64,000 bases of DNA from a virus (lineage: Duplodnaviria > Caudoviricetes). The stretch covers positions 1 through 64,000 of IMG/VR virus record IMGVR_UViG_3300021255_000070; one strand, 5' to 3'. Position numbers and translations under genes: made by a program. Positions 1 through 64,000 of the stretch are shown one piece after another; position 1 is the first letter of the stretch; each line of letters starts with the position of its first letter. Below the pieces are notes generated by a model that saw only the letters and a list, made by a program, of their open reading frames with translations, did no database searches and was not told the origin of the DNA.

Positions 1-657
1 AGTAGAAGAACCATCAAAAGCCTTATAGCTTACTCTGGCACATCTAGCTACAGAAATATCTTTTAATGTATCTATATCTAAGGTATCTTTTTCTTCTTGG
101 TTCACATAAGGTAAATGCCATTCACCTTCATGTAATAATACTGGTTCACTATCATACATAGCTTTATGCATAGCTCTAGCTAAGTCCTGCATTTCTGGCT
201 GTGCATGACTATCTTCTCTTAGCTTAAAGAAGTTCCTAAAGTCAGTAGCTGATAGAACTACCTGAATAGATGAGTATGGTTCAATCAGTCTATTAACAAT
301 CTGTTTATGCAGATTTAAATATCCTAGCTGTTCAGCAAAGGTAGCAGAACCTCTAGCCATCTGGAGCCATACATCCTCTACAGTATTAAGCATAGAAGCC
401 GGTATTTCTCCTGCTCCTACCATACCTTTCTGTTCAATAGTCCAGTGTTTAGGTCCCCAAGGATTATCTTTTACATTCTGGATATTTACCTTAATAGGAG
501 TAGCTCTGGATGAGCGCGCATTACGTGAGAAGACTCTATGAGTCATAATCTCTGAATGAATAGCTCTCCAATACTCTAATTCAAAAGTAGTAAGCCTGAT
601 ACCTTTCTCACTGATACTATCAGCTAGTATTTTTACTCTTGGTTCACAGTTAATCAT
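1..657 (-). CDS. thyX: FAD-dependent thymidylate synthase (ThyX-like), truncated by window edge
   Basis: Not in ORF track. ATG at 657 overlaps the stop of the upstream gene; translates MINCEPRVKILADSISEKGIRLTTFELEYWRAIHSEIMTHRVFSRNARSSRA... and ...SVARCARVSY near base 1, matching phage ThyX motifs. Confidence 0.9.
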   Translation of the reverse strand, partial: MINCEPRVKILADSISEKGIRLTTFELEYWRAIHSEIMTHRVFSRNARSSRATPIKVNIQNVKDNPWGPKHWTIEQKGMVGAGEIPASMLNTVEDVWLQMARGSATFAEQLGYLNLHKQIVNRLIEPYSSIQVVLSATDFRNFFKLREDSHAQPEMQDLARAMHKAMYDSEPVLLHEGEWHLPYVNQEEKDTLDIDTLKDISVARCARVSYKAFDGSST

Positions 658-1837
658 TTAAATCCTCGCTAGTAATAGAAATTAATTTACCAAATGGTAC
701 CTCTGTTTTATCAGTATCTACAGCTACCCAGATAACAGGTGTATCTACTGGTTCCATTGGTTCACAATATAAGTCAGTAAATATAATAGAACAGGTAGGA
801 TGTTTTTCCTGAATAAAATCATGAACACATTTATAAGAAGTACCACCTCCATCTACAACATGGATATTAGTAAATTTATCTCTGTCAGTAAATTCATCTA
901 CTCGACATATTTCAGTATCAAATTGAACCAAGGTAAGAAGTTTAGGATTAAACAGTTCTTTAATATATCTGACTTCTGAATTAAATCTCTTTACCTGTTC
1001 AGGAGTAATACTTCCTGAAATATCTAAAAAGTAAATCAGATGCTCTAATCTGTTCTTCTTTCTCTTGGTTCCCGGTAGATAGATATCAGGATATCTTCTG
1101 TTTCTTTTAATCCATGTTCTTTTAGGATGAGTGGATACATCCTTTAAGAAGTTTCTAAGCAGGATATACCATTTAATCTTGGGATGAAGGAACTCATTCA
1201 TGATATTGGCTAGTTCATTACTGGTTCCATCACCTGCTTCTAAACCACACATATCTTCAAAGCCTTTCTGATTAGCAGCTTTAGCCATTTCATCTGCCTG
1301 CATAATCTTTTGTAGGGCTTCTCCGATAGCAGCATTCATATCTTGACCATCAGGAGGAGGAAGTAAATCATTACTATCAGAACCAAAGTCTTCATTTTTC
1401 TGTTCTGGATCTTCCTTTCTTACTATTTCATAAATACCTTCTTCTGCATGACCTGTGTATCTCTTATCTACAAATCCATGCATAGATTCAATATCAAAGC
1501 CTTTATCCTGTAAGTCGTTATTAACAACTATGTCACAGGCTACATTCCAGTATTTACTATGTCTTCCTTCAGCTCTAAAGTTATGTAATCTGGCTATGTG
1601 CCATAACTCATGTAGTAAAGCAGCCTTACGTTGTTCAATATCTCTTTCCATGAACCAGTCAGGATTAATGAATATCTCTTTGCCGTTAGTAGAGGTTGTA
1701 TCAGTTACTTCTTTATTCCAAGAAATATCTGTATTACTCATAATACTAGCTAGGAAACATCCAAATCCATCATAGGTAAATACACCTACTTTGGTATAGG
1801 ATAGAGCATCAGCTAAATCTTTTTCTGTATATTCCAT
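650..1837 (-). CDS. Metallopeptidase-like/vWA domain protein (N4 gp25-like)
   Basis: HELWH (HExxH) motif, C-terminal vWA MIDAS motif DISGS plus GGGTS; adjacent to AAA ATPase. Confidence 0.85.
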   Translation of the reverse strand: MEYTEKDLADALSYTKVGVFTYDGFGCFLASIMSNTDISWNKEVTDTTSTNGKEIFINPDWFMERDIEQRKAALLHELWHIARLHNFRAEGRHSKYWNVACDIVVNNDLQDKGFDIESMHGFVDKRYTGHAEEGIYEIVRKEDPEQKNEDFGSDSNDLLPPPDGQDMNAAIGEALQKIMQADEMAKAANQKGFEDMCGLEAGDGTSNELANIMNEFLHPKIKWYILLRNFLKDVSTHPKRTWIKRNRRYPDIYLPGTKRKKNRLEHLIYFLDISGSITPEQVKRFNSEVRYIKELFNPKLLTLVQFDTEICRVDEFTDRDKFTNIHVVDGGGTSYKCVHDFIQEKHPTCSIIFTDLYCEPMEPVDTPVIWVAVDTDKTEVPFGKLISITSEDLND

Positions 1838-2953
1838 TTAGAATTTTCCTATAGCTTTATTTTTTTCTCTTTGCTTTCTCTGATATTCAGTAATCTGTTC
1901 AAGTTTATGCTGGAATAATTTATTCTGAGTAATTTCTGGAGTCTGAGTCATTAAAGCTCTATAGAATAATACTTCAAAAGACAGGTCATTAAATCTTGTT
2001 AGATACTGTTCAAAAGAAGATAGATAGCTTTCTTCAAAGTTTTGAAGTAAAGATACAATAGTAAACCATTTGGTATCTGTCTTAGATGGAACTTTAGCTG
2101 TAGTAGGATGATTGATAATATTCTCTAGAGTTTCCATTTCATCTGCTGCTTTACAGAAAGCAGTAAACTGAATAGCTACATCATTAGATATAGTTCCCTG
2201 TAATAAAGCCTGAGTATTAAAATCTAATTTGAAGTTAGGTACTTTTAGAATTCTATTTACAAATTCCCAGCTTCTAGGACAGCAGAATGGTTTACCTTCT
2301 TTCTCTTCATTCTCTGGTTCAAAATCCATAAGTTTATTAGGATATGCAGTCAGGAAAGCAATAATTCTACTATCATAATTTTGTTTGAAAGCTACATTCT
2401 CTCTCCAGTCATCAAAGCTGGTTTTCATATGAATATGAACCAGTCTGGATACCATAGCTGTAGATAAATCATTTACAATAGCTTTATCATTCTTACCATT
2501 ACCTGCACATACAATAAGACATCTGTCATTTAGCTTATACTGACCTACCATTCGGTCTAAAACTAATTTGTAAGCTGCTGCCTGTACTTCTTCAGGTGCA
2601 GAATTAAATTCATCTAAGAATAATAGCCAGCCATTATAACCATCAGGTACTTGGTCTAGGGCAGTAGGGAAAATATCAAATGGAGCAAAAGTAGCAATTT
2701 CTTTTCCATTATCTTTTTTAATGAAATGAGGTAAACCTAGTAAATCAGTTACATCAGAAGTAGATAATCTATGATCTATAACTTTCCATTTCATTTCATC
2801 AGCAATTTCTTTGATAATCTGTGATTTACCAATTCCCGGTGAACCAGTAACAAATGGAACTATACCTGCCTGTAGGCAATCTAAGATATATTGTTTAGCT
2901 GTTGATGGTGGTACTTCTGTAAGTTCTGAAAGACTATTGTTTAAATTAGGCAT
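1838..2953 (-). CDS. MoxR-like AAA+ ATPase (N4 gp24-like)
   Basis: Walker A GSPGIGKS, Walker B LLFLDEFN, sensor AGN, PRSWE motif. Confidence 0.9.
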   Translation of the reverse strand: MPNLNNSLSELTEVPPSTAKQYILDCLQAGIVPFVTGSPGIGKSQIIKEIADEMKWKVIDHRLSTSDVTDLLGLPHFIKKDNGKEIATFAPFDIFPTALDQVPDGYNGWLLFLDEFNSAPEEVQAAAYKLVLDRMVGQYKLNDRCLIVCAGNGKNDKAIVNDLSTAMVSRLVHIHMKTSFDDWRENVAFKQNYDSRIIAFLTAYPNKLMDFEPENEEKEGKPFCCPRSWEFVNRILKVPNFKLDFNTQALLQGTISNDVAIQFTAFCKAADEMETLENIINHPTTAKVPSKTDTKWFTIVSLLQNFEESYLSSFEQYLTRFNDLSFEVLFYRALMTQTPEITQNKLFQHKLEQITEYQRKQREKNKAIGKF

Positions 2954-2996
2954 TTTATTTCCTTATTAAAATGGTAATCTACGAAAGTAGAAATTA

Positions 2997-3455
2997 TTAA
3001 AATGGTATAAATCCAAGTGAAAGACATAAACCATGTGGTTTATCTACATGGTTCAATTCGGTTTCTATAAACCCCACAACATCCTTGCTATGTTCTAATA
3101 GCAGTTTCTTGATTTTGTCCTGTTGCAGATTGATATAGGGAATAGAGCAGTTATCACATAGAGAGGTAAGACTAGGAGGAATATCTGAACCATAGAATAT
3201 AGCCATATTTACTGGCTCAGTAAGATTATTATCAAATAGGGCATAGATATAATCTTCTTTATCTACACCTATATTCTTACAGAAATCTGTAACTAGGTTT
3301 CCATAATTAGTTTCTCTCTGGTCTATTGAACCAGTCTTAATTAAATATCCATGAGCGTGAAATGTGAATATTAAATCATTAGCTAACTTTTCATCTTCCT
3401 CATTCAAATAAGGATTTAGTATTATGTACGCTATTGTCTTCATCTTTTTTATCAT
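2997..3455 (-). CDS. Hypothetical protein
   Basis: 152-aa ORF in the minus-strand operon; start may be 3443. Confidence 0.6.
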   Translation of the reverse strand: MIKKMKTIAYIILNPYLNEEDEKLANDLIFTFHAHGYLIKTGSIDQRETNYGNLVTDFCKNIGVDKEDYIYALFDNNLTEPVNMAIFYGSDIPPSLTSLCDNCSIPYINLQQDKIKKLLLEHSKDVVGFIETELNHVDKPHGLCLSLGFIPF

Positions 3456-4011
3456 CCAGTAAGACTCTCATCTGATTTGCACTATAAATCTGATATTTAT
3501 CTATATAGAAGAAATAATCATTTTGATTCTTATCAATAAATTCTTCATTAATTTCTTCATCATTGTCACAAGTAATTTCTACTCTAAAATTACCTTTAGA
3601 GAATAGATTTTGTTTAATAACTTTTTCATAAGGTATTATTACAAATAGATTTTTAAATTCTTTATCAGCAGATATGTTTAAAGATAGCTGATAAGGTAAT
3701 AAATTTAATATCTGATACTGATGAGGTATACTTTCTGTTCTATAATTTTCTTTAACTGTAAGATAATCTCTTATATGTCTTATGAATATCTTATGAAATA
3801 GTTGTAATCTGTCATATCTCTGCTTTTCTGAAGTATTTATTGCTGTGCTTGGTTCACTATAGATTTTCAATTTAAATGCAGATTCTAATGTCGAGTCAAA
3901 TGTGTTTATATCATGACTTTTTGTATAAATATGATAATTTAATTCTAATGGATATCCCTGTTCATCATCGTCTAAAATAATATGATGTTTCATTTCATAA
4001 TATGAAGTCAC
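3400..4011 (-). CDS. Hypothetical protein
   Basis: 203-aa ORF, GTG start with AAGGAGG RBS just after a terminator. Confidence 0.7.
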   Translation of the reverse strand: MTSYYEMKHHIILDDDEQGYPLELNYHIYTKSHDINTFDSTLESAFKLKIYSEPSTAINTSEKQRYDRLQLFHKIFIRHIRDYLTVKENYRTESIPHQYQILNLLPYQLSLNISADKEFKNLFVIIPYEKVIKQNLFSKGNFRVEITCDNDEEINEEFIDKNQNDYFFYIDKYQIYSANQMRVLLDDKKDEDNSVHNTKSLFE

Positions 4012-4023
4012 TGGTTCCTCCTT

Positions 4024-4060
4024 AAAAAAAAATATAGGTCATACCATTACTGGCATGACC
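4024..4060 (-). terminator. Intrinsic terminator after RNAPII subunit 2
   Basis: Minus strand GGTCATGCCA-GTAA-TGGTATGACC followed by TATATTTTTTTTT. Confidence 0.8.
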
Positions 4061-4077
4061 TTTGTATTATTTCCTTA

Positions 4078-5313
4078 TCAGGAAAGTGCATATTCACCAT
4101 CTACAATCAGATTCTTAGGTTTGTTAATCTTTAAATCTGGTGCATGGCAAATACATTGGAGGATATGTTCTAATAACCTTGAGTCAGATAATTCCTGCAT
4201 ACATATCTGATACTGTTTACGTACATCATTTCCATAATTAGGATGACATCTGTAACAGTCATGTATGGTAAGAATTTCAAAAGGCTTATCAGGGAGAGAA
4301 GAGATTAGCTTCTCTAGAACACCCGATGGAACCAACCAGAAATTCTCATGATTGATTACATCTAGGATTCTCATTGAATAATACCCTGTTTCTTTTGCAA
4401 GTTTCATTAATCTTGCAAGAGTATTATTCATAACCTTTTGTTGTTTAGGATGACTTAAGGTATTTTTCGTTAAAAATGCACAGTTAGCATTAAGGTTTTT
4501 AACTTCTTTCAATGCTTCAGTTTTATCGAAATTATACATGCATCTTGCAGTCATTTCTCTACATATAAAACTGTCTACACTGTGAGTTAAATTAGCACCT
4601 AAACTTCTGCCTCTGTTCTGTGGGATATTTTCTCTATGATTGAAAGTAAACTTTTTACCTCCAAATTCAAAACTGTCTTCAACCATAGTCTCTACAGGCA
4701 GATGAACATGAAATCCATCTGGCATATCCCAGTCGTAGCATAAGGCATTTGGATCCCATGCTTCCAGCATAAAGTTATTTAAATGCCAAGCATATGGAGC
4801 CATCTCACTCATAGTTTCACAGAATACTGGATATAACTCTTCACCGACTAACTCTTTTGGCTGTCTTGTAGAAGAGTAGAAGGCTGTCATAATAGCCTTC
4901 TTGATATTATCTCTGGTAATATTACCCAGATTCTGTTTAACTTTAGATTTAAATCTATTGAAGATGATAGTATAACTATCATTTCTTTTTTCATCATCAT
5001 TGACTATATTGCATAACTTAGCTCCTGATTCATCTCCTGTTAATACAGATAACATCTGTAGACCAGAGTGAGTAGCATCTAAGTTAATTAAATAACCAAC
5101 AGGTATCCCTTTCTTGGCTCTCTTATAAGCTTCAATACCTGCTAAATACATAGCTGGTTTATCAGCTTTCTGCCATTGGCTCTCAAGATTATCTTCATTC
5201 TTATGGAACCAGTCTAATCTCTCCTGCCAAGTTAATTTATCTAAACCAAAAGAACCTGCTATATCTATCATCAGATATTCAAGACCATTAAATAATTGCA
5301 TAAATTCCTCCAT
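4078..5313 (-). CDS. RNA polymerase II subunit 2 (N4 gp16-like; T7-type catalytic half)
   Basis: Motif A LDATHSGLQ, motif B RDNIKKAIMTAFY, motif C IHDCY. Confidence 0.92.
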   Translation of the reverse strand: MEEFMQLFNGLEYLMIDIAGSFGLDKLTWQERLDWFHKNEDNLESQWQKADKPAMYLAGIEAYKRAKKGIPVGYLINLDATHSGLQMLSVLTGDESGAKLCNIVNDDEKRNDSYTIIFNRFKSKVKQNLGNITRDNIKKAIMTAFYSSTRQPKELVGEELYPVFCETMSEMAPYAWHLNNFMLEAWDPNALCYDWDMPDGFHVHLPVETMVEDSFEFGGKKFTFNHRENIPQNRGRSLGANLTHSVDSFICREMTARCMYNFDKTEALKEVKNLNANCAFLTKNTLSHPKQQKVMNNTLARLMKLAKETGYYSMRILDVINHENFWLVPSGVLEKLISSLPDKPFEILTIHDCYRCHPNYGNDVRKQYQICMQELSDSRLLEHILQCICHAPDLKINKPKNLIVDGEYALS

Positions 5314-5386
5314 AGAGAGGTTTCTGACTGTTTATAGTAGGTGAGTACCACCTACCCTATAAAAGTCTTTCCTACCCCTCTTAAAT

Positions 5387-6181
5387 TTAGAAATTGACTA
5401 CTTCTTTATTAGCTAGTTCTATACTAGCTTTGTGATAATCATTTCCCTGTGGATTAATAAAATACCCTACGTCATAAATACGACCTCTTTTGTCATACTT
5501 ATGAGTTAACCAGAATTTTTTATCAGAGAACCATAGAGAAGTATTCCTACTATGCTCTGTAAACTTACTCCAGTTCTTCTCTGATATTTCCTGATACTCT
5601 TCACTTTTTGGATCATAGGTATTTAATTCATTAGCTAGTACAGCTATCTTGGAATTAATACCTAGAGCTACAGAGTTAGCTCTGTTCAGATGCTGAAGAT
5701 TGATATCATATTTTGGTGTTTTACTATTTAATACAAGAGAACCAGTATCAGCTATCAGATACCCATTCTGGTTATTCTTTTCCAGTCTCCTTGGTTCACA
5801 AACCAAAGGAAGAGGAAACTGAAAAGTATCCAGTTCATCCTGTGTTTTCTGGTCTACATTGAATTTAACTATCAGTTGTTCTTTGTCTGTATCAATGAAG
5901 CATAAACCTGCATTGACACATTTAACTACCTCATTTGCAGTAAACTGACTATCTTTATAGATATAGAACAGAGTACCTATAGTAGTAGGTATATCCATTC
6001 TCTTATGGATAATCAGGTTCACACAGAGCTGTTCAGCAATCATTACATCCAAGTCATGATTGAATATTAACTCTGCTATTTCCTGCTGGTTCTGAACCAA
6101 TCGAGTAAGTTTACTTACCAACTGGTTCCTGTTGAATTTAATCTCAAGTTCTTTTTGTAGGTTTTTCATAATATCCTCCAT
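5387..6181 (-). CDS. RNA polymerase II subunit 1 (N4 gp15-like)
   Basis: YDKRGRIY (DxxGR motif) and NPQGND; immediately upstream of subunit 2. Confidence 0.9.
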   Translation of the reverse strand: MEDIMKNLQKELEIKFNRNQLVSKLTRLVQNQQEIAELIFNHDLDVMIAEQLCVNLIIHKRMDIPTTIGTLFYIYKDSQFTANEVVKCVNAGLCFIDTDKEQLIVKFNVDQKTQDELDTFQFPLPLVCEPRRLEKNNQNGYLIADTGSLVLNSKTPKYDINLQHLNRANSVALGINSKIAVLANELNTYDPKSEEYQEISEKNWSKFTEHSRNTSLWFSDKKFWLTHKYDKRGRIYDVGYFINPQGNDYHKASIELANKEVVNF

Positions 6182-6195
6182 TTGAAACCCCTAAC

Positions 6196-6225
6196 AAAAA
6201 AATAAAGGGTATCTTTCGATACCCT
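6196..6225 (-). terminator. Intrinsic terminator
   Basis: Minus strand AGGGTATC-GAAA-GATACCCT followed by TTATTTTTTT. Confidence 0.8.
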
Positions 6226-6251
6226 CTATTTATTAATTAGTAACCAAGGAT

Positions 6252-6509
6252 TTATTTGCTCTGCTCGGCAATTTCATCGAATATGGATTGGATTACTTTC
6301 TTATTAGCTGAATAATCATAGGCTGTTTTAATAATAGACCTAGCTTCATCCACTCCAAACTTGTCAATGAGTTTTCGTATTTGTTTACGAATATTCTTAG
6401 CAGAACCAATAGCTACTTCATCTTTTAATTCAGTAGCTTTAATCTCTCCTACTTCAGCTACTCGCTGAATAGATTTGAGAGTTTTGTTTAGTGTTTTGAG
6501 AATACCCAT
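6252..6509 (-). CDS. Hypothetical protein
   Basis: 85-aa ORF with AAGGAGG RBS. Confidence 0.75.
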   Translation of the reverse strand: MGILKTLNKTLKSIQRVAEVGEIKATELKDEVAIGSAKNIRKQIRKLIDKFGVDEARSIIKTAYDYSANKKVIQSIFDEIAEQSK

Positions 6510-6535
6510 TCTTCATATCCTCCTTTAAAAATTTA

Positions 6536-6563
6536 GAACCAAGAGTATTTCTACTCTTGGTTC
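6536..6563 (-). terminator. GAACCAAG-stem hairpin (terminator or processing site)
   Basis: GAACCAAGAGTA-TTTC-TACTCTTGGTTC, 12-bp perfect stem directly after the gp2-like gene. Confidence 0.7.
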
Positions 6564-6570
6564 ATAATAA

Positions 6571-6972
6571 TTACAGAACTAGACCGTCAAGTAATCCACC
6601 ATTGTTAGTAGATGGTGTAGCATTAACTTTCTGTAGTCTACATACAAGGTTAACTTCGCAACTCTCACCATCTTTTAATGATAGACCTTTCTCTCTAATC
6701 ATTTCCAATAACTGATTAGATGCATTCATTAACTTGTTATAATCTGTATCTTTACCTGATACTTTTCTATCAGGCATATTTGTAAGATCTACACCATATG
6801 GAATAGATACAAATATAGTTGATACAGTACCATCTGGATTGGTAACTTCACGATTAACACCAATGTTAAGATAAAGTTCTGTTGGTTTACGTTCAGGTTT
6901 AGCCTGAGTATTAGCATTAGAAACAATTAAACCGTTAGTATTGTTTGAATTTGAAGATGTAATTAATCCCAT
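6571..6972 (-). CDS. N4 gp2-like ssDNA-binding RNAPII coactivator
   Basis: LYLNIG...FVSIPYGVDL...NQLLEMI...L.DGE...V.RLQKV pattern, 133-aa size and position upstream of RNAPII resemble N4 gp2. Confidence 0.75.
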   Translation of the reverse strand: MGLITSSNSNNTNGLIVSNANTQAKPERKPTELYLNIGVNREVTNPDGTVSTIFVSIPYGVDLTNMPDRKVSGKDTDYNKLMNASNQLLEMIREKGLSLKDGESCEVNLVCRLQKVNATPSTNNGGLLDGLVL

Positions 6973-7020
6973 TTTGAACTACCTCTTAAGTAAGTAAAAT
7001 AAACATTTCGGGAACCATTC

Positions 7021-7040
7021 CCAAGAGGCACGTTAGTGCC
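7021..7040 (-). promoter_or_regulatory. Virion RNAP hairpin promoter (leftward transcription)
   Basis: Template (+) strand CC-AAGAGGCAC-GTTA-GTGCC: CC, 9 nt, then loop G, as in N4 P2 (CC-AAAAGAAGC-GGA-GCTTC). Confidence 0.75.
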
Positions 7041-7059
7041 GACAGTTTAATATCTGTTA

Positions 7060-7102
7060 AAAACAAACGGGCAGGCGTTGGTGCGATAGCACCCGCCTGC
7101 CC
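7060..7102 (-). terminator. GC-rich intrinsic terminator
   Basis: GGGCAGGCG-tt-GGTGC-GATA-GCACC-CGCCTGCCC; on the minus strand followed by GTTTGTTTTT. Confidence 0.65.
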
Positions 7103-7110
7103 TTGTAATA

Positions 7111-7146
7111 AAATATAAGTATAAATATAAGTATAAATATAAATAT
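7111..7146. repeat. AT-rich tandem repeat
   Basis: (AAATATAAGTAT)x2 then (AAATAT)x2. Confidence 0.8.
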
Positions 7147-7201
7147 CTTATTTAATGAGCAGTTTAACCACTTGCTCAGGTGGAGCTTAGGAGGTTGACT
7201 G

Positions 7202-7225
7202 CTAGACTCTATTACTAGAGTCTAG
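7202..7225. repeat. Perfect inverted repeat
   Basis: CTAGACTCTA-TTAC-TAGAGTCTAG directly after the stop of ORF 7238-7459. Confidence 0.75.
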
Positions 7226-7237
7226 TATGTCAACTTA

Positions 7238-7459
7238 CTATTCAGTACCAATACTATACCAAGTAATTAACTTATCCATTACTATTCTCCAAGCTAATAC
7301 CTGATTTATATTTCTAAACTTTCTGATAAATTTATTATTATCTGGTTCTTCTTTTAAACCATAAGTAATCACAAAGTTATTTAGATTTATTTCTGATCTT
7401 GAAGTTACTTCTTCTTTAAACCATTCTTTAATTTCTTTTATATCTTTATTTAAATTCAT
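7238..7459 (-). CDS. Early hypothetical protein
   Basis: 73-aa ORF with GAGG RBS. Confidence 0.7.
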   Translation of the reverse strand: MNLNKDIKEIKEWFKEEVTSRSEINLNNFVITYGLKEEPDNNKFIRKFRNINQVLAWRIVMDKLITWYSIGTE

Positions 7460-7482
7460 AATTTTTTCCTCTCTAAGCTAAA

Positions 7483-7507
7483 GAACCAAGATTGCTAGTC
7501 TTGGTTC
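7483..7507 (-). terminator. GAACCAAG-stem hairpin
   Basis: GAACCAAGA-TTGCTAG-TCTTGGTTC directly after ORF 7512-7727. Confidence 0.6.
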
Positions 7508-7511
7508 CTAA

Positions 7512-7727
7512 TTAATGTAACTCTTTTATTACACCTTCTGGATGCTCTTCATTTGGTGTAATAACTAATGAAACTTCATAGTTCCAATCAGATTGCAGAG
7601 CATCGCATAACTCTGCAATATCTTTGTTGATGTCCTGTAAATAGATTATTAAATCTTTCTTAGAAGATATATGTTCAGGAACATATAGATATCCATACTC
7701 TAATTGATTTTCTACCATTATTTCCAT
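7512..7727 (-). CDS. Early hypothetical protein
   Basis: 71-aa acidic ORF with GAGG RBS. Confidence 0.7.
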   Translation of the reverse strand: MEIMVENQLEYGYLYVPEHISSKKDLIIYLQDINKDIAELCDALQSDWNYEVSLVITPNEEHPEGVIKELH

Positions 7728-7730
7728 TAG

Positions 7731-7787
7731 TTAAATCCTCTTAAACTTAATATGTTTGAATCTATGGAACCAACAACAGAGCTTCAT
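7731..7787 (-). CDS. Possible 18-aa peptide MKLCCWFHRFKHIKFKRI
   Basis: TAATG stop/start overlap with the upstream ORF, AGGAG RBS, fills the gap between two early genes. Confidence 0.45.
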   Translation of the reverse strand: MKLCCWFHRFKHIKFKRI

Positions 7788-7963
7788 TAACTCCTATATA
7801 GTATTTTTATTAATTCCTGTTGGATGGTTACTATTTGTACTAATTTATCTAGTAGTTCGAGTAACTCCCCCTTACTTGTATCCATAGTTATGTCCTGATT
7901 ATTTACTTCTTCTATTAGATAATCTAAATCGTCTAATTTATGTATATAATCATAATCTTTCAT
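7787..7963 (-). CDS. Early hypothetical protein (58 aa)
   Basis: Not in track; MKDYDYIHKLDD...KILYRS, AGGAG RBS. Confidence 0.7.
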   Translation of the reverse strand: MKDYDYIHKLDDLDYLIEEVNNQDITMDTSKGELLELLDKLVQIVTIQQELIKILYRS

Positions 7964-7990
7964 AATTATCTCCTAAACTTTTTTAAACAG

Positions 7991-8017
7991 TTGAACCAAG
8001 GTATTTTCTTGGTTCAA
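7991..8017 (-). terminator. GAACCAAG-stem hairpin
   Basis: TTGAACCAAG-GTATTTT-CTTGGTTCAA directly after ORF 8023-8244. Confidence 0.65.
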
Positions 8018-8022
8018 TTTAT

Positions 8023-8244
8023 TTATAGCTTTTCAAGCTCGCATATATAGCAATTAGATTGAATTAGCCTGCGAAGAATCATATTTAACTTTGATTCTTC
8101 AATAATGCATGTATGAGGACCATGTTCATCCTCATACACGATATGGTACTTTACTATGATGTTTTCCATGTTATCTCCTAATTCTTCTTCTTCTGAAGCA
8201 CATAATTCTCTGATTTGCACAGGTTGTTTCAATAAATATTTCAT
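8023..8244 (-). CDS. Early hypothetical protein
   Basis: 73-aa ORF; the true start may be the internal MENII (AGGAG upstream). Confidence 0.65.
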   Translation of the reverse strand: MKYLLKQPVQIRELCASEEEELGDNMENIIVKYHIVYEDEHGPHTCIIEESKLNMILRRLIQSNCYICELEKL

Positions 8245-8250
8245 GATTAA

Positions 8251-8457
8251 CTACCTCTTGGTTCTATTGATTAACTCTTCAGTAAGTTCTTTATATTCTT
8301 TACTTAGCTTAGCTACTCTTGTTTTACGAGTATCTACATGAGTAAGGATATAAAAATAGTTATCATCACAATCTTCAATATTGAAGCTTATATGAGCTGG
8401 AGTGTTATATATTAACCCGTATATGTATTCTTCAACTATAGATTTCTCTGTATCCAT
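8251..8457 (-). CDS. Early hypothetical protein
   Basis: 68-aa ORF with GAGG RBS, first gene after the 8489-8508 promoter. Confidence 0.75.
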   Translation of the reverse strand: MDTEKSIVEEYIYGLIYNTPAHISFNIEDCDDNYFYILTHVDTRKTRVAKLSKEYKELTEELINRTKR

Positions 8458-8488
8458 AACTACCTCTCTAAACTATTAAACTAATCCA

Positions 8489-8508
8489 CCTATCAGAGCG
8501 AAGCTCTG
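8489..8508 (-). promoter_or_regulatory. Virion RNAP hairpin promoter (leftward transcription)
   Basis: Template strand CC-TATCAGAGC-GAA-GCTCTG: 6-bp stem, C(GAA)G triloop, N4 spacing. Confidence 0.85.
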
Positions 8509-8518
8509 TAAAATAAAA

Positions 8519-8544
8519 GAACCAAAGGTATTTTACTTTGGTTC
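8519..8544 (-). terminator. GAACCAA-stem intrinsic terminator
   Basis: GAACCAAAG(G)TA-TTT-TACTTTGGTTC, followed on the minus strand by TTTTATTTT. Confidence 0.7.
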
Positions 8545-8551
8545 AGTTAAT

Positions 8552-8698
8552 TTATAGGTATCTGAATACTCCATAGTATTCATATTCAACTTTAAGTATG
8601 GAATAAATGACTCTAGTCATATCTTTCTGGTTCCATACTTTATCTTTAAGAGGGATAGGGATAACTCTGTTATCCTCTAGAATAACTTTAACAATCAT
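8552..8698 (-). CDS. Early hypothetical protein (48 aa)
   Basis: Not in track; MIVKVILEDNRVIPIPL...FRYL, GGAGG RBS. Confidence 0.65.
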   Translation of the reverse strand: MIVKVILEDNRVIPIPLKDKVWNQKDMTRVIYSILKVEYEYYGVFRYL

Positions 8699-8700
8699 AA

Positions 8701-8919
8701 CTACCTCCCGTAGTAAAGTTTACCCTTACTATCAACAAATTCATACCATCTATCTGATGGGTCAGGTGAATTGAGTAGAACTCTACCTGTTGCATGGCAG
8801 AGTTCTTCATTACCATTTGAAGTTTCAAATCTTTTATCAAATGGCATATTTTCATCCTCCATTGGGAGGATAATTGGATAAATATTATCTAAAGTCATAA
8901 CTACCTCTACTAAGCTCAA
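8701..8919 (-). CDS. Early hypothetical protein
   Basis: 72-aa ORF downstream of the 8947-8967 promoter; start may be the internal MTLD (GAGG upstream). Confidence 0.7.
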   Translation of the reverse strand: MSLVEVVMTLDNIYPIILPMEDENMPFDKRFETSNGNEELCHATGRVLLNSPDPSDRWYEFVDSKGKLYYGR

Positions 8920-8946
8920 AAATATATTTATTAGGCAAATACATGC

Positions 8947-8967
8947 CCATTAGGTGCGTTAGCACCT
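8947..8967 (-). promoter_or_regulatory. Virion RNAP hairpin promoter (leftward transcription)
   Basis: Template strand CC-ATTAGGTGC-GTTA-GCACCT: 6-bp stem, same CC-to-loop spacing as the other two. Confidence 0.75.
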
Positions 8968-9059
8968 TAGTAATAGAGTGTAATAAGGTAAAGGGTAGAT
9001 TAAGGAATATTTAAGAAAAGAAATTATTGAGAGATTGTAAATATATTTGGGAATATAGT

Positions 9060-9108
9060 TTACACGTGTAAGGTGTACTGTGTAAAGTGTTTTGTGTTTG
9101 TAAAGTGT
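9060..9108. repeat. Palindrome plus three direct repeats (operator/iteron-like)
   Basis: TTACACGTGTAA palindrome (9060-9071); TGTAARGTGT at 9067, 9081 and 9099. Confidence 0.7.
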
Positions 9109-9120
9109 AATTCTATTTAT

Positions 9121-9159
9121 AAAAAATAAAAAAAGAAAAAGGGCATTAGCCCTTTTTCT
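9121..9159 (-). terminator. Intrinsic terminator
   Basis: AGAAAAAGGGC-ATTA-GCCCTTTTTCT spanning the stop codon, long T run downstream on the minus strand. Confidence 0.75.
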
Positions 9160-9361
9160 CCTCTACCATTTCAATAATCAATGTAACATTAGGTATCTCT
9201 ATACGAGATTCTTCACTCTCAGAGATATAATCACTTATATCTCTAACGCAAAACGTATTACGACAAATTGCAGTTGGTTCTTTTTCTTCCTGACCTAAAG
9301 CAGAGATATTAAATCTAATACTAGATTTTGCCTTGATATCACTTAACTTCAATGTACTCAT
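9146..9361 (-). CDS. Early hypothetical protein
   Basis: 71-aa ORF, ATGA overlap with the upstream gene. Confidence 0.7.
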   Translation of the reverse strand: MSTLKLSDIKAKSSIRFNISALGQEEKEPTAICRNTFCVRDISDYISESEESRIEIPNVTLIIEMVEEKKG

Positions 9362-9603
9362 AATTCCATCTCCTTATCAAATCTCTTACAAGCTTTCTCA
9401 AAGTCTGCTTCAGTTTCAAAGAAATCTCTCGATTTCTTTTCTTCCTTTGCAACATGACGAATAGCTTTCTGTTTATTAGTTAGCTTCATATCTGTCGCCT
9501 TTATAAGACCTACAGATGATAACTGACTTGTTGTACTATTGAGGTTCTTCAACGTACCCCAAAAAGCAACAGTAACTACAAGTATTAACACGATCAACGC
9601 CAT
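9358..9603 (-). CDS. First early gene, membrane-anchored hypothetical protein
   Basis: N-terminal hydrophobic stretch MALIVLILVVTVAFW, GGAGG RBS. Confidence 0.75.
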   Translation of the reverse strand: MALIVLILVVTVAFWGTLKNLNSTTSQLSSVGLIKATDMKLTNKQKAIRHVAKEEKKSRDFFETEADFEKACKRFDKEMEL

Positions 9604-9628
9604 AATGTTTTACCTCCATAGATATAAA

Positions 9629-9914
9629 GCTAGGCAGTAGCTGGCTGCCTAGCAGAGCCATAGTCCTTGGTTACAGCTCCATGATAAGCGTAGCTACATA
9701 CAGCTCATAGGTATCCACTGAGGTATCCAGCGTATACCGGGGGGGGGATGTCTCAAAGAGCTACCCTATGAGCTGAGATACTGCATCTATAAGTAATTAT
9801 GTACCCCATAGGGGTTTTCTATAGTATATATCCACTATAAGCTTTTACTCCTCTACCTTGTTTATGGACTGCGAGGAAGGGGGCGAGCGAAGCGGAAGCC
9901 CCCTGACGAAGCAG
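9629..9914. other. Probable genome terminus region (early/late divergence), palindrome-rich
   Basis: Non-coding, between the first early gene and the terminase operon as in N4; hairpins at 9629-9653, 9803-9815 and 9878-9904; inverted repeat 9701-9711/9765-9775 around G9 (9739-9747). Confidence 0.6.
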
Positions 9915-10038
9915 GACAATAAATAAAAAGAAAATACCTTTATATACTCTATTCTTAGAATAGGGTTTATTTATATAAATCAAGAGGATAGAGTAGGTTC
10001 TAAGTTCTTATTTGATACTGAACCATGTTATTTAGATA

Positions 10039-10067
10039 TTGAAATAGGTATTTAATGTAACTATAAT
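10039..10067 (+). promoter_or_regulatory. Sigma70-type late promoter
   Basis: TTGAAA-17 nt-TATAAT upstream of the late operon; N4 late transcription uses host RNAP. Confidence 0.7.
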
Positions 10068-10144
10068 TATACTGAATTGAATAAAAATAAACCTATTACT
10101 AAATAATATTTAGTAATAGGTTAATGAATAAGGAGTGGTTATTT

Positions 10145-10585
10145 ATGTCTAAAAGTATAGACCTAGGAGCTTATGCTGGTCAAGGAATTAACCCTAAAAC
10201 TAAACAGGTATCAGCTCTTATCTATAAGACTAAGAATAATTTAAAAGGGAGTTTTGACCGTGTTATGAAAACTGCTAGAAAAGAAACTATGAATTTAATA
10301 ATAAATCAGACTTCTGTTCATGGTTTTAGATTAATGTTTTTTATCCTTGAAATAATAGATTTAAATAAAGGTACTTCTCCAGTTGTATGTTTAACTCAGA
10401 AATACTTAGAAGAGAATGTTATACATGGAGAATACCCAAGTAATCATAAAGGTTTATATACAGGTATTAAAGATTTAATCAGCCTTAAAGTTATTAAACC
10501 ATTCCCTCAAGTAGGAAGAGGACATTATATGGTCAACCGTAACTGGTTTCCTATTGGTTCATTAAGTAATCAGGAGAGCTTCTAA
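10145..10585 (+). CDS. Putative winged-helix DNA-binding protein (RepL-like)
   Basis: C-terminal LYTGIKDLISLKVIK...GHYMVNRNWF resembles RepL/wHTH ends; AAGGAG RBS supports start 10145 (track start 10124). Confidence 0.5.
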   Translation: MSKSIDLGAYAGQGINPKTKQVSALIYKTKNNLKGSFDRVMKTARKETMNLIINQTSVHGFRLMFFILEIIDLNKGTSPVVCLTQKYLEENVIHGEYPSNHKGLYTGIKDLISLKVIKPFPQVGRGHYMVNRNWFPIGSLSNQESF

Positions 10586-11311
10586 ATGGATAATACAAAT
10601 AATCTGACTATTGAAGATGTAAAAAGAGCTGTACCAGCTAAACTTAAAGTAGCTATCAATCAGGATATAGTAGATAAGATTAATAACGTATCTAAAGACC
10701 CTGAACTGGCTAAATCTATTCAGGATAACTTTATTACTTATTCCTTGGTTCTAAGAGAAGGAAAATATAAAGTAGAAGATTATCTTAATGCTGTAACCTT
10801 CTGTACTTATAAAGTAATGGGTATGTCTAATGTAGATGCCTATATTAAAACCTTCCCTACAAGACATCAGATGTTATTAGCTAGAGGAGCCACTGAGAAA
10901 GATATATCCAGTTTCGTAGCTAATTACTTCAGAAATAAGATGGTACAGTCTATCTTAGAAAAAACTATTATTCCATTCCATATACTGAATCAAGATGCTA
11001 GGCAGGAAGCTCTTAATACTCAGGTAAAGCTTATGATGACAGCTAAATCTGAGATGGTAAGAATGAAAGCAGCAGATAGTGTTCTAGCTCACACAGAAGC
11101 TCCTACTGCTACCGGTCCTCTACTCAATGTAAACATTGGTAAGTCCTCTGCTATGGAAGATTTAGAGAGAACCATCACAGATTTAGCTAGAATACAGAAG
11201 AAAGCTATTGAAGATAATCTAGTCTCTACTAAAGATATTGCAGAGCAGAGAATTGTAGAAGCTGAAGTAATAGATTCTACTGATGAACCAGAGGAAGAAG
11301 ATTATGAGTGA
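10586..11311 (+). CDS. N4 gp69-like protein (putative terminase small subunit)
   Basis: Position before TerL; YLNAVTFCTYKVMG...NKMVQSILEKTIIP pattern seen in N4-like gp69. Confidence 0.7.
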   Translation: MDNTNNLTIEDVKRAVPAKLKVAINQDIVDKINNVSKDPELAKSIQDNFITYSLVLREGKYKVEDYLNAVTFCTYKVMGMSNVDAYIKTFPTRHQMLLARGATEKDISSFVANYFRNKMVQSILEKTIIPFHILNQDARQEALNTQVKLMMTAKSEMVRMKAADSVLAHTEAPTATGPLLNVNIGKSSAMEDLERTITDLARIQKKAIEDNLVSTKDIAEQRIVEAEVIDSTDEPEEEDYE

Positions 11312-12896
11312 TGCTAAATCCTTAGATGAATGGTTAGATACTGTGGACTACAGTAAGTATGAACATTATACTCCTAGTAAGTTTGCTCTTAAGTATCTTA
11401 ACTTCTTAAAGCTTGTAAACGGAGCACAGGGAGAGAGTAATAAAACTCCTCCTTTTCATCTTTATATGCTGGATAAACTTACATCCCCTAGTGAGTTTAT
11501 AGTAAATCTCTGTTTCCGTGGTTCAGGTAAGACTTCCATTTATGCTGAGTATTTATTCTTTTTCTTGGCTCTATTTCCTAAAGTACCTTATCTAGGTGAT
11601 ATTTCTGTAGCATTATATATAGCTGATTCTATGGAGAATGGTGCTAAGAACCTTAGAAAGAATATGGAGCATAGATACTATAACTCTGAGTTCTTACAGA
11701 AATATTTACCTAAAGCTAAATGGACTGATACCTCTATAGAACTTACCAATGCAGATGGTCATGATTTCTCTCTGAAAATGTATGGTGCATCTACTGGCTT
11801 TCGTGGTACTAAGACCTTTGGTAAAAGACCTAATCTTGTAATCTTAGATGATATTATTCCTGATGAGGCAGGTAGGTCTAAAACTCTTATGGATAATATT
11901 GAAGATATGCTGTATAACGCTGTTATACCTGCATTAGACCCATCTAAGAAAAAAGTAATTTTAAATGGTACCCCATTCTCAAAAGAAGATGTAGTGGTTA
12001 AAGCTGTTGAGTCTGGTTCTTGGGAAGTAAATGTATTCCCTATCTGTGAGAAGTTCCCTTGTGAAAAGAAAGATTTTAGAGGAGCTTGGGAAGACAGATT
12101 TCCATATGAGTATGTAGCTAAACAGTTTGAAGTATTTCAGTCTGTAGGTAAGACTGCCGGCTTCTATCAGGAATATATGCTGCGTATTAATTCAGCAGAA
12201 GAAAGATTAGTACAGGAATCAGAAATAAACTGGTATTCAAGACAGGATCTACTAAAAGTAAAATCTAACTTCAATTTTTATGTTACTACTGACTTTGCTA
12301 CTTCAGCCAAACAGAAAGCTGACTGGTCTGTTATTTCTGTATGGGCTTATAACAACAATGGTGACTGGTTCTGGGTAGATGGTATCTGTGAGAAACAGAC
12401 TATGGATAAAAACATAGATGATTTATTTTCTTTGGTTCAGTTATACCAGCCTGCTTCAGTAGGTGTAGAAGTAACAGGACAGCAGGGAGCCTTTATTAAC
12501 TGGCTCCAGAGAGAAATGATGACTAGAAACATCTTCTTCTCATTTGCTAGGTCAGGTAAAAATAAGTCAACTGTAGGTATCAGACCCGAAACAGACAAAC
12601 TCACTAGATTCAATCTTATGGTTCCATATTTTAAAATGGGTAAAATATTCTTTCCTGAAGAGCTTAAATCAACTAAAATTATGAATGAGTTCTTAGGAGA
12701 ATTAGCTCTAGTTACTCGTAACGGAATCAAGGGGCATGATGACTGTATAGATACTATATCTATGCTTGCCTATATGAATCCTTGGAAACCTTCGCTTAAC
12801 TCAGAACCAACATATAACTCAGATAGTAATTACTATGGTTTTGATGAAACAGATTATATAGAGCAAGGTTCTAATATGGATTCATACATTGTATAA
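11304..12896 (+). CDS. terL: Terminase large subunit
   Basis: Walker A-like FRGSGKTS, Walker B LVILDDII, coupling motif NGTP, nuclease TTDFA and GHDDCIDT. Confidence 0.95.
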   Translation: MSDAKSLDEWLDTVDYSKYEHYTPSKFALKYLNFLKLVNGAQGESNKTPPFHLYMLDKLTSPSEFIVNLCFRGSGKTSIYAEYLFFFLALFPKVPYLGDISVALYIADSMENGAKNLRKNMEHRYYNSEFLQKYLPKAKWTDTSIELTNADGHDFSLKMYGASTGFRGTKTFGKRPNLVILDDIIPDEAGRSKTLMDNIEDMLYNAVIPALDPSKKKVILNGTPFSKEDVVVKAVESGSWEVNVFPICEKFPCEKKDFRGAWEDRFPYEYVAKQFEVFQSVGKTAGFYQEYMLRINSAEERLVQESEINWYSRQDLLKVKSNFNFYVTTDFATSAKQKADWSVISVWAYNNNGDWFWVDGICEKQTMDKNIDDLFSLVQLYQPASVGVEVTGQQGAFINWLQREMMTRNIFFSFARSGKNKSTVGIRPETDKLTRFNLMVPYFKMGKIFFPEELKSTKIMNEFLGELALVTRNGIKGHDDCIDTISMLAYMNPWKPSLNSEPTYNSDSNYYGFDETDYIEQGSNMDSYIV

Positions 12897-12905
12897 GGAG
12901 CTAAT

Positions 12906-13637
12906 ATGAAAACTACACAAGATTTCATTAAATCTCTAGGTCTAGGTACTTTAAAAAATCTTACTGGTTCAATAGTAGATACAGAGCATAATATTCTTGA
13001 TAAAGCTATTCCTGAATTAATCCACTGGACTAATGAAGGACTGAATACTTTGCATACTATTCTTGAGATACCTGATAGTCTTACTATTCATATTTATGAA
13101 TCTAGAGTAACTTATCCTTTACGTAGTGAATACAATATGACTGAAGAGGATTACTTCAGTGATAAACCAATCTATGAAAGGTTTATCTGGAAAGGTCGTA
13201 AAGAGGATGGCTCAGTAGAATACTTCAATGATAATCTGATGCAGATTATTTCAGTATCTACTCATGAAGGATTAAAGCTTCCTCTTAATGACTACTCTAA
13301 TGTATTCTCTGCATATACCCCTGAATTTGATGTACTACAGCTACCTACCAATATGCCATCAGGTGTAGTGGAAGTACTGTATAGAGCTAAACATCCTGAA
13401 GTATCTTATGAAGATAATACTATTATCAGATTACCTCCTACTCTGTATGATGCATTAGCTAACTATATAGCTTACAAAATTCACTCTACTATGAATGGAA
13501 CAAATGCTGTAGAAAACGCAAATAAATACTATAATGAGTATAACAATATAGTTGAAAATGCCATACGCACAGGAGTCATCAATCATAATGATTACCAACC
13601 TGACTTTGGTAAATTTTATAAAAGAGGGTTTGTATAA
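12906..13637 (+). CDS. N4 gp67-like virion structural/adaptor protein
   Basis: Position after TerL; NEGLNTLH, EVLYRAKHP, ALANYIAYKIH, KFYKRGFV pattern. Confidence 0.75.
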   Translation: MKTTQDFIKSLGLGTLKNLTGSIVDTEHNILDKAIPELIHWTNEGLNTLHTILEIPDSLTIHIYESRVTYPLRSEYNMTEEDYFSDKPIYERFIWKGRKEDGSVEYFNDNLMQIISVSTHEGLKLPLNDYSNVFSAYTPEFDVLQLPTNMPSGVVEVLYRAKHPEVSYEDNTIIRLPPTLYDALANYIAYKIHSTMNGTNAVENANKYYNEYNNIVENAIRTGVINHNDYQPDFGKFYKRGFV

Positions 13638-13639
13638 TT

Positions 13640-15406
13640 ATGACAATGATGAAAAAAGAATGGTCAGATCCAAACTTTAATAAACCTCTTGTTGACCGTA
13701 TGCTAGGTGTAGCCTACCAACGAGTTAAACAAGTACAGGAAAATCTTGATTCATTAAAATTCTTTACTGAACATCTGGCAGCAGTAGAAGAGGGTAAAGA
13801 ATCTTTAGATAATCTGGCTAATATTATTGCTAATACTGATACAGGTTCATACCTAATAGGACAGGAATTGGGTCATGTGGGTGAAGATGGTAATTTTGAA
13901 CCAACGGATGCCACTCAGTTTATTAGAGCATTAGCTTTAAATATTAACTACTTTAAACCAATCTTTGAAAATCTAGACCATATTCAGAAAGCAGGTATCT
14001 ATATTCAGGACATTATTGCTTTGGCTCTAGGTATTGATGCTATCAAGAATGTATCTGATACTTTATCTGATATTAAGAAAGTAAATACTTATAAAGATTC
14101 TGTTAAGATTACAGCAAATTCTATTCAGAGTATTGTTACCTTGGCTCAGGACATAGAGACTATTCTCTTTATCAAAGATAAAATGCCTGACTTAGATACT
14201 ATCAATGCTCATTTAGAAAGTTTACAACTGATTTCAAATAAGATTCACTCTCTGGTTACTTTATCAGGTAATTTAGATGATATTAAGACAGCTATTTCTT
14301 ATTATGCAGATTTCAAAGCAGTCTTAGATAATAAAGAGCTTATAGCTTTGATGGCTGAATCACAGAATTCTATTGAATTTATTAATTCCAATTCAGCTAA
14401 ATTACAGAAGTTAGTAGATAATCAGGATAAACTGTTTACTCTGTTACATTATCTAGATACCTTTACTATTCTGGCTCTTCATGTAGACGATATGCACAAG
14501 GTAGTAGATAACATAGAGTTGATTAAAGAATATGCAGATATGTCTGAAAAGATTACTGCTCTATATTCAGCTCTGTATCCAGAAGCAAAACGTACTGAAG
14601 TTGTAGCAGAACCAGACCAGACAATTCAATCTTTGATTGATTCTATGGATTCTGGAGCAAGAATTATTCTATCTAAAGATATAGCCGAGAATCTGACTAT
14701 TCCAAATGGAAAGATTATTAATCTAGACCTGAATGGTTATAAGATTACTAATAAACTAGAATTAGATACTATTCGAGTAGAGCTAGGTGGTACTCTTAAC
14801 CTCTATGGTTCAGGTACTATTGATAATATTACCAAGAATAAAGCTCCTATCTTCAATAACGGTTCATGTATTATTAAAGATACTACCATTACCAAGTCTA
14901 GAGAAGAGTATTATGCTATTCTTAATCATGGTCGTATGGTTCTAGGTGCAGGTGTTACCTGTATCTTAGGAGCTAATGCTCTATCATCTAATGTAGTAAA
15001 TGGTTACTATGATTATACAAATACAAATGAAAGACTAGGTCATGTATTAAACACAAATCTTGCTAATCCATCTATAATTATCAATGGTGGTAGTTATATT
15101 GGTGGTCAGAATGTATTTAAGAATGATGATGGTGGTATAGCTACTATTAATAATGGTGAGTTTATCCACACCAAAGAGTCAGATGGTAGTGCATTATTCA
15201 ATGTGAACCAGTTATCAGTAAAATTCTGTACTGCATCTTCTACTCATAAATATGTAATCTATAATCGTAAGTATGATGATAATGTAGATGTAGGTAATAT
15301 GATTATAGAGAATGGTAAATTCACTGGTTCAGTAGCTAATACCAATGGTACTCTTGCTATCAAGGGTGGTGAATTTACTGATGATGTATCTGAGTATATG
15401 GTTTAA
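13640..15406 (+). CDS. Tail appendage protein with coiled-coil stalk and beta-helix-like C-terminus
   Basis: N-terminal VDRMLGVAYQRVKQV (N4 gp66-like anchor), about 10-residue hydrophobic repeats, G/N/I-rich C-terminal repeats (INGGSY, INNGEF, IENGKF, IKGGEF). Confidence 0.6.
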   Translation: MTMMKKEWSDPNFNKPLVDRMLGVAYQRVKQVQENLDSLKFFTEHLAAVEEGKESLDNLANIIANTDTGSYLIGQELGHVGEDGNFEPTDATQFIRALALNINYFKPIFENLDHIQKAGIYIQDIIALALGIDAIKNVSDTLSDIKKVNTYKDSVKITANSIQSIVTLAQDIETILFIKDKMPDLDTINAHLESLQLISNKIHSLVTLSGNLDDIKTAISYYADFKAVLDNKELIALMAESQNSIEFINSNSAKLQKLVDNQDKLFTLLHYLDTFTILALHVDDMHKVVDNIELIKEYADMSEKITALYSALYPEAKRTEVVAEPDQTIQSLIDSMDSGARIILSKDIAENLTIPNGKIINLDLNGYKITNKLELDTIRVELGGTLNLYGSGTIDNITKNKAPIFNNGSCIIKDTTITKSREEYYAILNHGRMVLGAGVTCILGANALSSNVVNGYYDYTNTNERLGHVLNTNLANPSIIINGGSYIGGQNVFKNDDGGIATINNGEFIHTKESDGSALFNVNQLSVKFCTASSTHKYVIYNRKYDDNVDVGNMIIENGKFTGSVANTNGTLAIKGGEFTDDVSEYMV

Positions 15407-15416
15407 GGAGTAGTAT

Positions 15417-16523
15417 ATGACTGAAGAAATCTTACCTAATATGAATGATATTGGTAATAGACATATTACTACTGCTGAATTAGAAAGATATAGAGGTATT
15501 CCTAAACAGGTAGTTTGTATCAGTGATGATAAGAATAGGCTTGCTCTTTTATATGGTGATAGAGTAAATCACTATGAAAAGACAGTTCTATTCTCAGACC
15601 TTACAGAGAGTACTTTAGAAGCCTGCTTCAAATTACTCAAATATACTTACCTAAGAAAGAACATTACAGAAGGTTCTTTTACCCTTAATACAGATTTATA
15701 CTCTATATTTGATTTAACTCTTAATAGAGCTACCCAATTAAGCCTCGTATCCAGTGATACTTCAGAGAACCAAGCTAAAGAAGTAACTATTCTAGTATCA
15801 AATACTACTAACTCTTCTTTAAGCTTTACCAACTCTATTCGCTGGATAGGTAAAGAGCCAGTATTCCCTACTGATACTGGTTCAAAGTATTTAATTAAAC
15901 TCTACTATACTTCTACAGGTTGGATAGGTGAATACAGAACATCAACTGATTTATCTGAAGACTCAGAAGATAGTTCCTTAATTAATATCAGTGAAGAAGA
16001 TAGACAAATAATGTCAGATATTAGTCAGAACCTTGACGATATAAGACAACTTGCAACTAATCTTACTAAACTAACTACTCTTGAAAATAGCATCGAAGAC
16101 CTTAATGTAGTAAGTCAAAATACAACACAGTTAGTAAAACTGGCTGAAAGTATTAGTAAGCTTACCGAATTAAGCATATCATTAGATAGCGTATTACAGG
16201 TACAACAGTACCTAGATATGATTAAGCTTGTAGCTCATCATCTGAAAGATAAATACTTCCTAGATGTGAAAGTTACAAACCAAAAGATTGATGGTAATAC
16301 TATTCTCCCTCTAGATAAGATTGTCTTGGCTCCTTGTGGATATATCCCTACTTCAGGTGGTAATTCACCAAGTGGTATAGATACTGATTCTAGTGATGGT
16401 ACTATATCTCCTCAACTTCTAATCTGGTCAGATGAAGATGTTGATGACACTATGGTAGGTGATGGTACTATTGTCGTAAGTCCAACCCGTAATAAGATTA
16501 ATTCTGTAATTGTAAAGGAATAA
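15417..16523 (+). CDS. Putative tail-associated protein
   Basis: Within the tail array; has similar decad-like coiled-coil repeats. Confidence 0.5.
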   Translation: MTEEILPNMNDIGNRHITTAELERYRGIPKQVVCISDDKNRLALLYGDRVNHYEKTVLFSDLTESTLEACFKLLKYTYLRKNITEGSFTLNTDLYSIFDLTLNRATQLSLVSSDTSENQAKEVTILVSNTTNSSLSFTNSIRWIGKEPVFPTDTGSKYLIKLYYTSTGWIGEYRTSTDLSEDSEDSSLINISEEDRQIMSDISQNLDDIRQLATNLTKLTTLENSIEDLNVVSQNTTQLVKLAESISKLTELSISLDSVLQVQQYLDMIKLVAHHLKDKYFLDVKVTNQKIDGNTILPLDKIVLAPCGYIPTSGGNSPSGIDTDSSDGTISPQLLIWSDEDVDDTMVGDGTIVVSPTRNKINSVIVKE

Positions 16524-16527
16524 TATT

Positions 16528-17382
16528 ATGGCTATTGATAAGATTCAAGGTAACTTAAAAGTTCGTATTGGTGACAAAGTTGTTGAGTTAATTGGCTTAA
16601 CTTCTGGTGATATTACTAACATCAATGCTGCTATTTCTGCTATTAATAATTTATCTGTACTAGCTACTACTGGTGCTGCTGCTGACGTATCCGTAGCTGA
16701 CGCTGCTGGTAAGTTTGAAGGCACTACTGTAGAAGCTGTACTTGCTGAGTTAGCAGACTTAGTAGGTGATGGTACTGATGCTGCCAAAATACACCTAGTA
16801 GATGCATCAGCAGGTCAGTCAGATTATGCTAAGGTATATGAGTTATATCAGGGTGCAGATGATTCTGATATGACTAAGAATACCAAAGTTGGTACCATTA
16901 ATATTCCTCTGGATAAGGTATTACAATCAGGTAAAGTTGTAACCATTACTTCTAATCAGGATACTGATGGTGATACTACTTCAGGTCTTGCAGATGGTAA
17001 GTATGTTAAGCTGGTTCTGCAAAATGTACCAAACCCTCTGTATATCAACGTACATGATTTAGTAGATGTATATACTACCAATAATCAGACTGCTGAAGTA
17101 ACTGTATCTGTTGATGCTAATAACAACATTACTGCTACTATTGGTGAGGTATCAGCTACTAAGGTAGTTTATACTGAAGCTGATGCTCAGGCAGGTACTT
17201 CTAAAGAAACTGTAAAACAGGCTTTAGATCGCGTTGGTACTGCTTTAGATAACCTAGGTATTAAAGAGGTTACTGTAGTAAATACCTTTACTGCTGACGA
17301 CCAAATGACCGATGGTGCTGTAGAGTTCTGTCAGAATACTGGTAATATTAGTGCTGTAACTTATACTGGTTCAAATAGCTAA
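16528..17382 (+). CDS. Putative tail fibre-like protein
   Basis: A/T/D/G-rich composition, within the tail array. Confidence 0.5.
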   Translation: MAIDKIQGNLKVRIGDKVVELIGLTSGDITNINAAISAINNLSVLATTGAAADVSVADAAGKFEGTTVEAVLAELADLVGDGTDAAKIHLVDASAGQSDYAKVYELYQGADDSDMTKNTKVGTINIPLDKVLQSGKVVTITSNQDTDGDTTSGLADGKYVKLVLQNVPNPLYINVHDLVDVYTTNNQTAEVTVSVDANNNITATIGEVSATKVVYTEADAQAGTSKETVKQALDRVGTALDNLGIKEVTVVNTFTADDQMTDGAVEFCQNTGNISAVTYTGSNS

Positions 17383-17394
17383 TAGGAGAACCAA

Positions 17395-17595
17395 ATGACC
17401 CGTAAACTATACACTGGAAAGTTAAAAACAGAAAGTGGGGTCGTTTGGTTCGGTGGTGATTCCATCGAATCTGGGGACTCTCTGGCTGACTTACAGCCGG
17501 GAGTTCCTACTCTTTTACCCCCAACCGTTTATTCCAGCTTACAATCACAAGAAGAAAATAATACAGAAGAAGAAGAACCAGAAGAGAGTAACTAA
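17395..17595 (+). CDS. Small hypothetical protein with acidic tail
   Basis: 66-aa ORF, AGGAG RBS. Confidence 0.6.
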   Translation: MTRKLYTGKLKTESGVVWFGGDSIESGDSLADLQPGVPTLLPPTVYSSLQSQEENNTEEEEPEESN

Positions 17596-17607
17596 AGGAA
17601 TATAATT

Positions 17608-18681
17608 ATGACTCAATATGTAATTCGTAATCCAAATAATCCTATTGTTAGAGATCTCTATAAGGATATTCCTTTAGTAGATTCTCAAGGAAATGTAGTA
17701 ACTGATGCACAAGGTAGAATAGTCTGTGACAGATATGTAGTACAAGGTTCAGTAGGTGTATCAGAAGAAACTGTAAATACTAAGATTCAGAACCTTGGTT
17801 CAAACTTTGTAAATACTACTTCTACTCAGACTGTTGGTGGTAATAAATCTTTCTCAGGTACAGTTACTGTTACTACCCCTACTAAAACAGTAGATGGTCA
17901 GACTGTTACAGATACCTCAGATGATACTACTAAAGTAGCTAATACTAAATTCGTACAGGCTGTAAAATCTGAGTTATCAGCAGATATTTCAAATATAGCT
18001 GAGAAATCTAATGCTATCACTGTATCAGATACAGCTCCTAATATAGCTAATATGCCTGTAGCTTCAGGTGTAATGCATCCATCACAGAATATTATTACTG
18101 AGAATCCAGATGTATCTATCTTAGCTCTACAACAGGATATGTGGGGATATAAATCAGATAAACCATATACAGCAAATGAATATGTACTATATCAAGGTAA
18201 TATTTATAAATGTATTCAAAATAATACTGTAACTGTTGATGGTGAAACAGTTCACAAAGCTCCTACTGATAGTAATTATTGGATAAAAATTGCTACATTA
18301 GCTGATTTAGCTTTAAAAGCTGATAAAGATTTTTCAAACGTTACCGCACCTGTTCAGGCGTTTAAGAATATGAGTATTGAATGGGATAGACCTGATTTGA
18401 CTGCTGGTATAACGATAAATGTATCAACGAGTGAACAAACTTATATCTGCCCTAGTGACGGTTTTGTTATTTTCGGTGCTTATGGTAATACAGGCGTAAC
18501 ATCTACCCTGTCAATTAATGGGGTTGAAGTTGTTAGATCTGCATCTGATACAATAAATTTCGCTATGAACTCAACAATCTGTGTCCCAGTTCAGAAAGAC
18601 GATGTATGTAAATTTAAGGGGGCTGCGGATACTTCCTTAAGTTTAGGCAAGTTCATTTTCTATCCATGCAAAGGAGTTTAA
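17608..18681 (+). CDS. Tail fibre protein with CBM5/12-like module
   Basis: QTVGGNKSFSG and DDTTKVANTKFV fibre motifs; YTANEYVLYQGNIYKC...SNYW resembles a CBM5/12 carbohydrate-binding module. Confidence 0.7.
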   Translation: MTQYVIRNPNNPIVRDLYKDIPLVDSQGNVVTDAQGRIVCDRYVVQGSVGVSEETVNTKIQNLGSNFVNTTSTQTVGGNKSFSGTVTVTTPTKTVDGQTVTDTSDDTTKVANTKFVQAVKSELSADISNIAEKSNAITVSDTAPNIANMPVASGVMHPSQNIITENPDVSILALQQDMWGYKSDKPYTANEYVLYQGNIYKCIQNNTVTVDGETVHKAPTDSNYWIKIATLADLALKADKDFSNVTAPVQAFKNMSIEWDRPDLTAGITINVSTSEQTYICPSDGFVIFGAYGNTGVTSTLSINGVEVVRSASDTINFAMNSTICVPVQKDDVCKFKGAADTSLSLGKFIFYPCKGV

Positions 18682-18683
18682 TC

Positions 18684-19082
18684 ATGTATAAATACGTTAA
18701 ATTCAATGAATATTCGGGCTTATGCACTGAAGTCGGAACGGGTACAAACGCAGATTTCTACAAGTCCGTTGGCATGGTAAGAAAAGACGTTGAACAATCC
18801 GAAGTTGATGGACAATGGTATCTTACTTCTCAATGTCCTCATTATACTGATGAAGAAAAACTAGAAAAGGCAAAAACTGAAAAGATAGCAGAATTAAGAG
18901 CTAAGAGAGATGCAGAGCTAAATGCTACAGATTTCTATCTAATGCCTGATTATCCTATTTCTGGTTCAGATTTAACTCTAATTCAGAAATACAGACAAGA
19001 GCTAAGAGATTTACCTCAGCAAGATGGTTTCCCTTATGTAGATTTCCCTGTTAATCCTTTAACACCTAAAGTAGAGGAATAA
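18684..19082 (+). CDS. Tail fibre assembly chaperone
   Basis: LRAKRDAELNATDFYLMPDYP...YRQELRDLPQQDGFP..FP chaperone motif; AAGGAG RBS gives start 18684. Confidence 0.8.
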   Translation: MYKYVKFNEYSGLCTEVGTGTNADFYKSVGMVRKDVEQSEVDGQWYLTSQCPHYTDEEKLEKAKTEKIAELRAKRDAELNATDFYLMPDYPISGSDLTLIQKYRQELRDLPQQDGFPYVDFPVNPLTPKVEE

Positions 19083-19086
19083 TATT

Positions 19087-21450
19087 ATGTCAGAACAAAC
19101 TCCTACTAATATATCTAATGCAGATTTTACCTTTAAAGATAAATACGGTAATACTGGTTCAAATAAAGGTTTATCTGCTAATGATGGTACTAAGCTTAAC
19201 AATATGGTTAAGCTTATGAATCTAATTTTAAATACCCCTAATAGTGCTGACTTTATTAATACTTTAGCTACTAAACAGTATGTAGATGAGAATCAGTCAA
19301 GTGGTTTAAATCTATTTGATGTAGTTGCTAAAGATCATGTGCTAACCTATGGTGAAGACCTTGAAGGTTTTGCTCCTCTTGGAACATGGGTATATAAAGA
19401 TGCGGTTGACGGTTCTCGTTATGGCTATCCTGATTTCGTACAGAAATGTCTTGATGAATATGACGAAGCTACAGCAGATGTAATAGGAGTTCCTTTCGTT
19501 CAGCCTATTCTATCTGCTAATGGTACTTTAGGTGGTGATAGTTTTGCTGTAAGTGCAAGTTCAATATTTAATAATGATTTTCCATTTTATAAAGCAGTTG
19601 ATGGTATAACTTCAGTTAACTCAGATGCTTGGGTTGGAGCGCAAAATTCTTTGTCTGAAAACTTTACTTTTTATAATCCAATACCATTACAAGTTTTAAC
19701 TCTTTTTATCTTAACAAGAGATGATTCACCTTTATCAAGTTGTACTGTATATGGTTCTAATGATAATTTGACTTGGGAAAATCTTGGCACATTCAATAGT
19801 CTTAATGTAAATAATACTCTTAACGTTTCTAATACCTCTTTTTATACTTACTACAAATTAGCTTTAGTAAGTACACAAAATTTTGTTTCCATTCAATCGT
19901 TAAATATTACAGCCTATGAACCTCTATCAGTTAAACGTCACTCAAACGGTCATATCTTCTTTGATGTAGCAGATATAGATAAGGTTAATGCTTTATTTAC
20001 TGAAAGAAAAGAAGCATGGCTATATGGTATTGATGAAACAAATGAGCGTGTATTCTTACCTCGATCAACACGCATTAAGTTTGGTTCTACAAATGAGGTT
20101 GGAGAATATCAAGAAGCAGGTGCGCCTAACATTACAGGAACTATAAAAATAGAGGGCTCTCTTTCTGATAATACAGGAGCTTTTAAAAAATCATATACTT
20201 CTGCAAGTTTTCTATATGGAACTTCACCAGCGCCAGCTACTTTAGCAAATTTTGATGCTTCTGATTCAAATTCAATCTACGGTAACTCAGACACCATTGA
20301 ATACTCTTCAACTAAGATGATTCCTTACATGGTAGTTGGAAACACAACGGTTGAACAAGCTTCTACTGAAGTTATAGATGTAACAACTACTAACAATGAC
20401 ACAGTACCTTTATTTGCACCGCATTATTTTGACTACACACCTAATAACTTGTCATGGTTAAAGGGCGGTTCACAGTCTAATAGTGGTGACTTATACAAAA
20501 CTTGTTACAACGAACTTGTCAATGTTCTAAACGGTGAAACAAAGTATGGTTCACTCAAAGTTATTGATGAATCAGACATGGTAAGTGGTGAAGATTACTC
20601 TCTGTATTGGATTGTTAATCAGACTACCGAAACATTCAGAACACCTACTAAGACACAACAAAGATTTGTTGTTAAGACTTATCAGAATGGTACAGAATGG
20701 TATCGTATTTATAATGATGGTTGGTGTGAACAGGGTGGTTATAAAAATCAAAATGAAGGTGAAGCAACAATTACCCTTATGAAGTCTTATGTAAATACAG
20801 CATATAGTATTCTCATAGGAAAAAGCTTCCGTGATACTGGTGCAGTCGGTATTCAAGCAAATATTTTATCTTCAAGTTCTTTTTTGTTGCAAGGTGCTTA
20901 TAATGGCTCATCACAAGTATTACGACCTTCTTGGTGGCAGACTTCTGGTTATATAGACCTAACCAACGAAACATTTGATACATCTCTCTATTTCAAAGTA
21001 GCTAATGCAGTTGAAAATATAGAGTTATTAGATGTTGGAGAGGTGACAGATGCATTAAACCTAAGAGCTGATTTATCTTTAGCTAATGTAAATAGCAATG
21101 GCAAGATAGCTATTGCTCATAACGCTATGCCGTCAGATGTTTACGATGATTTAACACTAGGAGCAAGCGGATCATCCTATACCGCACCTGCTGATGGTTA
21201 TGTTTCTTTATATGCGCGCTCGAATAATTCTGCTATAGGTTTAGATGTACCTAGTTATAAAAATGGTAATTTAATTACACTTTATGGTTTTGGTGGCTAT
21301 GGTGATCCTACACCTTATAGTGCAGGTTTTAGATGTTGGACTTTGCCTGTAAAAAAAGGCAATAAGTTTAGGGTACTTTATGATGGTACTGTATATGTAG
21401 CTCTATTTAGATTTATATACGCTGTTGGCTCTGAATCAGAACATTTATAA
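19087..21450 (+). CDS. Large tail fibre/receptor-binding protein
   Basis: Discoidin (F5/8)-like segment, collar-like AGAPNITG, YQNGTEWYRIYNDGWCEQGG (gp53-like fibre domain), C-terminal MPS...LTLGASGSSYTAPADG module. Confidence 0.75.
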   Translation: MSEQTPTNISNADFTFKDKYGNTGSNKGLSANDGTKLNNMVKLMNLILNTPNSADFINTLATKQYVDENQSSGLNLFDVVAKDHVLTYGEDLEGFAPLGTWVYKDAVDGSRYGYPDFVQKCLDEYDEATADVIGVPFVQPILSANGTLGGDSFAVSASSIFNNDFPFYKAVDGITSVNSDAWVGAQNSLSENFTFYNPIPLQVLTLFILTRDDSPLSSCTVYGSNDNLTWENLGTFNSLNVNNTLNVSNTSFYTYYKLALVSTQNFVSIQSLNITAYEPLSVKRHSNGHIFFDVADIDKVNALFTERKEAWLYGIDETNERVFLPRSTRIKFGSTNEVGEYQEAGAPNITGTIKIEGSLSDNTGAFKKSYTSASFLYGTSPAPATLANFDASDSNSIYGNSDTIEYSSTKMIPYMVVGNTTVEQASTEVIDVTTTNNDTVPLFAPHYFDYTPNNLSWLKGGSQSNSGDLYKTCYNELVNVLNGETKYGSLKVIDESDMVSGEDYSLYWIVNQTTETFRTPTKTQQRFVVKTYQNGTEWYRIYNDGWCEQGGYKNQNEGEATITLMKSYVNTAYSILIGKSFRDTGAVGIQANILSSSSFLLQGAYNGSSQVLRPSWWQTSGYIDLTNETFDTSLYFKVANAVENIELLDVGEVTDALNLRADLSLANVNSNGKIAIAHNAMPSDVYDDLTLGASGSSYTAPADGYVSLYARSNNSAIGLDVPSYKNGNLITLYGFGGYGDPTPYSAGFRCWTLPVKKGNKFRVLYDGTVYVALFRFIYAVGSESEHL

Positions 21451-21462
21451 CGGAGAATACAA

Positions 21463-21837
21463 ATGAATTATTATATTTTAGACCTAAATAATGGCAGTCT
21501 TTTATTTGATACAGATAAAAATAAACTACAAAACACTATTGCTAAATTTAGACCTGAATTAAAAGATCAAGAGATTCAAGAAACAGAAAGAGAAATTGTT
21601 CTTCTTGATAATAAGTATGTTTTTGCAGATGAACATCAAGAAGAAATTGCAGAGCAAGAAGAGCTATCTCAGCTTACTCAAGAATCTAAGAAATTAGAAT
21701 CTACTCTTAAAGAGTTACAGTCTATGTATACTCAAGCTCAGATGATTGGTGATACAGAGACTATGGAAGAGATTTCTAATACTACTAAAGAGTTATTAGG
21801 TTTAACAGAGGAGACTAACAATGGCACTGAAGAATAA
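21463..21837 (+). CDS. Putative tail fibre chaperone
   Basis: Follows the large fibre; coiled-coil C-terminus. Confidence 0.5.
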   Translation: MNYYILDLNNGSLLFDTDKNKLQNTIAKFRPELKDQEIQETEREIVLLDNKYVFADEHQEEIAEQEELSQLTQESKKLESTLKELQSMYTQAQMIGDTETMEEISNTTKELLGLTEETNNGTEE

Positions 21838-22009
21838 ATGCCCATACTGCTTCTATAAGTTAGCAGAGGATGGTTTCTGTGCTCGTGTATGTAAAATGGG
21901 AGCATTAAAACGTAGACAGCATGAATTAGAAGAATCTACTAAGCATGAAGTGGATAATCCTACTGGTTCAGAGTCTACTCAGGAAACTTCTCAAACAGAG
22001 CAGGAATAA
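21821..22009 (+). CDS. Small Cys-motif protein
   Basis: CPYC-x9-CARVC, possible zinc ribbon; overlapping start with GAGG RBS. Confidence 0.6.
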   Translation: MALKNKCPYCFYKLAEDGFCARVCKMGALKRRQHELEESTKHEVDNPTGSESTQETSQTEQE

Positions 22010-22025
22010 TTTCTAGTCATATGCT

Positions 22026-22056
22026 AAATCCCTAGTATATAGCTAGGGATTTTTAT
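22026..22056 (+). terminator. Intrinsic terminator
   Basis: AAATCCCTAG-TATATAG-CTAGGGATTT followed by a T tract. Confidence 0.8.
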
Positions 22057-22220
22057 TTATATGAAAATATATTTTGTTACCTACCTCTCATTTATCCTTG
22101 GTTCACTAATCTTTTAAACCTTCTAAAGATAGCCTAATTTCTATAGTAATATCCGTCACACTAATCTTATTGAATCCTCTCTAAACTAAATATGTAAATT
22201 CATTTAAAGGAGGATTTACT

Positions 22221-22886
22221 ATGAGTGATTTACCTATGGTTGTCTCTGACAACAATGGCTTCGGTGGAGCCAATATGGGTGCTGGTTTCATTGGTGGTCT
22301 GGTTCTTGGTTCACTATGGAACGGAAATGGCTTTGGCTTTGGTGGAAATGGCAGAGGTGTTAATGCAGTAGCAGATGTAAGTCTAGCTAATGCTATTGAG
22401 CACGTCTCTGACCAAGTAAACCAAGGTACTATTTCCCAGTTACAGAGTGCTTCTCAACAGCAACTAGCAACTATGGGAGCCAGTGCTAACGTAGCTAACT
22501 CTATTGGTCAAACAGCAAGAGATACCCAACAGGCTATCAATGCTGTGAATGTAACTTCTTTACAGAACACTCAGCAGATTTCAAATGCGCTATGTAATGT
22601 GAACCAGAACATTACCAATCAGGGATATGAAACTAGACTCCAGACTCAAGCTCTAGCAGCTCAGTTATCTGACCAGCATGCTTCTCTATCAAGACAAATC
22701 TTTGAAGAGAACTGCAAAGATAGAGAGCTAGCAAGAGAAATAGCAACTCAGGCTCTAAGAGACAAGTTAGCTGAGTCTCAGGCTCAGAATGCTTCTCTGT
22801 TGGCTCAGATTAATCTGACTAATCAGTTAACAGCTCAAACTGCTTATTTGGTTGATCAGCTTAAACCTGCTGCTACTACAGCTTAA
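22221..22886 (+). CDS. Gly/Asn/Gln-rich hypothetical protein
   Basis: GGNGFGFGG segment then Q/N-rich helical region; AAGGAGG RBS. Confidence 0.7.
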   Translation: MSDLPMVVSDNNGFGGANMGAGFIGGLVLGSLWNGNGFGFGGNGRGVNAVADVSLANAIEHVSDQVNQGTISQLQSASQQQLATMGASANVANSIGQTARDTQQAINAVNVTSLQNTQQISNALCNVNQNITNQGYETRLQTQALAAQLSDQHASLSRQIFEENCKDRELAREIATQALRDKLAESQAQNASLLAQINLTNQLTAQTAYLVDQLKPAATTA

Positions 22887-22952
22887 AAAGTATAGCCCTT
22901 ATGTTTTCACGTCACATAGGGGCTATCACCTATAACAATATGGAGAACTGTT

Positions 22953-23192
22953 ATGAGATTTATTATAGCATCCAGACCTAAAGATTGGGAATTTATGAAG
23001 ACTTCCAAAGAAGTCTTAGAAGACTTACCTGATACATGGAAAGCTTATCCTCAGACTATAGAGGGAGCTATGTCTATTATCGAAATGGAACATAAGGAAT
23101 TACTTGCTCCTAATGCTGATAAATGTAAAGAGCTGATTCATTTAGCATCTGCTTGTTTATACGCATGGAGAATGATTAAACATGTTGAATAA
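22953..23192 (+). CDS. Small hypothetical protein (possible MazG-like helical fold)
   Basis: EMEHKE...KELIHLASA pattern resembles all-alpha NTP pyrophosphatases; weak. Confidence 0.45.
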   Translation: MRFIIASRPKDWEFMKTSKEVLEDLPDTWKAYPQTIEGAMSIIEMEHKELLAPNADKCKELIHLASACLYAWRMIKHVE

Positions 23193-23769
23193 TACCTTTA
23201 GTCCATATCTAATTCCAAATCCTGTTATGGGACAGCCTATTGTTAACAGACAAACTTTAGGCTTGTCTCAGATAGATGGATTTGAGCCTGTTGGTTCCTT
23301 TACTGATGACAATAACATTTCTTGGTCTTTAGTTAAGAGTGCATTTGATAGTGCTACTGATATACCAGACCCTAAATCTATTCAGATAGTAGATTACTGG
23401 AATCACATATTCCCTAATTTAGAAGAGAAGATATATGTTTATGTAGTAGAGGGTATTAAACAACCTAGAGTAGAGACAGAACATCCTACAAGAGTTATGT
23501 ATCAATGGTTCTCTACTAATTGTGTAACTAATTTCACTCCTCAAATGATTACAGAACAGGAGTGGAGAAAAGCTAATGTCTATGCTGCACCTATTATTAA
23601 TAGCAGGGTGTCTAAGCTTAATGCTATATGTAAAACTGAACCAGTAGAAACTACTGCTCCTACTAATGATCTAATCAAAGTGAAGGGTATAAATAATGGA
23701 ACAACAGTTGTTACAGGAAATAGAGGAACAGGTGAGCCAAACAAACCAATCACCACAGGAAAAGTATAG
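23182..23769 (+). CDS. Hypothetical protein
   Basis: 195-aa ORF overlapping its neighbours. Confidence 0.6.
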   Translation: MLNNTFSPYLIPNPVMGQPIVNRQTLGLSQIDGFEPVGSFTDDNNISWSLVKSAFDSATDIPDPKSIQIVDYWNHIFPNLEEKIYVYVVEGIKQPRVETEHPTRVMYQWFSTNCVTNFTPQMITEQEWRKANVYAAPIINSRVSKLNAICKTEPVETTAPTNDLIKVKGINNGTTVVTGNRGTGEPNKPITTGKV

Positions 23770-23890
23770 TCTTGCTAAACAGGAGGCTTTTAAATTATAC
23801 TTAACAGGTAAACTCAGTAAAGCAATGGTAATTAATATATGTACTGGTATTATTAGTGCTTATCTTGCTGGTTCAGAAAATAAGAAATAA
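23696..23890 (+). CDS. Hypothetical protein
   Basis: 64-aa ORF, AAGGG RBS, stop abuts the tRNA. Confidence 0.55.
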   Translation: MEQQLLQEIEEQVSQTNQSPQEKYSLAKQEAFKLYLTGKLSKAMVINICTGIISAYLAGSENKK

Positions 23891-23962
23891 GGATGTAGTG
23901 TAATGGTAACACCGGAGGTTTTGATCCTCCTATTCTAGGTTCGAGCCCTAGCATCCTTGCCA
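23889..23962 (+). tRNA. tRNA-Gln (UUG)
   Basis: Cloverleaf: acceptor AAGGATG/CATCCTT, D arm GTGT/ACAC, anticodon arm GGAGG-TTTTGAT-CCTCC, T arm CTAGG-TTCGAGC-CCTAG, G73 and encoded CCA. Confidence 0.93.
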
Positions 23963-23976
23963 ATATTATTAGATAT

Positions 23977-24177
23977 ATGAAAGTCCTTGGTTCATATACT
24001 AAAGGACTTAGTATGTTTGATATAAATCAGTTAATGATTGAAATAAATACTTTCTTCTTTGAGTATAACAAGTACGTACATGGAAATAAGATAGCCGGAA
24101 GAAGAGCTAGAAAAGCGAGTATAAGAATAGAAAAGTTATTATTAAACTATAGATTAGAATCTCTTAATAAAATATAA
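23977..24177 (+). CDS. Histone H1-like Hc1-family small basic protein
   Basis: GNKIAGRRARKASIRIEKLLLNYRLES matches the Hc1-like consensus GNKAAGxRARKxSxxLEKLxKxxRxxS. Confidence 0.75.
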   Translation: MKVLGSYTKGLSMFDINQLMIEINTFFFEYNKYVHGNKIAGRRARKASIRIEKLLLNYRLESLNKI

Positions 24178-24202
24178 GAAAGCCCCTTTCAGGGGCTTTC
24201 TT
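24176..24202. terminator. Bidirectional terminator
   Basis: AAGAAAGCCCCT-TTC-AGGGGCTTTCTT between convergent genes. Confidence 0.85.
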
Positions 24203-24204
24203 AT

Positions 24205-24423
24205 TTATTTAGGTAAGGTTTCTTTCTGATATTCTATAGAAGTCTTTATATATTCTGTTAGCATAGCTTTTAAAAGTCTAGCTTGTTTTCTTAAAACAAT
24301 ACCATATTTTTTATTACAATGATGTTTCTTTGTTGGTTCCTGAAATAACTTACAGGAATCCTTGAAAGCATTTGTTAGATGTTCAATATCATAATCTAAT
24401 CTTTCTAGTTTAGCATTTGACAT
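24205..24423 (-). CDS. Second, diverged Hc1-like small basic protein
   Basis: NKKYGIVLRKQARLLKAMLTEYIKTSIE aligns by eye with the Hc1-like helix. Confidence 0.5.
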   Translation of the reverse strand: MSNAKLERLDYDIEHLTNAFKDSCKLFQEPTKKHHCNKKYGIVLRKQARLLKAMLTEYIKTSIEYQKETLPK

Positions 24424-24425
24424 AA

Positions 24426-24845
24426 TTATTCTCCTGAAGAACCAAATCCACCTTCACCTCTATCTGTATCTGTAGATAGAGTACCTTGTACTAGAGTTAA
24501 ACTTGTAATGGGTGTAACTACTAACTGAGCAATTCTATTGTATTTTTTAAAGACTATAGTCTGATTGGTAAGATTCTGCATTACTACACTAATCTCACCT
24601 GTATAACCACAATCAATAACACCTGTATGTACCAACACTCCCTTGAGAGAAATAGAACTTCTAGGTAGTACAAATCCTACATTACCTTTAGGTATTGAAA
24701 ATTTAACTCCTGTCTCTGCCTTAATTATTTCAAAAGGTTTAAGTTCTAATCTTTTTGAACAGCATAAATCAAAGCCTGCATCCTCCTGATGTGCTTTCTT
24801 TGGTTCTAATAACTTATTCTTAACTTCTACAATTGTTATTGACAT
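24426..24845 (-). CDS. dut: Trimeric dUTPase
   Basis: All five motifs: AGFDL, PRSS, GVIDCGYTGEI, RIAQLV, RGEGGFGSSG. Confidence 0.96.
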   Translation of the reverse strand: MSITIVEVKNKLLEPKKAHQEDAGFDLCCSKRLELKPFEIIKAETGVKFSIPKGNVGFVLPRSSISLKGVLVHTGVIDCGYTGEISVVMQNLTNQTIVFKKYNRIAQLVVTPITSLTLVQGTLSTDTDRGEGGFGSSGE

Positions 24846-24900
24846 TAAAAATCTCCTATAATGTTTATAGTTGCTAAGTTAATTATATATCGAGTTTATC

Positions 24901-25227
24901 ATGGAAATATTACAAGAAGATCTAATAAAAGCTTTAATAGCATCAGTTGGTGGATGTCTATTAAGATATTTAGTAGATTATAAAGATGGTAAAAAGTCCC
25001 ATCTATTGGTATGTTTTATGGATTGTATAGCAGCTACTTTCCTTGGCTACTACACATATTTATATGTAATTGAGGAAATGCATCTATCTACTTTACATGG
25101 CTCTATATTAAACGTAGTAGTAGGTTATGTAGGAGCTGATGGTGTAAACATAGCTAAATCTATAATTGTTAAAAAACTTAAAACTCGATTTAATGTTCAG
25201 GAGAATGAAAATGAAGATACTAAATAA
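24901..25227 (+). CDS. Putative holin
   Basis: Two to three hydrophobic segments, basic C-terminus, upstream of the endolysin. Confidence 0.65.
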   Translation: MEILQEDLIKALIASVGGCLLRYLVDYKDGKKSHLLVCFMDCIAATFLGYYTYLYVIEEMHLSTLHGSILNVVVGYVGADGVNIAKSIIVKKLKTRFNVQENENEDTK

Positions 25228-25459
25228 TTTCATACCATCTGCTAAAGTTTGTTCATTTATTATGTTAATTTTATGCCTCTGGCAGATATATATTTTCTAC
25301 CATATTGGCTTTGCAAGAGGGGAAGCTCATGCCATAGAAACTATGGTAGCTAAACAAACTTCTATGAATAACAAATCAGTTGATACCCCTACTTTAGATA
25401 AATCTTTACAGAATATTCTCCACCAACCTTGTCAGGTATATGCAAAAGAAGGTAAATAA
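25211..25459 (+). CDS. Membrane-anchored hypothetical protein in lysis cassette
   Basis: One TM segment; CAGGAG RBS favours start 25211 (track 25166). Confidence 0.55.
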   Translation: MKILNNFIPSAKVCSFIMLILCLWQIYIFYHIGFARGEAHAIETMVAKQTSMNNKSVDTPTLDKSLQNILHQPCQVYAKEGK

Positions 25460-25461
25460 TT

Positions 25462-26076
25462 ATGGAATTAACTACTAAAGCATTTTCATCTGTTTTTCCT
25501 AGAGCTAAAAGCCCTGAATTATGGGTAGATACTTTAAATAAAGTTCTTCCTGAATACGAAATTGATAATGAGAATAGAGTAGCAGCTTTCTTGGCTCAAT
25601 GTGGTCATGAAAGTGCTGGTTTTACAGCTTTTCAGGAGAATTTAAATTATTCAGCAGATGCTCTTAAAAGAGTATTTCCTAAGTATTTTAAAGATGTAAA
25701 CCCTGAAGACTACGCTCGTAAGCCTGAGAAGATAGCTAATAGAGTTTATGGAAATCGAATGGGTAATGGTTCTGAAAGTTCAGGAGATGGATGGAAATAC
25801 AGGGGTAGAGGATTAATTCAGTTAACTGGTAAAAATAATTACCAGAGACTTGCTGATTATTTTAGGAACCAAGAATTAGTTAAACATCCTGATTTAGTAT
25901 GTAATAACATTGAGTATTGTGTTCTTTCTGCTGTCTGGTTTTGGACTGTGAATAATCTTAATATTCTTGCTGATAAAGAAGATTTAACCACTATGACCAA
26001 GAGAATCAATGGTGGTACAAATGGACTTGAAGATAGAATATATCTCTATACTAAGATTAAAGAAGTCCTAGTTTAA
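25462..26076 (+). CDS. Endolysin, glycoside hydrolase family 19
   Basis: AAFLAQCGHESAGF, YRGRGLIQLTGKNNY, TKRINGGTNGLEDR. Confidence 0.95.
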   Translation: MELTTKAFSSVFPRAKSPELWVDTLNKVLPEYEIDNENRVAAFLAQCGHESAGFTAFQENLNYSADALKRVFPKYFKDVNPEDYARKPEKIANRVYGNRMGNGSESSGDGWKYRGRGLIQLTGKNNYQRLADYFRNQELVKHPDLVCNNIEYCVLSAVWFWTVNNLNILADKEDLTTMTKRINGGTNGLEDRIYLYTKIKEVLV

Positions 26077-26211
26077 AGTACTTATTATAAGGGAATACTT
26101 AGTACTAGGGAACTAGAGCATTTTATGTGAACAATATTCACTGTAATATAGGAGGTAGATGCTCGCCCGACAATTCTTTTAAAAACCCGAACCAAGGAAA
26201 TAGGAGTTAAC

Positions 26212-26703
26212 ATGATTAAGTATATCCTAATTGGAATAGTTGGTATATCCTTAGTTACTGGTTCATACATAAAAGGGTATAATCACGGAGTTAATAATAC
26301 TACTGTTAAATGGCAAGAGGAAACTAATCAACGTAATAAAGTTATTAAAGAGCTTGAAGATAAGTATAAACTTCAAGCTGAAGAGTATTCACAGGAAACT
26401 CATAAATTATCTAATAAACTTTACGAACAGGAAATTAATCATGCTAAAGAAATTGCTTCCCTTAATGCTTCTTTTAACAGTAGGTTGCTCCAATCTGAAC
26501 AAAGAACAGAGTTATATAAACGTATGTCAACCAAAACAGGAAATACCTGCCAAACTCTGGCAAATCACACAGCCAGACTCGACAGACAGCTTACAGAAGG
26601 CATCGACTTGGTTAGAGAACTCAGAGCAATTATTGAACTCCGTGACTCACAACTTAGAGCCATCAACCAACAGTTTAAATTAATGGAGAAAAACAATGAG
26701 TGA
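26212..26703 (+). CDS. Inner-membrane spanin (Rz-like)
   Basis: N-terminal TM helix, long coiled coil, hosts an embedded lipoprotein ORF. Confidence 0.85.
   Translation: MIKYILIGIVGISLVTGSYIKGYNHGVNNTTVKWQEETNQRNKVIKELEDKYKLQAEEYSQETHKLSNKLYEQEINHAKEIASLNASFNSRLLQSEQRTELYKRMSTKTGNTCQTLANHTARLDRQLTEGIDLVRELRAIIELRDSQLRAINQQFKLMEKNNE
26441..26683 (+). CDS. Outer-membrane spanin lipoprotein (Rz1-like), embedded in Rz
   Basis: Signal peptide and lipobox MLKKLLPLMLLLTVG-C, CAGGA RBS, different frame inside Rz. Confidence 0.85.
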   Translation: MLKKLLPLMLLLTVGCSNLNKEQSYINVCQPKQEIPAKLWQITQPDSTDSLQKASTWLENSEQLLNSVTHNLEPSTNSLN

Positions 26704-28960
26704 CCAAATGCAACCACTTAAATTAACTGATTGGGAGAATGAGCCTAACCTACGTATTCTTAAAAGAGATTTAGAAGCAAGTAAGCCTGCACATAATGAA
26801 CAGATTGCTAAAATTAAACAGTGGCAGGATCTTCTCTTGGTTCAGAATGCAGAAAAACCTAATGTTCAGAAAGGTCGTTCTCGTGTTCAGCCTAAATTAG
26901 TAAGAAGACAAGCTGAATGGAGATATTCTGCACTTACAGAGCCTTTCCTTGGTTCAGATAGAATCTTTCAGGTAAACCCACGCACATTTGAGGATATGGA
27001 AGCTGCCAAGCAGAACCAAATCCTTTTAAATTATCAGTTTGACCATAAATTAAATAAAGTTAAATTCATAGATGATTATGTACGTTCTGTAGTAGATGAA
27101 GGTACTGCTATTGTAAGACTAGGTTGGGAAAGAGTATCTCACCCTATTATTGAACAGGTACCTTTATATACTTTTATTCCTACGCAGGATGAACAGTTTC
27201 TACAGATACTTCAACAGGCTGTAGAATTAAAGCATACTAACCCTAGAGCCTTTAATGAGCAGGTATCACCTGAGATTCAGGAATCAGTAAATTATTTTGA
27301 GGAAACTCAAATTCCAGCTATTGCTCAAGTAACTGGTGTTACTGAAGTACAATCTGAAGAGATAGATGAAAACAGACCTCTAGTAGAATTAATGAATCCT
27401 GTAAATGTATTTATTGACCCTTCATGCCAAGGAGATATTGATAAAGCTCTATTTGTAATAGTAAGTTTTGAACCAAACAGAGCTGAGCTACAGAAAGCAG
27501 GTATTTATCAGAATCTTGATTTAGTGGATTGGTCTGGTTCAAATCCTAATCAGGCAGATGACCACGAAAGTACTACTCCTACTGACTATACTTTAGATGA
27601 TCCATACAGAGATAGAAAAGTAGCTTATGAATACTGGGGATATTATGATATTCATGGTACAGGTGAATTAGTACCTATTGTAGCTACTTGGATTGGTAAT
27701 ACTATTATCCGTATGGCAGAGAATCCATATCCTGATGGTAAATTACCTTTTGTCTTGGTTCCATATCTACCTATTAAACGTTCTGTATATGGTGAAACAG
27801 ATGCAGAATTATTAGCAGATAATCAGAGAATAGTAGGTGCTGTAACTAGAGGTATGATTGACTTATTAGGTAAGTCAGCCAATTCACAGCAAGGCTATGC
27901 TAAGAACTTTTTAGATCCGGTAAATCAGAGAAGATTTGAAGCAGGACAGGATTATGAATTTAATCCTGAAGTACCTCCTACTGCTGGTTACATGATGCAT
28001 ACTTATCCTGAAATACCTCAGTCAGCTTTAACTGTTATTCAGATGATGAACCAAGAAGCTGAATCTATGACTGGTGTTAAGTCATTTTCTGGTGGTATTT
28101 CTGGTGAAGCTTATGGTCAGGTAGCAGCAGGTATTCAAGGTGTATTGGATGCTTCATCCAAGAGAGAAATGGCTATCTTACGTAGATTAGCTAAAGGTAT
28201 CTCTGATATTGGAACTAAGATTATTGCTATGAATGCTGAGTTCTTAGAAGATACTGAAGTAATCAGAGTAACTAATAAAGACTTTATTCCTATCTACAGA
28301 GATGACCTAAAAGGTCATTTTGATTTAATGGTAGATATTTCTACTGCTGAAGTAGATAATGCTAAAGCTCAAGATTTAGGATTTATGTTACAGACTATTG
28401 GACCTAACTTAGATCCTACTCTTATGACTGAAATCTTGGCTCAAATTGCAGATTTAAAACGTATGCCTGATTTAGCAGAAAGATTAAGACAATGGAAACC
28501 TCAACCTGATCCTCTTGAAGAACTTAAGAAACAGCTTGAAATTCAGAAGTTACAGTCTGAAATTGCTCTTAATAATGCTCGTGCTCAGAACCAGTCTGCT
28601 GATGCTGAATCTAAAGAAGTTGATACTCAGCAGAATATTGATGGTACTAAGCATCATAGAGAACTTGAGAAACAGCAGGCTCAAGCTCAAGGTAATCAGG
28701 ATTTGGAAATCATTAAGGGACTTACTAAGACACGTAAGTTGGGTGAATCTGCTCCTAACATAGATGCAGCAGTAGGTTATAACTTAATGAAAGGTGCTTT
28801 AAAAGACGCTGCTAATGCTCGTCTAGGCACACAGGATTCAGTAACTCATAGATTACCTAATGAGTCTGAAAGATGGAACCAAGCCAATAGACAATTAGCT
28901 AATGGCGTTGGTTCAAATAACATAAACTTTGTTCCTCCTTCACAGGCTGGTAATGTTTAA
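26696..28960 (+). CDS. Portal protein (N4 gp59-like)
   Basis: GRSRVQPKLVRRQAEWRYSALTEPFL and QAQAQGNQDL patterns of N4-type portals; 754 aa. Confidence 0.93.
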   Translation: MSDQMQPLKLTDWENEPNLRILKRDLEASKPAHNEQIAKIKQWQDLLLVQNAEKPNVQKGRSRVQPKLVRRQAEWRYSALTEPFLGSDRIFQVNPRTFEDMEAAKQNQILLNYQFDHKLNKVKFIDDYVRSVVDEGTAIVRLGWERVSHPIIEQVPLYTFIPTQDEQFLQILQQAVELKHTNPRAFNEQVSPEIQESVNYFEETQIPAIAQVTGVTEVQSEEIDENRPLVELMNPVNVFIDPSCQGDIDKALFVIVSFEPNRAELQKAGIYQNLDLVDWSGSNPNQADDHESTTPTDYTLDDPYRDRKVAYEYWGYYDIHGTGELVPIVATWIGNTIIRMAENPYPDGKLPFVLVPYLPIKRSVYGETDAELLADNQRIVGAVTRGMIDLLGKSANSQQGYAKNFLDPVNQRRFEAGQDYEFNPEVPPTAGYMMHTYPEIPQSALTVIQMMNQEAESMTGVKSFSGGISGEAYGQVAAGIQGVLDASSKREMAILRRLAKGISDIGTKIIAMNAEFLEDTEVIRVTNKDFIPIYRDDLKGHFDLMVDISTAEVDNAKAQDLGFMLQTIGPNLDPTLMTEILAQIADLKRMPDLAERLRQWKPQPDPLEELKKQLEIQKLQSEIALNNARAQNQSADAESKEVDTQQNIDGTKHHRELEKQQAQAQGNQDLEIIKGLTKTRKLGESAPNIDAAVGYNLMKGALKDAANARLGTQDSVTHRLPNESERWNQANRQLANGVGSNNINFVPPSQAGNV

Positions 28961-28977
28961 ATATTTGGAGAAATATC

Positions 28978-29325
28978 ATGGAAAATGATGAAATCTTTAA
29001 ACTTAGACAGGACATTGAAGAGCAAAAACAATTCCTTCTAAAAGTTAATGAACTAAAAGAACTTGAAAAGAATGCTCTATTTAAAAAGCATATCTTAAAT
29101 GGTTTCTGTAGAGATGATGTAGCTAAGAACGTACAGCTTAGTTTAAATACTAAGTTAAGACCTGAGACTAGAGAGCATTGTACTCATTTAGCTGAAGCAG
29201 GTGCTACTTTCTCTTCTTGGTTCTCTGAAATGTTAAAACTCGGAGAAATTGCTGAAGCAAGAATTAGAGAAGATGAAGCTGAAATCAATAATATTTATGC
29301 AAGTGCTAGCCAGTCAGAGGAATAA
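28978..29325 (+). CDS. N4 gp58-like hypothetical protein
   Basis: Size and position between portal and gp57; LEKNALFKKHILNGF. Confidence 0.7.
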   Translation: MENDEIFKLRQDIEEQKQFLLKVNELKELEKNALFKKHILNGFCRDDVAKNVQLSLNTKLRPETREHCTHLAEAGATFSSWFSEMLKLGEIAEARIREDEAEINNIYASASQSEE

Positions 29326-29328
29326 GGT

Positions 29329-30396
29329 ATGAGTGATAATGTAAACCCATTAGATATGTCAGATGAAGAGTTTTTAAATGCTAATCCTTCTCCTGAAGGT
29401 CTGGCTCCAGAGAAAGAACAAGAAACAAAAACTCCAGAGTCAGAACAGTCCGAAACAGATAATACTTCATCTGAACTTGAGTTAACTGATACAGATAACT
29501 CTAATGATTCTTCTGAACAGTTGACAGAGCAAGAAAAGTCAACTAATATTCAAAGCAAAGAGCCTGTTGAAGAAGAACAACCTCAAGTAAATTATGAGGA
29601 TTTTTATAAACAGGTTATGGCTCCATTCAAAGGTAATGGTAAAACTATTACTTTGAAGAATGCAGAAGAAGCAATACACCTAATGCAACAGGGTGTTAAC
29701 TATACGCAAAAGATGCAACAGATTGGTCCGTATAGAAAAGCACTCTTGATGTTGGAAAAGAATGGTCTTTTAGATGAAAATCAGCTTTCCTTCTTAATTG
29801 ATGTAAAGAACAAGAATCCTGAAGCCATCAAGAAATTCTTGAAAGACAATCAAATAGACCCATTAGACATTGATATAACGCAGGAACCTAATTACCAAGC
29901 TGGTAAAAATTTAGTCTCAGATCAAGAGGTAAATTTTAATAGTACATTACAAGATGTTATGTCCACTCCTGAAGGAATGGAAACTGTTAAAACAGTTAAT
30001 GACACTTGGGATGTAGAAAGTAAAAATTACCTTGTTCAGAACCCTGAAGATTTGAGAAATATACATATCCAAATGCAAAATGGTGTGTATAAGCTTATTA
30101 CAGATGAAATATCAAGATTAAGGACTTTAGGACAAATCCCATCTTCTATGCCATTTGTAGAAGCATATCGTTTAGTAGGTAACAATATCTTGGCTCAGAA
30201 ACAACAGCAGCAACAAGTACAAACTACTAGACCAGCTAATAGGGTTCAATCATCATTGTCTAATGGCAATAAAATCCGTCAAGCTGGTATCTCCAGTAAT
30301 TCTCCTAAACAACCACGTAAAGCTGGTAACATGATTAATCCTTTAGCCATGTCTGATGAGGATTTTGAGAAACAGTTTGGCAATAGATATTATTAA
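29329..30396 (+). CDS. N4 gp57-like protein (probable scaffold)
   Basis: LDMSDEEF start, acidic low-complexity N-terminus, PFKGNGK...MQQGVNYTQKMQ, ends PLAMSDEDFEK. Confidence 0.85.
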   Translation: MSDNVNPLDMSDEEFLNANPSPEGLAPEKEQETKTPESEQSETDNTSSELELTDTDNSNDSSEQLTEQEKSTNIQSKEPVEEEQPQVNYEDFYKQVMAPFKGNGKTITLKNAEEAIHLMQQGVNYTQKMQQIGPYRKALLMLEKNGLLDENQLSFLIDVKNKNPEAIKKFLKDNQIDPLDIDITQEPNYQAGKNLVSDQEVNFNSTLQDVMSTPEGMETVKTVNDTWDVESKNYLVQNPEDLRNIHIQMQNGVYKLITDEISRLRTLGQIPSSMPFVEAYRLVGNNILAQKQQQQQVQTTRPANRVQSSLSNGNKIRQAGISSNSPKQPRKAGNMINPLAMSDEDFEKQFGNRYY

Positions 30397-30410
30397 GAAG
30401 GAAATGAAAA

Positions 30411-31682
30411 ATGGGAACTATTACTAATTCAAACGAGTTTCAGAGTTCAAATGTAACTGTTAATCCATCACAGAATCCAATGAACTATAACAAGCCAGAT
30501 ACCAATCCATCTACTGTAGACGTTTATGGTGTTGACGGTGCTGGCAATAAGCAGATGAATACCTTCTACTGGTATAAGAGAGCTTTAATTGAGGCTAAGA
30601 AAGACCAGTACTTCGGACAGATGGCATCTACTATCAATATGCCTAAGCATATGGGTCAGAAGATTCAGCGTTATGTATATGTACCTCTGTTGGATGATAG
30701 AAACATTAACGATCAGGGTATTGATGCTACAGGTGCTCATATTGTTAATGGTAACCTCTATGGTTCATCTAAAGACGTAGGTAAGATTCTATCTAAGTTA
30801 CCTGTTCTAGGTGAGAATGGTGGTAGAGTTAACCGTGTAGGCTTCACACGTACAACTCGTGAAGGCTCAATGAAGAAGTATGGTTTCTTCTTTGAGTGGT
30901 CAGAAGATTCACTACAGTTTGATTCAGACCCAGAGTTATATCAGCACATGTATAACGAAGCTATCAAGGGTGCATCTGAAATGACTGAAGATATGCTTCA
31001 GATTGACCTTCTGAACCATGCAGGTGTTCAGCTCTTCCCGGGTGATGCTACTTCTATTGCTACTGTATCAGGTGAAGGTTCTACTCCTCACGTACTTACC
31101 TACAGAGACTTACAGAAGTTAGATCAGGTATTAACTGATAACCGTTGTAAGTATGATACCCGTATCATTACTGGTACTCGTAACATTGATACTAAGGTAG
31201 TCCCAGCAGCTCGTATTGCTTTCATTGGTTCAGAGTTAGCTCTACAGTTACAAGATATGGTTGATAACTTTGGTAATCCAGCATTCGTATCAGTTGAACA
31301 CTATGCAGCAGGTACTACTGTTCTACGTGGTGAGATTGGTAAGATTGGCAAATTCCGCTTCGTACAGGTTCCAGAGATGGAGTTCTTCGAGGGACAAGGT
31401 GCTGCTGTAACTGATACTGATTCTCCATTTGCTAACGATGGTTCTAAGTACAATGTTTACCCAATGTTAGTAATTGGTGATGATGCTTTCAATACTATTG
31501 GCTTTACTACAGATGGTGCTCATGATAAGTGGAAGATTATGGTTAAGAAACCTGGCATGGCAACTGCTGATAAGACAGACCCATATGGCACTCAGGGCTT
31601 CTGCTCAATTCAGTTCTGGTATGGATTCCTATGCAACAGACCAGAGCGCATTGCAGTAGCTTACTCAGTAGCTCAAGCTTAA
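30411..31682 (+). CDS. Major capsid protein (N4 gp56-like)
   Basis: MPKHMGQKI...YVPLLDDRNINDQGIDATGA, GENGGRVNRVGF, DPYG..GF.SIQ.WYG. Confidence 0.95.
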   Translation: MGTITNSNEFQSSNVTVNPSQNPMNYNKPDTNPSTVDVYGVDGAGNKQMNTFYWYKRALIEAKKDQYFGQMASTINMPKHMGQKIQRYVYVPLLDDRNINDQGIDATGAHIVNGNLYGSSKDVGKILSKLPVLGENGGRVNRVGFTRTTREGSMKKYGFFFEWSEDSLQFDSDPELYQHMYNEAIKGASEMTEDMLQIDLLNHAGVQLFPGDATSIATVSGEGSTPHVLTYRDLQKLDQVLTDNRCKYDTRIITGTRNIDTKVVPAARIAFIGSELALQLQDMVDNFGNPAFVSVEHYAAGTTVLRGEIGKIGKFRFVQVPEMEFFEGQGAAVTDTDSPFANDGSKYNVYPMLVIGDDAFNTIGFTTDGAHDKWKIMVKKPGMATADKTDPYGTQGFCSIQFWYGFLCNRPERIAVAYSVAQA

Positions 31683-31709
31683 TAGTTCAATAATTATGTC
31701 TCCTAAAAT

Positions 31710-31738
31710 AAAATGCCCTCGCAAGAGGGCATTTTTTT
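31710..31738 (+). terminator. Intrinsic terminator after capsid gene
   Basis: AAAATGCCCTC-GCAA-GAGGGCATTTT plus T run. Confidence 0.9.
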
Positions 31739-31780
31739 AATTATAATTAAAGTACCTTTTAAATTTATGAGGAATTAATT

Positions 31781-32296
31781 ATGTCTGACAATAAAGCAGA
31801 GTTAGCACTCTTAAAAGAACAAGCTACTAAGCTAGGTATTGCTTATTCTCCTAACATTGGTTATGCAACCCTTAAAAAGAAGATTGATGCTAAATTAGCA
31901 GAAACTGAAGGTTTAACTCCAGAAGATACAGAACCAGTAACTAAAGTAGCTACTACTGGTTCAAAAAAGATGAATATGCTTAAACTTGTTAGAGTTCAGA
32001 TTACTAATCTAGACCCTAATGATTCAAATCTTACTGGCGAATACCGTACTTTCTGTAATGGCGTTACAGGTAAGATTGGTCGTATGATTCGTTATGGTAA
32101 GCCTTGGCATATTGAGTCCTGTATGCTTGATTCAATGAAGGAAGCTAAATTTGCTATTGTAACTCAGGAAGGTAATAAACCTCCTAGAACTACTCTTACA
32201 CCAAAATACTCTATTGAAATGCTTCCTCCTTTAACTCCTGAAGATTTAGCAGATTTAGCTAAAGCACAACAGGCTGGTAATAGAATAGATAATTAA
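31781..32296 (+). CDS. N4 gp55-like protein
   Basis: LKEQATKLGIAYSPNIGYATLKKKI, KLVRVQITNLDP, LAKAQQAG. Confidence 0.8.
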   Translation: MSDNKAELALLKEQATKLGIAYSPNIGYATLKKKIDAKLAETEGLTPEDTEPVTKVATTGSKKMNMLKLVRVQITNLDPNDSNLTGEYRTFCNGVTGKIGRMIRYGKPWHIESCMLDSMKEAKFAIVTQEGNKPPRTTLTPKYSIEMLPPLTPEDLADLAKAQQAGNRIDN

Positions 32297-32314
32297 TTTT
32301 AACTATACTTAAAT

Positions 32315-32342
32315 AAAAAAGACTCTACTATGGGTCTTTTTT
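32315..32342 (+). terminator. Intrinsic terminator
   Basis: AAAAAAGACTC-TACTAT-GGGTCTTTTTT. Confidence 0.7.
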
Positions 32343-32359
32343 AGTATTAGGAGTACAAA

Positions 32360-33073
32360 ATGGTAGATGTAACTAAATTTAGTAATGATATAGATTCTAT
32401 CACTATGCTAGAAAATCTAACTAAAGGACTTAACTTTCAGATTCCTGATGTAGATTTAGATGGTGATGGTTATAACATTCCTGCTTCTCTGATAGAGAGA
32501 CTAGGACAAGATCCTGAAAGTATTACAGTAGATAACCTTACTGAACCAAGAGTAAAAGGTGATAGAACTTTCGATAGAATCATGCATGCTTTTTCCATTC
32601 ACTTACAGGAAGAGCTTACTAATGGTCGTATTACTGGTGCTGATTATGCTACTGTTTACTCTAACTTAGCTTCAGTAGGTATGCAATGTGCAGTACAATT
32701 TGAATTAGGTAGATTTAAACAGCAATGGGAAGGTATAGCAGCTCAGATTAATGCTATTAAAGCTAATGTAGAATTAGCTACAGCAAAAGTACAGCTAGCT
32801 ATTGCTAAAGCTCAAGCTCATAACATGAAAGCTCAGTATGCTAATACAGTTGCTCAGTTAGCTATTGCGGATGCTCAGTATGCCTTGGTTCAACAGCAGA
32901 GAGATTCTTTTATGGCTAAAGATAGAAATGATGCTGCTAAACTACAGGTAGATTCATGGGCTGTAATGAAAGGTATTGATGAAGGTATTGAACCTCCTAC
33001 TAATTTACAGAATAGTTCTATTGATAGAAGCTTAAATAAGATTTATGAAGTATTAGATATGAAGGGAAACTAA
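32360..33073 (+). CDS. N4 gp54-like structural protein
   Basis: FDRIM...HLQEE...RITGADYATVY and QQRDSF...AAKLQVDSW patterns. Confidence 0.8.
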   Translation: MVDVTKFSNDIDSITMLENLTKGLNFQIPDVDLDGDGYNIPASLIERLGQDPESITVDNLTEPRVKGDRTFDRIMHAFSIHLQEELTNGRITGADYATVYSNLASVGMQCAVQFELGRFKQQWEGIAAQINAIKANVELATAKVQLAIAKAQAHNMKAQYANTVAQLAIADAQYALVQQQRDSFMAKDRNDAAKLQVDSWAVMKGIDEGIEPPTNLQNSSIDRSLNKIYEVLDMKGN

Positions 33074-33074
33074 T

Positions 33075-33506
33075 ATGTTAATAAATTCTATAGATAATAG
33101 TATCTTCTATACTAGAGATTTTATTGAAGGAACTAAACTATGGAATAAGATATATTCTAAGTATAGAAACTTTTCTATAGAAAATATGATTCATTATTAT
33201 GATAGTACACCTGTAACTGGTTTAGCATTATATGATGATAATCTTAAGTTAGTAGGTATTTGTTTTTATACATTTACTGTTCCCTATGGTTCTAATGATA
33301 AAACAATGGTTGTTACTCATTTTGTTACACATCCTGCTATAAGAAAATCTTTTATGGCAGGTAAATTTTTAAAAAAGATAGAATCTATAGCAAGAGATAA
33401 TAACTGTGTAGCTATTCTTTACCCAGATTGTACTTTTAATGGGTTCTTTGAAAAGCATCCTAATAAATATAAAGTAGCAGATATTATTTATAAACAGGAG
33501 TTATAA
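33075..33506 (+). CDS. GNAT-family acetyltransferase-like protein
   Basis: LVGICFY...VTHFVTHPAIRKSFMAGKFLKKIESIARDNNCVAI matches GNAT motif A geometry. Confidence 0.7.
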   Translation: MLINSIDNSIFYTRDFIEGTKLWNKIYSKYRNFSIENMIHYYDSTPVTGLALYDDNLKLVGICFYTFTVPYGSNDKTMVVTHFVTHPAIRKSFMAGKFLKKIESIARDNNCVAILYPDCTFNGFFEKHPNKYKVADIIYKQEL

Positions 33507-36500
33507 ATGGGTGGTCATTGGAATCCTTTTGATGCTATTAAAGGTGCCATTAAAGTAGTTACTGGTATTACTATTGTTAATGCTGTAAAACAGATATTAC
33601 AAGGTAAAATTGATAAAGCTATTGGAACCATAGTAAAAGACCAAATTCAGTCTTTAGGTATAAAACTTGAAGATGAATATGATGAAGTTACACAGATAGA
33701 TTCTAAAATGTATAACCTTCTTGGTTCAAATAAGCCTAATAGTGAAATTCTTACCTCTGCAACTAGATCTATAGTCTATAACATAGATATGTTACAAGCT
33801 ATTAAAGAAGACTTATTCAATGATGGTTTTGTACGTATTAATTCTTATGTTCAATGGGCTAAAAGACATAATATATATTCCAAAATTGGTTTTAATACTA
33901 CTGCTCTTTCCAATCATATTTCTGATCATCAGGTATTGGCTGCAATTAAAACAGTATTAGGTGACATAGATTACTATCCTAATACTGGTGATGTAGGTAA
34001 ATTACAGAACTTAAGATTCCAACTCGGATTTGCCTACTGTGGTAAGCATAATATTAATTTAGATGAACTTATATCCTGTGAACTTATAAGCAGTACTCAA
34101 GCTGAAGTGCTTCTTAAAGATGGAACTAAGATAGTATTTAATTTATCAGAATTTAATTTAAATCCTAATGATGAGTATGCTGTATGTATTTATAGAACTT
34201 ATCAAGATGTTTATATATATATAGCTTCTGAAGCAAGTTTAAATGATTTACCTTTTAAAGAAGATTTAGGGATATTTACTAAAACTTTCAAAGAAGGTGA
34301 AACAGGATATAGTACTTATTCTGTTAGTGATGCCTGTGAAGAAGCAGGTGTACCTAGAATCTTTGTAGAAAGTTTTACTTATGAAGAACATGAAGTAACT
34401 GAGATTATTGAGCCAACTGAAGAAGAACTAGAAGAAGATCCTGATTTAGAACCAAGAGAAGAAACTCATAGAGAAAGAATTTATACTCTTACTTATGAAC
34501 AGTTAGATTATGATAGTCCACTTTTTGATACTACAAAGGATGCCTATTATATTTTTGAGCCTTCTACTGGTTCTGTATTTTTCTATGAAAAAACTCTTGT
34601 ATCAGTACCTACCTCTAATTGGACTTCCTATTGGTATAAATACGGTTCAGGTTTGCCTACTATTGATGCTCTCTGGCTCGAATCTACTAAACAGGTAGAT
34701 TCCCAGTACAGTTTCATGCCTATTCTTCCTGTAAGAACATATACTACTCCTATTACAGAAGAGTTATTTCCTGAGTATTATCCATTACTTCAGAAATCAT
34801 GTAAGAAAATCTTCAAAGATAGAAAATTCTATTCTAAATTAGTTAAACAAATAGATACTAATCCTCAAGCTACACATATAGATTTTGCTCATCTATTGTT
34901 TGGAGTACCTTTTAATAGAAAGGAAGAATATTCCATTGAGTATCTTTGCAAATTCTTTATTTATATAAGTTCCTATAGTAGATATTTTCAGACTCAAGCA
35001 TACGCAGGACAGTTTAATCCTATTAATGATTATGGTCAGCATGTAAGTTTATATTATCCTAGATATCAAAAAAGATTAGGCTATTGGTGTAATATGCCGG
35101 ATAGCATTACGGCTAATCTTAACTGGTCACTTTGTTGGGATGCCTGTCATTATGATACTTTCTTTTTAAACAAAGCTCCTAATAAACCTTATTGGATAGA
35201 AAATACTACTGTAGGTGGAGGACAATATAGACTTACAGGTGAAACAGCAAGTGTAGGTTTAGTATTCTTCCCAAATACACTACTAGGTGTTGCTAATTTT
35301 ATAGGATATACACCTTGTTTTATTACCAATATGTCATTAGATACTTCTTTGTTTTCCGCAGATTTAATGTTAAGAGGAATAACTCAAGGAGCTGACATTT
35401 ATGAGTATGATTCTTCTAATTCTAGAGCAGAGTATGATGCAAAAAAACAAGAACGTACTCCTATGATTCATAACAGTGCTTGGGTGAACGCTGGTAAATT
35501 AATTACACGGGAATGGCACATATGTTCTTCTACTGAGTTATCATACTTACATTCTAAATATGGATTACCTACTGATGCTCTTAGTTATGCTAGAAGTATA
35601 CTTGGTATAAGCAATAACAATAACCTACCTTATATACCTTCTTATCATTTAAGTAATTTAGGTAGACCTTCCACTAATGTTTTATCTTGTACTGCTATTG
35701 TCTTTGCACGAGAGTATAGAAAAGATGAATCAGGATCTGGATATTATTCATATGGAACACATAAAAGAAAATACCAAGGATGTGATGTTCCTTTTGGTTC
35801 AATAGGTATGAATCTTGAAGAGAATAATCGTAATAGTCTTTATTTTATAAATATGTTATCTAATGTAGAGTCTATTACTCCTTTACCTTCTGGTAGATGT
35901 TTAATCTTTAATAGACAGATTTCTAATACCTATTGTGAAAGAGCTTATTTATATAATCTCAATATTCATAATGAAATTCTTCCCGGATTTTCTATTGTAT
36001 ATAATGCATATAACTACTTAGATTCTATTGATGGTTCTGAGGGTACTTGTCCTTTTGTAATACCTATTAATCTCACTGTTATGAAACAGATGTCTATGGT
36101 TCATAGAAATGAGGTATTACAAGTATCTTACAATTTATTGTTTAATATTTTTGTAAAGGAAACTATTAGAATACCTTGGTATGCTACTTCTACTTTTAAA
36201 ATAGTATGTTTAGTAGCAAGAATTGTCGTTACAGTAGTATTATTTGTTATTACCCTACCAGCAGGTGGTCAGGGTGCTACAGCTTTTAATATGGTGGTTA
36301 GTGCTGTATCTACTGTAGTAGCTAATATTGCTATGCAAATGATTATATCTTCTATCATTAGTAAGATTATAGTAGCAATAGTAGCTTTAATAGTAACTAA
36401 GATTATAGCTAAAATTACAGGTAATGAACTCATTGGTACAGTAGCAGGTATAGCTGTTGCTATTGTTGGTTCATACATGATGAGTTCATACGATGCTAAT

Positions 36501-36926
36501 GGCAATGTTATTTCTTCTGATTCATTCTCTTGGGATAAATTATATACCAATGTATCTAATAAGATTACTGAGTTTATATCTAGTCCTAAAGATTTAGCTG
36601 AGTTAGCTATTTCAGGAGCTAATAAGTATGTAGCTAAGTTGAACCAAGGAGTTCAACAGGATTATATGGAAATGGCTAATGCCTATAAACAATTCCAGAC
36701 TACTACTCAGGATGAAGCTCAGAAGTTATATGAATTAGAAGCATATAATAATTCACTTAGAAATACTAACTTTGCAAGTACACTATCTACTAGAATGTTA
36801 CAGAACCCATATCAGGGAGCTAGGTTAAATACTACTTTAGCAGATAGTACAGCTATATATGCACTTTCTCAAAGTAAAGTCTATAATATGTATGAGATAA
36901 CTATTAATGTTAAAAACTATGTATAA
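33507..36926 (+). CDS. N4 gp53-like virion protein (extended)
   Basis: PILPVR...IDFAHLLFGVPFN...E...EYL..FF and C-terminal PWYATSTFK plus hydrophobic helices; position before gp52. Confidence 0.75.
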   Translation: MGGHWNPFDAIKGAIKVVTGITIVNAVKQILQGKIDKAIGTIVKDQIQSLGIKLEDEYDEVTQIDSKMYNLLGSNKPNSEILTSATRSIVYNIDMLQAIKEDLFNDGFVRINSYVQWAKRHNIYSKIGFNTTALSNHISDHQVLAAIKTVLGDIDYYPNTGDVGKLQNLRFQLGFAYCGKHNINLDELISCELISSTQAEVLLKDGTKIVFNLSEFNLNPNDEYAVCIYRTYQDVYIYIASEASLNDLPFKEDLGIFTKTFKEGETGYSTYSVSDACEEAGVPRIFVESFTYEEHEVTEIIEPTEEELEEDPDLEPREETHRERIYTLTYEQLDYDSPLFDTTKDAYYIFEPSTGSVFFYEKTLVSVPTSNWTSYWYKYGSGLPTIDALWLESTKQVDSQYSFMPILPVRTYTTPITEELFPEYYPLLQKSCKKIFKDRKFYSKLVKQIDTNPQATHIDFAHLLFGVPFNRKEEYSIEYLCKFFIYISSYSRYFQTQAYAGQFNPINDYGQHVSLYYPRYQKRLGYWCNMPDSITANLNWSLCWDACHYDTFFLNKAPNKPYWIENTTVGGGQYRLTGETASVGLVFFPNTLLGVANFIGYTPCFITNMSLDTSLFSADLMLRGITQGADIYEYDSSNSRAEYDAKKQERTPMIHNSAWVNAGKLITREWHICSSTELSYLHSKYGLPTDALSYARSILGISNNNNLPYIPSYHLSNLGRPSTNVLSCTAIVFAREYRKDESGSGYYSYGTHKRKYQGCDVPFGSIGMNLEENNRNSLYFINMLSNVESITPLPSGRCLIFNRQISNTYCERAYLYNLNIHNEILPGFSIVYNAYNYLDSIDGSEGTCPFVIPINLTVMKQMSMVHRNEVLQVSYNLLFNIFVKETIRIPWYATSTFKIVCLVARIVVTVVLFVITLPAGGQGATAFNMVVSAVSTVVANIAMQMIISSIISKIIVAIVALIVTKIIAKITGNELIGTVAGIAVAIVGSYMMSSYDANGNVISSDSFSWDKLYTNVSNKITEFISSPKDLAELAISGANKYVAKLNQGVQQDYMEMANAYKQFQTTTQDEAQKLYELEAYNNSLRNTNFASTLSTRMLQNPYQGARLNTTLADSTAIYALSQSKVYNMYEITINVKNYV

Positions 36927-36989
36927 GCCTCTTCTTTGGTTCAAAGAATGAATAAGCTTATCTTGTAACTAATTAAGAGGTAAATACTT

Positions 36990-37484
36990 ATGTCTGATTA
37001 TTTTAGTAATTTAAATACTAATACATACTATCAGCCATCTATTTTTGGTAATCCAAATAATCAGCTTAATTTAGCTAATTCTTCTGGAAATATTTTAAAT
37101 ACTGGTATTGGTGCTAGTAGTATTACAGGTGCTAATAACAGTTTAGGTTCTTTTAATAATTTATTTTCAGGTTGGGGCGATAGATTAAGTAATATTGGTT
37201 CATGGTTCGGTCAGGGAGATAACCTAAAAGGATTAGGTGAACTTACTCAAGGTATCGCTGGTGTTTTATCATATCTTAATGGCAAAAAAGGACTAGCTTT
37301 AGCTAGAGATCAGCTTGATACTGCTAAGAACCAATGGTTAACCAACCATAATATTGAAGTTCAGCTTCAGAATAATAAAACTAGAGATATTCTTGGTCCA
37401 CGTTTAATGCAAAATACTGGAAGCAAAGATAATTTAGCACAAGAATATAACTTACGTAAATTAAATACTTTAAATAGTATTTAA
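36990..37484 (+). CDS. N4 gp52-like ejection protein
   Basis: G/N/S-rich, Cys-free, GLALARDQL..AK pattern, position. Confidence 0.7.
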   Translation: MSDYFSNLNTNTYYQPSIFGNPNNQLNLANSSGNILNTGIGASSITGANNSLGSFNNLFSGWGDRLSNIGSWFGQGDNLKGLGELTQGIAGVLSYLNGKKGLALARDQLDTAKNQWLTNHNIEVQLQNNKTRDILGPRLMQNTGSKDNLAQEYNLRKLNTLNSI

Positions 37485-37493
37485 GGAGGTAGT

Positions 37494-38393
37494 ATGCCAC
37501 AAGCTGATTCAACAGGTAAAACTTACCAACAAACAGGTCCTTCTGATTTTAGCGCAGCTAACAGATTATGGTCTGATGCTATGAAAATGCAATTGCTTGG
37601 TTCTAGTATGATTAGTGGAGCTTTTACAGATGCAGGTAATGTAGCACAAGCAAGAAGAGATGCTGACTATTATAATCAACTAAGTCAATATGCTAATGAC
37701 CCTATTGGTATGGCTCAAGCATTACAGAATGGTACTATTAATTCATCAGGTATTTCTAATACTGCTGCTAAAGATACTAGAGATTACTTAACTAGTGCAG
37801 CTACTAATTGGTCATCTAATACAAAGACTGCTGATGAAGAGTTTTTACGTCAACAGAACGAACAATTTAGTCCAGAAGTTCAGTTATATAAAGACCTTAT
37901 GAAACAAGGTAAATCTGCTGAAGCTGCTAAAGTTGCTAATGGTGCTATTGGAAGAGGAGCTAATGCTAGAATCTTTACAGAAGCTCCTAACTATACTTTA
38001 GACCAAGTTAGAGCATCTACTTGGGCTACTGCTGTTGGCTTACAAAAAGATTTAGAAAATAGAGCTGACTGGTATGCACAGCAAATATTACCTAAAGCTG
38101 TTCAATCTATAGGTGGTATGGTTAATAGTGGTAATGGTGAATTTGTAGACCCAGCATTATTACATGGTTTAATTTACGACCCTACTTCAAGAATTCCTAG
38201 TGATTTAAGACCAATAGTTGAATCCAGATTAAGTGCCATGATTGCTAACAAGGCTAATAATGAAAATGGCGGTAGTAATTTCTTAAGTAACTACAATAAC
38301 CTTAATACTGGTTCAAATACTAGTCATTCTTCTCAAACTAGCAATCAAGGAAGTACTGGAGTTACCGGTGCTGGCTTACTTGATAACAGATAA
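37494..38393 (+). CDS. Putative internal virion/ejection protein (gp51-like N-terminus)
   Basis: Cys-free, A/Q/N/S-rich, AAGGAGG RBS, position before vRNAP. Confidence 0.6.
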   Translation: MPQADSTGKTYQQTGPSDFSAANRLWSDAMKMQLLGSSMISGAFTDAGNVAQARRDADYYNQLSQYANDPIGMAQALQNGTINSSGISNTAAKDTRDYLTSAATNWSSNTKTADEEFLRQQNEQFSPEVQLYKDLMKQGKSAEAAKVANGAIGRGANARIFTEAPNYTLDQVRASTWATAVGLQKDLENRADWYAQQILPKAVQSIGGMVNSGNGEFVDPALLHGLIYDPTSRIPSDLRPIVESRLSAMIANKANNENGGSNFLSNYNNLNTGSNTSHSSQTSNQGSTGVTGAGLLDNR

Positions 38394-38409
38394 CTAAGGA
38401 GTATATTTT

Positions 38410-39087
38410 ATGTCAGATTTAAACTCACAATTAGAATCTTTATTATCTTCTGCTAGAGCAGCAAGAGAAGTAGGTGATGTTGATGCTAGTAATGCTGCTA
38501 TGAATGCTTTAGGTCAATTTGTTGCTAGTCAGTCTCATACTAATCCTAATGCTTTATATAATTTAGACTCTAGCAGAGGTAATTATGCTTTAATGTCAGA
38601 AGCTCAGAATGCATGGTTAGCAGACCCAAGAAATGCTGAAACTATTCGTTCTTGGTATGCACCTGCTAAACAGGCTTCAGCATCTAATTCTAGACCTAGA
38701 ACTAGAGCCAAGGTTAATACTCATAGGTCAACTACTTCTACTCCTGTTAATGCTAAAGAAATGACAGATCAATATATACCTGCTGAAGGTATTGACCCTA
38801 ATGGTTGGATACCTGTATCTTCTATGCCAACCAATTTATCACCTAATGAAGTAGATGTTAGTAATTTAGGTTATTCATCTGGAACAGGTAGACTGGCTCC
38901 TGTATTCCAAACAGAACCATTACCTAGTTCTACTAATTTAGGATTTTTTAATAATTTAACTAATAGTAATGGTGGCATAGTTCCATTAATTGATTTTGTA
39001 TCTAATGCTTCTAGCTGGTCACAACCAACTAGCTATCCTAGAACACGTAGTTCTTTTAGCTATTTTAATAGAAGCTTTACTAGATAA
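38410..39087 (+). CDS. Putative internal virion protein
   Basis: Cys-free, S/P/N-rich, own AAGGAG RBS. Confidence 0.55.
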   Translation: MSDLNSQLESLLSSARAAREVGDVDASNAAMNALGQFVASQSHTNPNALYNLDSSRGNYALMSEAQNAWLADPRNAETIRSWYAPAKQASASNSRPRTRAKVNTHRSTTSTPVNAKEMTDQYIPAEGIDPNGWIPVSSMPTNLSPNEVDVSNLGYSSGTGRLAPVFQTEPLPSSTNLGFFNNLTNSNGGIVPLIDFVSNASSWSQPTSYPRTRSSFSYFNRSFTR

Positions 39088-39098
39088 AGGAGGTTATT

Positions 39099-40415
39099 AT
39101 GTCTGATCCAACACTTGCACAAAAACTCCTTAATGAAGGTATTAAACGTTATGAGTCTATGCAACAAAATGCAGTTGATCCTGCAAATCCACAATCAGAA
39201 TCTGACGTTGATAGAATATTAGCTGGTATTTACAATATAGTATATACACTTCCTTCCACAGCTCCTTTTGCAGCAGCAAAGGATAGTAGTAATGTTGTAA
39301 AAAATTATGTTAATAATACTAAAACTAGAAGTGATTTTGATGATTATGTAAATCAGGTTATTGATAATGGTACTTTTGGTTCTCCTAATTCTCCAGCAGA
39401 GAGAGAAGCTCTAGCTGATAGTTTTAGAGAAGCTATTACAAGACAATATAATAATAGTAGAAATACCAGTATTGATGCTCAGAGAGCTAATACTTTAGAT
39501 CTTAAGAATAAAGCAGATGATACTGTATTTAATGCTTTAGGTATGCAAAAAGAATTAGATTATAAACGTAAAGTAGGAACTGATACTACTCCACTTTTAT
39601 ATGCTGATTCTGCACTTAGAAATTCTAGACCTATAAATCCAGTAACTAATCAGGAAGAACCTTGGATAGCTAATCCTAAGAATTTAAGTGATTTACATAA
39701 GAATATGACTAATGAAATTAATAAATATGTAAATCATGTTAGAGCACAAATGCCTGTAGGTATTTCTGGCAAAGATTTAGAATCTATTACTGAAAAAGCT
39801 AGGTCAGATGATGATATTTATGATTATCTGGCTCAGAAATTAAGACCTGCAAATGAAAAAGATAATGATTCTGTAGCAAAGCAACTTGCTTATCGTCAGG
39901 AAATTAAACAGTCACTAGAAGACTTCCAGAGAATTTATCAGACTAGACATGGTTATGGTGTTTCTACTGCGGATGCAGCTTTAGCTTATTTGAACCAAAG
40001 ACATGAAAATAATGTGGGTAATGCAGATTTACCTTTAGGGCAAAGTACTTCTGCCTTAGAGCGTGGTCTTAGAAGTGCTGTTGTAGCTAGACAGAATTAT
40101 GAAACTTTATCTGATTTAGCTAATAAAATTAACACTTATAATGCTAGTTATAACAATTTAGCTACTATACAGAATAATTATATTAACTATTCTAGATATG
40201 CAACTGATATCCAAAATAAGCATAGTCATAAGAAAACTCAATTTACAGAAGCTGCTATGAATAATATTCATAAATACATGAATAAGTTTAATGATGATTT
40301 GCAGTATAGTGGTGGTTTGTATGAAACAGCAAGTAAAAATTTAGCTGATACCTTATTGCGAGATAATGCTTTACGTAAAAGTGAGCAACTTAGAAGTGAA
40401 ACACAATCTTATTAG
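39099..40415 (+). CDS. Putative internal virion/ejection protein
   Basis: Cys-free, helical, own AAGGAGG RBS. Confidence 0.55.
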   Translation: MSDPTLAQKLLNEGIKRYESMQQNAVDPANPQSESDVDRILAGIYNIVYTLPSTAPFAAAKDSSNVVKNYVNNTKTRSDFDDYVNQVIDNGTFGSPNSPAEREALADSFREAITRQYNNSRNTSIDAQRANTLDLKNKADDTVFNALGMQKELDYKRKVGTDTTPLLYADSALRNSRPINPVTNQEEPWIANPKNLSDLHKNMTNEINKYVNHVRAQMPVGISGKDLESITEKARSDDDIYDYLAQKLRPANEKDNDSVAKQLAYRQEIKQSLEDFQRIYQTRHGYGVSTADAALAYLNQRHENNVGNADLPLGQSTSALERGLRSAVVARQNYETLSDLANKINTYNASYNNLATIQNNYINYSRYATDIQNKHSHKKTQFTEAAMNNIHKYMNKFNDDLQYSGGLYETASKNLADTLLRDNALRKSEQLRSETQSY

Positions 40416-40433
40416 TTACCTATCTAAAAACAT

Positions 40434-40465
40434 AGAGGATACTTAATTGAGTATCCTCTTTTTTT
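40434..40465 (+). terminator. Intrinsic terminator
   Basis: AGAGGATACT-TAATTG-AGTATCCTCT followed by a T run. Confidence 0.85.
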
Positions 40466-40528
40466 ATCTTATACTTCTAAGTAGTTTAAATACTAAAATT
40501 TGTTTATTTTGAAAGAAGGCGGGTTACT

Positions 40529-43500
40529 ATGTCTGACTTATTTAATGCTACTATGCAAATGATCCAAAACAATGCTCAAAATCTTGCTTCTAACCAACCA
40601 GCTACTCCGCCTGATGCTATGGTAAGTCAGACTCCTACAATTAATCCTAGTCTTTCTCAAGAACAGGTAGCTCAATTTATTGACAATGTAGATGGAGCTT
40701 CTTATCAGGCAGCTAGAGAAAGAGGTGATACATCTGGTGTATCTCCTGAAACTCTTAAAGTAGCACATGCATCTCGTGATGAATTGATTCAACTATTAGG
40801 TGAACAGGGTGCTGATGCTGCTCTATATAAAATTAATACTGGTATTAATGCTTATAATTCTGCTTCTTCTATAAGTCGTACAGCTCCTCAATTTGTTACT
40901 GATAATGTTTCTAGATTTGCAGGTGGTGTAGCTGGCTTGGGTGGTGTAGTAGCTACAGGTGCTGCAACAGCAGTAGATAGAACTATTAATGGCTTTACTG
41001 GTTCAGATGACTATACATTAACTAAAGCTACAGCAAATGCTTCTAGAGCCTTAACAGATTTCTTTGATAAAACTTTAACTTCTGATTCAAGAATTGCTCA
41101 GCAATTTGCTTCAGATGCACGTAGAGCAGATAGAGCTGCTGCTAATCAAGCTAAATATGAATATGATAAAACACATGGTAAAGGTATTGAAGCAGATTTA
41201 GCATACTTTGGTAGAGGTGCTACTGATGGTATTAGGAATGCATTTGATACTCCTTCTGATTTAGCTGAAGGTGTAGCTGATGTTGCTGGTTCATTAATAG
41301 GTTTCTCTACTGGTATTGGCTTAGCTGGTAAAGCTGCACAAGTAGGCGGTAAATTCTTACCTAAATTCTTATCAAATATGTCTGATGATGCAATTAGAGC
41401 ATCACAAGCTTTACGAGCTTCTGGAGCCAACGGTAAGCAAATTCTAGAAGTTTTAGGGGCTAGAAGTGGTGAAAAGTTAGGTGCATTAGATAGGTTAGGT
41501 ATTCACATGGGTACTCCAGCTATGCTTAATGCTGCTGCTGTTGGTGGTGAAGGTGTAGAACAGGCATTAGCAGAATTAGATGGTGTTACTGATACTGAAT
41601 TAATGGAAAGTTCTCCTGTAGCTAAACTCTACTATGATGCTTATATACAGGATGGATATACTCCGAGCGAAGCTATGAGAATGATGAGAGAAAAGATTGA
41701 AGCTAATCTCATTATTCCAGCTTTCCAATCAGGAGCATTAGCAGGTGCTGTATCTGGTAAATTATTAGATAAAGTACTGCGTAATCCTTTAACTTTAAAT
41801 GTAGGAAGACAGTTACAGAAAAATCAGATTAATATGCTTAGTGAAGCATATGCTTCTGGTGAAAAGGATTTATTTAATGCTGCTATAGCAAAAACTGCTG
41901 CTAAAACAGCTAAGACAGCTAAACCTGAATCTTTCTTAAGTCGTACTCTTGCAGAGGGTGGAGAGGAAATAGTAGAAACAGCTCCTACTCCATTTATTAA
42001 TGCTGCCGTTCAGGAAAACTTAGATCCAACTAGAAACATATTAGATAATTGGGGTGAAGAAGTAGGTGAATCTGGTGCTTTAGGTGCTCTTGCTGGTTCT
42101 GGAGTTGTATCTCCTGCTACTGTCGGCAGAGGTATTACTAAGGGCATTAAGTCTGTTCTTGGTTCAAAGAAAAAATCTTCAGATACTGAGGATACAGAAT
42201 CTCCTTCACTCTCTAGTATGTCTGAAGAAGACCGTGCTGAAGGTGTTAAAGAATTTAATGCTGCTATGGAAACTAACGATACATCTGGCTTATCAGCTAA
42301 AGGTGTATCTGCCGGTTTAACTGAGTCAGGACTATTAAAGAAAACTTCTAACGAAGAAGGTATTTCTGAAGTAACCCCTGATGAAAATTTAACTGCTGAA
42401 GAAAGTGAGTATGTAACTAATCTTCCTTTAAATTCTTCTGAAAAATCTAGAGTTACTGAGTTAAAGAACCAAGGTTTAATTGATAAAGATGCTGTAATTA
42501 CTACTAAAGCAGATTACTATGAAGCTCTTTTAAATACTGCTGCTAAAGCTAGTGAGACTGATGAAAATGGTCATCATACTATTACTTTAACTAAAGATCA
42601 GTATCGAGTACTTGAAGATGAAATTGATGAGATGGGTACTCAATTATCTTGGAAACATTCTGAACAACCATCTGATGCAAGAGTTAGAAATATTGCTAAC
42701 TGGATGAGTAATAATCAGAACCTTCAGAACCAGAGAAATGAGTTATCTAGTCTTGGTTATTCAATGTTCCAAGAAGAAATGAAGGATGAAAATACTGTTA
42801 AAGAAATCAATAACATTCAGCAGATTACAAGTAAGCAAGATAATAAATCAAATGTAGAACTTACTAATAGTAATACTTTTGGTTCAGTAGTAAGACATGC
42901 TATTGCTTCTATTAATAATATTAGTAATTTAATTACTAAGAAAGAATCACAAGAATCTGATTCTGAAGTAAATACTCAAGAGATTGATAAAGTAATTGAA
43001 GTTTTACAGGCTGTTAAAAATGGTATTGAGCATGGTAATATCAAGATTACTTCAGAGAATAATAGACTTATTGCTAAAGCTACTATGGCTCATGAGATAC
43101 TGTCTCAGTGGAGAAATACAGTACAACAAATCTCAAAAATACCTAATGTTAATGCAAATATCTCTTTAGTTAATACTCAAAAAGTAGGTAGTAGAACCAA
43201 TCTTAATAATGAGAATGCTTCTATAGATTCTATTTCTCAGGAAGAGACTGGTTATGATAAACCTCCTTTAATTACTCATCTTAACAGAATGTTAAATGCT
43301 TATTTAGCTAATGATATTCTTGGCTATAAAGCAGCTCGTCTGGCTCTAGATAAATTTATCGCTACGCAGAATGCTAAATTATTTAAATTACAGCATGCCT
43401 TAGATTTATACAGAGATACTAAAGCAGGTAAAGTAAGTAATACTAAGCGAGATGTTGAAAAGGGTGAATGGACTATTAATTCAAATAATGAAGAGTCTAT

Positions 43501-46500
43501 GAGAAATCTTGCTTCAGCTATTGGATTAGAGAACGCTTTAATGGGTTCTCTAAGAAATCTTGTTGAAGTATTTATGTTCCAATCAAGTGCTCACAGCGAT
43601 AATTACAAAGAGCATACACCTTTCAACTTACGAAAGAAGAATACAGTATTTTCTGAAATAGATGAGAATAAACGTGAATCTAGCAAGACTGCTATGATTA
43701 AACGTTTAAAAGGCAGAGGAAGTATCTTAAATACAGACGCTAAAAATGCTCTTGAAAGATATTTAAATAGTGCTAAAAATGCTCGTACTTTAATGCAGGA
43801 ATTAGAACGTGCAGGTGCTACTGATGAACAAGGTGAATTTATAAGTTCCCCTAACGTAGAAAATCCAAGTACTACTTTTAATGATTCTCAAGTTACTAAA
43901 GAAGAAGAAGAAGTAGAAGCTAAATCTTCTGAACCAAGTAAAGAAGCTACATCTGGCACTGGTTCTACTACTTCTGAAGATACTTCAAGTACAAATATTC
44001 CTGAAACAGAAATAGATACAGAAGAAGTTAGTAAGAAAGTTCTAAGTGCAGAGGAAGAAGCTGTTAAAGAAATATTTGACGGTATTGAAGGTACTGATGA
44101 AGAAACTACTGAACCAGATTCTGAAACAGATTCTAAAGGTACTTGGTATAGAGAATTACCTGCAAATGATTCTACTAAATTTATTAATAAAGGCTATCGC
44201 CTATTTACAGTAGAAGCTCATGTATATCTAAGACAGAACCAGTTACGTAGCTTCCAAGGTGGTAGATCAAAGATTTATTCTGATGGTGCTGCATTCTTTA
44301 CAGCAGATGAAATCTTATTATTAAGTCATAATTTAAAAGCTGTAAAGACCTTAGATAATGATTTAAGTAATTCTACTGTATCCTTGGCTCCTACATCTAC
44401 TTCAGGTATTAATGGTATTCTATCTAGTTTATGGAAGAGATATACTGGTGGTAAGAAAGAAAAATCTGTTACTAAAACAGTGGATGATTTAAAAGCACAA
44501 TATAAGAAAGATGCTTATAACAAGCTAACTAAGGGATTTGATTCTTACTATCAGAAATTAAATGATAACTTTAAAGAGTCTACAAATACTTTTAAAGATT
44601 CATTTAATAATGAAGCAAAAGTTAAGAATTTAGTAGAAGCTTATAACAATGCTAAAGAGTCTTCAGAGAAACAAAAAATCTCTACTGAGATTGAGAATCT
44701 GTTATTTACAAGTATGAATAATAGATTTAATTTCCCTGTAGCTTTATTTACTAAGAGTGGTAAGTCCAGTGTTATTTCCATTGGCTCAGATGGAGTATCT
44801 TTTGAGTTAGAGCTTAATAAAGAAGCTGTTGAAGTAGCTTATCATGCTATACAGCAAGAATTATATAACCAAAGAAATAAAGCTTCTTCTGTAGATTTAA
44901 ATTCTCCTCGTTGGGAAAATGTTCAATTCCCTAAAGGTAAAAGACGAGCTATTTTAGATGAGTGGGAATATGCTGTTAATGCTCATGATGTTATTTCTAA
45001 TATAATTCCTAAAGTAAAAGGTTATTTAAATATTAGAGATACTTCTTCATTTACAGAAGCAGAGTCTAATCTTATTGCTCATGGTATAGCTTATCTCATG
45101 GCTCCATTAGAAGGAGAAGAAGAAGGTAGTGAGTTCATAATTAAGACAGTAACTAATCCAAGTACTTTAAATAGAGATACAGATTTAGCTGCTTATGCTA
45201 AAGCAGTAAATGGTAATAAAGATACTGTAAATGTTATCTCATTTAAACGTTCAAATGGCACTGTAATTAATACCCTTTATGAACCAGATTGTGCTAAAAG
45301 AGCTTCTTCTGTAATGGATGAAATCTATGATTATAGAGTAGATACTCCTATTAACCTTGGTTCAGAAGGTAAAGCTAATATTGACTCTTTAAATCTGAAG
45401 GATAAACGTAAGAATATGCCTCAGAATAGAGTTGGTAAGTATGAACAAGAAGTTATTGAAGATAGACAAAGTGAAAAATATACCCCTGTCACTGAGCAAT
45501 TTAAGCTTTATACTAAATTTTTTGGTAGTAATGATAGAGAATCTATAGATAATATCTGTAAAGCATTTACTGGTTATACAAAATCAGAGGTAGATGAGTA
45601 CTTCAAATTTAGAGCATTGGCTGATGATGATGGTAGTTTTTCAGAGGAAAAATGGGAAAACAATAATCAGGGTTTTACTTCTAAAGAAGATGCACAGCAA
45701 GCTTTTAATGACTATAACATTAATAAGCATGAATTTAATTACATGTGCAAATTACGTAGCTCTCAGATTCCATATGTTCAAGGCTATGAAACTTGTATTG
45801 AATTAGCTAATGCCATGATGGAAGCTTTGAGCTATACAGATAGTTTACAAAACTTCTTATCTGAAAAAGTACCTAATTTAACTGATGCTGAAAAAGAACA
45901 GATTAGTCAGCATTATGGTTATCAAATTACTGTATCTGGTCGTTTACAGGATGCTACTTCATCTATTAGCCCTGTTACTAATAAGATAGTACGTGAACTT
46001 ATTTCTAATTTAAATCCTGTAACTATTACTAAAGAAGACACAGCTCCTAAGTCCATACAAGATAAACCAGAATTAGCTACTTGGATGCTAAGTGTTAATC
46101 AGGCTTTTGGTCAGAAGTTATGGAGTACCAATCTTCCTACTGCTGTATCTAATATTAATAAATATATTAAAGAGTTAAAACCTGAGCTTGGTAGTACATG
46201 GAATAAACTTATTTCTATAGCTGAGAATCAAGAAGTAAATAAACTAACTACTGAAGAAATTACAGCTATTAGAGAAGCATTAGATAAATATGGATATGAT
46301 GTATCCCCTCTATCTATCCATGCTCTTGTTGACTTGGCTCAGTACTCTTCCTTAAAAGCAGGTGAACAGTTTAAATCTTCAATGTATATTGAAGTAGATT
46401 CACGTTCTTCTGGTGCATCTATTATGGCTTCTCGTTATAACGTAGATGGATTTACAGAAGATGAAATTAATCTGATGGAATCTGCTGGATATATGGTCTA

Positions 46501-49500
46501 TAGAGTAGAAAGACCATCGGATATTTTAACTGCTGAACCAAACAGTCATTACAAGAGAGATTTATATCAAAACTCTGGTGATAAAGTAATTAATCAAATT
46601 AATGAGGATGGTTCTAAGTTCTTTGCTAAATCTAACAAAGAAGTACATCAGATTAGAACAGCTACATTAAGATTAATGTCTGTATTTAATCCTAAATTCT
46701 TCAAAGTAGATATAGATAAAGATGGTATAGCTACTGTAAAAGAAGCTACTCGTGATTCTGGTAAGACTACCATGACACCTATTGGTTATGGTTCTCAGAT
46801 AGGTGGTATTTCTCATCAGAAAGTATCTGATTTATTAGATGGAATCTACAATACCTATAATCAGATGGCTGAAGAATTAGCTGAAAAACCAGATATGTTT
46901 AATAAGCTATCTTCTCCAAAAGAAATTCAGGAAGAAATCTTATTCTTCATTGGTTCTCACTTCTTTAAAAAGAAGAGCGAAGACATATCTGATGAAGCTT
47001 TCAGAAAAGAACTTATAGAAACAACTAAAGAGTTCTTAGCAGATATGGATACTGTTTATGGTAGCCATTTAGGTATTCAAAACAAGCCTAATAGTTCTAC
47101 TGAATTTATCGTTACTACTAGAGAAAAGAGAGATGCTCATCCTATTTTCAAATGGTTAATAGGTAAGAATCCTAATACTCTCATTAATTTACAGAGTGGT
47201 TCTAAAGCTTATGCTCGTTTACAACAGATGGTATCTGATGCAAGCAAGATGGATTACGATGGTGATTTCTTAAGAGATAACATCAAAATCTGTATATCTG
47301 ACCCTGCATTTAGAGCTTGCCAAGACCAGTTAGGCAAATCTGTTCAGGCTACAATGAAAGATATTGAGCAGCTAACTAATCTTTCTAACTTGGTTCAGCA
47401 TATATTTAAGAGTATTGCTTCTACTGCTTTTGCTGGAACCAATACAGATAGAACTCTATCTCAAGACCAGAAAAAAGCTATAGATAGAACCAAAATAGGT
47501 AAAGCTTTACGTAAACTTGGTATTCCTTATGGTGCTGACGGTTCTGCTTCATATCCTGCATTTAAAGATGGTATTGATAGAAGCTCAAGTAACAAAGTAG
47601 CTGAACTACATATTAATGATAAGACCATAAATCTATTTAATTTATCTAAAGCTACTCCTCTAGGAGAAGGTGGTAAATCAGGTCTTACCCAAGGTGCAGG
47701 TGACGGTGATGTAGTTAATATCTTGGTTCATCTAAATAAAGCTATGGATAGATTCCTAGCAGTATTTGATGGTATCAATATTGAATTAAATAATTTAGGC
47801 AAAGTAGCTGACAAGATTACTGAAGCTCAGTTAGAGAGCCATAAACAAGTAATTTATGCAGGTATGTTAGATGCCTTTAATGCTATTACAAGTATTCTTA
47901 AAGAGAACCCTGAAATTTTCAATATAGAAAATGCATTTAGTATTGTAGGAAATGAGACAGCCTTCTTTATGCTTAACTTAGTGGTACCTACTGAGTTACA
48001 TAATAAGATAAAAATAACTGATAAATATACATTAGCTGATTTAACTAAGTTAGCTAATAATTCAGATACTTATGGTGAAGCTGCTTCAGTATTTAATGAA
48101 ATAACTCCTGAAGTAATGAAGAAAGCATTTAATTTAGCTGGTAAACATTATCAGGATAAAGCTGTAAGTTGCTTAGCTAAACGTACAGTATTTCATGGTA
48201 TGCCTACAGATGAATCCTTAAGTAAAAAGTTTACTGCTGGTTCAAATTGGGAACCAAGAAAAGATGGCTTATTTACAGTTATGCCTTTGGGTCTATTTAA
48301 TATGGATTCTTATGGTTCAGGTACTAAAGAAGTACAATTTACTCCTTTCGTTGCCCAAGATTTAGATGGTAATACTATAAATATTGATACTATAAATGAT
48401 TGGAATAACTTAGGTAAAGACTTAGAACCAAAGGAAAGAGCTAATCTTAAAAATCAAATCTTAAATAATACATATGATACTAATCGTGCTTATATTGAAG
48501 GTTATAAAGATACAGCATTCCCTGTTACTACTTTTGATGATGTTGATAGTACACCTATTGAAAAAGTACGTACTATTGATGATGCTATTAAGGATATTTT
48601 TGCAGAGTCTACTTCTGATAAAAACACACGCTATGTTAAAAATAGTGAAATGCAATTTTTAAAGAGAACTGTAAAAGCACTATTTAATATTACAGGTATT
48701 AATCCTAATAATGTTAAGTATGTTGAAATATCTTTTGATAGTAGCAAAGATAAGTTAATTGAACAGATTAAGAGTCTGGGTCTTACCAGTACAGAAGAAA
48801 CTGCTCTTATTAATGATATTAACAGTAAGGATAATAAGTTTAATTTCTCTTCAATAAGAGGATTTACACAAGGTAATCTTATTATTCTTAATAGAGATAA
48901 AGGTACTTCTTGGACTTCTACTGATTCAAGATATTTAGTTCATGAGTTATGCCATATTGGTCTTTCTAATGTACTAGCTGGAAAGCTAACATCTAAAGAC
49001 ACTAGGATTGCTAATGCAGCTAATGAACTTGTTGGTTCTTTAAGAAGTAATACTAAATATTTCTTTACCTCTCTTGTAAATAGCATATATAAGAATTTAA
49101 ATAAAGAAACTAGAGATGCTATTGTAAGTTACAAGGGTAGTGGTTCTGTTTCTGAAAAAGATATTTTAAAGATTCTGTTATCTACTAGTGAAAATACTAA
49201 AGATTTAAAGAAACGGATTATTGGAGCTTTAAATGTAAATAATCAAACATCTAGTGAAACTGTCAAAGCATTCACTGATATGTTTACTCAGTTAGGTTTA
49301 GAGTATGGAAATACATCAAATCTATTTAATGGTTCTGTAGCAGATTCTACTGAAGCTGTTTTTGACACTTTGCTGAGCCAACCTAATGTATTAGACGAAG
49401 CTATAGCTTGGGTTAATTCTACTATTGAAATTAATAGATATGCTCAAACTACAGCAGCTAATAAAAATGAAGTAAAGAAGACTACTGGAATTATTAATTC

Positions 49501-52500
49501 TTTACGTAGATTACGCAGATTTATTACTTATGCTATTAAGAAATTCTTTGAATCAATCTTAAATGGTTATGTACCTTATAAGTATGCTGATTCTGTTGCT
49601 GGTTTAATGTCTAAACAGATAGTAGCTTTACGTGCTTTATCTCCAAAGGTAACTCCTATAGCTGAAGGTAATAACGTTACTACTTCTCAAGTTAGACATG
49701 CTATGTCCTTCTCTAATGATATGAACCATGATGAGTTAATGAAGTTAGCAAAGGATATAGATAAAGTAACTAATAAGTTACTTGATAAACGTAGAAGTTA
49801 TGAACCAGAAAAGGTTCAATCTGAATACGCTAGAACTATGGCTAATAGAGATAAGATGCTAGCTCAGATTAACTCTTATGGTAGATTCTCTAGTGCTCAG
49901 TTAGCTGTAATTCGTAGTGTATATACTGCTGTAGCTATGGGTATTAAGGTAAATAATCATATTTATAGACAGTTATCTGCAACTTTTACTAAAGCTCTAG
50001 GTGCATTTAATCAGGAATATTTAACTCCTGAAAATAGACGTAATAATCCTAATGAAGCTCAGAAAGCATTAGCTAAATATAGATTCTTAATGAGTAATTA
50101 TGCAGTAGATGATACTAACTCTAATGAAAAAGCTAATAGATTATTACCTACCTTTATGGCTATTGCTATGGTAGATCCTCAGTTAAGAGAGTTCTTTAGA
50201 GAACAAAGAAATGTTCCTAATGAACCATACTCTTCTGATAATAATCTAGAACAAAGTATTGTTAGAGGTACTGTGTCTCTTATTGAGAAAGTAGATAGTT
50301 TTATTGATAATCTTAAGAATTTAGAGAATAAGAATCTATCCCAGTTAATGGATGGTTACATCAATAACTTATTATCAGATGATAAACATAATTCATTCAT
50401 TGGTAGAACTATAGGCGGATGGTCAGAAGCTGTAGATGATGCAATCAATAAAGCAGATGAGAAGATTACTTCTAAAGCTTTAAATGTATTCCAGCCACTA
50501 GGTAAAATTTCTGCTGATATTGCTAAGAAGTACCCTAGGTTTACTCCTATAGCTGCTGCTATAAAAATAGCTTTAATGAAACCATTTGAGTTAGGTGGTT
50601 ATTCTAGAATGGACATCTGGAATGCTACTATTCATGAATATGATGAATTAAGTAATAGTATTATTACTGGCTTCTTTAAATATATGTCAAGAGAGTACAT
50701 GAGTAGAAGTCCTTTAACTCTTGGTGTAATGAAAGCTATCAAGGTATGTAAAGATTTAGCAGAAGTTAAATCTAAGCGTTATCGTGAAGATATGCCTAAA
50801 GAAGTAATGAAGAGTATGCCTAATCTTAAACATAAAGATTGGGAGTCTTTAACTCGTTCTATTGGTAAGACAGATATTACTTCTCTAACTTCATATAGAG
50901 CTAACCTATCCGATTTAGTAGATTTACTTGAACCAGTTACTTCTCAAAATGGAATAATTCATCGTGTAAATCTTAGAAAAACTCTTGGTTCTTCATATCA
51001 GAGATTTAGTGCTAAATATGGTATTTCTTTAGAAGACTTATATAAATATACCAAGCCATTAGCTAATTATATGGTTACAGGCAAGTTTACTTCTAAGACT
51101 GAATCAAAGATATATGACGTACAACGTAATAGTGATGCTATCTTACACCGTATAGGTTCATCCATTGGTTCAAGTCAGTATGATATGGCTCGTCAGGAAT
51201 TAGATGAAATCCTGACTTTAGAAGCTTTAGACAGAACAGATGCTAAAGACCTAGCTAAGTTAAGAAATATTCTTTCTAATAGAGAGAACCATAAAGGCTT
51301 TAGTGAAGTATGGGATATTCTGGCTCAAACTAAGTCTGTGGATAGAGCTAAATTAATTGAGCATAACCAGCTATTAAATAGATGGCAGGGATATTTACCA
51401 GAGAAATCTAGAAATGATAAACAATTAGCTATTGTAGAAGATACTCCTGAAGTCACAAAGGATTTAGAAATCTTAGGCTATAAGAAAGTAGGTACTTATC
51501 AGAAATCAACTGCTGATAAGGATAAGAAAAACTTTGCTTACTATGCTTGTGATTACAATCCTGAAGCTGCATTTATGTCTGGTGGTTTACAGCTTATGAA
51601 CTATACTGCTGGAGGTATAAATCTAGAATCAGGTAGGTCAATTAAGTCTGTAAGACCCGCTATCTATGAACCAGATAATGCTTTAGCTACTGATTTAGAT
51701 ATTAGAGAACATGGTAATGGTTCTCAGCCATTAATCCCTATTTATGGATATAACAATAAGATTATAGGTTTTGAACGTACAGCAGACCCTAAGTTTACAG
51801 AAGACTTTATAGATGCTGATATGCATTTACCTACTCTTATTGGTGAATGGGTTGGTCGTCAACATGGCGAGTCTGACCTGCGTAATGCTCGTAAAGAAGT
51901 TATTCGTCAGTTAAAGAAAATGTATGATGATAGGGTAGGAGCTACTTATAAGTTTATAGACTTATTAGACCCTAAGACTTATAAGAGATATCCTCATATT
52001 AAAGAAGTATATGATCGTATTTCTCGTGGTTCTTTATATGATGATATTTACTCTGTATGGCGACCATCTAATCCATTAGAAAAACCTAAGTTTATGGTGC
52101 GTATTGACTTACTTGAGCAAATTGCTGGTCAAAGAAGAGCATCTATTTCTGAAATATTCTTAGACCCTAAATCCGATTTTGCTAAAGGTATGAGTAAAGT
52201 ACTTGATACTTTATTTGGTTCAGCACGATTAATACGTTGGGAACATAATATTCAAAGAGGTATGGTAACTCTTAAAAACAATATAGTTGTTAAAGGTGTA
52301 CAAGTACCTATTCAGAATATTACTGCTAATATGATTGAACTTAATATGCTAGGTGTACCAGCAAGATCTATCTTTAGGGGCATAATAGATAAAACTCGTG
52401 AATGTGAATCTTACTTACGTATGCAGCAAGAACTGTTAAGACTAGATTATCAGTTGGCTCAACAGTCTGCTAATGGTCCTGAGTATGAAAAGCTCATAAA

Positions 52501-53170
52501 ACGTAAGAATGAGATAAATGAAGATGCTAGACAGTTATCTATTTATCCTCTAATTGAGATGGGTGAGTTTAATACTATTACTGATGTGGCTACTATCCGT
52601 GAGGATTTAGCTATTGTACAAGGTAAGTATGGTGACTTATTAGATCAAAAGATAGAAGAATTACCAGATGATGTACAGAAAGGATTAAAACAACTTATTG
52701 TATCTAAAGATACTGGATTATATAAGTTATTATCTAAAGCTGTTCAGTATGGCGACTTAGTTGCTAAATCTATCCTATACGATGATGTGCTAAAGCGTCA
52801 GAAGAAAGGTCGTAAACAGGCTGAGTATATGGCTACTACATTCTTTGTAGATTATGACTTAATGCCGGGTCGAACCAGAGATTACCTAGAGTCTATCGGT
52901 TTGATGTGGTTCTATAATTATAAGTTAAGAATGTCTAAGGTTTTGGTTCATATGTTTACGAATAATCCTTTAAGACTTCTTCTTTGGGGATTAACACCTC
53001 AAGGTTTAGGATTCTCTGCTTTAGATACTCCTTTAAAGGATTCTGCTCTAGGTAGATTACTAGGCTTTGGTCCAGCTCTATCTTCTACAGCATTCTTTGG
53101 AGCACCGGGAATGGTTGTATCAGCTTTAACATCTAACCCTTGGTTGATTCTAGCTGGATTAATCTTCTAA
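40529..53170 (+). CDS. Virion-encapsidated RNA polymerase (N4 gp50-like vRNAP)
   Basis: 4213 aa; ITVSGRLQ (T/DxxGR), YIEVDSRSSG (motif A), RDSGKTTMTPIGYGS (motif B), GAGDG...AVFDGINI (motif C), C-terminal FVDYDLMPGRTRDYLESIGLMWFYNYKLR. Confidence 0.95.
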   Translation: MSDLFNATMQMIQNNAQNLASNQPATPPDAMVSQTPTINPSLSQEQVAQFIDNVDGASYQAARERGDTSGVSPETLKVAHASRDELIQLLGEQGADAALYKINTGINAYNSASSISRTAPQFVTDNVSRFAGGVAGLGGVVATGAATAVDRTINGFTGSDDYTLTKATANASRALTDFFDKTLTSDSRIAQQFASDARRADRAAANQAKYEYDKTHGKGIEADLAYFGRGATDGIRNAFDTPSDLAEGVADVAGSLIGFSTGIGLAGKAAQVGGKFLPKFLSNMSDDAIRASQALRASGANGKQILEVLGARSGEKLGALDRLGIHMGTPAMLNAAAVGGEGVEQALAELDGVTDTELMESSPVAKLYYDAYIQDGYTPSEAMRMMREKIEANLIIPAFQSGALAGAVSGKLLDKVLRNPLTLNVGRQLQKNQINMLSEAYASGEKDLFNAAIAKTAAKTAKTAKPESFLSRTLAEGGEEIVETAPTPFINAAVQENLDPTRNILDNWGEEVGESGALGALAGSGVVSPATVGRGITKGIKSVLGSKKKSSDTEDTESPSLSSMSEEDRAEGVKEFNAAMETNDTSGLSAKGVSAGLTESGLLKKTSNEEGISEVTPDENLTAEESEYVTNLPLNSSEKSRVTELKNQGLIDKDAVITTKADYYEALLNTAAKASETDENGHHTITLTKDQYRVLEDEIDEMGTQLSWKHSEQPSDARVRNIANWMSNNQNLQNQRNELSSLGYSMFQEEMKDENTVKEINNIQQITSKQDNKSNVELTNSNTFGSVVRHAIASINNISNLITKKESQESDSEVNTQEIDKVIEVLQAVKNGIEHGNIKITSENNRLIAKATMAHEILSQWRNTVQQISKIPNVNANISLVNTQKVGSRTNLNNENASIDSISQEETGYDKPPLITHLNRMLNAYLANDILGYKAARLALDKFIATQNAKLFKLQHALDLYRDTKAGKVSNTKRDVEKGEWTINSNNEESMRNLASAIGLENALMGSLRNLVEVFMFQSSAHSDNYKEHTPFNLRKKNTVFSEIDENKRESSKTAMIKRLKGRGSILNTDAKNALERYLNSAKNARTLMQELERAGATDEQGEFISSPNVENPSTTFNDSQVTKEEEEVEAKSSEPSKEATSGTGSTTSEDTSSTNIPETEIDTEEVSKKVLSAEEEAVKEIFDGIEGTDEETTEPDSETDSKGTWYRELPANDSTKFINKGYRLFTVEAHVYLRQNQLRSFQGGRSKIYSDGAAFFTADEILLLSHNLKAVKTLDNDLSNSTVSLAPTSTSGINGILSSLWKRYTGGKKEKSVTKTVDDLKAQYKKDAYNKLTKGFDSYYQKLNDNFKESTNTFKDSFNNEAKVKNLVEAYNNAKESSEKQKISTEIENLLFTSMNNRFNFPVALFTKSGKSSVISIGSDGVSFELELNKEAVEVAYHAIQQELYNQRNKASSVDLNSPRWENVQFPKGKRRAILDEWEYAVNAHDVISNIIPKVKGYLNIRDTSSFTEAESNLIAHGIAYLMAPLEGEEEGSEFIIKTVTNPSTLNRDTDLAAYAKAVNGNKDTVNVISFKRSNGTVINTLYEPDCAKRASSVMDEIYDYRVDTPINLGSEGKANIDSLNLKDKRKNMPQNRVGKYEQEVIEDRQSEKYTPVTEQFKLYTKFFGSNDRESIDNICKAFTGYTKSEVDEYFKFRALADDDGSFSEEKWENNNQGFTSKEDAQQAFNDYNINKHEFNYMCKLRSSQIPYVQGYETCIELANAMMEALSYTDSLQNFLSEKVPNLTDAEKEQISQHYGYQITVSGRLQDATSSISPVTNKIVRELISNLNPVTITKEDTAPKSIQDKPELATWMLSVNQAFGQKLWSTNLPTAVSNINKYIKELKPELGSTWNKLISIAENQEVNKLTTEEITAIREALDKYGYDVSPLSIHALVDLAQYSSLKAGEQFKSSMYIEVDSRSSGASIMASRYNVDGFTEDEINLMESAGYMVYRVERPSDILTAEPNSHYKRDLYQNSGDKVINQINEDGSKFFAKSNKEVHQIRTATLRLMSVFNPKFFKVDIDKDGIATVKEATRDSGKTTMTPIGYGSQIGGISHQKVSDLLDGIYNTYNQMAEELAEKPDMFNKLSSPKEIQEEILFFIGSHFFKKKSEDISDEAFRKELIETTKEFLADMDTVYGSHLGIQNKPNSSTEFIVTTREKRDAHPIFKWLIGKNPNTLINLQSGSKAYARLQQMVSDASKMDYDGDFLRDNIKICISDPAFRACQDQLGKSVQATMKDIEQLTNLSNLVQHIFKSIASTAFAGTNTDRTLSQDQKKAIDRTKIGKALRKLGIPYGADGSASYPAFKDGIDRSSSNKVAELHINDKTINLFNLSKATPLGEGGKSGLTQGAGDGDVVNILVHLNKAMDRFLAVFDGINIELNNLGKVADKITEAQLESHKQVIYAGMLDAFNAITSILKENPEIFNIENAFSIVGNETAFFMLNLVVPTELHNKIKITDKYTLADLTKLANNSDTYGEAASVFNEITPEVMKKAFNLAGKHYQDKAVSCLAKRTVFHGMPTDESLSKKFTAGSNWEPRKDGLFTVMPLGLFNMDSYGSGTKEVQFTPFVAQDLDGNTINIDTINDWNNLGKDLEPKERANLKNQILNNTYDTNRAYIEGYKDTAFPVTTFDDVDSTPIEKVRTIDDAIKDIFAESTSDKNTRYVKNSEMQFLKRTVKALFNITGINPNNVKYVEISFDSSKDKLIEQIKSLGLTSTEETALINDINSKDNKFNFSSIRGFTQGNLIILNRDKGTSWTSTDSRYLVHELCHIGLSNVLAGKLTSKDTRIANAANELVGSLRSNTKYFFTSLVNSIYKNLNKETRDAIVSYKGSGSVSEKDILKILLSTSENTKDLKKRIIGALNVNNQTSSETVKAFTDMFTQLGLEYGNTSNLFNGSVADSTEAVFDTLLSQPNVLDEAIAWVNSTIEINRYAQTTAANKNEVKKTTGIINSLRRLRRFITYAIKKFFESILNGYVPYKYADSVAGLMSKQIVALRALSPKVTPIAEGNNVTTSQVRHAMSFSNDMNHDELMKLAKDIDKVTNKLLDKRRSYEPEKVQSEYARTMANRDKMLAQINSYGRFSSAQLAVIRSVYTAVAMGIKVNNHIYRQLSATFTKALGAFNQEYLTPENRRNNPNEAQKALAKYRFLMSNYAVDDTNSNEKANRLLPTFMAIAMVDPQLREFFREQRNVPNEPYSSDNNLEQSIVRGTVSLIEKVDSFIDNLKNLENKNLSQLMDGYINNLLSDDKHNSFIGRTIGGWSEAVDDAINKADEKITSKALNVFQPLGKISADIAKKYPRFTPIAAAIKIALMKPFELGGYSRMDIWNATIHEYDELSNSIITGFFKYMSREYMSRSPLTLGVMKAIKVCKDLAEVKSKRYREDMPKEVMKSMPNLKHKDWESLTRSIGKTDITSLTSYRANLSDLVDLLEPVTSQNGIIHRVNLRKTLGSSYQRFSAKYGISLEDLYKYTKPLANYMVTGKFTSKTESKIYDVQRNSDAILHRIGSSIGSSQYDMARQELDEILTLEALDRTDAKDLAKLRNILSNRENHKGFSEVWDILAQTKSVDRAKLIEHNQLLNRWQGYLPEKSRNDKQLAIVEDTPEVTKDLEILGYKKVGTYQKSTADKDKKNFAYYACDYNPEAAFMSGGLQLMNYTAGGINLESGRSIKSVRPAIYEPDNALATDLDIREHGNGSQPLIPIYGYNNKIIGFERTADPKFTEDFIDADMHLPTLIGEWVGRQHGESDLRNARKEVIRQLKKMYDDRVGATYKFIDLLDPKTYKRYPHIKEVYDRISRGSLYDDIYSVWRPSNPLEKPKFMVRIDLLEQIAGQRRASISEIFLDPKSDFAKGMSKVLDTLFGSARLIRWEHNIQRGMVTLKNNIVVKGVQVPIQNITANMIELNMLGVPARSIFRGIIDKTRECESYLRMQQELLRLDYQLAQQSANGPEYEKLIKRKNEINEDARQLSIYPLIEMGEFNTITDVATIREDLAIVQGKYGDLLDQKIEELPDDVQKGLKQLIVSKDTGLYKLLSKAVQYGDLVAKSILYDDVLKRQKKGRKQAEYMATTFFVDYDLMPGRTRDYLESIGLMWFYNYKLRMSKVLVHMFTNNPLRLLLWGLTPQGLGFSALDTPLKDSALGRLLGFGPALSSTAFFGAPGMVVSALTSNPWLILAGLIF

Positions 53171-53171
53171 A

Positions 53172-53202
53172 AAATAAAGCCCCTTAACAGGGGCTTTATT
53201 TT
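53172..53202. terminator. Bidirectional terminator at late/middle convergence
   Basis: AAAATAAAGCCCCT-TAAC-AGGGGCTTTATTTT. Confidence 0.9.
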
Positions 53203-53204
53203 AT

Positions 53205-53633
53205 TTACTTATTAGTAGGTCTTGTTAGAGCACCGAATAAACTTCCTGTTACCTGAGCATTATTGCTGGTTCCACTAGAACCATTGGAGCTAGTGTCAGA
53301 TACACTAGAGGAACTTGTACGTTGTCCCTGCTTGTTAGTCTCATCATTCTTACTGGTTGATTCAACTTTAGTGTTGTTTGACACATCTGATTTTGCCTCC
53401 TTAGCTGGTTCAGTTTCTTTCTGTGGTTCTTTTGTTTCTTTGGTTTCATCATTTCTTGAATCATGGTTGCTGTTGCCACACACGCCATTGATTTCAATAT
53501 CGGCAATAACCCCATCTGCTCCTCGTGTAGCAGTTAATTCTATGTCTGCTTGATTGATATTAATACCATAGGTATCTTTAATATAATACTTGATAGCTGA
53601 TTCAATTTCCTGCTGATTAATCTGAATCTTCAT
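53205..53633 (-). CDS. Conserved N4-like hypothetical protein
   Basis: MKIQINQQEIESAI...LTATRGADGVIADI N-terminus typical of the gene next to vRNAP; low-complexity tail. Confidence 0.7.
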   Translation of the reverse strand: MKIQINQQEIESAIKYYIKDTYGININQADIELTATRGADGVIADIEINGVCGNSNHDSRNDETKETKEPQKETEPAKEAKSDVSNNTKVESTSKNDETNKQGQRTSSSSVSDTSSNGSSGTSNNAQVTGSLFGALTRPTNK

Positions 53634-54033
53634 TTATATCTCCATGAATGTATATATCTATTCTTGGATTGGTTCTATCTACTGAACCAAACCTATATAC
53701 TACCTGCCGTAAATAATCGTGATTATCATCTTTAAGATGATTAGATTCAACCAATGCATCACAAAAGAATTTATCAACAATACAGCAAACATTAGCCACA
53801 TCAGAGTGGTTATTTCTCTGAGGATACCAAACGTATTCCACTGTGTATACATATTTAAAGACAGGTAGGTTATTTAATTGAGGTAAGATTAGTTCTTTGT
53901 ACCGTATCTTAATATCATTTAATACATGAAAGTGTGTATTTCTATATACATTAAGATTAAGAGCTATTATTCTATCTTTTTTTGTCTTTCTTGGTATTAC
54001 TATACTTACTGGAGAACTAATCTTATATATCAT
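53617..54033 (-). CDS. RusA-like Holliday junction resolvase
   Basis: LNLNVYRN, DVAN...DKFFCDALV...DDN acidic motif. Confidence 0.8.
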   Translation of the reverse strand: MIYKISSPVSIVIPRKTKKDRIIALNLNVYRNTHFHVLNDIKIRYKELILPQLNNLPVFKYVYTVEYVWYPQRNNHSDVANVCCIVDKFFCDALVESNHLKDDNHDYLRQVVYRFGSVDRTNPRIDIYIHGDINEDSD

Positions 54034-54761
54034 TATTTATCAAAAAGTGAGCTGTGAACTTTCTGAGAACCAGTTGCAGATGCAGTCTTAGGAGCATTAG
54101 TTACTTCCTTATAGTCATCTTTAACTTGGTCTTTCCATTTAGCTTCCCATTTACCTAGGAAGGTTCCAAACTCTAGTTTATCTCTTGCTTCAACAAAAGT
54201 ACACTTATAATCTGGATGGAAGAACTTCTCAATAGAGTTAGTAAACTTCTCTTCTGAGCTATCTACATAAGTATCACCGCTCTTTACACGCTTATTCTCT
54301 CTCTTCTTAAGAATAGCTACTAAGACTTTCTTATCTAATAATCCAGTAAGTACAGGTGCTAGAGTTGGTTCCTCTTTCTGAGTATCAAAGTTATATAACT
54401 TAATCTCTTTCTCTTCAGATTCTTGAGCAGATAGAGGTTTCTCAGTTACTAGCTCACATAGGTCATCAATGTTACTGAAACCCGGTAGAGGAATCTTCTT
54501 GTTGTTCTGGTTCAACCAATATGGATGACCTTCTTTATTGGTAATCCACATAGTCTCTCTGTACTCAGTACCATCATCAAGGTTAAGAATTAAACCAATA
54601 CCCTGAGCTTTAGTATTCTGTGACTTAACTAGATATGCAGCTTTAACTACAGCATTATAAATGCCTGATTCTTTAATAAAGCCTTCACCACCACTTACTC
54701 GGTCAGTGGTTTTTTCCATATCTTTAGTTTCATCAGCTAGATTTGCAAATAAATTTGCCAT
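54033..54761 (-). CDS. Single-stranded DNA-binding protein (N4 gp45-like)
   Basis: ESGIYNAVVKAAY, YRETMWIT, LPGF, NSIEKFFH; ends SSLF. Confidence 0.85.
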   Translation of the reverse strand: MANLFANLADETKDMEKTTDRVSGGEGFIKESGIYNAVVKAAYLVKSQNTKAQGIGLILNLDDGTEYRETMWITNKEGHPYWLNQNNKKIPLPGFSNIDDLCELVTEKPLSAQESEEKEIKLYNFDTQKEEPTLAPVLTGLLDKKVLVAILKKRENKRVKSGDTYVDSSEEKFTNSIEKFFHPDYKCTFVEARDKLEFGTFLGKWEAKWKDQVKDDYKEVTNAPKTASATGSQKVHSSLFDK

Positions 54762-54764
54762 TTA

Positions 54765-55493
54765 TTAACTCCTATAGTAGTTATTTAAGTGATCTAACAA
54801 GATTTGACAATCATTATCCATAAAGGTCTGACTCTTATTGAATAGACCCATAGGACTTCTGATTCTGGTATTAACAGTGTCTTTAGTTACACGAGTCTGG
54901 AAGACATATTTAAATCCTAAATCTTCCTCTTCTTCAGAAATATTTAATAAATCTGATTTATAGTCCTTTAGTTTAACTAAAGGCATTTTCTGAGAATAAA
55001 CAATAGTAGAGAAATATGCTTCAATACCTGTGCCTTTTAAAGCACCCTTTACAGGAACTGAGGTCTTAGTTTCAAGTGTCTTTTCATCATAAGTATCTGC
55101 AATATGAGCTATGAATATAACTGGTTTACCAAATTTAATAACTCTATCTTGTAAGATAGATTTAAAGAATTGATTATATTCACTCCATGCTTTCATGGTA
55201 TTGGTAGCTGTTAATACATATTGAGATTCATACATCTCCATTAAGAAGGTAAGTGAATCTACAATAATACCTTCACAGTTTGGGTCTTCAGCTCCATGAT
55301 CGAATGCTTCAAATATCTGCATTGGATCTTCTAATCTGAATTCCCTAAAATTAGACTTGAAAGGCAACTTCTTACCTGCTTCAGTATTAAGATAATACCA
55401 TTTTTCTTGGTTCCTGATATTTCTTAAACTAGCTGACTTACCTGAACCAGATAAGCCACCTATTAGAATGAGCTGATCATTAGTATCACTCAT
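54765..55493 (-). CDS. AAA-family ATPase (N4 gp44/Sak4-like)
   Basis: Walker A GLSGSGKS, Walker B IIVDS, RIRSPMGLF. Confidence 0.85.
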   Translation of the reverse strand: MSDTNDQLILIGGLSGSGKSASLRNIRNQEKWYYLNTEAGKKLPFKSNFREFRLEDPMQIFEAFDHGAEDPNCEGIIVDSLTFLMEMYESQYVLTATNTMKAWSEYNQFFKSILQDRVIKFGKPVIFIAHIADTYDEKTLETKTSVPVKGALKGTGIEAYFSTIVYSQKMPLVKLKDYKSDLLNISEEEEDLGFKYVFQTRVTKDTVNTRIRSPMGLFNKSQTFMDNDCQILLDHLNNYYRS

Positions 55494-57684
55494 TGGTTCT
55501 ATCTCCTATTTTCTTAGCTGCGGTTTTTAGACATGTATTAGCTAACTCCTCTTCTGGTAGAGGGTTAGGTAATCTTTTATTAAATCCCTTAACAAGTTTT
55601 TCAACATCTTCTAAAGATTTACCTGAGTCTACAAGAGCCATAGTATATCTAAGCATATAGTTATTTCTATTGCCTACATCCATCTTCTGGATGAACCATC
55701 TCTCTAAAGCACCTAGGTCTGCAAGTTTCTTGTCCTTGAACTGTTTATTATAAATATCATTACTTCTACTTCCCGGAATAAATGGAAGTACATTGAACAG
55801 TTTTCCCTGATGGTCAAGAACAATACCTTTAGGATTGGTTTCCCATTTATGAGAAATATCCTTAACCATCTCATCACAGGTAAAAGGTAAATAAGTAAGT
55901 ATATTAGACATAAATTGGCTAAATTCTTCCTTATTTAATTCTAATTCATGTGACATTGGAATTAAGATACGGTATCTATTCTGTTCAGTAGTATGACGCT
56001 TGGTTGTATAGATAATATAGGAATAATCCTCTAGGATATTCTGAGCCAAGGTAATAGGTGTACCGTCATCTATATCTAGAATAATAGTATTAAATCTACC
56101 TATTACATCTTCATTACATCTATGACCATTACCATTTACTTCGCAAGCAAAGTGATGATTACAGAAATGCAATGGTTCTCCTGCTTTATCAGGAGATTCC
56201 ATGGTTCCTAATCGTTTCAGATTATCCCAAGAGAGTTCATCGTTATAATAATTAAAAGCAAAGTCAGTACTGTAACTAATAATACTGCTATCACCTGAAC
56301 TGTTGTTTAACTGCTTACCACTTAAGAACTCAATATCATCATTATATCTGGATGTAATAAGAATATTATGATCTAGTCCCCAAGCTTTAGCTAAAGACAG
56401 CATATCTTTCTTATTAGAACTTCCCTTAAAGAAGGGTAATTCTTCTACAATTTCTGCATGAGTTACTTCATGAGTCTGTTCACTAATAAATTTAGCTAAC
56501 TTCATATGAGGTAGGTCTCTAGTAAGAATCTTAGTGAAAGCATTACCTGATTCTTCTACTAGCTTGATTGCTTGGTTCAAATGAGTTTCAGTAATATCTG
56601 GACTTACATCTACGAAAGCAAATGCACCTGCTAGTTTAAGAGCTTTAAAATATCTATTAGATACTTCAGTTTTCTGCAATAGCTGAGATGCTTTAAACTT
56701 CTCTGCTTTCTCTTCACATTCCATCTTATATTCCTGTAACTTAATACCTATATCATCAGGTAGATTTACAGAATAGTTATACATATTCTGGTCTGCAAGA
56801 GAAGCAAAGTGTGATGACCATTTAGCAGCTATAGCATCATTCTGAGGGTCACATAAATCATCATAGATTTCTTTAGGAGTTCTATTCTGATAATTGATAG
56901 AAGATGTATTCTTACCCATACAGAATAGAGTTCTTCTAGCATATCCTGTTCTTAGATAAGCATAGAAGTTATCTTCTATGGTTCCACCATCTAGCAGAGC
57001 ATATGGCTCTCCAAATAACAGCATATTAGCTGGAGTAGAACCATCCAAGTCTTCACCTCTGGATGAACTGTCTGTATTCTTAGTTAATTTCTGCTTGGTA
57101 AAGCCTTTATCAAATAGTTCTAAGAACATATTTAAGGCTTCCCCTGAATCTGTAAGATTCATGCCAATCTCATCAATCTGTAGATTAATAGAACCAATGC
57201 CTGCCATTAACAGTTTCTGTCTCATTTGCTTAATAGCTGGTCCGGTAGCAGAATCAAAAGTAAATAAATAAGAACCAAGTTTATTATATTCTTGGGTTAT
57301 TAATTTAATTTCTTCTGCTTGACTGGTATGATTATTAACAGATCTAGTAGTAGCCATATCTGCAAGATGCTTTTGTGCAAATGCCGGCATAGTATCCTGT
57401 AGAAAAGCTACTCGGAAGTCTCTGATAATATTCTCTTCCATAAAATTAACACTAAAATTCTTACCATAACCTGAAGGAGCCAAGGCTAATACATAAGTAT
57501 TAATTGGTATGGTTCCTAAGTGTTTGGTAACAATATTAGCTCGCATACAGGCTGCCATCTTGCCGATATAATAGGTAACGATGGTTCTGAAGAAAGCCTT
57601 ATCTGTACTCTGTTTCTTTTTACAGAGTACATCAGTTATTTCTTCAATAGGCTGAAAATGCTGAACTGTACTTAAATCAATCAT
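55486..57684 (-). CDS. DNA primase (N4 gp43-like; NTPase plus AEP/PriCT)
   Basis: LAPSGYGKN, IDEIG; ILDIDDG, YTTKRH and GNRNN..LRY C-terminal primase motifs. Confidence 0.85.
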   Translation of the reverse strand: MIDLSTVQHFQPIEEITDVLCKKKQSTDKAFFRTIVTYYIGKMAACMRANIVTKHLGTIPINTYVLALAPSGYGKNFSVNFMEENIIRDFRVAFLQDTMPAFAQKHLADMATTRSVNNHTSQAEEIKLITQEYNKLGSYLFTFDSATGPAIKQMRQKLLMAGIGSINLQIDEIGMNLTDSGEALNMFLELFDKGFTKQKLTKNTDSSSRGEDLDGSTPANMLLFGEPYALLDGGTIEDNFYAYLRTGYARRTLFCMGKNTSSINYQNRTPKEIYDDLCDPQNDAIAAKWSSHFASLADQNMYNYSVNLPDDIGIKLQEYKMECEEKAEKFKASQLLQKTEVSNRYFKALKLAGAFAFVDVSPDITETHLNQAIKLVEESGNAFTKILTRDLPHMKLAKFISEQTHEVTHAEIVEELPFFKGSSNKKDMLSLAKAWGLDHNILITSRYNDDIEFLSGKQLNNSSGDSSIISYSTDFAFNYYNDELSWDNLKRLGTMESPDKAGEPLHFCNHHFACEVNGNGHRCNEDVIGRFNTIILDIDDGTPITLAQNILEDYSYIIYTTKRHTTEQNRYRILIPMSHELELNKEEFSQFMSNILTYLPFTCDEMVKDISHKWETNPKGIVLDHQGKLFNVLPFIPGSRSNDIYNKQFKDKKLADLGALERWFIQKMDVGNRNNYMLRYTMALVDSGKSLEDVEKLVKGFNKRLPNPLPEEELANTCLKTAAKKIGDRTNE

Positions 57685-58633
57685 TAAAGTATTGTCTCCT
57701 TTGCTGACATATAGGTGCAGCAGGGCATAGCTTACATCTCTTTACTTCACCCTTTACTTCTCTAACTACACCTTTACCTTTCTCTAAACAAAACTTATTA
57801 GCTTCTGCTAATGAGTCAAAGTTCTTTGTAGCTTTAGAAGCAGTAGGATTTGCATAGTATTTATACTTAGTATCACTACGCCATAATTCTTCATCAGTAC
57901 ACTCAGGAATGTCTTCTTCTTTAGCATCCCAGTACTTAGTAATAAGAGCTAGTTTCTCTTTAATCCATTTTTCTGTTTCAGGAATAGATAATAGAGGGTA
58001 ATCCTTATACATAATCTTATGCTGAGGATAATCTTTATTAGTTAGAGCCAAGGCATTCTGCCAATCTGTAAAGATAAAACAGATACGTACAAAGTCAGAG
58101 GTTACTTTGTCTTGGTTCAACCATCTATAAATACTTCCCTGTAATCTATACTTTTCATCCATACCACCATATACCCATGTATATGCTGAAGTAGATTTAA
58201 AGTCATGTAGAATACCATCACCTATATAATCAAACTTACCACCTATCTTGTAACCATCTATTTCTTTAATAGAACGCTGTTCAATATAGACAGGTATCTG
58301 ACCATCTTCTACCTTTTCAGGATTGATAACTATTTTATCGGCTACAGATTTATTAAAGCCTAGAAACTCAAGAGTCTTTCTGTAATCACTATAGAGCCAA
58401 GCCTTCTCAATACCATCATGGATACTGGTTCCCATAACAGCAGGTACAAAGCTGGATATGTCAGTAGTAATGAAATTATCATTTACTCTTGGTCTTAAGA
58501 TAAGTTGTTTGAGGGGATTAAGTAACTGAGTAGCTGAGATATACTTCTCATCTTGAATATGGTCATATTCATCATGAGCTAGCCATACTTGTAATGGTAA
58601 AGGTATATCCCACTCATTTGTTAAGTTCATCAA
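57677..58633 (-). CDS. PD-(D/E)xK nuclease (N4 gp42-like)
   Basis: ISATQLL, GTSIHDGIE, GKFD...HDFKSTS, QGSIYRW, C-terminal CKLC...CQQ. Confidence 0.85.
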   Translation of the reverse strand: MMNLTNEWDIPLPLQVWLAHDEYDHIQDEKYISATQLLNPLKQLILRPRVNDNFITTDISSFVPAVMGTSIHDGIEKAWLYSDYRKTLEFLGFNKSVADKIVINPEKVEDGQIPVYIEQRSIKEIDGYKIGGKFDYIGDGILHDFKSTSAYTWVYGGMDEKYRLQGSIYRWLNQDKVTSDFVRICFIFTDWQNALALTNKDYPQHKIMYKDYPLLSIPETEKWIKEKLALITKYWDAKEEDIPECTDEELWRSDTKYKYYANPTASKATKNFDSLAEANKFCLEKGKGVVREVKGEVKRCKLCPAAPICQQRRQYFND

Positions 58634-59336
58634 TATACTCCTTAACTAGATTGATTAGTTCTGGTTCTGTAAGATTATTTGGAAGAGATAATTCATGTGC
58701 CCAATCTGGGTAGAAGATAGATAATTCACCTCCTAAGTGAACGTCTGGATGTCTGATTTCTGGTTCATCCTGCCAAGATACTGCTTTATTTAGCTCTGTA
58801 TTGACCCATAGAACCACTTCAGGGATATCTCTGATAATAAAGTACTGAGCATCATGAATTTGTGCTACAGGTTTAATATATTCACGGTATGGACTATTCT
58901 CTACTTTAGTCATAAATTCAATACCTGCTCTGGTATTTAATAATCCATAGGATTGACCCAGAGCATTACCAGCAGTTCTTCTTTCTGCTTCAGCTTCATG
59001 AGGAGTCTTACTGGTTCCCATAATAGCCTGTTTCATCTTATGGGTTCTGACTCTTAAACCAAAAGCTACATCTACATAACCATTCTTTTCAGCAGATTCT
59101 AGTCTTTTATTAACCCATTCATCTGATTCTTTATAGAGTTCATGATAAGCATTGTAGATTTGTTCTGCTTCTTTCTGAGAGAAGCCTTGGTTCTTAACTA
59201 AGGTAGAAGGAGTTCCTCCATAAGTAAGAGCAAAGGTACAGGTTTTAGACTTCTGTCTTAAATCCTTATGCTTATTTTTGATAGAGTTAATAATTTCTAC
59301 TTCTGCTTCCTGTTTAGAGATTTCCTCTATCTTCAT
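58614..59336 (-). CDS. DNA polymerase family A, C-terminal fragment (motifs B and C)
   Basis: RQKSKTCTFALTYGG (motif B), RTAGNALGQSYGLLN, AQIHDAQYF (motif C); own AGGAG RBS. Confidence 0.92.
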   Translation of the reverse strand: MKIEEISKQEAEVEIINSIKNKHKDLRQKSKTCTFALTYGGTPSTLVKNQGFSQKEAEQIYNAYHELYKESDEWVNKRLESAEKNGYVDVAFGLRVRTHKMKQAIMGTSKTPHEAEAERRTAGNALGQSYGLLNTRAGIEFMTKVENSPYREYIKPVAQIHDAQYFIIRDIPEVVLWVNTELNKAVSWQDEPEIRHPDVHLGGELSIFYPDWAHELSLPNNLTEPELINLVKEYIDELNK

Positions 59337-59347
59337 AGAAGCTCCTA

Positions 59348-59521
59348 TTAAGATTCTAATTCTTTAAGGTATTTTTCTTTTAATTCTGGTTCCAGATAGG
59401 ATAAACAGGTATCCATGATATCTTTCAAAAGATAATACATATCTTTGTAATCTCTATTAGTTTCATAATAATCAAGAAGTTCAATAGCTAAATCTCTTGC
59501 TGTTGCTGGTCTTTCATCCAT
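59348..59521 (-). CDS. Hypothetical protein (57 aa) between polymerase halves
   Basis: Not in track; MDERPATARDLAIELLDYY...KELES, AGGAG RBS. Confidence 0.7.
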   Translation of the reverse strand: MDERPATARDLAIELLDYYETNRDYKDMYYLLKDIMDTCLSYLEPELKEKYLKELES

Positions 59522-59535
59522 AGTTTATCTCCTAA

Positions 59536-59576
59536 GAAAAAAGCCTATGTTTACTATGGTACATAGGCAAAAACTC
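59536..59576 (-). terminator. Intrinsic terminator inside the split-polymerase interval
   Basis: Minus strand GCCTATGT-ACCATAGTAA-ACATAGGC-TTTTTT. Confidence 0.7.
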
Positions 59577-59578
59577 AG

Positions 59579-59986
59579 TTAGTTACTCGGAAAGATATAT
59601 TCCTGATGGTTTAATAGAAAATCATATAACCTATTATCAATATCATCTATAATGTCATCTTCAAAAAAAGTACTTGATTCATTAATACCTACAGAAATAG
59701 CCTTATTGATAATATCTATTTTGATAGAATTAGGAATTCTATCAATAGCTTTTGCAACTGTATCAATACAAGTAGTATCATCCATATCAGTAAGAGCTTC
59801 TACTTCATATTTTAAACTGTAGGATACTGGGTCAGCTCTCTCTGGAAGTTCATCTATATAATAGATTATTGGATATAAGCCGAAGTCTTGGTTCTCTATA
59901 TAAATATCTTTTGGATTTACTTTGAGTACTTCAGCTAATTTCTGCTTATCTATTTTTAGATTACTATCGTCTATTTTTATAAACAT
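59579..59986 (-). CDS. Acidic hypothetical protein
   Basis: 135-aa ORF, AGGAG RBS. Confidence 0.7.
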   Translation of the reverse strand: MFIKIDDSNLKIDKQKLAEVLKVNPKDIYIENQDFGLYPIIYYIDELPERADPVSYSLKYEVEALTDMDDTTCIDTVAKAIDRIPNSIKIDIINKAISVGINESSTFFEDDIIDDIDNRLYDFLLNHQEYIFPSN

Positions 59987-59994
59987 ATAAACTC

Positions 59995-60462
59995 CTAGAA
60001 TTTAACTTTTTTTAACAAGTTATCTAAAGTAGTTTTATTACCACCTAGTTCTAGTTCTAGGATAATATCATTAATAGTTTTATTAATCTTTTCATTTAAA
60101 TCATTAATTTGAGCCATAAGCTTATCTTCTTCTGCCTGCTTATAGTAAATAAATTTAAGGGATATACTTTCACATAAAGCTTCTGCTACTTTAGATGGAG
60201 TAATAAATAATCTATTAGGACCAGAGTAGTTATATTCAGTCCAGCATAAAGTTACTTCTGGATGTTTTTTAATAGCATTGCTTAAAGCATGTGTAAACAT
60301 TGAATTAGATAAATCTCTTATTTCTTTTTTAATATTAGTAAGATGTTCTGTCTGTTCTTTATGCAGTTTATCTAACTGTTCACATAAAGCCTGTTTCTTT
60401 GGTTCAGCTATTTCTTTAACACGAGTTTCAATAGCATTTTTAACAATTTGAGTTACTTTCAT
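59995..60462 (-). CDS. Coiled-coil hypothetical protein
   Basis: 155-aa ORF, AAGGAG RBS. Confidence 0.7.
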   Translation of the reverse strand: MKVTQIVKNAIETRVKEIAEPKKQALCEQLDKLHKEQTEHLTNIKKEIRDLSNSMFTHALSNAIKKHPEVTLCWTEYNYSGPNRLFITPSKVAEALCESISLKFIYYKQAEEDKLMAQINDLNEKINKTINDIILELELGGNKTTLDNLLKKVKF

Positions 60463-60475
60463 TATATGTCTCCTT

Positions 60476-60511
60476 AAAAAAGAGCCTAGTATAAAATCAT
60501 ACTAGGCTTAT
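60476..60511 (-). terminator. Intrinsic terminator inside the split-polymerase interval
   Basis: Minus strand AGCCTAGTAT-GATTTT-ATACTAGGCT-CTTTTT. Confidence 0.75.
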
Positions 60512-60587
60512 AACACTACAAAAAGGTATTAGTTGATTTATCTATTTTTAACAACTATCCTATTTTTAATATCTTCAAACAATAAAT

Positions 60588-61157
60588 CTAAATTAGAGTA
60601 ATATTCTCTTTAATATCTTCTAAGAATTTTTTGAGATTTAACTCATAATGCATATTTTCAAAACCTGTATCCCAATCTGCTTCATATGGTCTATTAGTTT
60701 TAGGATTAAAAGTATTACCTTTTTTAGGAATATAAGCTCTTAGATTATTCTTATCATCCAGATACATAATAAAGAATGTAGGATATTCATCATCTTCATT
60801 AGAATTACAAATAATAATAGGAAAACCATCTTTTACATATAAATACAGATTTTCCATTTGTTGATATCCATCATTTTCCTCATAAAATTCTTTTATATAT
60901 TCTTCTGGTTCTTGATTTCTTGAATCTTCCCAAGGATTTTCTTCAAAATCATTATAGCGAGTATTAAAGTCTTCCCATAAGCTACAACCTTCACTAAAAC
61001 CCATAGGAATATCTAAATCTTTCTCTACTATTTTAGGAAATACATCATAAAACATTTCACCAGCATCATCTTCTTCTGCTTTTAAATAATAATTTCTAAT
61101 AGTATTTACTAATTCATCCATAGTATGTTTAGTTGTAAATCTAGGAAATTTATTCAT
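60588..61157 (-). CDS. Hypothetical protein
   Basis: 189-aa acidic ORF with LRAYIPKKGNTFNP segment. Confidence 0.7.
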   Translation of the reverse strand: MNKFPRFTTKHTMDELVNTIRNYYLKAEEDDAGEMFYDVFPKIVEKDLDIPMGFSEGCSLWEDFNTRYNDFEENPWEDSRNQEPEEYIKEFYEENDGYQQMENLYLYVKDGFPIIICNSNEDDEYPTFFIMYLDDKNNLRAYIPKKGNTFNPKTNRPYEADWDTGFENMHYELNLKKFLEDIKENITLI

Positions 61158-61158
61158 T

Positions 61159-61557
61159 TTATTCTTCCTTTACCTTTTCAAGGTATTTAAAACTCTTTTC
61201 AATAGGATATCTTAATGGTGGATATTCAAAGCCTTTAGAATAAGGCATACCTATTTCTAAAGTAACTTTTGTACCATCATTTTTAATTACCATAATTTGA
61301 TATTTAGATAATTGTTCAAAAAGTTTATAAATACATAACATCCTTTCATAGCAAACATTTAAATATTCAAATTCATAAGTCATATTGAATAAGTAATATT
61401 CTTTATTATCTGTATATATGTAAGTTTCCTGAGTTAGTAATCCATCATCTGCAACTGATTTAAATGCATATTTATAAGCACTTCTGTTAGCTTTACCTTT
61501 ATGAATTACTTCTTTGAACTCATCTTTAGGAACCAACATATAAATTTTACAGTTCAT
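61159..61557 (-). CDS. Hypothetical protein
   Basis: 132 aa; its RBS and ATG lie inside the last codons of the polymerase N-fragment. Confidence 0.7.
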   Translation of the reverse strand: MNCKIYMLVPKDEFKEVIHKGKANRSAYKYAFKSVADDGLLTQETYIYTDNKEYYLFNMTYEFEYLNVCYERMLCIYKLFEQLSKYQIMVIKNDGTKVTLEIGMPYSKGFEYPPLRYPIEKSFKYLEKVKEE

Positions 61558-63478
61558 TCTGATACTCCTTTAATTTAGGATTATTTTCATTCAGGTATTC
61601 TATGGTTCCATCATCATGAGTAACTTTATAGACCTTACCTTCTTTCTTAATCTCTTCTAACTGTTCTGTAATATCTGGCATCTGGTCTTTGAAATAAGAA
61701 TAACTTCGTAAGCAATGACCATCATAATGCTCCAGATATACCTTTAATTTATTTTTATCTTTGGTTGTAAGAGCACTAATTCTATCTTCCAAAGATGCAA
61801 AGTCTTCACCAACAAAGAGCCAATCAGGAGGTGGACTAAAACATTTCTTAATAGTTTTAGCATATTTAGAACCAGTAGCTGGTAAGTTCTGTAAGTTAGG
61901 ACTATTACTGCTTAATCTACCTGATACAGTACCTCCTAGACGGAAATTACCACATAAATAGTACCATCCATCAGGAGCTTTATATGCTTTCTTAAAAGCA
62001 GGTATAAAAGCAGTAAGAATCTTATTTACATCTGAAAAATCAATAAGAGCATCTATTAAGTCTAATACAGCCTGATAGGTAGTCTTATTCTTAAGAGCTT
62101 TAAGAGTATCAGCACTTGTACTTGGTTCACCTGAATCAGTTTTAAATATCACAGGAAAAGCTAACATATCATAGAATAGCTCTTTCAACTGAAGATTAGA
62201 ATTAGGATTAAATTCTTCATGTGCATCAGCTATAGTTACTCTCTTTTTCTTTAGAGTCTTATTCTTTCTCTGTACCCATTGCTGGTTCAAATAGTTAGTA
62301 AATTTAACTACAATGTGATTAGACATTATTCTCTGTAGAGCATCTGCCTTATCCTGTTCTAACTGTTTTTCTGTTTCTAAGACTTTATCCATATCTAATG
62401 GAAGACCATTTAGCTGCATTTGAATAATGCCTTTAATAGCTGGTTTAAATAGAGTCTCATAGATAACTTTCTGGTTATCATCTATCATCTTCTGATAATG
62501 TTTATGATATACATACCAAGTAGCTAAACCATCTATAAGGTTATATTTCAGTAAATCAGCAGTAGGTATTTTAGATACATCACCTATTTCATCCTGTGCC
62601 CAGTTACCTGCAAATTCCTGAGCCTGTTCCTTAAGAGATAAGCTATTACCACTAGCACTATTAGTAGCTAGATAAGTAATCAGCATAGTGTCATCAAAGT
62701 CTCTTAATAAAGTATTTAGACCTTCATACATACCTTTAATATCTAGGAAATCTTTCATAAATAACTGATAGGTAAGTACGTATACATCAAAGGATATATT
62801 ATGAAATATCAGAGTACCTTTATAGTTTTTAAAGAACCAAGTAAGTTCCTGTCTTACTGCCGTATTCTGTATTTCTTGGCTCGTATCTACTTTAAAGGCT
62901 ATACCCTTATGCATACTCCAACAGAAAGTAATAGAAGCTATACCTGCATCATAGTGCTTTAAGGAATAAGTCTCTATATCACAGGTAAGCTTTGGATAAC
63001 TTAGAAGAGTATCAAGATATTTATGAATTTCAGTAGGAGTAGATGGATAATAAGCTTCATCTATAATTTCAGTACCGGGTTCCTTATAAGTATTCCCGGC
63101 ATGAGCTAATACAGCTTCTAGTGATTGCTTAATCTTATCTCTGGTTTCATCTGGTTTATAGAAAATACCATCTACAGAAGGAGTATAGGTAATAAAGAAG
63201 TTTTTAAGAGGAAAGATATAACCAACCAAGGTATTAGGCTTGCATGGTCCATGTAATGCTTTGAACCATTCAGCATCACAGATAATCAGATATTTACTGT
63301 CACTGAAGTTATCCTGATTATTATCAAACCAGTCTCTCATTTCTTTGACAGATGGTTTCTTCTTACCTAATGGATTCCATAAGGTAATAGTTCTACATTC
63401 TTCAGGAGGTAAATATTTATGATATTCTGTTGCTATACGGCTTGGTTGGTTCTTATTAACAAAGATAGTGTATTTCAT
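61547..63478 (-). CDS. DNA polymerase family A, N-terminal fragment (3'-5' exonuclease to motif A)
   Basis: Exo I CDIET, Exo II FHNISFDV, Exo III YNLID, GTVSGRLSS..PNLQNLP, motif A EDFASLEDRI, DGHCLRSY; no motif B or C. Confidence 0.93.
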   Translation of the reverse strand: MKYTIFVNKNQPSRIATEYHKYLPPEECRTITLWNPLGKKKPSVKEMRDWFDNNQDNFSDSKYLIICDAEWFKALHGPCKPNTLVGYIFPLKNFFITYTPSVDGIFYKPDETRDKIKQSLEAVLAHAGNTYKEPGTEIIDEAYYPSTPTEIHKYLDTLLSYPKLTCDIETYSLKHYDAGIASITFCWSMHKGIAFKVDTSQEIQNTAVRQELTWFFKNYKGTLIFHNISFDVYVLTYQLFMKDFLDIKGMYEGLNTLLRDFDDTMLITYLATNSASGNSLSLKEQAQEFAGNWAQDEIGDVSKIPTADLLKYNLIDGLATWYVYHKHYQKMIDDNQKVIYETLFKPAIKGIIQMQLNGLPLDMDKVLETEKQLEQDKADALQRIMSNHIVVKFTNYLNQQWVQRKNKTLKKKRVTIADAHEEFNPNSNLQLKELFYDMLAFPVIFKTDSGEPSTSADTLKALKNKTTYQAVLDLIDALIDFSDVNKILTAFIPAFKKAYKAPDGWYYLCGNFRLGGTVSGRLSSNSPNLQNLPATGSKYAKTIKKCFSPPPDWLFVGEDFASLEDRISALTTKDKNKLKVYLEHYDGHCLRSYSYFKDQMPDITEQLEEIKKEGKVYKVTHDDGTIEYLNENNPKLKEYQNEL

Positions 63479-63984
63479 ACTAATAACTCATATGCTTCAT
63501 ACTGATTAATACGAGGAATTATAATTTCTTCATAAAACTTTTTTAAGTTATCTTTTATTTCTGGTTCAGATTCTCTTACCCACTGAGGTACTATCTTTTT
63601 GATAAAAGAATCAAAGATACTAGGCAGATTATTGAACATCTCTCCATTATCTTTTGAACCAAAGCATTGGGAAGCAATGAAGGTAGTAATAAACTTTCTA
63701 TCCTGTTCAATGGTTTCTTTGGTTTTCTTGTACTGTTCTAGTTTATCTACAAGGGCTAAATTTAAAGTACAAAGATTGTTCTTATCATGACTGAAGTTAA
63801 GAGAAGGATTGAAATAGCAATAACCTCTAAATTTAAATCCATAAGAGACTACTGTCTGTTCATTATTCAATTCAGAATTCTGTTTGATTAATTTAGTAAG
63901 ATAAGTATTTAGATATTTCTTAGGATTCTTAAAGATGCTATCAATCAATTCTTCTCTAGTATCATAGATTGAATATTTACTCAT
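63475..63984 (-). CDS. N4 gp38-like hypothetical protein
   Basis: Position directly upstream of the polymerase with ATGA overlap; no catalytic motif recognised. Confidence 0.6.
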   Translation of the reverse strand: MSKYSIYDTREELIDSIFKNPKKYLNTYLTKLIKQNSELNNEQTVVSYGFKFRGYCYFNPSLNFSHDKNNLCTLNLALVDKLEQYKKTKETIEQDRKFITTFIASQCFGSKDNGEMFNNLPSIFDSFIKKIVPQWVRESEPEIKDNLKKFYEEIIIPRINQYEAYELLV

Positions 63985-64000
63985 AAAATACTCCCAAATT

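Follow-up and report, generated by a model that had tools for sequence, protein, structure and literature searches.

The hexamer TGGTTC/GAACCA is enriched far beyond composition in the phage DNA studied here and in most of the Schitoviridae tested, and our leading, still tentative, explanation is that the word, more fully 5'-H-TGG-Y-T-C-3', is the priming start site of the family-specific gp43 primase-helicase. In the window, the whole 64,000-nt stretch that was analyzed, an exact count gives 216 copies (134 TGGTTC and 82 GAACCA on the + strand) against a zero-order expectation of 21.9, a 9.9-fold excess and the largest among 2080 hexamer pairs by composition; the first 4 kb hold 19 of them and the first 29.2 kb 101, and the complete genome (73,746 bp) has 245. 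These figures agree closely with a preliminary description of this DNA, which had put the copies at about 210 (20 in the first 4 kb, about 100 by 29.2 kb), the expectation at about 20 and the excess at about 10-fold, and which gave the codon contexts at 10742 and 27011 correctly.

We shuffled synonymous codons in the coding sequences, where 201 copies were observed and 67.1 ± 6.5 expected (z = 20.5), an enrichment of 3.3-fold with all six frames in excess. A stricter shuffle, which keeps the protein, the codon usage, and the codon-junction dinucleotides, left the excess in place (216 copies vs. 74.9 ± 6.8, z = 20.7). Of the coding positions able to carry the word, a fraction of 0.55 are occupied by it, the highest value among 2068 words, against a median occupancy of 0.05 over all words. 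Non-coding DNA is at least as rich as coding DNA, with 28 copies in 5.0 kb, and the following two intergenic copies may serve as examples:

22099..22104, + strand: TGGTTC/GAACCA copy outside all called ORFs
36937..36942, + strand: TGGTTC/GAACCA copy in a short palindromic context, TTTGGTTCAAAG, outside called ORFs

The earlier statement that copies occur in all frames and in intergenic DNA therefore holds, and its proposal that selection maintains a DNA signal is supported by the shuffles, by the occupancy, and by position conservation in relatives. Copies lie 296 bp apart on average, with Poisson-like spacing. We looked for regular spacing and for bounded per-strand gaps and found neither; single-strand gaps of 2.6–5.5 kb occur, which sits uneasily with priming. 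The word CCGGGA (z 9.5) was set aside as noise because its eight copies are scattered and unrelated.

The effective motif is H-TGG-Y-T-C, with G avoided on both flanks (3% at −1 and 2% at +1), so the biased flanks noticed by eye are real. Because G almost never comes right after TGGTTC, we rejected a likeness to the tRNA T-arm or B-box (GGTTCGA). Positions 1, 2, 3, and 5 are strict, position 4 accepts a pyrimidine, and position 6 is strict inside a clade and differs between clades (C, T, or A); a single substitution at position 1, 2, 3, 5, or 6 of TGGTTC abolishes the excess. The variant TGGCTC, already suspected of recurring, has 55 copies in the window (~5-fold by composition) and 60 in the coding DNA of the genome (3.0-fold over shuffles). 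An invariant T at position 5, a sixth base that differs by clade, and a pyrimidine at position 4 are together compatible with a cryptic 3' nucleotide.

The enrichment had been taken as a feature of one genome, but it is instead a trait of most Schitoviridae tested, N4 included. We gathered usable relatives by protein search and contig look-ups (a capsid-protein scan of viral and metagenome contigs for close relatives returned two short fragments only) and ranked 2080 words by shuffling. TGGTTC is first in this phage, N4, Moo19, Rhizobium Y2_6, L012, L013, L015, and L016, second or third in VCO139, L017, and Roseovarius phage 1, and in all six metagenomic relatives place it first or among their top three words. 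The variants TGGCTT, TGGTTT, and TGGTTA are found in LIT1, in an Acinetobacter phage, and in a further Vibrio phage. In six phages from outside the family, T7, lambda, T5, phiKMV, ICP3, and SIO1, the word ranks 78th or lower (z 3.2 or less), and CTGGTTC is only ~1.3-fold enriched in the E. coli K-12 chromosome. TGGTTC, common to phages of Escherichia, Shigella, Vibrio, Rhizobium, and Roseovarius, follows the phage family and not the host. Host-derived readings (Chi, an uptake sequence, host codon bias) were rejected on the same-host phage controls and the E. coli chromosome; a DNA uptake sequence (DUS/USS) should be host-specific and abundant in the host genome, and TGGTTC neither depends on the host nor is present as such a word in E. 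coli.

In codon alignments with relatives, TGGTTC is the most position-conserved of 578 hexamers, a result opposite to the conservation no better than that of control hexamers which, according to the preliminary description, would have spoken against selection; its sites show turnover as well as conservation. Although N4 has served as a model phage for decades, the saturation of N4 and most of its family by one strand-biased hexamer is apparently unreported: in a full-text literature search, no paper was found that connects TGGTTC/GAACCA with N4-like phages or with a primase.

We measured strand bias as codon-independent occupancy. Observed/expected ratios, by which the bias seemed coding-related, were dropped because the motif itself shapes the expectation. 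The bias in the right half of the genome coincides with late-gene orientation, and the case for a strand bias therefore depends on this occupancy measure. Occupancy on the late-gene coding strand exceeds that on the other strand in both gene classes in this phage (0.63/0.69 vs. 0.36/0.57), in N4 (0.67/0.60 vs. 0.45/0.52), and in VCO139 (0.61/0.57 vs. 0.40/0.41), so that the bias is independent of transcription. Overall it is modest (~60:40), genome-wide, and without a switch point, and in three genomes the strand ratio rises from ~1:1 at the left end of the N4 map to ~2:1 at the right (P = 0.009, 0.011, and 0.032). LIT1 shows no strand gradient of its motif; this and the modest size of the bias are observations against priming. 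N4 DNA synthesis is reported to begin at the genome ends, with the right end preferred (PMC3896407), and the strand favored by TGGTTC would therefore be the displaced or lagging template, the direction of the bias fitting the template of this kind at the dominant fork.

The candidate reader of the word lies in the replication module, of which we list three genes:

55486..57684, − strand: gp43-like ('dns') primase-helicase, candidate reader of TGGTTC (Pfam, PHROG, fold search)
57677..58633, − strand: N4 gp42-like exonuclease, adjoining the primase (PHROG 2139, E 3e-129)
54033..54761, − strand: N4SSB-like single-stranded DNA binding protein (PHROG 743, E 3e-64)

The product of 55486–57684 is 47% identical to N4 gp43, matches PHROG 2135 'DNA primase' (E 4e-273) and Pfam PriCT_1 and DUF3987, and has an N-terminal AAA+ helicase of MCM type (DUF3987) followed by a predicted archaeo-eukaryotic-type (AEP) primase domain and PriCT_1 helical bundle. 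AlphaFold models (pLDDT 83 and 88) were searched with Foldseek: the N-terminal part retrieved MCM chains, and residues 431–732 retrieved the S-2L PrimPol (6zp9), RSF1010 RepB' (3h20), LigD polymerase, and the poxvirus D5/E5 AEP domains. G72-G74-K75 and D537-x-D539 are invariant. The genome that carries the word thus also encodes a predicted AEP primase fold with PriCT_1, an invariant DxD, and an MCM-like helicase. All Schitoviridae genomes examined carry a homologue, whatever their motif variant, and tblastn with gp43 found one in Schitoviridae only and in no other phage family; a PDB sequence search with gp43 gave no matches. All core genes of the family co-vary equally with the motif variants, and gene profiling therefore cannot pick out the primase as reader.

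From this combination we infer that TGGTTC acts in priming and that gp43 reads it. Among the roles offered in the preliminary description, a primase recognition site is the best fit, given the strand bias and gradient, the primase fold of the 55486–57684 product, and the T7/ICP3 control described below. The AEP domain and PriCT helical bundle would read TGGYTC on single-stranded DNA, and synthesis would start opposite a pyrimidine beside a non-copied 3' base, giving a primer pppA-R-C-C-A if base 6 is cryptic or pppR-C-C-A if base 5 is. In this AT-rich genome a site of 6–7 nt would occur by chance about once per 6 kb per strand; because chance sites would be so sparse, selection would have filled more than half of the synonymous opportunities, and dense TGGYTC would be kept as template sites for primer starts on the lagging or displaced strand, at one site per 0.4–0.6 kb per strand.

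The T7 gp4 primase recognizes 5'-(G/T)(G/T)GTC-3', with a GTC core and a cryptic C, and makes pppACCA at TGGTC (PMC12839067). The word proposed here would likewise be a short asymmetric sequence read on a single-stranded template with a non-copied 3' base, and TGGTTC differs from TGGTC by one inserted T. The T7 site also serves as a positive control, being over-represented and biased to the lagging-strand template: among 512 pentamers TGGTC is 3rd in T7, 6th in ICP3, 177th in lambda, and 180th in phiKMV, and its strand counts toward that template are 88:42 in ICP3 and 70:53 to the right of the T7 origin. The two systems differ in that the T7 primase is a DnaG/TOPRIM zinc-finger enzyme and gp43 has a predicted AEP fold. 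They differ also in their sites: that of T7 is degenerate, with a far weaker footprint of ~1.5-fold over shuffles, compared with a 6–7-nt word at 3.3-fold and 55% of possible positions in the present phage, a disparity to be counted against priming.

Closer in architecture are RSF1010 RepB' (ssiA/ssiB) and pRN1 ORF904 (GTG), which like gp43 join an AEP catalytic domain to a helical bundle; RepB' (3h20) is among the top structural matches of the C-terminal part of gp43. In both enzymes the helical bundle gives template-sequence specificity, although they use one or two origin sites or a trinucleotide and not hundreds of dispersed hexamers. The T4 gp61 primase acts at GTT/GCT, a pyrimidine being allowed where the first nucleotide, a purine, is templated, which resembles Y at position 4 of TGG-Y-T-C; the T4 site, being a trinucleotide, needs no genome-wide enrichment.

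If gp43 does initiate at this word, the finding would provide a first handle on lagging-strand priming in Schitoviridae and an AEP primase with 6–7-nt specificity, and would show how far a replication enzyme can influence the choice of codons and even the sequence of proteins. Because the sixth base is C, T, or A by clade, the family is naturally suited to mapping what determines specificity. TGGTTC is in addition a simple signature for spotting N4-like contigs and a constraint for recoding N4-like phages.

An unlikely but serious alternative to priming is that TGGTTC is a strand-specific signal for another DNA-tracking phage machine, either a Chi-like element that attenuates a nuclease or recombinase acting from the left end or a cue for a packaging or ejection motor. 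Chi (GCTGGTGG, E. coli RecBCD) and the FtsK-orienting KOPS are likewise over-represented oligomers that lie dispersed along the DNA with a strand bias; the enzyme reading them tracks along DNA, and they work through density and not through fixed positions. The genome-wide bias without a switch point fits such a signal, as do the density and Poisson-like spacing of TGGTTC, and from the presumed geometry the favored-strand copies would be oriented as Chi for an enzyme entering the left end. It is this end of N4 that enters the cell first (PMC4496689). Chi and KOPS are, however, host-chromosome signals for host enzymes, and the Chi of RecBCD/AddAB differs by host, whereas TGGTTC is specific to a phage family, identical in Escherichia, Vibrio, Rhizobium, and Roseovarius phages, and absent from E. 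coli and other coliphages. By the same geometry a protective signal near the right end should point the opposite way, yet the bias is strongest there. The Chi-like or anti-RecBCD role that had been suggested is disfavored on these grounds, and as to packaging we know of no terminase that requires a dispersed word.

Rather less probable is a binding site of a phage double-stranded-DNA-binding protein, a nucleoid-like, transcription, or condensation factor coating the genome, which corresponds to the phage DNA-binding protein among the earlier candidates. The word is asymmetric, 6–7 bp long, dense, and present in both orientations, which suits a duplex binder, and inverted pairs of TGGTTC form the stems of four early-region hairpins, which priming leaves unexplained:

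6536..6563, − strand: terminator-like hairpin after an early gene, 12-bp stem GAACCAAG... / ...CTTGGTTC, matched by the terminator-like scan and followed by a T-rich tail
7483..7507, − strand: hairpin with stem GAACCAAGA / TCTTGGTTC, from sequence
7989..8019, − strand: hairpin whose stem includes TTGAACCAAG / CTTGGTTCAA, matched by the terminator-like scan
8519..8544, − strand: hairpin GAACCAAAG...CTTTGGTTC, then TTTTATTTT on the − strand, matched by the terminator-like scan on both strands

The last of these lies directly 5' (− strand) of a CAGAGC-TTC-GCTCTG hairpin. An Hc1-like protein (Pfam Hc1) is encoded by the relative L012, but such genes are not family-wide and the word is. A non-directional duplex binder predicts neither strand bias nor gradient, and the spacing of TGGTTC shows no lattice.

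We give a low probability to a mutational or repair drive that converts near-cognate sites to TGGTTC, by very-short-patch-like repair or by retained fixed-sequence primers. It would account for the very high occupancy and for the excess of motif-compatible peptides, visible in a synonymous-shuffle expectation of 67 vs. 41 under codon permutation and in 5.6 motif-compatible positions per kb vs. 3.9 in T7 and lambda. In this phage, neighbors with one mismatch, at position 1 or 2, are depleted (0.4–0.7-fold), as a drive would have it, and both conservation and turnover of sites are expected under it. The depletion is weak or absent in N4, however, no enzyme for such a process was found, and selection accounts for the same data. 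Lower still do we place primer imprinting, by which gp43, as a primase-polymerase, would leave fixed primers whose mismatches are tolerated and whose removal is incomplete, and so write the word at near-cognate sites; the 55% occupancy, the compatible-peptide excess, and the neighbor depletion may then be a drive footprint, beyond selection for priming density.

A DNA modification target or mimic, whether phosphorothioation at GAAC/GTTC or CCA or another base modification, is very unlikely. The hexamer does contain the Dnd (GAAC/GTTC) and Ssp (CCA) core motifs, the basis on which a phosphorothioation substrate or mimic had been put forward, but the GTTC/GAAC core has 548 copies against ~400 expected (~1.4-fold over composition), all six positions of the hexamer are specific, and the word is common to phages of unrelated hosts; among ~30 gene products scanned, we saw no modification genes.

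There is hardly any probability left for codon usage, codon-pair preference, or dipeptide content as the source of the excess. The dipeptides Glu-Pro (GAA CCA) and Gly-Ser (GGT TCN) do supply 120 of the 201 coding copies, but this reading is refuted by z ~21 with protein, codons, and junctions preserved, by a 7–10-fold excess in the frames least bound to these dipeptides, by a non-coding density equal or higher, and by T7, lambda, and T5, which share the host of N4 and show no excess. A signal maintained at the DNA level in TGGTTC, and not a codon or dipeptide artefact, is what these comparisons support.

TGGTTC/GAACCA (hereafter the word, counted on both strands) is the top hexamer of the window, with 216 copies against 21.9 expected from base composition, and an exact check bore out the partial counts and codon contexts quoted in the preliminary description, which had proposed roughly 10-fold enrichment. 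Codon permutation within genes gave 40.6 expected CDS copies against 201 observed. The excess survived synonymous shuffling that kept proteins and codon usage (CDS copies: 201 vs. 67.1 ± 6.5, z = 20.5) and shuffling that also kept junction dinucleotides (216 vs. 74.9 ± 6.8, z = 20.7); a loss of enrichment under shuffling, which the preliminary description had named as refuting its inference, was not seen. All six frame and orientation classes share the excess, the three least linked to Gly-Ser and Glu-Pro being 7- to 10-fold up, and 28 copies lie in the 5.0 kb outside called ORFs. We denoted as occupancy the fraction of word-compatible peptide positions that actually carry the word, a measure free of codon usage. 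Occupancy is 214/389 (0.55), ranking first among 2068 words (median = 0.05). A codon artefact is thus refuted.

In codon alignments with two metagenomic relatives (L012 and L013, 73–76% capsid identity), 42% of word copies occupy the same aligned position (all-word median about 13%), making the word the most position-conserved of 578; many copies in these relatives are nonetheless new, so that both retention and turnover are at work. When all hexamers were ranked by excess over synonymous shuffles, TGGTTC came first in this phage, coliphage N4 (201 vs. 65, z = 18; occupancy 0.56), Shigella phage Moo19, Rhizobium phage Y2_6, and the metagenomic relatives L012, L013, L015, and L016, second in Vibrio phage VCO139 (after TTGGTT) and the relative L017, and third in Roseovarius phage 1. 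Variants lead elsewhere: TGGCTT in Pseudomonas phage LIT1 (z = 20), TGGTTT in Acinetobacter phage Ab2712 (z = 11), and, weakly, TGGTTA in Vibrio phage 1.261.O. Together these define a family motif TGG-Y-T-X, with X constant within a clade, and the enrichment is peculiar neither to this phage nor to its host. No TGGTTC enrichment was found in six unrelated phages, several with the same hosts (lambda, T5, phiKMV, ICP3, and SIO1: ranks 78th to 1187th, z of 3.2 or less; T7: z = 1.9), and CTGGTTC occurs at 0.16 per kb in E. coli K-12 vs. 1.5 per kb in N4. These controls argue against host-rooted explanations (uptake sequences, host codon bias, and Chi, a Chi-like signal having been among the roles first proposed).

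Within the word, only position 4 is flexible, with T enriched 3.3-fold and C 3.0-fold over shuffles; positions 1, 2, 3, 5, and 6 are strict. G is almost excluded from the bases directly 5′ and 3′. Copies are evenly spread through the window, with Poisson-like spacing (mean 296 bp) and no clusters. The longest word-free stretch (2.6 kb, genome 68955–71544) lies beyond the window end within a run of small − strand ORFs, and is possibly recently acquired DNA yet to be reshaped.

Late genes occupy 10.1–53.2 kb on the + strand, and early and middle genes are on the − strand. Raw word counts favor the late-coding strand (154:91 in this phage, 130:90 in N4, and 298:226 in VCO139), even within early and middle genes, for which the late-coding strand acts as template. 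Occupancy, independent of codon usage, agrees in all three genomes.

Strand occupancy of the word
This phage: favored 0.63 / 0.69; other 0.36 / 0.57
N4: favored 0.67 / 0.60; other 0.45 / 0.52
VCO139: favored 0.61 / 0.57; other 0.40 / 0.41

On the N4 map, the strand ratio, about 1:1 at the left end, climbs to about 2:1 by the right end in each of these genomes (P = 0.009, 0.011, and 0.032), the analysis of this phage assuming physical ends near contig position 10,050, as inferred from gene order.

The best reading, which we hold tentatively and at slightly less than even confidence, is that the word is a primase priming site, with a gp43-like primase-helicase as candidate reader.

55486–57684, − strand: gp43-like primase, 47% identical to N4 gp43

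The grammar of the word supports priming because it resembles known primase sites: after a strict pyrimidine start region comes a 3′ base that, though read, varies among clades, much as T7 primase reads GTC with a cryptic C (PMC12839067). The same method recovered the known T7 site TGGTC (third of 512 pentamers in T7, sixth in ICP3), with bias to the expected lagging-strand template in both phages, strongly so in ICP3 (88:42), which lends further support. We know of no description of this over-representation footprint beyond codon usage in T7 or ICP3. N4 DNA synthesis reportedly starts at the genome ends, the right end being preferred, according to a statement in PMC3896407 that cites earlier work; if forks or strand displacement proceeded from that end, the late-coding strand would be the one needing priming, which would fit both bias and gradient. 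Selection would keep occupancy high because a strict 6–7-nt site is too rare by chance.

The gp43-like product has DUF3987 and PriCT_1 domains. In its AlphaFold model, the N-terminal part resembles MCM-type AAA+ helicases, and residues 431–732 (pLDDT 88) best match archaeo-eukaryotic-type primases (cyanophage S-2L PrimPol, RSF1010 RepB′, the LigD polymerase domain, and poxvirus D5/E5). Walker A (G72-G74-K75) and D537-x-D539 are invariant in 36 homologues, and tblastn returned 470 phage records, all Schitoviridae among the matches listed. The LIT1 and Ab2712 homologues are 41–42% identical to it despite the other sixth base, and that change would, from sequence comparison, be a natural specificity switch.

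Against priming, the strand bias is modest, LIT1 has no strand gradient, and the footprint of the known T7 site falls far short of that of TGGTTC. Its rivals are that another strand-specific tracking process reads the word, that a duplex-binding protein recognizes it, that mutational or primer-imprinting drive generates it, or that the DNA is modified there. In the full text of open-access papers and preprints, we found no paper tying TGGTTC/GAACCA to N4-like phages or a primase. Priming also leaves four early-gene hairpins (window 6536–8544; starts 6536, 7483, 7989, and 8519) without explanation; their stems are inverted word copies (GAACCAAG / CTTGGTTC), and three of the four score as terminator-like. 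The hairpin at 8519–8544 is followed by TTTTATTTT and adjoins a CAGAGC-TTC-GCTCTG hairpin, the kind serving as vRNAP promoters in N4.

Judged by the genes carried, this phage is an N4-like podovirus (Schitoviridae). The full record spans 73,746 bp (33% G+C), its first 64 kb making up the window, and a 107-bp direct repeat is common to both contig ends. The phage encodes a virion RNA polymerase ORF of 4213 aa (relatives carry Pfam vRNAP_dom), a capsid protein of the N4 gp56 type (no more than 58% identity to any isolate), a T7-like RNAP subunit, a family A polymerase, a gp42-like exonuclease, the gp43-like primase, a gp44-like AAA_24 protein, and an N4SSB-like protein.

Further features of the window
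650–2953, − strand: gp24/gp25-like pair, MoxR-type AAA ATPase and DUF2201 metallopeptidase-like/VWA protein (the PHROG label "HNH endonuclease" for the second gene lacks Pfam support)
10039–10067, + strand: near-consensus sigma-70-type promoter (TTGAAA, 17 nt, TATAAT) directly 5′ of the first late gene, in a gap of 140 bp that is expected to hold the physical genome ends
23889–23962, + strand: single tRNA-Gln(TTG) gene
58614–59336, − strand: split family A DNA polymerase, 240-aa ORF (Pfam DNA_pol_A positions 198–339), 2.2 kb from the 643-aa ORF
61547–63478, − strand: split family A DNA polymerase, 643-aa ORF (DNA_pol_A positions 11–211 and 3′–5′ exonuclease)

GATC is about 4-fold depleted in this phage (genome: 59 vs. 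224 expected; window: 53), and is also scarce in N4 (1 vs. 258 expected), Vibrio phage 1.261.O (4), and ICP3 (0); the depletion suggests that the host has Dam methylation or restricts DNA at GATC.

Follow-up and report, generated by a model that had tools for sequence, protein, structure and literature searches.

A family A DNA polymerase of an N4-like phage encoded as two genes that are separated within the fingers by a variable set of small genes

The DNA polymerase genes of the phage analysed here are two separate minus-strand ORFs, a 643-aa N-part and a 240-aa C-part, and between them (59348-61557) lie five SD-led ORFs of 132, 189, 155, 135 and 57 aa (Table 1). ORF calls and Pfam thus agree with the original prediction, which had been made from the sequence of the window, a stretch of 64,000 nucleotides (IMGVR_UViG_3300021255_000070:1-64000). 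The polymerase belongs to family A and to the N4-like subfamily, as seen from its profile matches, motifs, exonuclease and synteny. We regard it as probable that this is an old, stable and functional two-polypeptide enzyme whose parts carry a docking tail and head, that the division originated with a mobile element and that the gap now serves as a cargo slot.

Table 1. Coordinates of the polymerase parts, their motifs and the elements of the gap.
Feature	Position	Strand	Remarks
DNA polymerase N-part, 643 aa	61547..63478	-	Pfam DNA_pol_A_exo1 + DNA_pol_A
Motif A, DFASLEDR, residues 559-566	61781..61804	-	aligns to N4 DFASLEDR
N-part C-terminal tail, residues 604-643	61550..61669	-	split-specific; core KEGKVYKVTHDDGTIEYLNENNPK
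i1, 132-aa ORFan	61159..61557	-	SD AAGGAG
i2, 189-aa ORFan	60588..61157	-	SD AAGGAA
Terminator-like hairpin, 11-bp stem, with T-run, between i2 and i3	60474..60508	-	consensus scan, sequence
i3, 155 aa, conserved gap resident	59995..60462	-	homologues between polymerase halves in relatives
i4, 135-aa ORFan	59579..59986	-	SD TAGGAG
Hairpin GCCTATGT..ACATAGGC + T6, between i4 and i5	59537..59568	-	sequence
i5, 57-aa ORFan	59348..59521	-	SD TAGGAG
DNA polymerase C-part, 240 aa	58614..59336	-	Pfam DNA_pol_A; own SD TAGGAG
Motif B, RQKSKTCTFALTYG, residues 27-40	59217..59258	-	conserved in C-parts
Motif C, HDAQ, residues 161-164	58845..58856	-	aligns to N4 IHDAQYF

The genome is complete at 73,746 bp, carries direct terminal repeats (DTR) and is N4-like (Schitoviridae). 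The neighbours of the polymerase are a helicase and a gp38-like gene, then a gp42-like exonuclease and a gp43-like primase, the same set as in N4, and a 4213-aa gene nearby has the size of a virion RNAP. The closest phage matches of the polymerase are all Schitoviridae proteins (48-61% identity); a Megablast search of the region against cultured phages gave no match.

The N-part is composed, in order, of an N-terminal region, a 3'-5' exonuclease (PF01612, residues 146-326, 29.7 bits for a cut-off of 23.6), the thumb, motif A, fingers helix N and a split-specific tail. The C-part consists of a head, MKIEEISKQEAEVE, followed by helix O with motif B and the remaining palm including motif C. Their matches to the Pfam DNA_pol_A profile (381 positions, cut-off 34.3 bits) cover positions 11-211 (100.3 bits) and 198-339 (57.9 bits) respectively and together tile it with a 14-position overlap. 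Compared with N4 gp39, the N-part is 51% identical over gp39 residues 51-652 and the C-part 61% identical over residues 633-851. The N-part aligns with gp39 residues 51-632 (ending ..MMPDI), and residue 10 of the C-part corresponds to gp39 residue 633 (EDTVESVNSI..). The cut therefore falls exactly where it had been predicted, between MPDI and INSI (N4 632/633), that is between fingers helices N and O, with motif A before it and motif B after it. The junction signals described beforehand were also recovered: the last codons of the N-part contain the AAGGAG and ATG of i1, whose start overlaps the N-part stop, and TAGGAG stands 6 nt upstream of the C-part ATG.

Residues D559, L563 and E564 of motif A are invariant among 17 homologues, and D565 is invariant in a 6-sequence alignment and nearly so in the 17. 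In motif B, R27, K31, F35 and Y39 are invariant in 38 stand-alone C-parts, and H161 and D162 of motif C are invariant in the stand-alone C-part alignment. The dN/dS values, measured against the related genome L020, are 0.086 for the N-part and 0.085 for the C-part and indicate strong purifying selection. Since motif A lies in one half and motifs B and C in the other, the two would have to co-fold into a single active site. With the fingers cut at their tip, after helix N (..YDGHCLRSYSYF..MPDI) and before helix O, which holds motif B, half of this subdomain would come from the N-part together with the exonuclease, the thumb and motif A, while motifs B and C would be contributed by the C-part. 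In an AF2 model of the N-part alone, built on a shallow 17-sequence alignment, residues 1-510 are confident and residues 511-643 have a pLDDT <50; the latter faintly suggests a piece unable to fold without its partner but could instead stem from the alignment.

These two halves would form the only replicative family A polymerase of the phage. Across the whole 73,746-bp genome, DNA_pol_A matches only the N-part and the C-part and DNA_pol_B matches nothing, so that no other polymerase of family A or B is present. Conservation, selection and this absence of another polymerase uphold the prediction of a natural two-gene family A polymerase; the halves most likely work as a heterodimer, which would assemble in trans. 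It might be argued that the gene is simply broken and decaying, the phage being replicated by host enzymes or the contig being defective, given that the ORF is interrupted and that GC is lower in the gap than in the halves. This is highly improbable in view of the dN/dS of about 0.085 in both halves, the invariance of all catalytic residues, the completeness of a genome with terminal repeats and the recurrence of the same architecture in more than 100 clusters, many of them on genome-length contigs. The record is also a metagenomic contig, and the arrangement could in principle come from a chimeric assembly or collapsed variants. The likelihood of such an artefact is close to negligible: the 9 kb compared (window 55000-64000) are matched with 100% identity by a 73,694-bp ENA scaffold, the same C-part occurs on three long contigs (the neighbouring genes of two were judged mostly the same), and the junctions are common to many independent assemblies of different sources.

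A survey of relatives, as had been recommended, shows that the same cut is widespread. All of the 120 best N-part matches are N-part-sized (528-667 aa) and none approaches 860 aa, while stand-alone C-parts of 236-250 aa form more than 100 clusters, many on 65-75-kb contigs. One further member of this split-polymerase clade is Podoviridae sp. ctIKM86, a virus from a human metagenome. Gap size among the split forms ranges from 0.4 to 2.2 kb and the contents are variable. A gene of the i3 family alone fills the gap in L004, L007-L009 and L020, the last with polymerase halves 92-94% identical to those described here; it is accompanied by ORFs of 80 and 56 aa in L031 and of 95 aa in L032. Unrelated genes of 146 and 183 aa occupy the gap in L011 and L028 respectively. 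To judge from these comparisons, the split is old, common to many relatives and not caused by the five gap genes, so that to call the polymerase "split by five unrelated genes", as was done initially, gives the wrong impression.

Four of the five gap ORFs, all but i3, are recent strain-specific additions by comparison with L020. Relatives of i1, i2 and i4 were not found in IMG/VR scans, nor anything usable for i1 and i2 in the ESM Atlas, and all three are missing from L020; i5 lies in a stretch of about 186 nt, bounded by the hairpin and the C-part RBS, that is inserted in comparison with L020. Searches of the five ORFs in Pfam, PHROGs, PADLOC and NCBIfam returned nothing usable. Of the two hairpins, that between i4 and i5 is conserved in L020, where it stands directly upstream of the C-part, and that between i2 and i3 is replaced there by a different hairpin and T-run at the equivalent relative place. 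Termination at these two elements, if efficient, would put the halves on separate transcripts; no promoter was identified for the C-part.

The two ends created by the cut carry sequences of their own. The N-part tail includes a conserved 24-residue stretch (KEGKVYKVT.DDG..EYLNE.NPK), is missing in intact relatives and in N4, and is found in every split form carrying the i3 family as well as in L011; the C-head begins MKIEEISK... Values of pN are 0.05-0.14 in the tail and 0.10-0.29 in the head compared with 0.17-0.39 in the flanks, with pS equally saturated throughout. This pattern, lower pN at equal pS, indicates that their conservation reflects selection rather than recent transfer, and both are under tighter constraint than the adjacent catalytic motifs and regions. 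Judging from this selection, tail and head most likely serve in docking and keep the two halves attached to one another; the tail is predicted to form a beta-hairpin plus helix and the head a helix. A search for fused polymerases with the tail (region 596-643), of low sensitivity, returned from 10 candidates only six proteins, all N-part-sized. HMMER aligned the tail weakly to Bst Pol I, which raised the possibility that it derives from a degenerated motif B copy; this found no support, only the first ~10 tail residues resembling the C-head.

The same sequences bear on whether the halves are rejoined into one chain. The tail (..EGKVYKVT.DDG.IEYLNE..) seems, by eye, to resemble the beta-hairpin block at the N terminus of Hint domains, and a split or degenerate intein could thus be imagined to join the halves post-translationally. 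This is scarcely plausible: as had been stated at the outset, intein ends are lacking, the tail beginning with Thr-Glu and not with Cys or Ser and no His-Asn preceding the body of the C-part; the head has merely ~14 residues, and no intein or Hint match was obtained in Pfam at E<=10 with the N-part, the C-part or isolated tails. Descent of the tail from an intein block A was accordingly set aside, the likeness having no Pfam support.

Removal of the gap at the RNA level, through a group I or II intron or by trans-splicing, would also yield a single polymerase chain. Relatives do contain, elsewhere in the polymerase gene, HNH-containing inserts as well as inserts of ~240-260 nt that lack an ORF and carry a group-I-like GAUAUAGUCUGC element, and an intron has been suggested for the split DNAPs of JA-1 and MEP401 (PMC3670811, PMC10580990). 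Strong purifying selection at the protein level acts on the ~40 and 14 codons that lie past the homologous junction; this is not expected of intron sequence and argues against this explanation. The gap is moreover full of SD-led ORFs, the N-part stop and the C-part ATG are conserved, gap length (0.4 to 2.2 kb) and content vary, and no S-like element was found. Rfam gave no match in 59200-61700 at E<=1, although the intron-like inserts of L013 likewise escaped it. We consider splicing very unlikely.

The i3 gene is the conserved inhabitant of the gap. Its homologues occur between the polymerase halves in L004-L009, L012, L013, L020 and L030-L032, and in most split relatives the gene overlaps the start of the downstream C-part in an ATGA-type arrangement; in this phage i4, i5 and a hairpin stand between the two. 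The family consists of free-standing phage proteins of 120-160 aa (at E<=1e-3 it comprises 138 clusters, in none of which is it fused to a polymerase), and its distant members lie in other phage contexts, far from any polymerase. The AF2 model of i3 (pLDDT 96.5) shows a long helical hairpin and a small beta-hairpin. In fold searches the only matches were of a generic helical-hairpin kind and fell below the noise level for helical proteins (Foldseek against PDB, E>=0.17; best Z in the VIA-wide search, 8.4); those to Vs.4/Acb2 were tied with unrelated proteins. The model has one homologue in BFVD, which is uncharacterised. Two i3 proteins compared by tblastn with cultured phages gave no match, and 40 members searched against Pfam and PHROGs shared no common family.

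Could i3 be an integral subunit or assembly factor of a three-subunit enzyme, bridging the cut fingers or adding, for example, processivity? Its coupling to the C-part in most split relatives, its maintenance over deep divergence with a very confidently predicted fold, and the capacity of the PhiKZ split polymerase to recruit an additional subunit (PMC13648687) are consistent with such a role. Yet i3 is a pseudogene in L006, with frameshift and nonsense mutations, is replaced by unrelated genes in L011 and L028 and by an HNH gene in L019, has distant relatives with no polymerase nearby, and is separated from the C-part in the present phage. It also evolves fast (dN/dS 0.25-0.63), with 67% nucleotide identity where the polymerase halves flanking it show 92-94%. 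The subunit hypothesis consequently retains only a slim chance, and we favour the two-polypeptide enzyme, in which i3 and the other gap genes would be passengers.

How the cut arose is suggested by the mobile elements of related phages. HNH genes and intron-like inserts are scattered across this gene in relatives (HNH genes at other sites in L005, L006, L012 and L015), and in L019 an HNH gene occupies this very fingers loop; the cut probably began with a mobile element landing there. The case is circumstantial, since this genome itself retains no endonuclease: as predicted, no homing endonuclease ORF is present, Pfam matching none of the five ORFs and HNH_3 giving no match over the complete genome. 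The resulting gap would now be a hypervariable cargo slot, usually holding one small i3-family gene translationally coupled to the C-part, around which four ORFan genes and two hairpin/T-run elements would have been added in this phage.

Molecular biology relies heavily on family A polymerases, in which the nucleotide is selected when the fingers (helices N and O) close. The arrangement proposed here would represent a large natural group of enzymes with a fingers subdomain built from two chains, to each cut end of which evolution has added a strongly conserved extension. It would offer a ready-made test of the extent to which the fingers need covalent continuity, a model from nature for designing split or two-part polymerases, and an example of a fixed break in an essential gene becoming a hot spot for the gain, swap and loss of small accessory genes. 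Annotation pipelines and surveys using PolA as a marker gene that expect one chain of ~860 aa will mis-score the entire clade. A bolder reading, to which we give a rather low probability, is that tail and head are a purpose-built clasp forming a stable heterodimer and that the slot genes ride on the expression of the essential enzyme; these genes, the fast-evolving i3 included, would perhaps be polymerase-associated or counter-defence factors. In its strongest version i3 would be a third, exchangeable subunit docked on the cut fingers.

The nearest known enzyme is gp39 of Escherichia phage N4, which has the same domain order, the same motifs A, B and C and, like the present enzyme, a Phe at the selectivity position of motif B. 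N4-like PolAs constitute cluster 17 of Czernecki et al. 2023 (PMC10201439). In contrast to the enzyme described here, which is cut after the equivalent of N4 I632 and extended at the cut by ~40 residues in the N-part and ~9-14 in the C-part, gp39 is a single chain of 859 aa.

Naturally split PolAs have already been published, in the N4 group (JA-1), in MEP401 and as the exo|pol division of T7-like phages. In the N4-like Vibrio phages JA-1 and VCO139 the DNAP is interrupted by a gene for an HNH homing endonuclease and an intron was suspected (Fouts et al. 2013, PMC3670811). The phage family is the same and the same gene is in two ORFs, but the JA-1 cut lies inside motif A (..GLDFNSL | ..EDN..), the gap holds the HNH gene and the second half lacks an SD and ATG; its position coincides with that of HNH or intron-like inserts in L005, L006, L012 and L013 and not with the fingers site. 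The OM43 phages MEP401 and MEP402 (Zobellviridae) have PolA as two ORFs around a small unknown ORF (PMC10580990), tightly packed in the order exo plus N-pol, small ORF, C-pol. They belong, however, to another phage family, are cut before motif A (their C-part begins MILNADAKALEW), have a 77-aa gap ORF not related to i3 and possess no comparable tail. The T7-like PolAs show a natural exo | pol split in two genes with a proposed interaction in vivo (Czernecki et al. 2023, PMC10201439); that cut separates two autonomous domains, whereas the present one, flanked by motifs A and B, interrupts the polymerase domain itself. Experiments have demonstrated two-chain function of a replicative polymerase for the split PolB of PhiKZ, whose DNAP-N and DNAP-C form a stable 1:1 complex (Basu et al. 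2026 preprint, PMC13648687), and for Pfu polymerase, which is active with an accidental fingertip split, a finger-tip break thus being tolerated (PMC3061061). Both of these enzymes are of family B, neither has a gap with cargo, and the Pfu split is artificial.

The viral record to which the window belongs measures 73,746 bp, carries direct terminal repeats, is judged complete and has the replication gene set of an N4-like phage (Schitoviridae). Its family A DNA polymerase is encoded by two separate ORFs, the N-part and the C-part, whose top protein matches are gp39-type polymerases of N4 and its relatives (48-61% identity). Adjoining genes encode a helicase, a gp38-like protein, a gp42-like exonuclease (phrog_2139) and a gp43-like primase. 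The N-part includes the 3'-5' exonuclease and positions 11-211 of the Pfam domain DNA_pol_A, and the C-part positions 198-339. Aligned to N4 gp39, the N-part runs to ..MMPDI (N4 residue 632) and the C-part begins at residue 633 (EDTVESVNSI..). In the standard Pol I motif layout the cut falls in the loop that connects helix N of the fingers (DIHT-like YDGHCLRSYSYF) to helix O (motif B), which places motif A in one chain and leaves motifs B and C to the other. The junction sequences confirm the original prediction of a polymerase in two pieces with the SD and ATG details described for each. It had also noted the lack of an HNH gene and named an intact polymerase gene elsewhere as a finding that would refute it; the whole genome has neither a second PolA nor a PolB or an HNH_3 domain. 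The C-part and exonuclease genes overlap; in relatives a gp40-like ORF (~95-111 aa) lies between them, and this is missing in the window phage and in L020, a relative at 92-94% DNA identity.

Features of the polymerase region in the window and in related loci (L numbers)
Feature	Coordinates	Strand	Size or content
N-part ORF	window 61547-63478	minus	643 aa
C-part ORF	window 58614-59336	minus	240 aa
C-part/exonuclease gene overlap	window 58614-58633		20 nt
Gap	window 59348-61557		
ORFs i1-i5	between N-part and C-part	minus	132, 189, 155, 135, 57 aa
i3	window 59995-60462	minus	
Insertion 1 versus L020			~1.09 kb; i1, i2 and hairpin/T-run
Insertion 2 versus L020			~0.4 kb; i4
Insertion 3 versus L020	between conserved hairpin and C-part RBS		~186 nt; i5
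Hairpins with T-run flanking i3	window 60474-60508, 59537-59568	minus	
Hairpins with T-run flanking i3	L020:5365-5400, 5952-5990		
i3 pseudogene	L006:7560-8001		
HNH_3 homing endonuclease genes in polymerase	L005:238-795; L006:6583-7167; L015:5877-6437; L012:1200-2024; L019:2409-3008		
ORF-less inserts (also in L012)	L013:5714-5975, L013:6093-6333		~260 and ~240 nt
Frameshift in C-part	L019:3090-3125		5-nt duplication (ACGTA GCGTA)
More distant split	L028:2277-5750		

The split is neither an artefact nor private to this genome. Misassembly, raised as an objection at the outset, was not borne out: an ENA scaffold is 100% identical to the window across 9 kb, and the split recurs in more than 100 clusters (90% identity) of stand-alone C-parts, obtained in a search limited to proteins of C-part size, which are 236-250 aa long and cover the query end to end. 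Many of these are located on 65-75-kb contigs. The same C-part is present on three long contigs, two of them with neighbouring genes judged mostly the same. The best 120 matches of the N-part are all of 528-667 aa, none having the ~860 aa of an intact enzyme, and include the UniRef/nr-annotated DNA polymerase of Podoviridae sp. ctIKM86. Among 16 IMG/VR loci, nine are cut at exactly this site and five are intact (L010, L014 and L016-L018); L015 has no cut at this loop and is interrupted elsewhere, and in L019 the cut is in this loop too and the gap is filled by an HNH gene. A more distant lineage, L028 (identical to L029, NCBI GCA_029782595.1), is also cut in this loop, with a different N-part tail (..YEVVINNESHFLTKDTLVKDEDGNTLTIEEYY..), another C-part head and, in the gap, an unrelated gene of 183 aa; the lineage may have been split independently, as a second event, or have diverged earlier.

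Judging from their conservation, both halves are working genes. Compared with L020 (92-94% DNA identity), the N-part has a dN/dS of 0.086 and the C-part one of 0.085, and D559 and E564 of the N-part and R27, K31, F35, Y39, H161 and D162 of the C-part are invariant across the split homologues. At the cut site intact relatives read ..MPDITAQLKECKTKEEEVKVINSIK... and split forms ..MPDIT.KLDEIHKEGKVYKVT.DDG..EYLNE.NPKL..stop, followed by MKIEEISK..AEVEVINSIK... A loop segment (.L.E..K) is found on both sides of the cut in split forms, and the N-part gains ~30 more residues, predicted as a beta-hairpin and helix in a low-confidence AlphaFold model. In ten pairwise comparisons of five deeply diverged split phages, pN is 0.05-0.14 over 24 codons of this tail and 0.17-0.39 over the 64 codons on each side, motifs A and B included. 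Since pS is equally saturated (tail 0.46-0.97, flanks 0.63-0.93), the low pN reflects purifying selection on the peptide rather than recent spread. The tail, N-part residues 604-643, together with the C-part head, residues 1-14, would form an element docking the two chains. AlphaFold models residues 1-510 of the N-part alone with confidence and residues 511-643 with pLDDT below 50; the latter are a strand and helices that would pack on the C-part, and their low score fits obligate co-folding, although an alignment of just 17 rows makes this weak evidence.

If the interruption were instead removed by splicing, the two halves would belong to one gene product. Against this, stop, SD and ATG are conserved and separate for the halves, SD-led ORFs of varying number pack the gap, and the stretches immediately within the junctions are under constraint as protein. 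The window's gap lacks a group-I S-like element that was seen in relatives, and Rfam finds no intron there even at E<=1, a weak test alone because at this threshold it also finds nothing in two ORF-less inserts of the related locus L013. These interrupt the N-part at residues 527/528 and 563-566, have in common two elements characteristic of the cores of group I introns, AACGACUA and GAUAUAGUCUGCUCU, and are more stably folded than shuffled sequences (z-scores -2.5 and -3.1); they look like group I introns. Counting also the i3 gap and an HNH insert that follows C-part residue 25, the polymerase gene of L013 comes in five or more pieces. An intein was rejected: its features are absent from the Pfam results and the junction sequences, as had been noted from the lack of intein ends.

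The five gap genes did not make the split. The original attribution of the split to them fails, as several split relatives (L004, L007-L009 and L020) carry a homologue of i3 as the sole gap gene. In most relatives it overlaps the N-part stop, and ..TAATG.. is common to the i3 end and the C-part start, so that N-part, i3 and C-part look translationally coupled. One or two tiny ORFs precede i3 in L031 and L032, L011 has an unrelated 146-aa gene, and the L019 gap gene is a NUMOD4-HNH endonuclease. The window differs from L020 by three insertions; no relatives of i1, i2 or i4 were detectable. Each gap gene is preceded by a good SD. The gap genes have a GC of 0.25-0.28 (GC3 0.13-0.19) versus 0.33-0.36 (GC3 0.24-0.25) for the polymerase halves and a GC3 of 0.24-0.26 for core genes. 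Hairpins followed by a T-run lie on both sides of i3 in the window and L020, one with the stem CCTATG/CATAGG, and are lacking in the tightly overlapping L007-type relatives. If they terminate transcription, the polymerase halves would be on different transcripts.

We treat i3 as a passenger. That it is a polymerase subunit or assembly factor is improbable: in L006 (a 72,964-bp contig) it is a pseudogene, with a frameshift and a nonsense change (CAA to TAA), beside intact polymerase halves; it evolves fast (dN/dS 0.25-0.63; 67% DNA identity between phages whose flanks are at 92-94%); and distant members occur in other phage neighbourhoods with no polymerase nearby. A profile search of 1.8 billion representatives gave 138 clusters at E<=1e-3, none fused to a polymerase; all but one are short and free-standing (37-201 aa, or 120-160 aa where full length), the exception being a 1124-aa protein matched over ~45 residues. 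The family shares M(R/K)VT..I(K/R)E(Y/A)I N-terminally and ..DII..LELG..K..L..(M/L)L C-terminally, and no Pfam or PHROG family was found for it. The very confident model (pLDDT 96.5) combines a long helical hairpin and a small beta-hairpin; solved structures give generic matches, and the only viral structural homologue is also from Podoviridae sp. ctIKM86.

In this clade the polymerase gene is a frequent target of mobile elements. Genes for HNH endonucleases, some of them with NUMOD4 or I-HmuI-like NUMOD domains, occupy at least four different sites: near N-part residues 527-532, inside motif A (563-566, the published site in Vibrio phage JA-1), after C-part residue 25 and, in L019, the loop of interest. 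The most economical origin of the cut would be insertion of an HNH-type mobile element in this loop; no trace of an endonuclease remains in the window's genome. In L019 a short duplication causes a frameshift within motif B of the C-part (..FALT* / YAGTW..); the sequence is either erroneous at this point or that of a dead gene. In a polymerase-body tree of 19 taxa, i3-bearing split forms group together (support 84) and split L011 pairs with intact L010 (support 99); a single clade of all split forms, a group named after the tree was seen, is rejected (AU p=0.003). At least two changes between split and intact states are needed. Nucleotide similarity between L010 and L011 is lost exactly between MPDI and INSVKE, which fits either replacement of a block by recombination or re-fusion via the duplicated loop segment.

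Full-text literature searches revealed no description of a cut at the MPDI/INSI loop, nor of its spread through a large N4-like clade, a selected tail and head or a gap serving as a variable gene slot. Split polymerases themselves are already known. Split polymerase genes occur in an uncultured cyanophage lineage (bioRxiv 10.1101/325100), and in T7-like phages the split is of the exo|pol type (PMC10201439). For the family B polymerase of PhiKZ a stable complex of two chains was demonstrated (PMC13648687), and Pfu polymerase is active even with an accidental split at the finger tip (PMC3061061). In N4-like Vibrio phages such as JA-1 an HNH gene cuts the polymerase gene at motif A (PMC3670811), whereas the window's cut lies between helix N and helix O with a gap lacking HNH. 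In OM43 phages a small ORF of unknown function separates the pieces and, as we confirmed on sequence, the cut precedes motif A (PMC10580990), while in the window it follows motif A.
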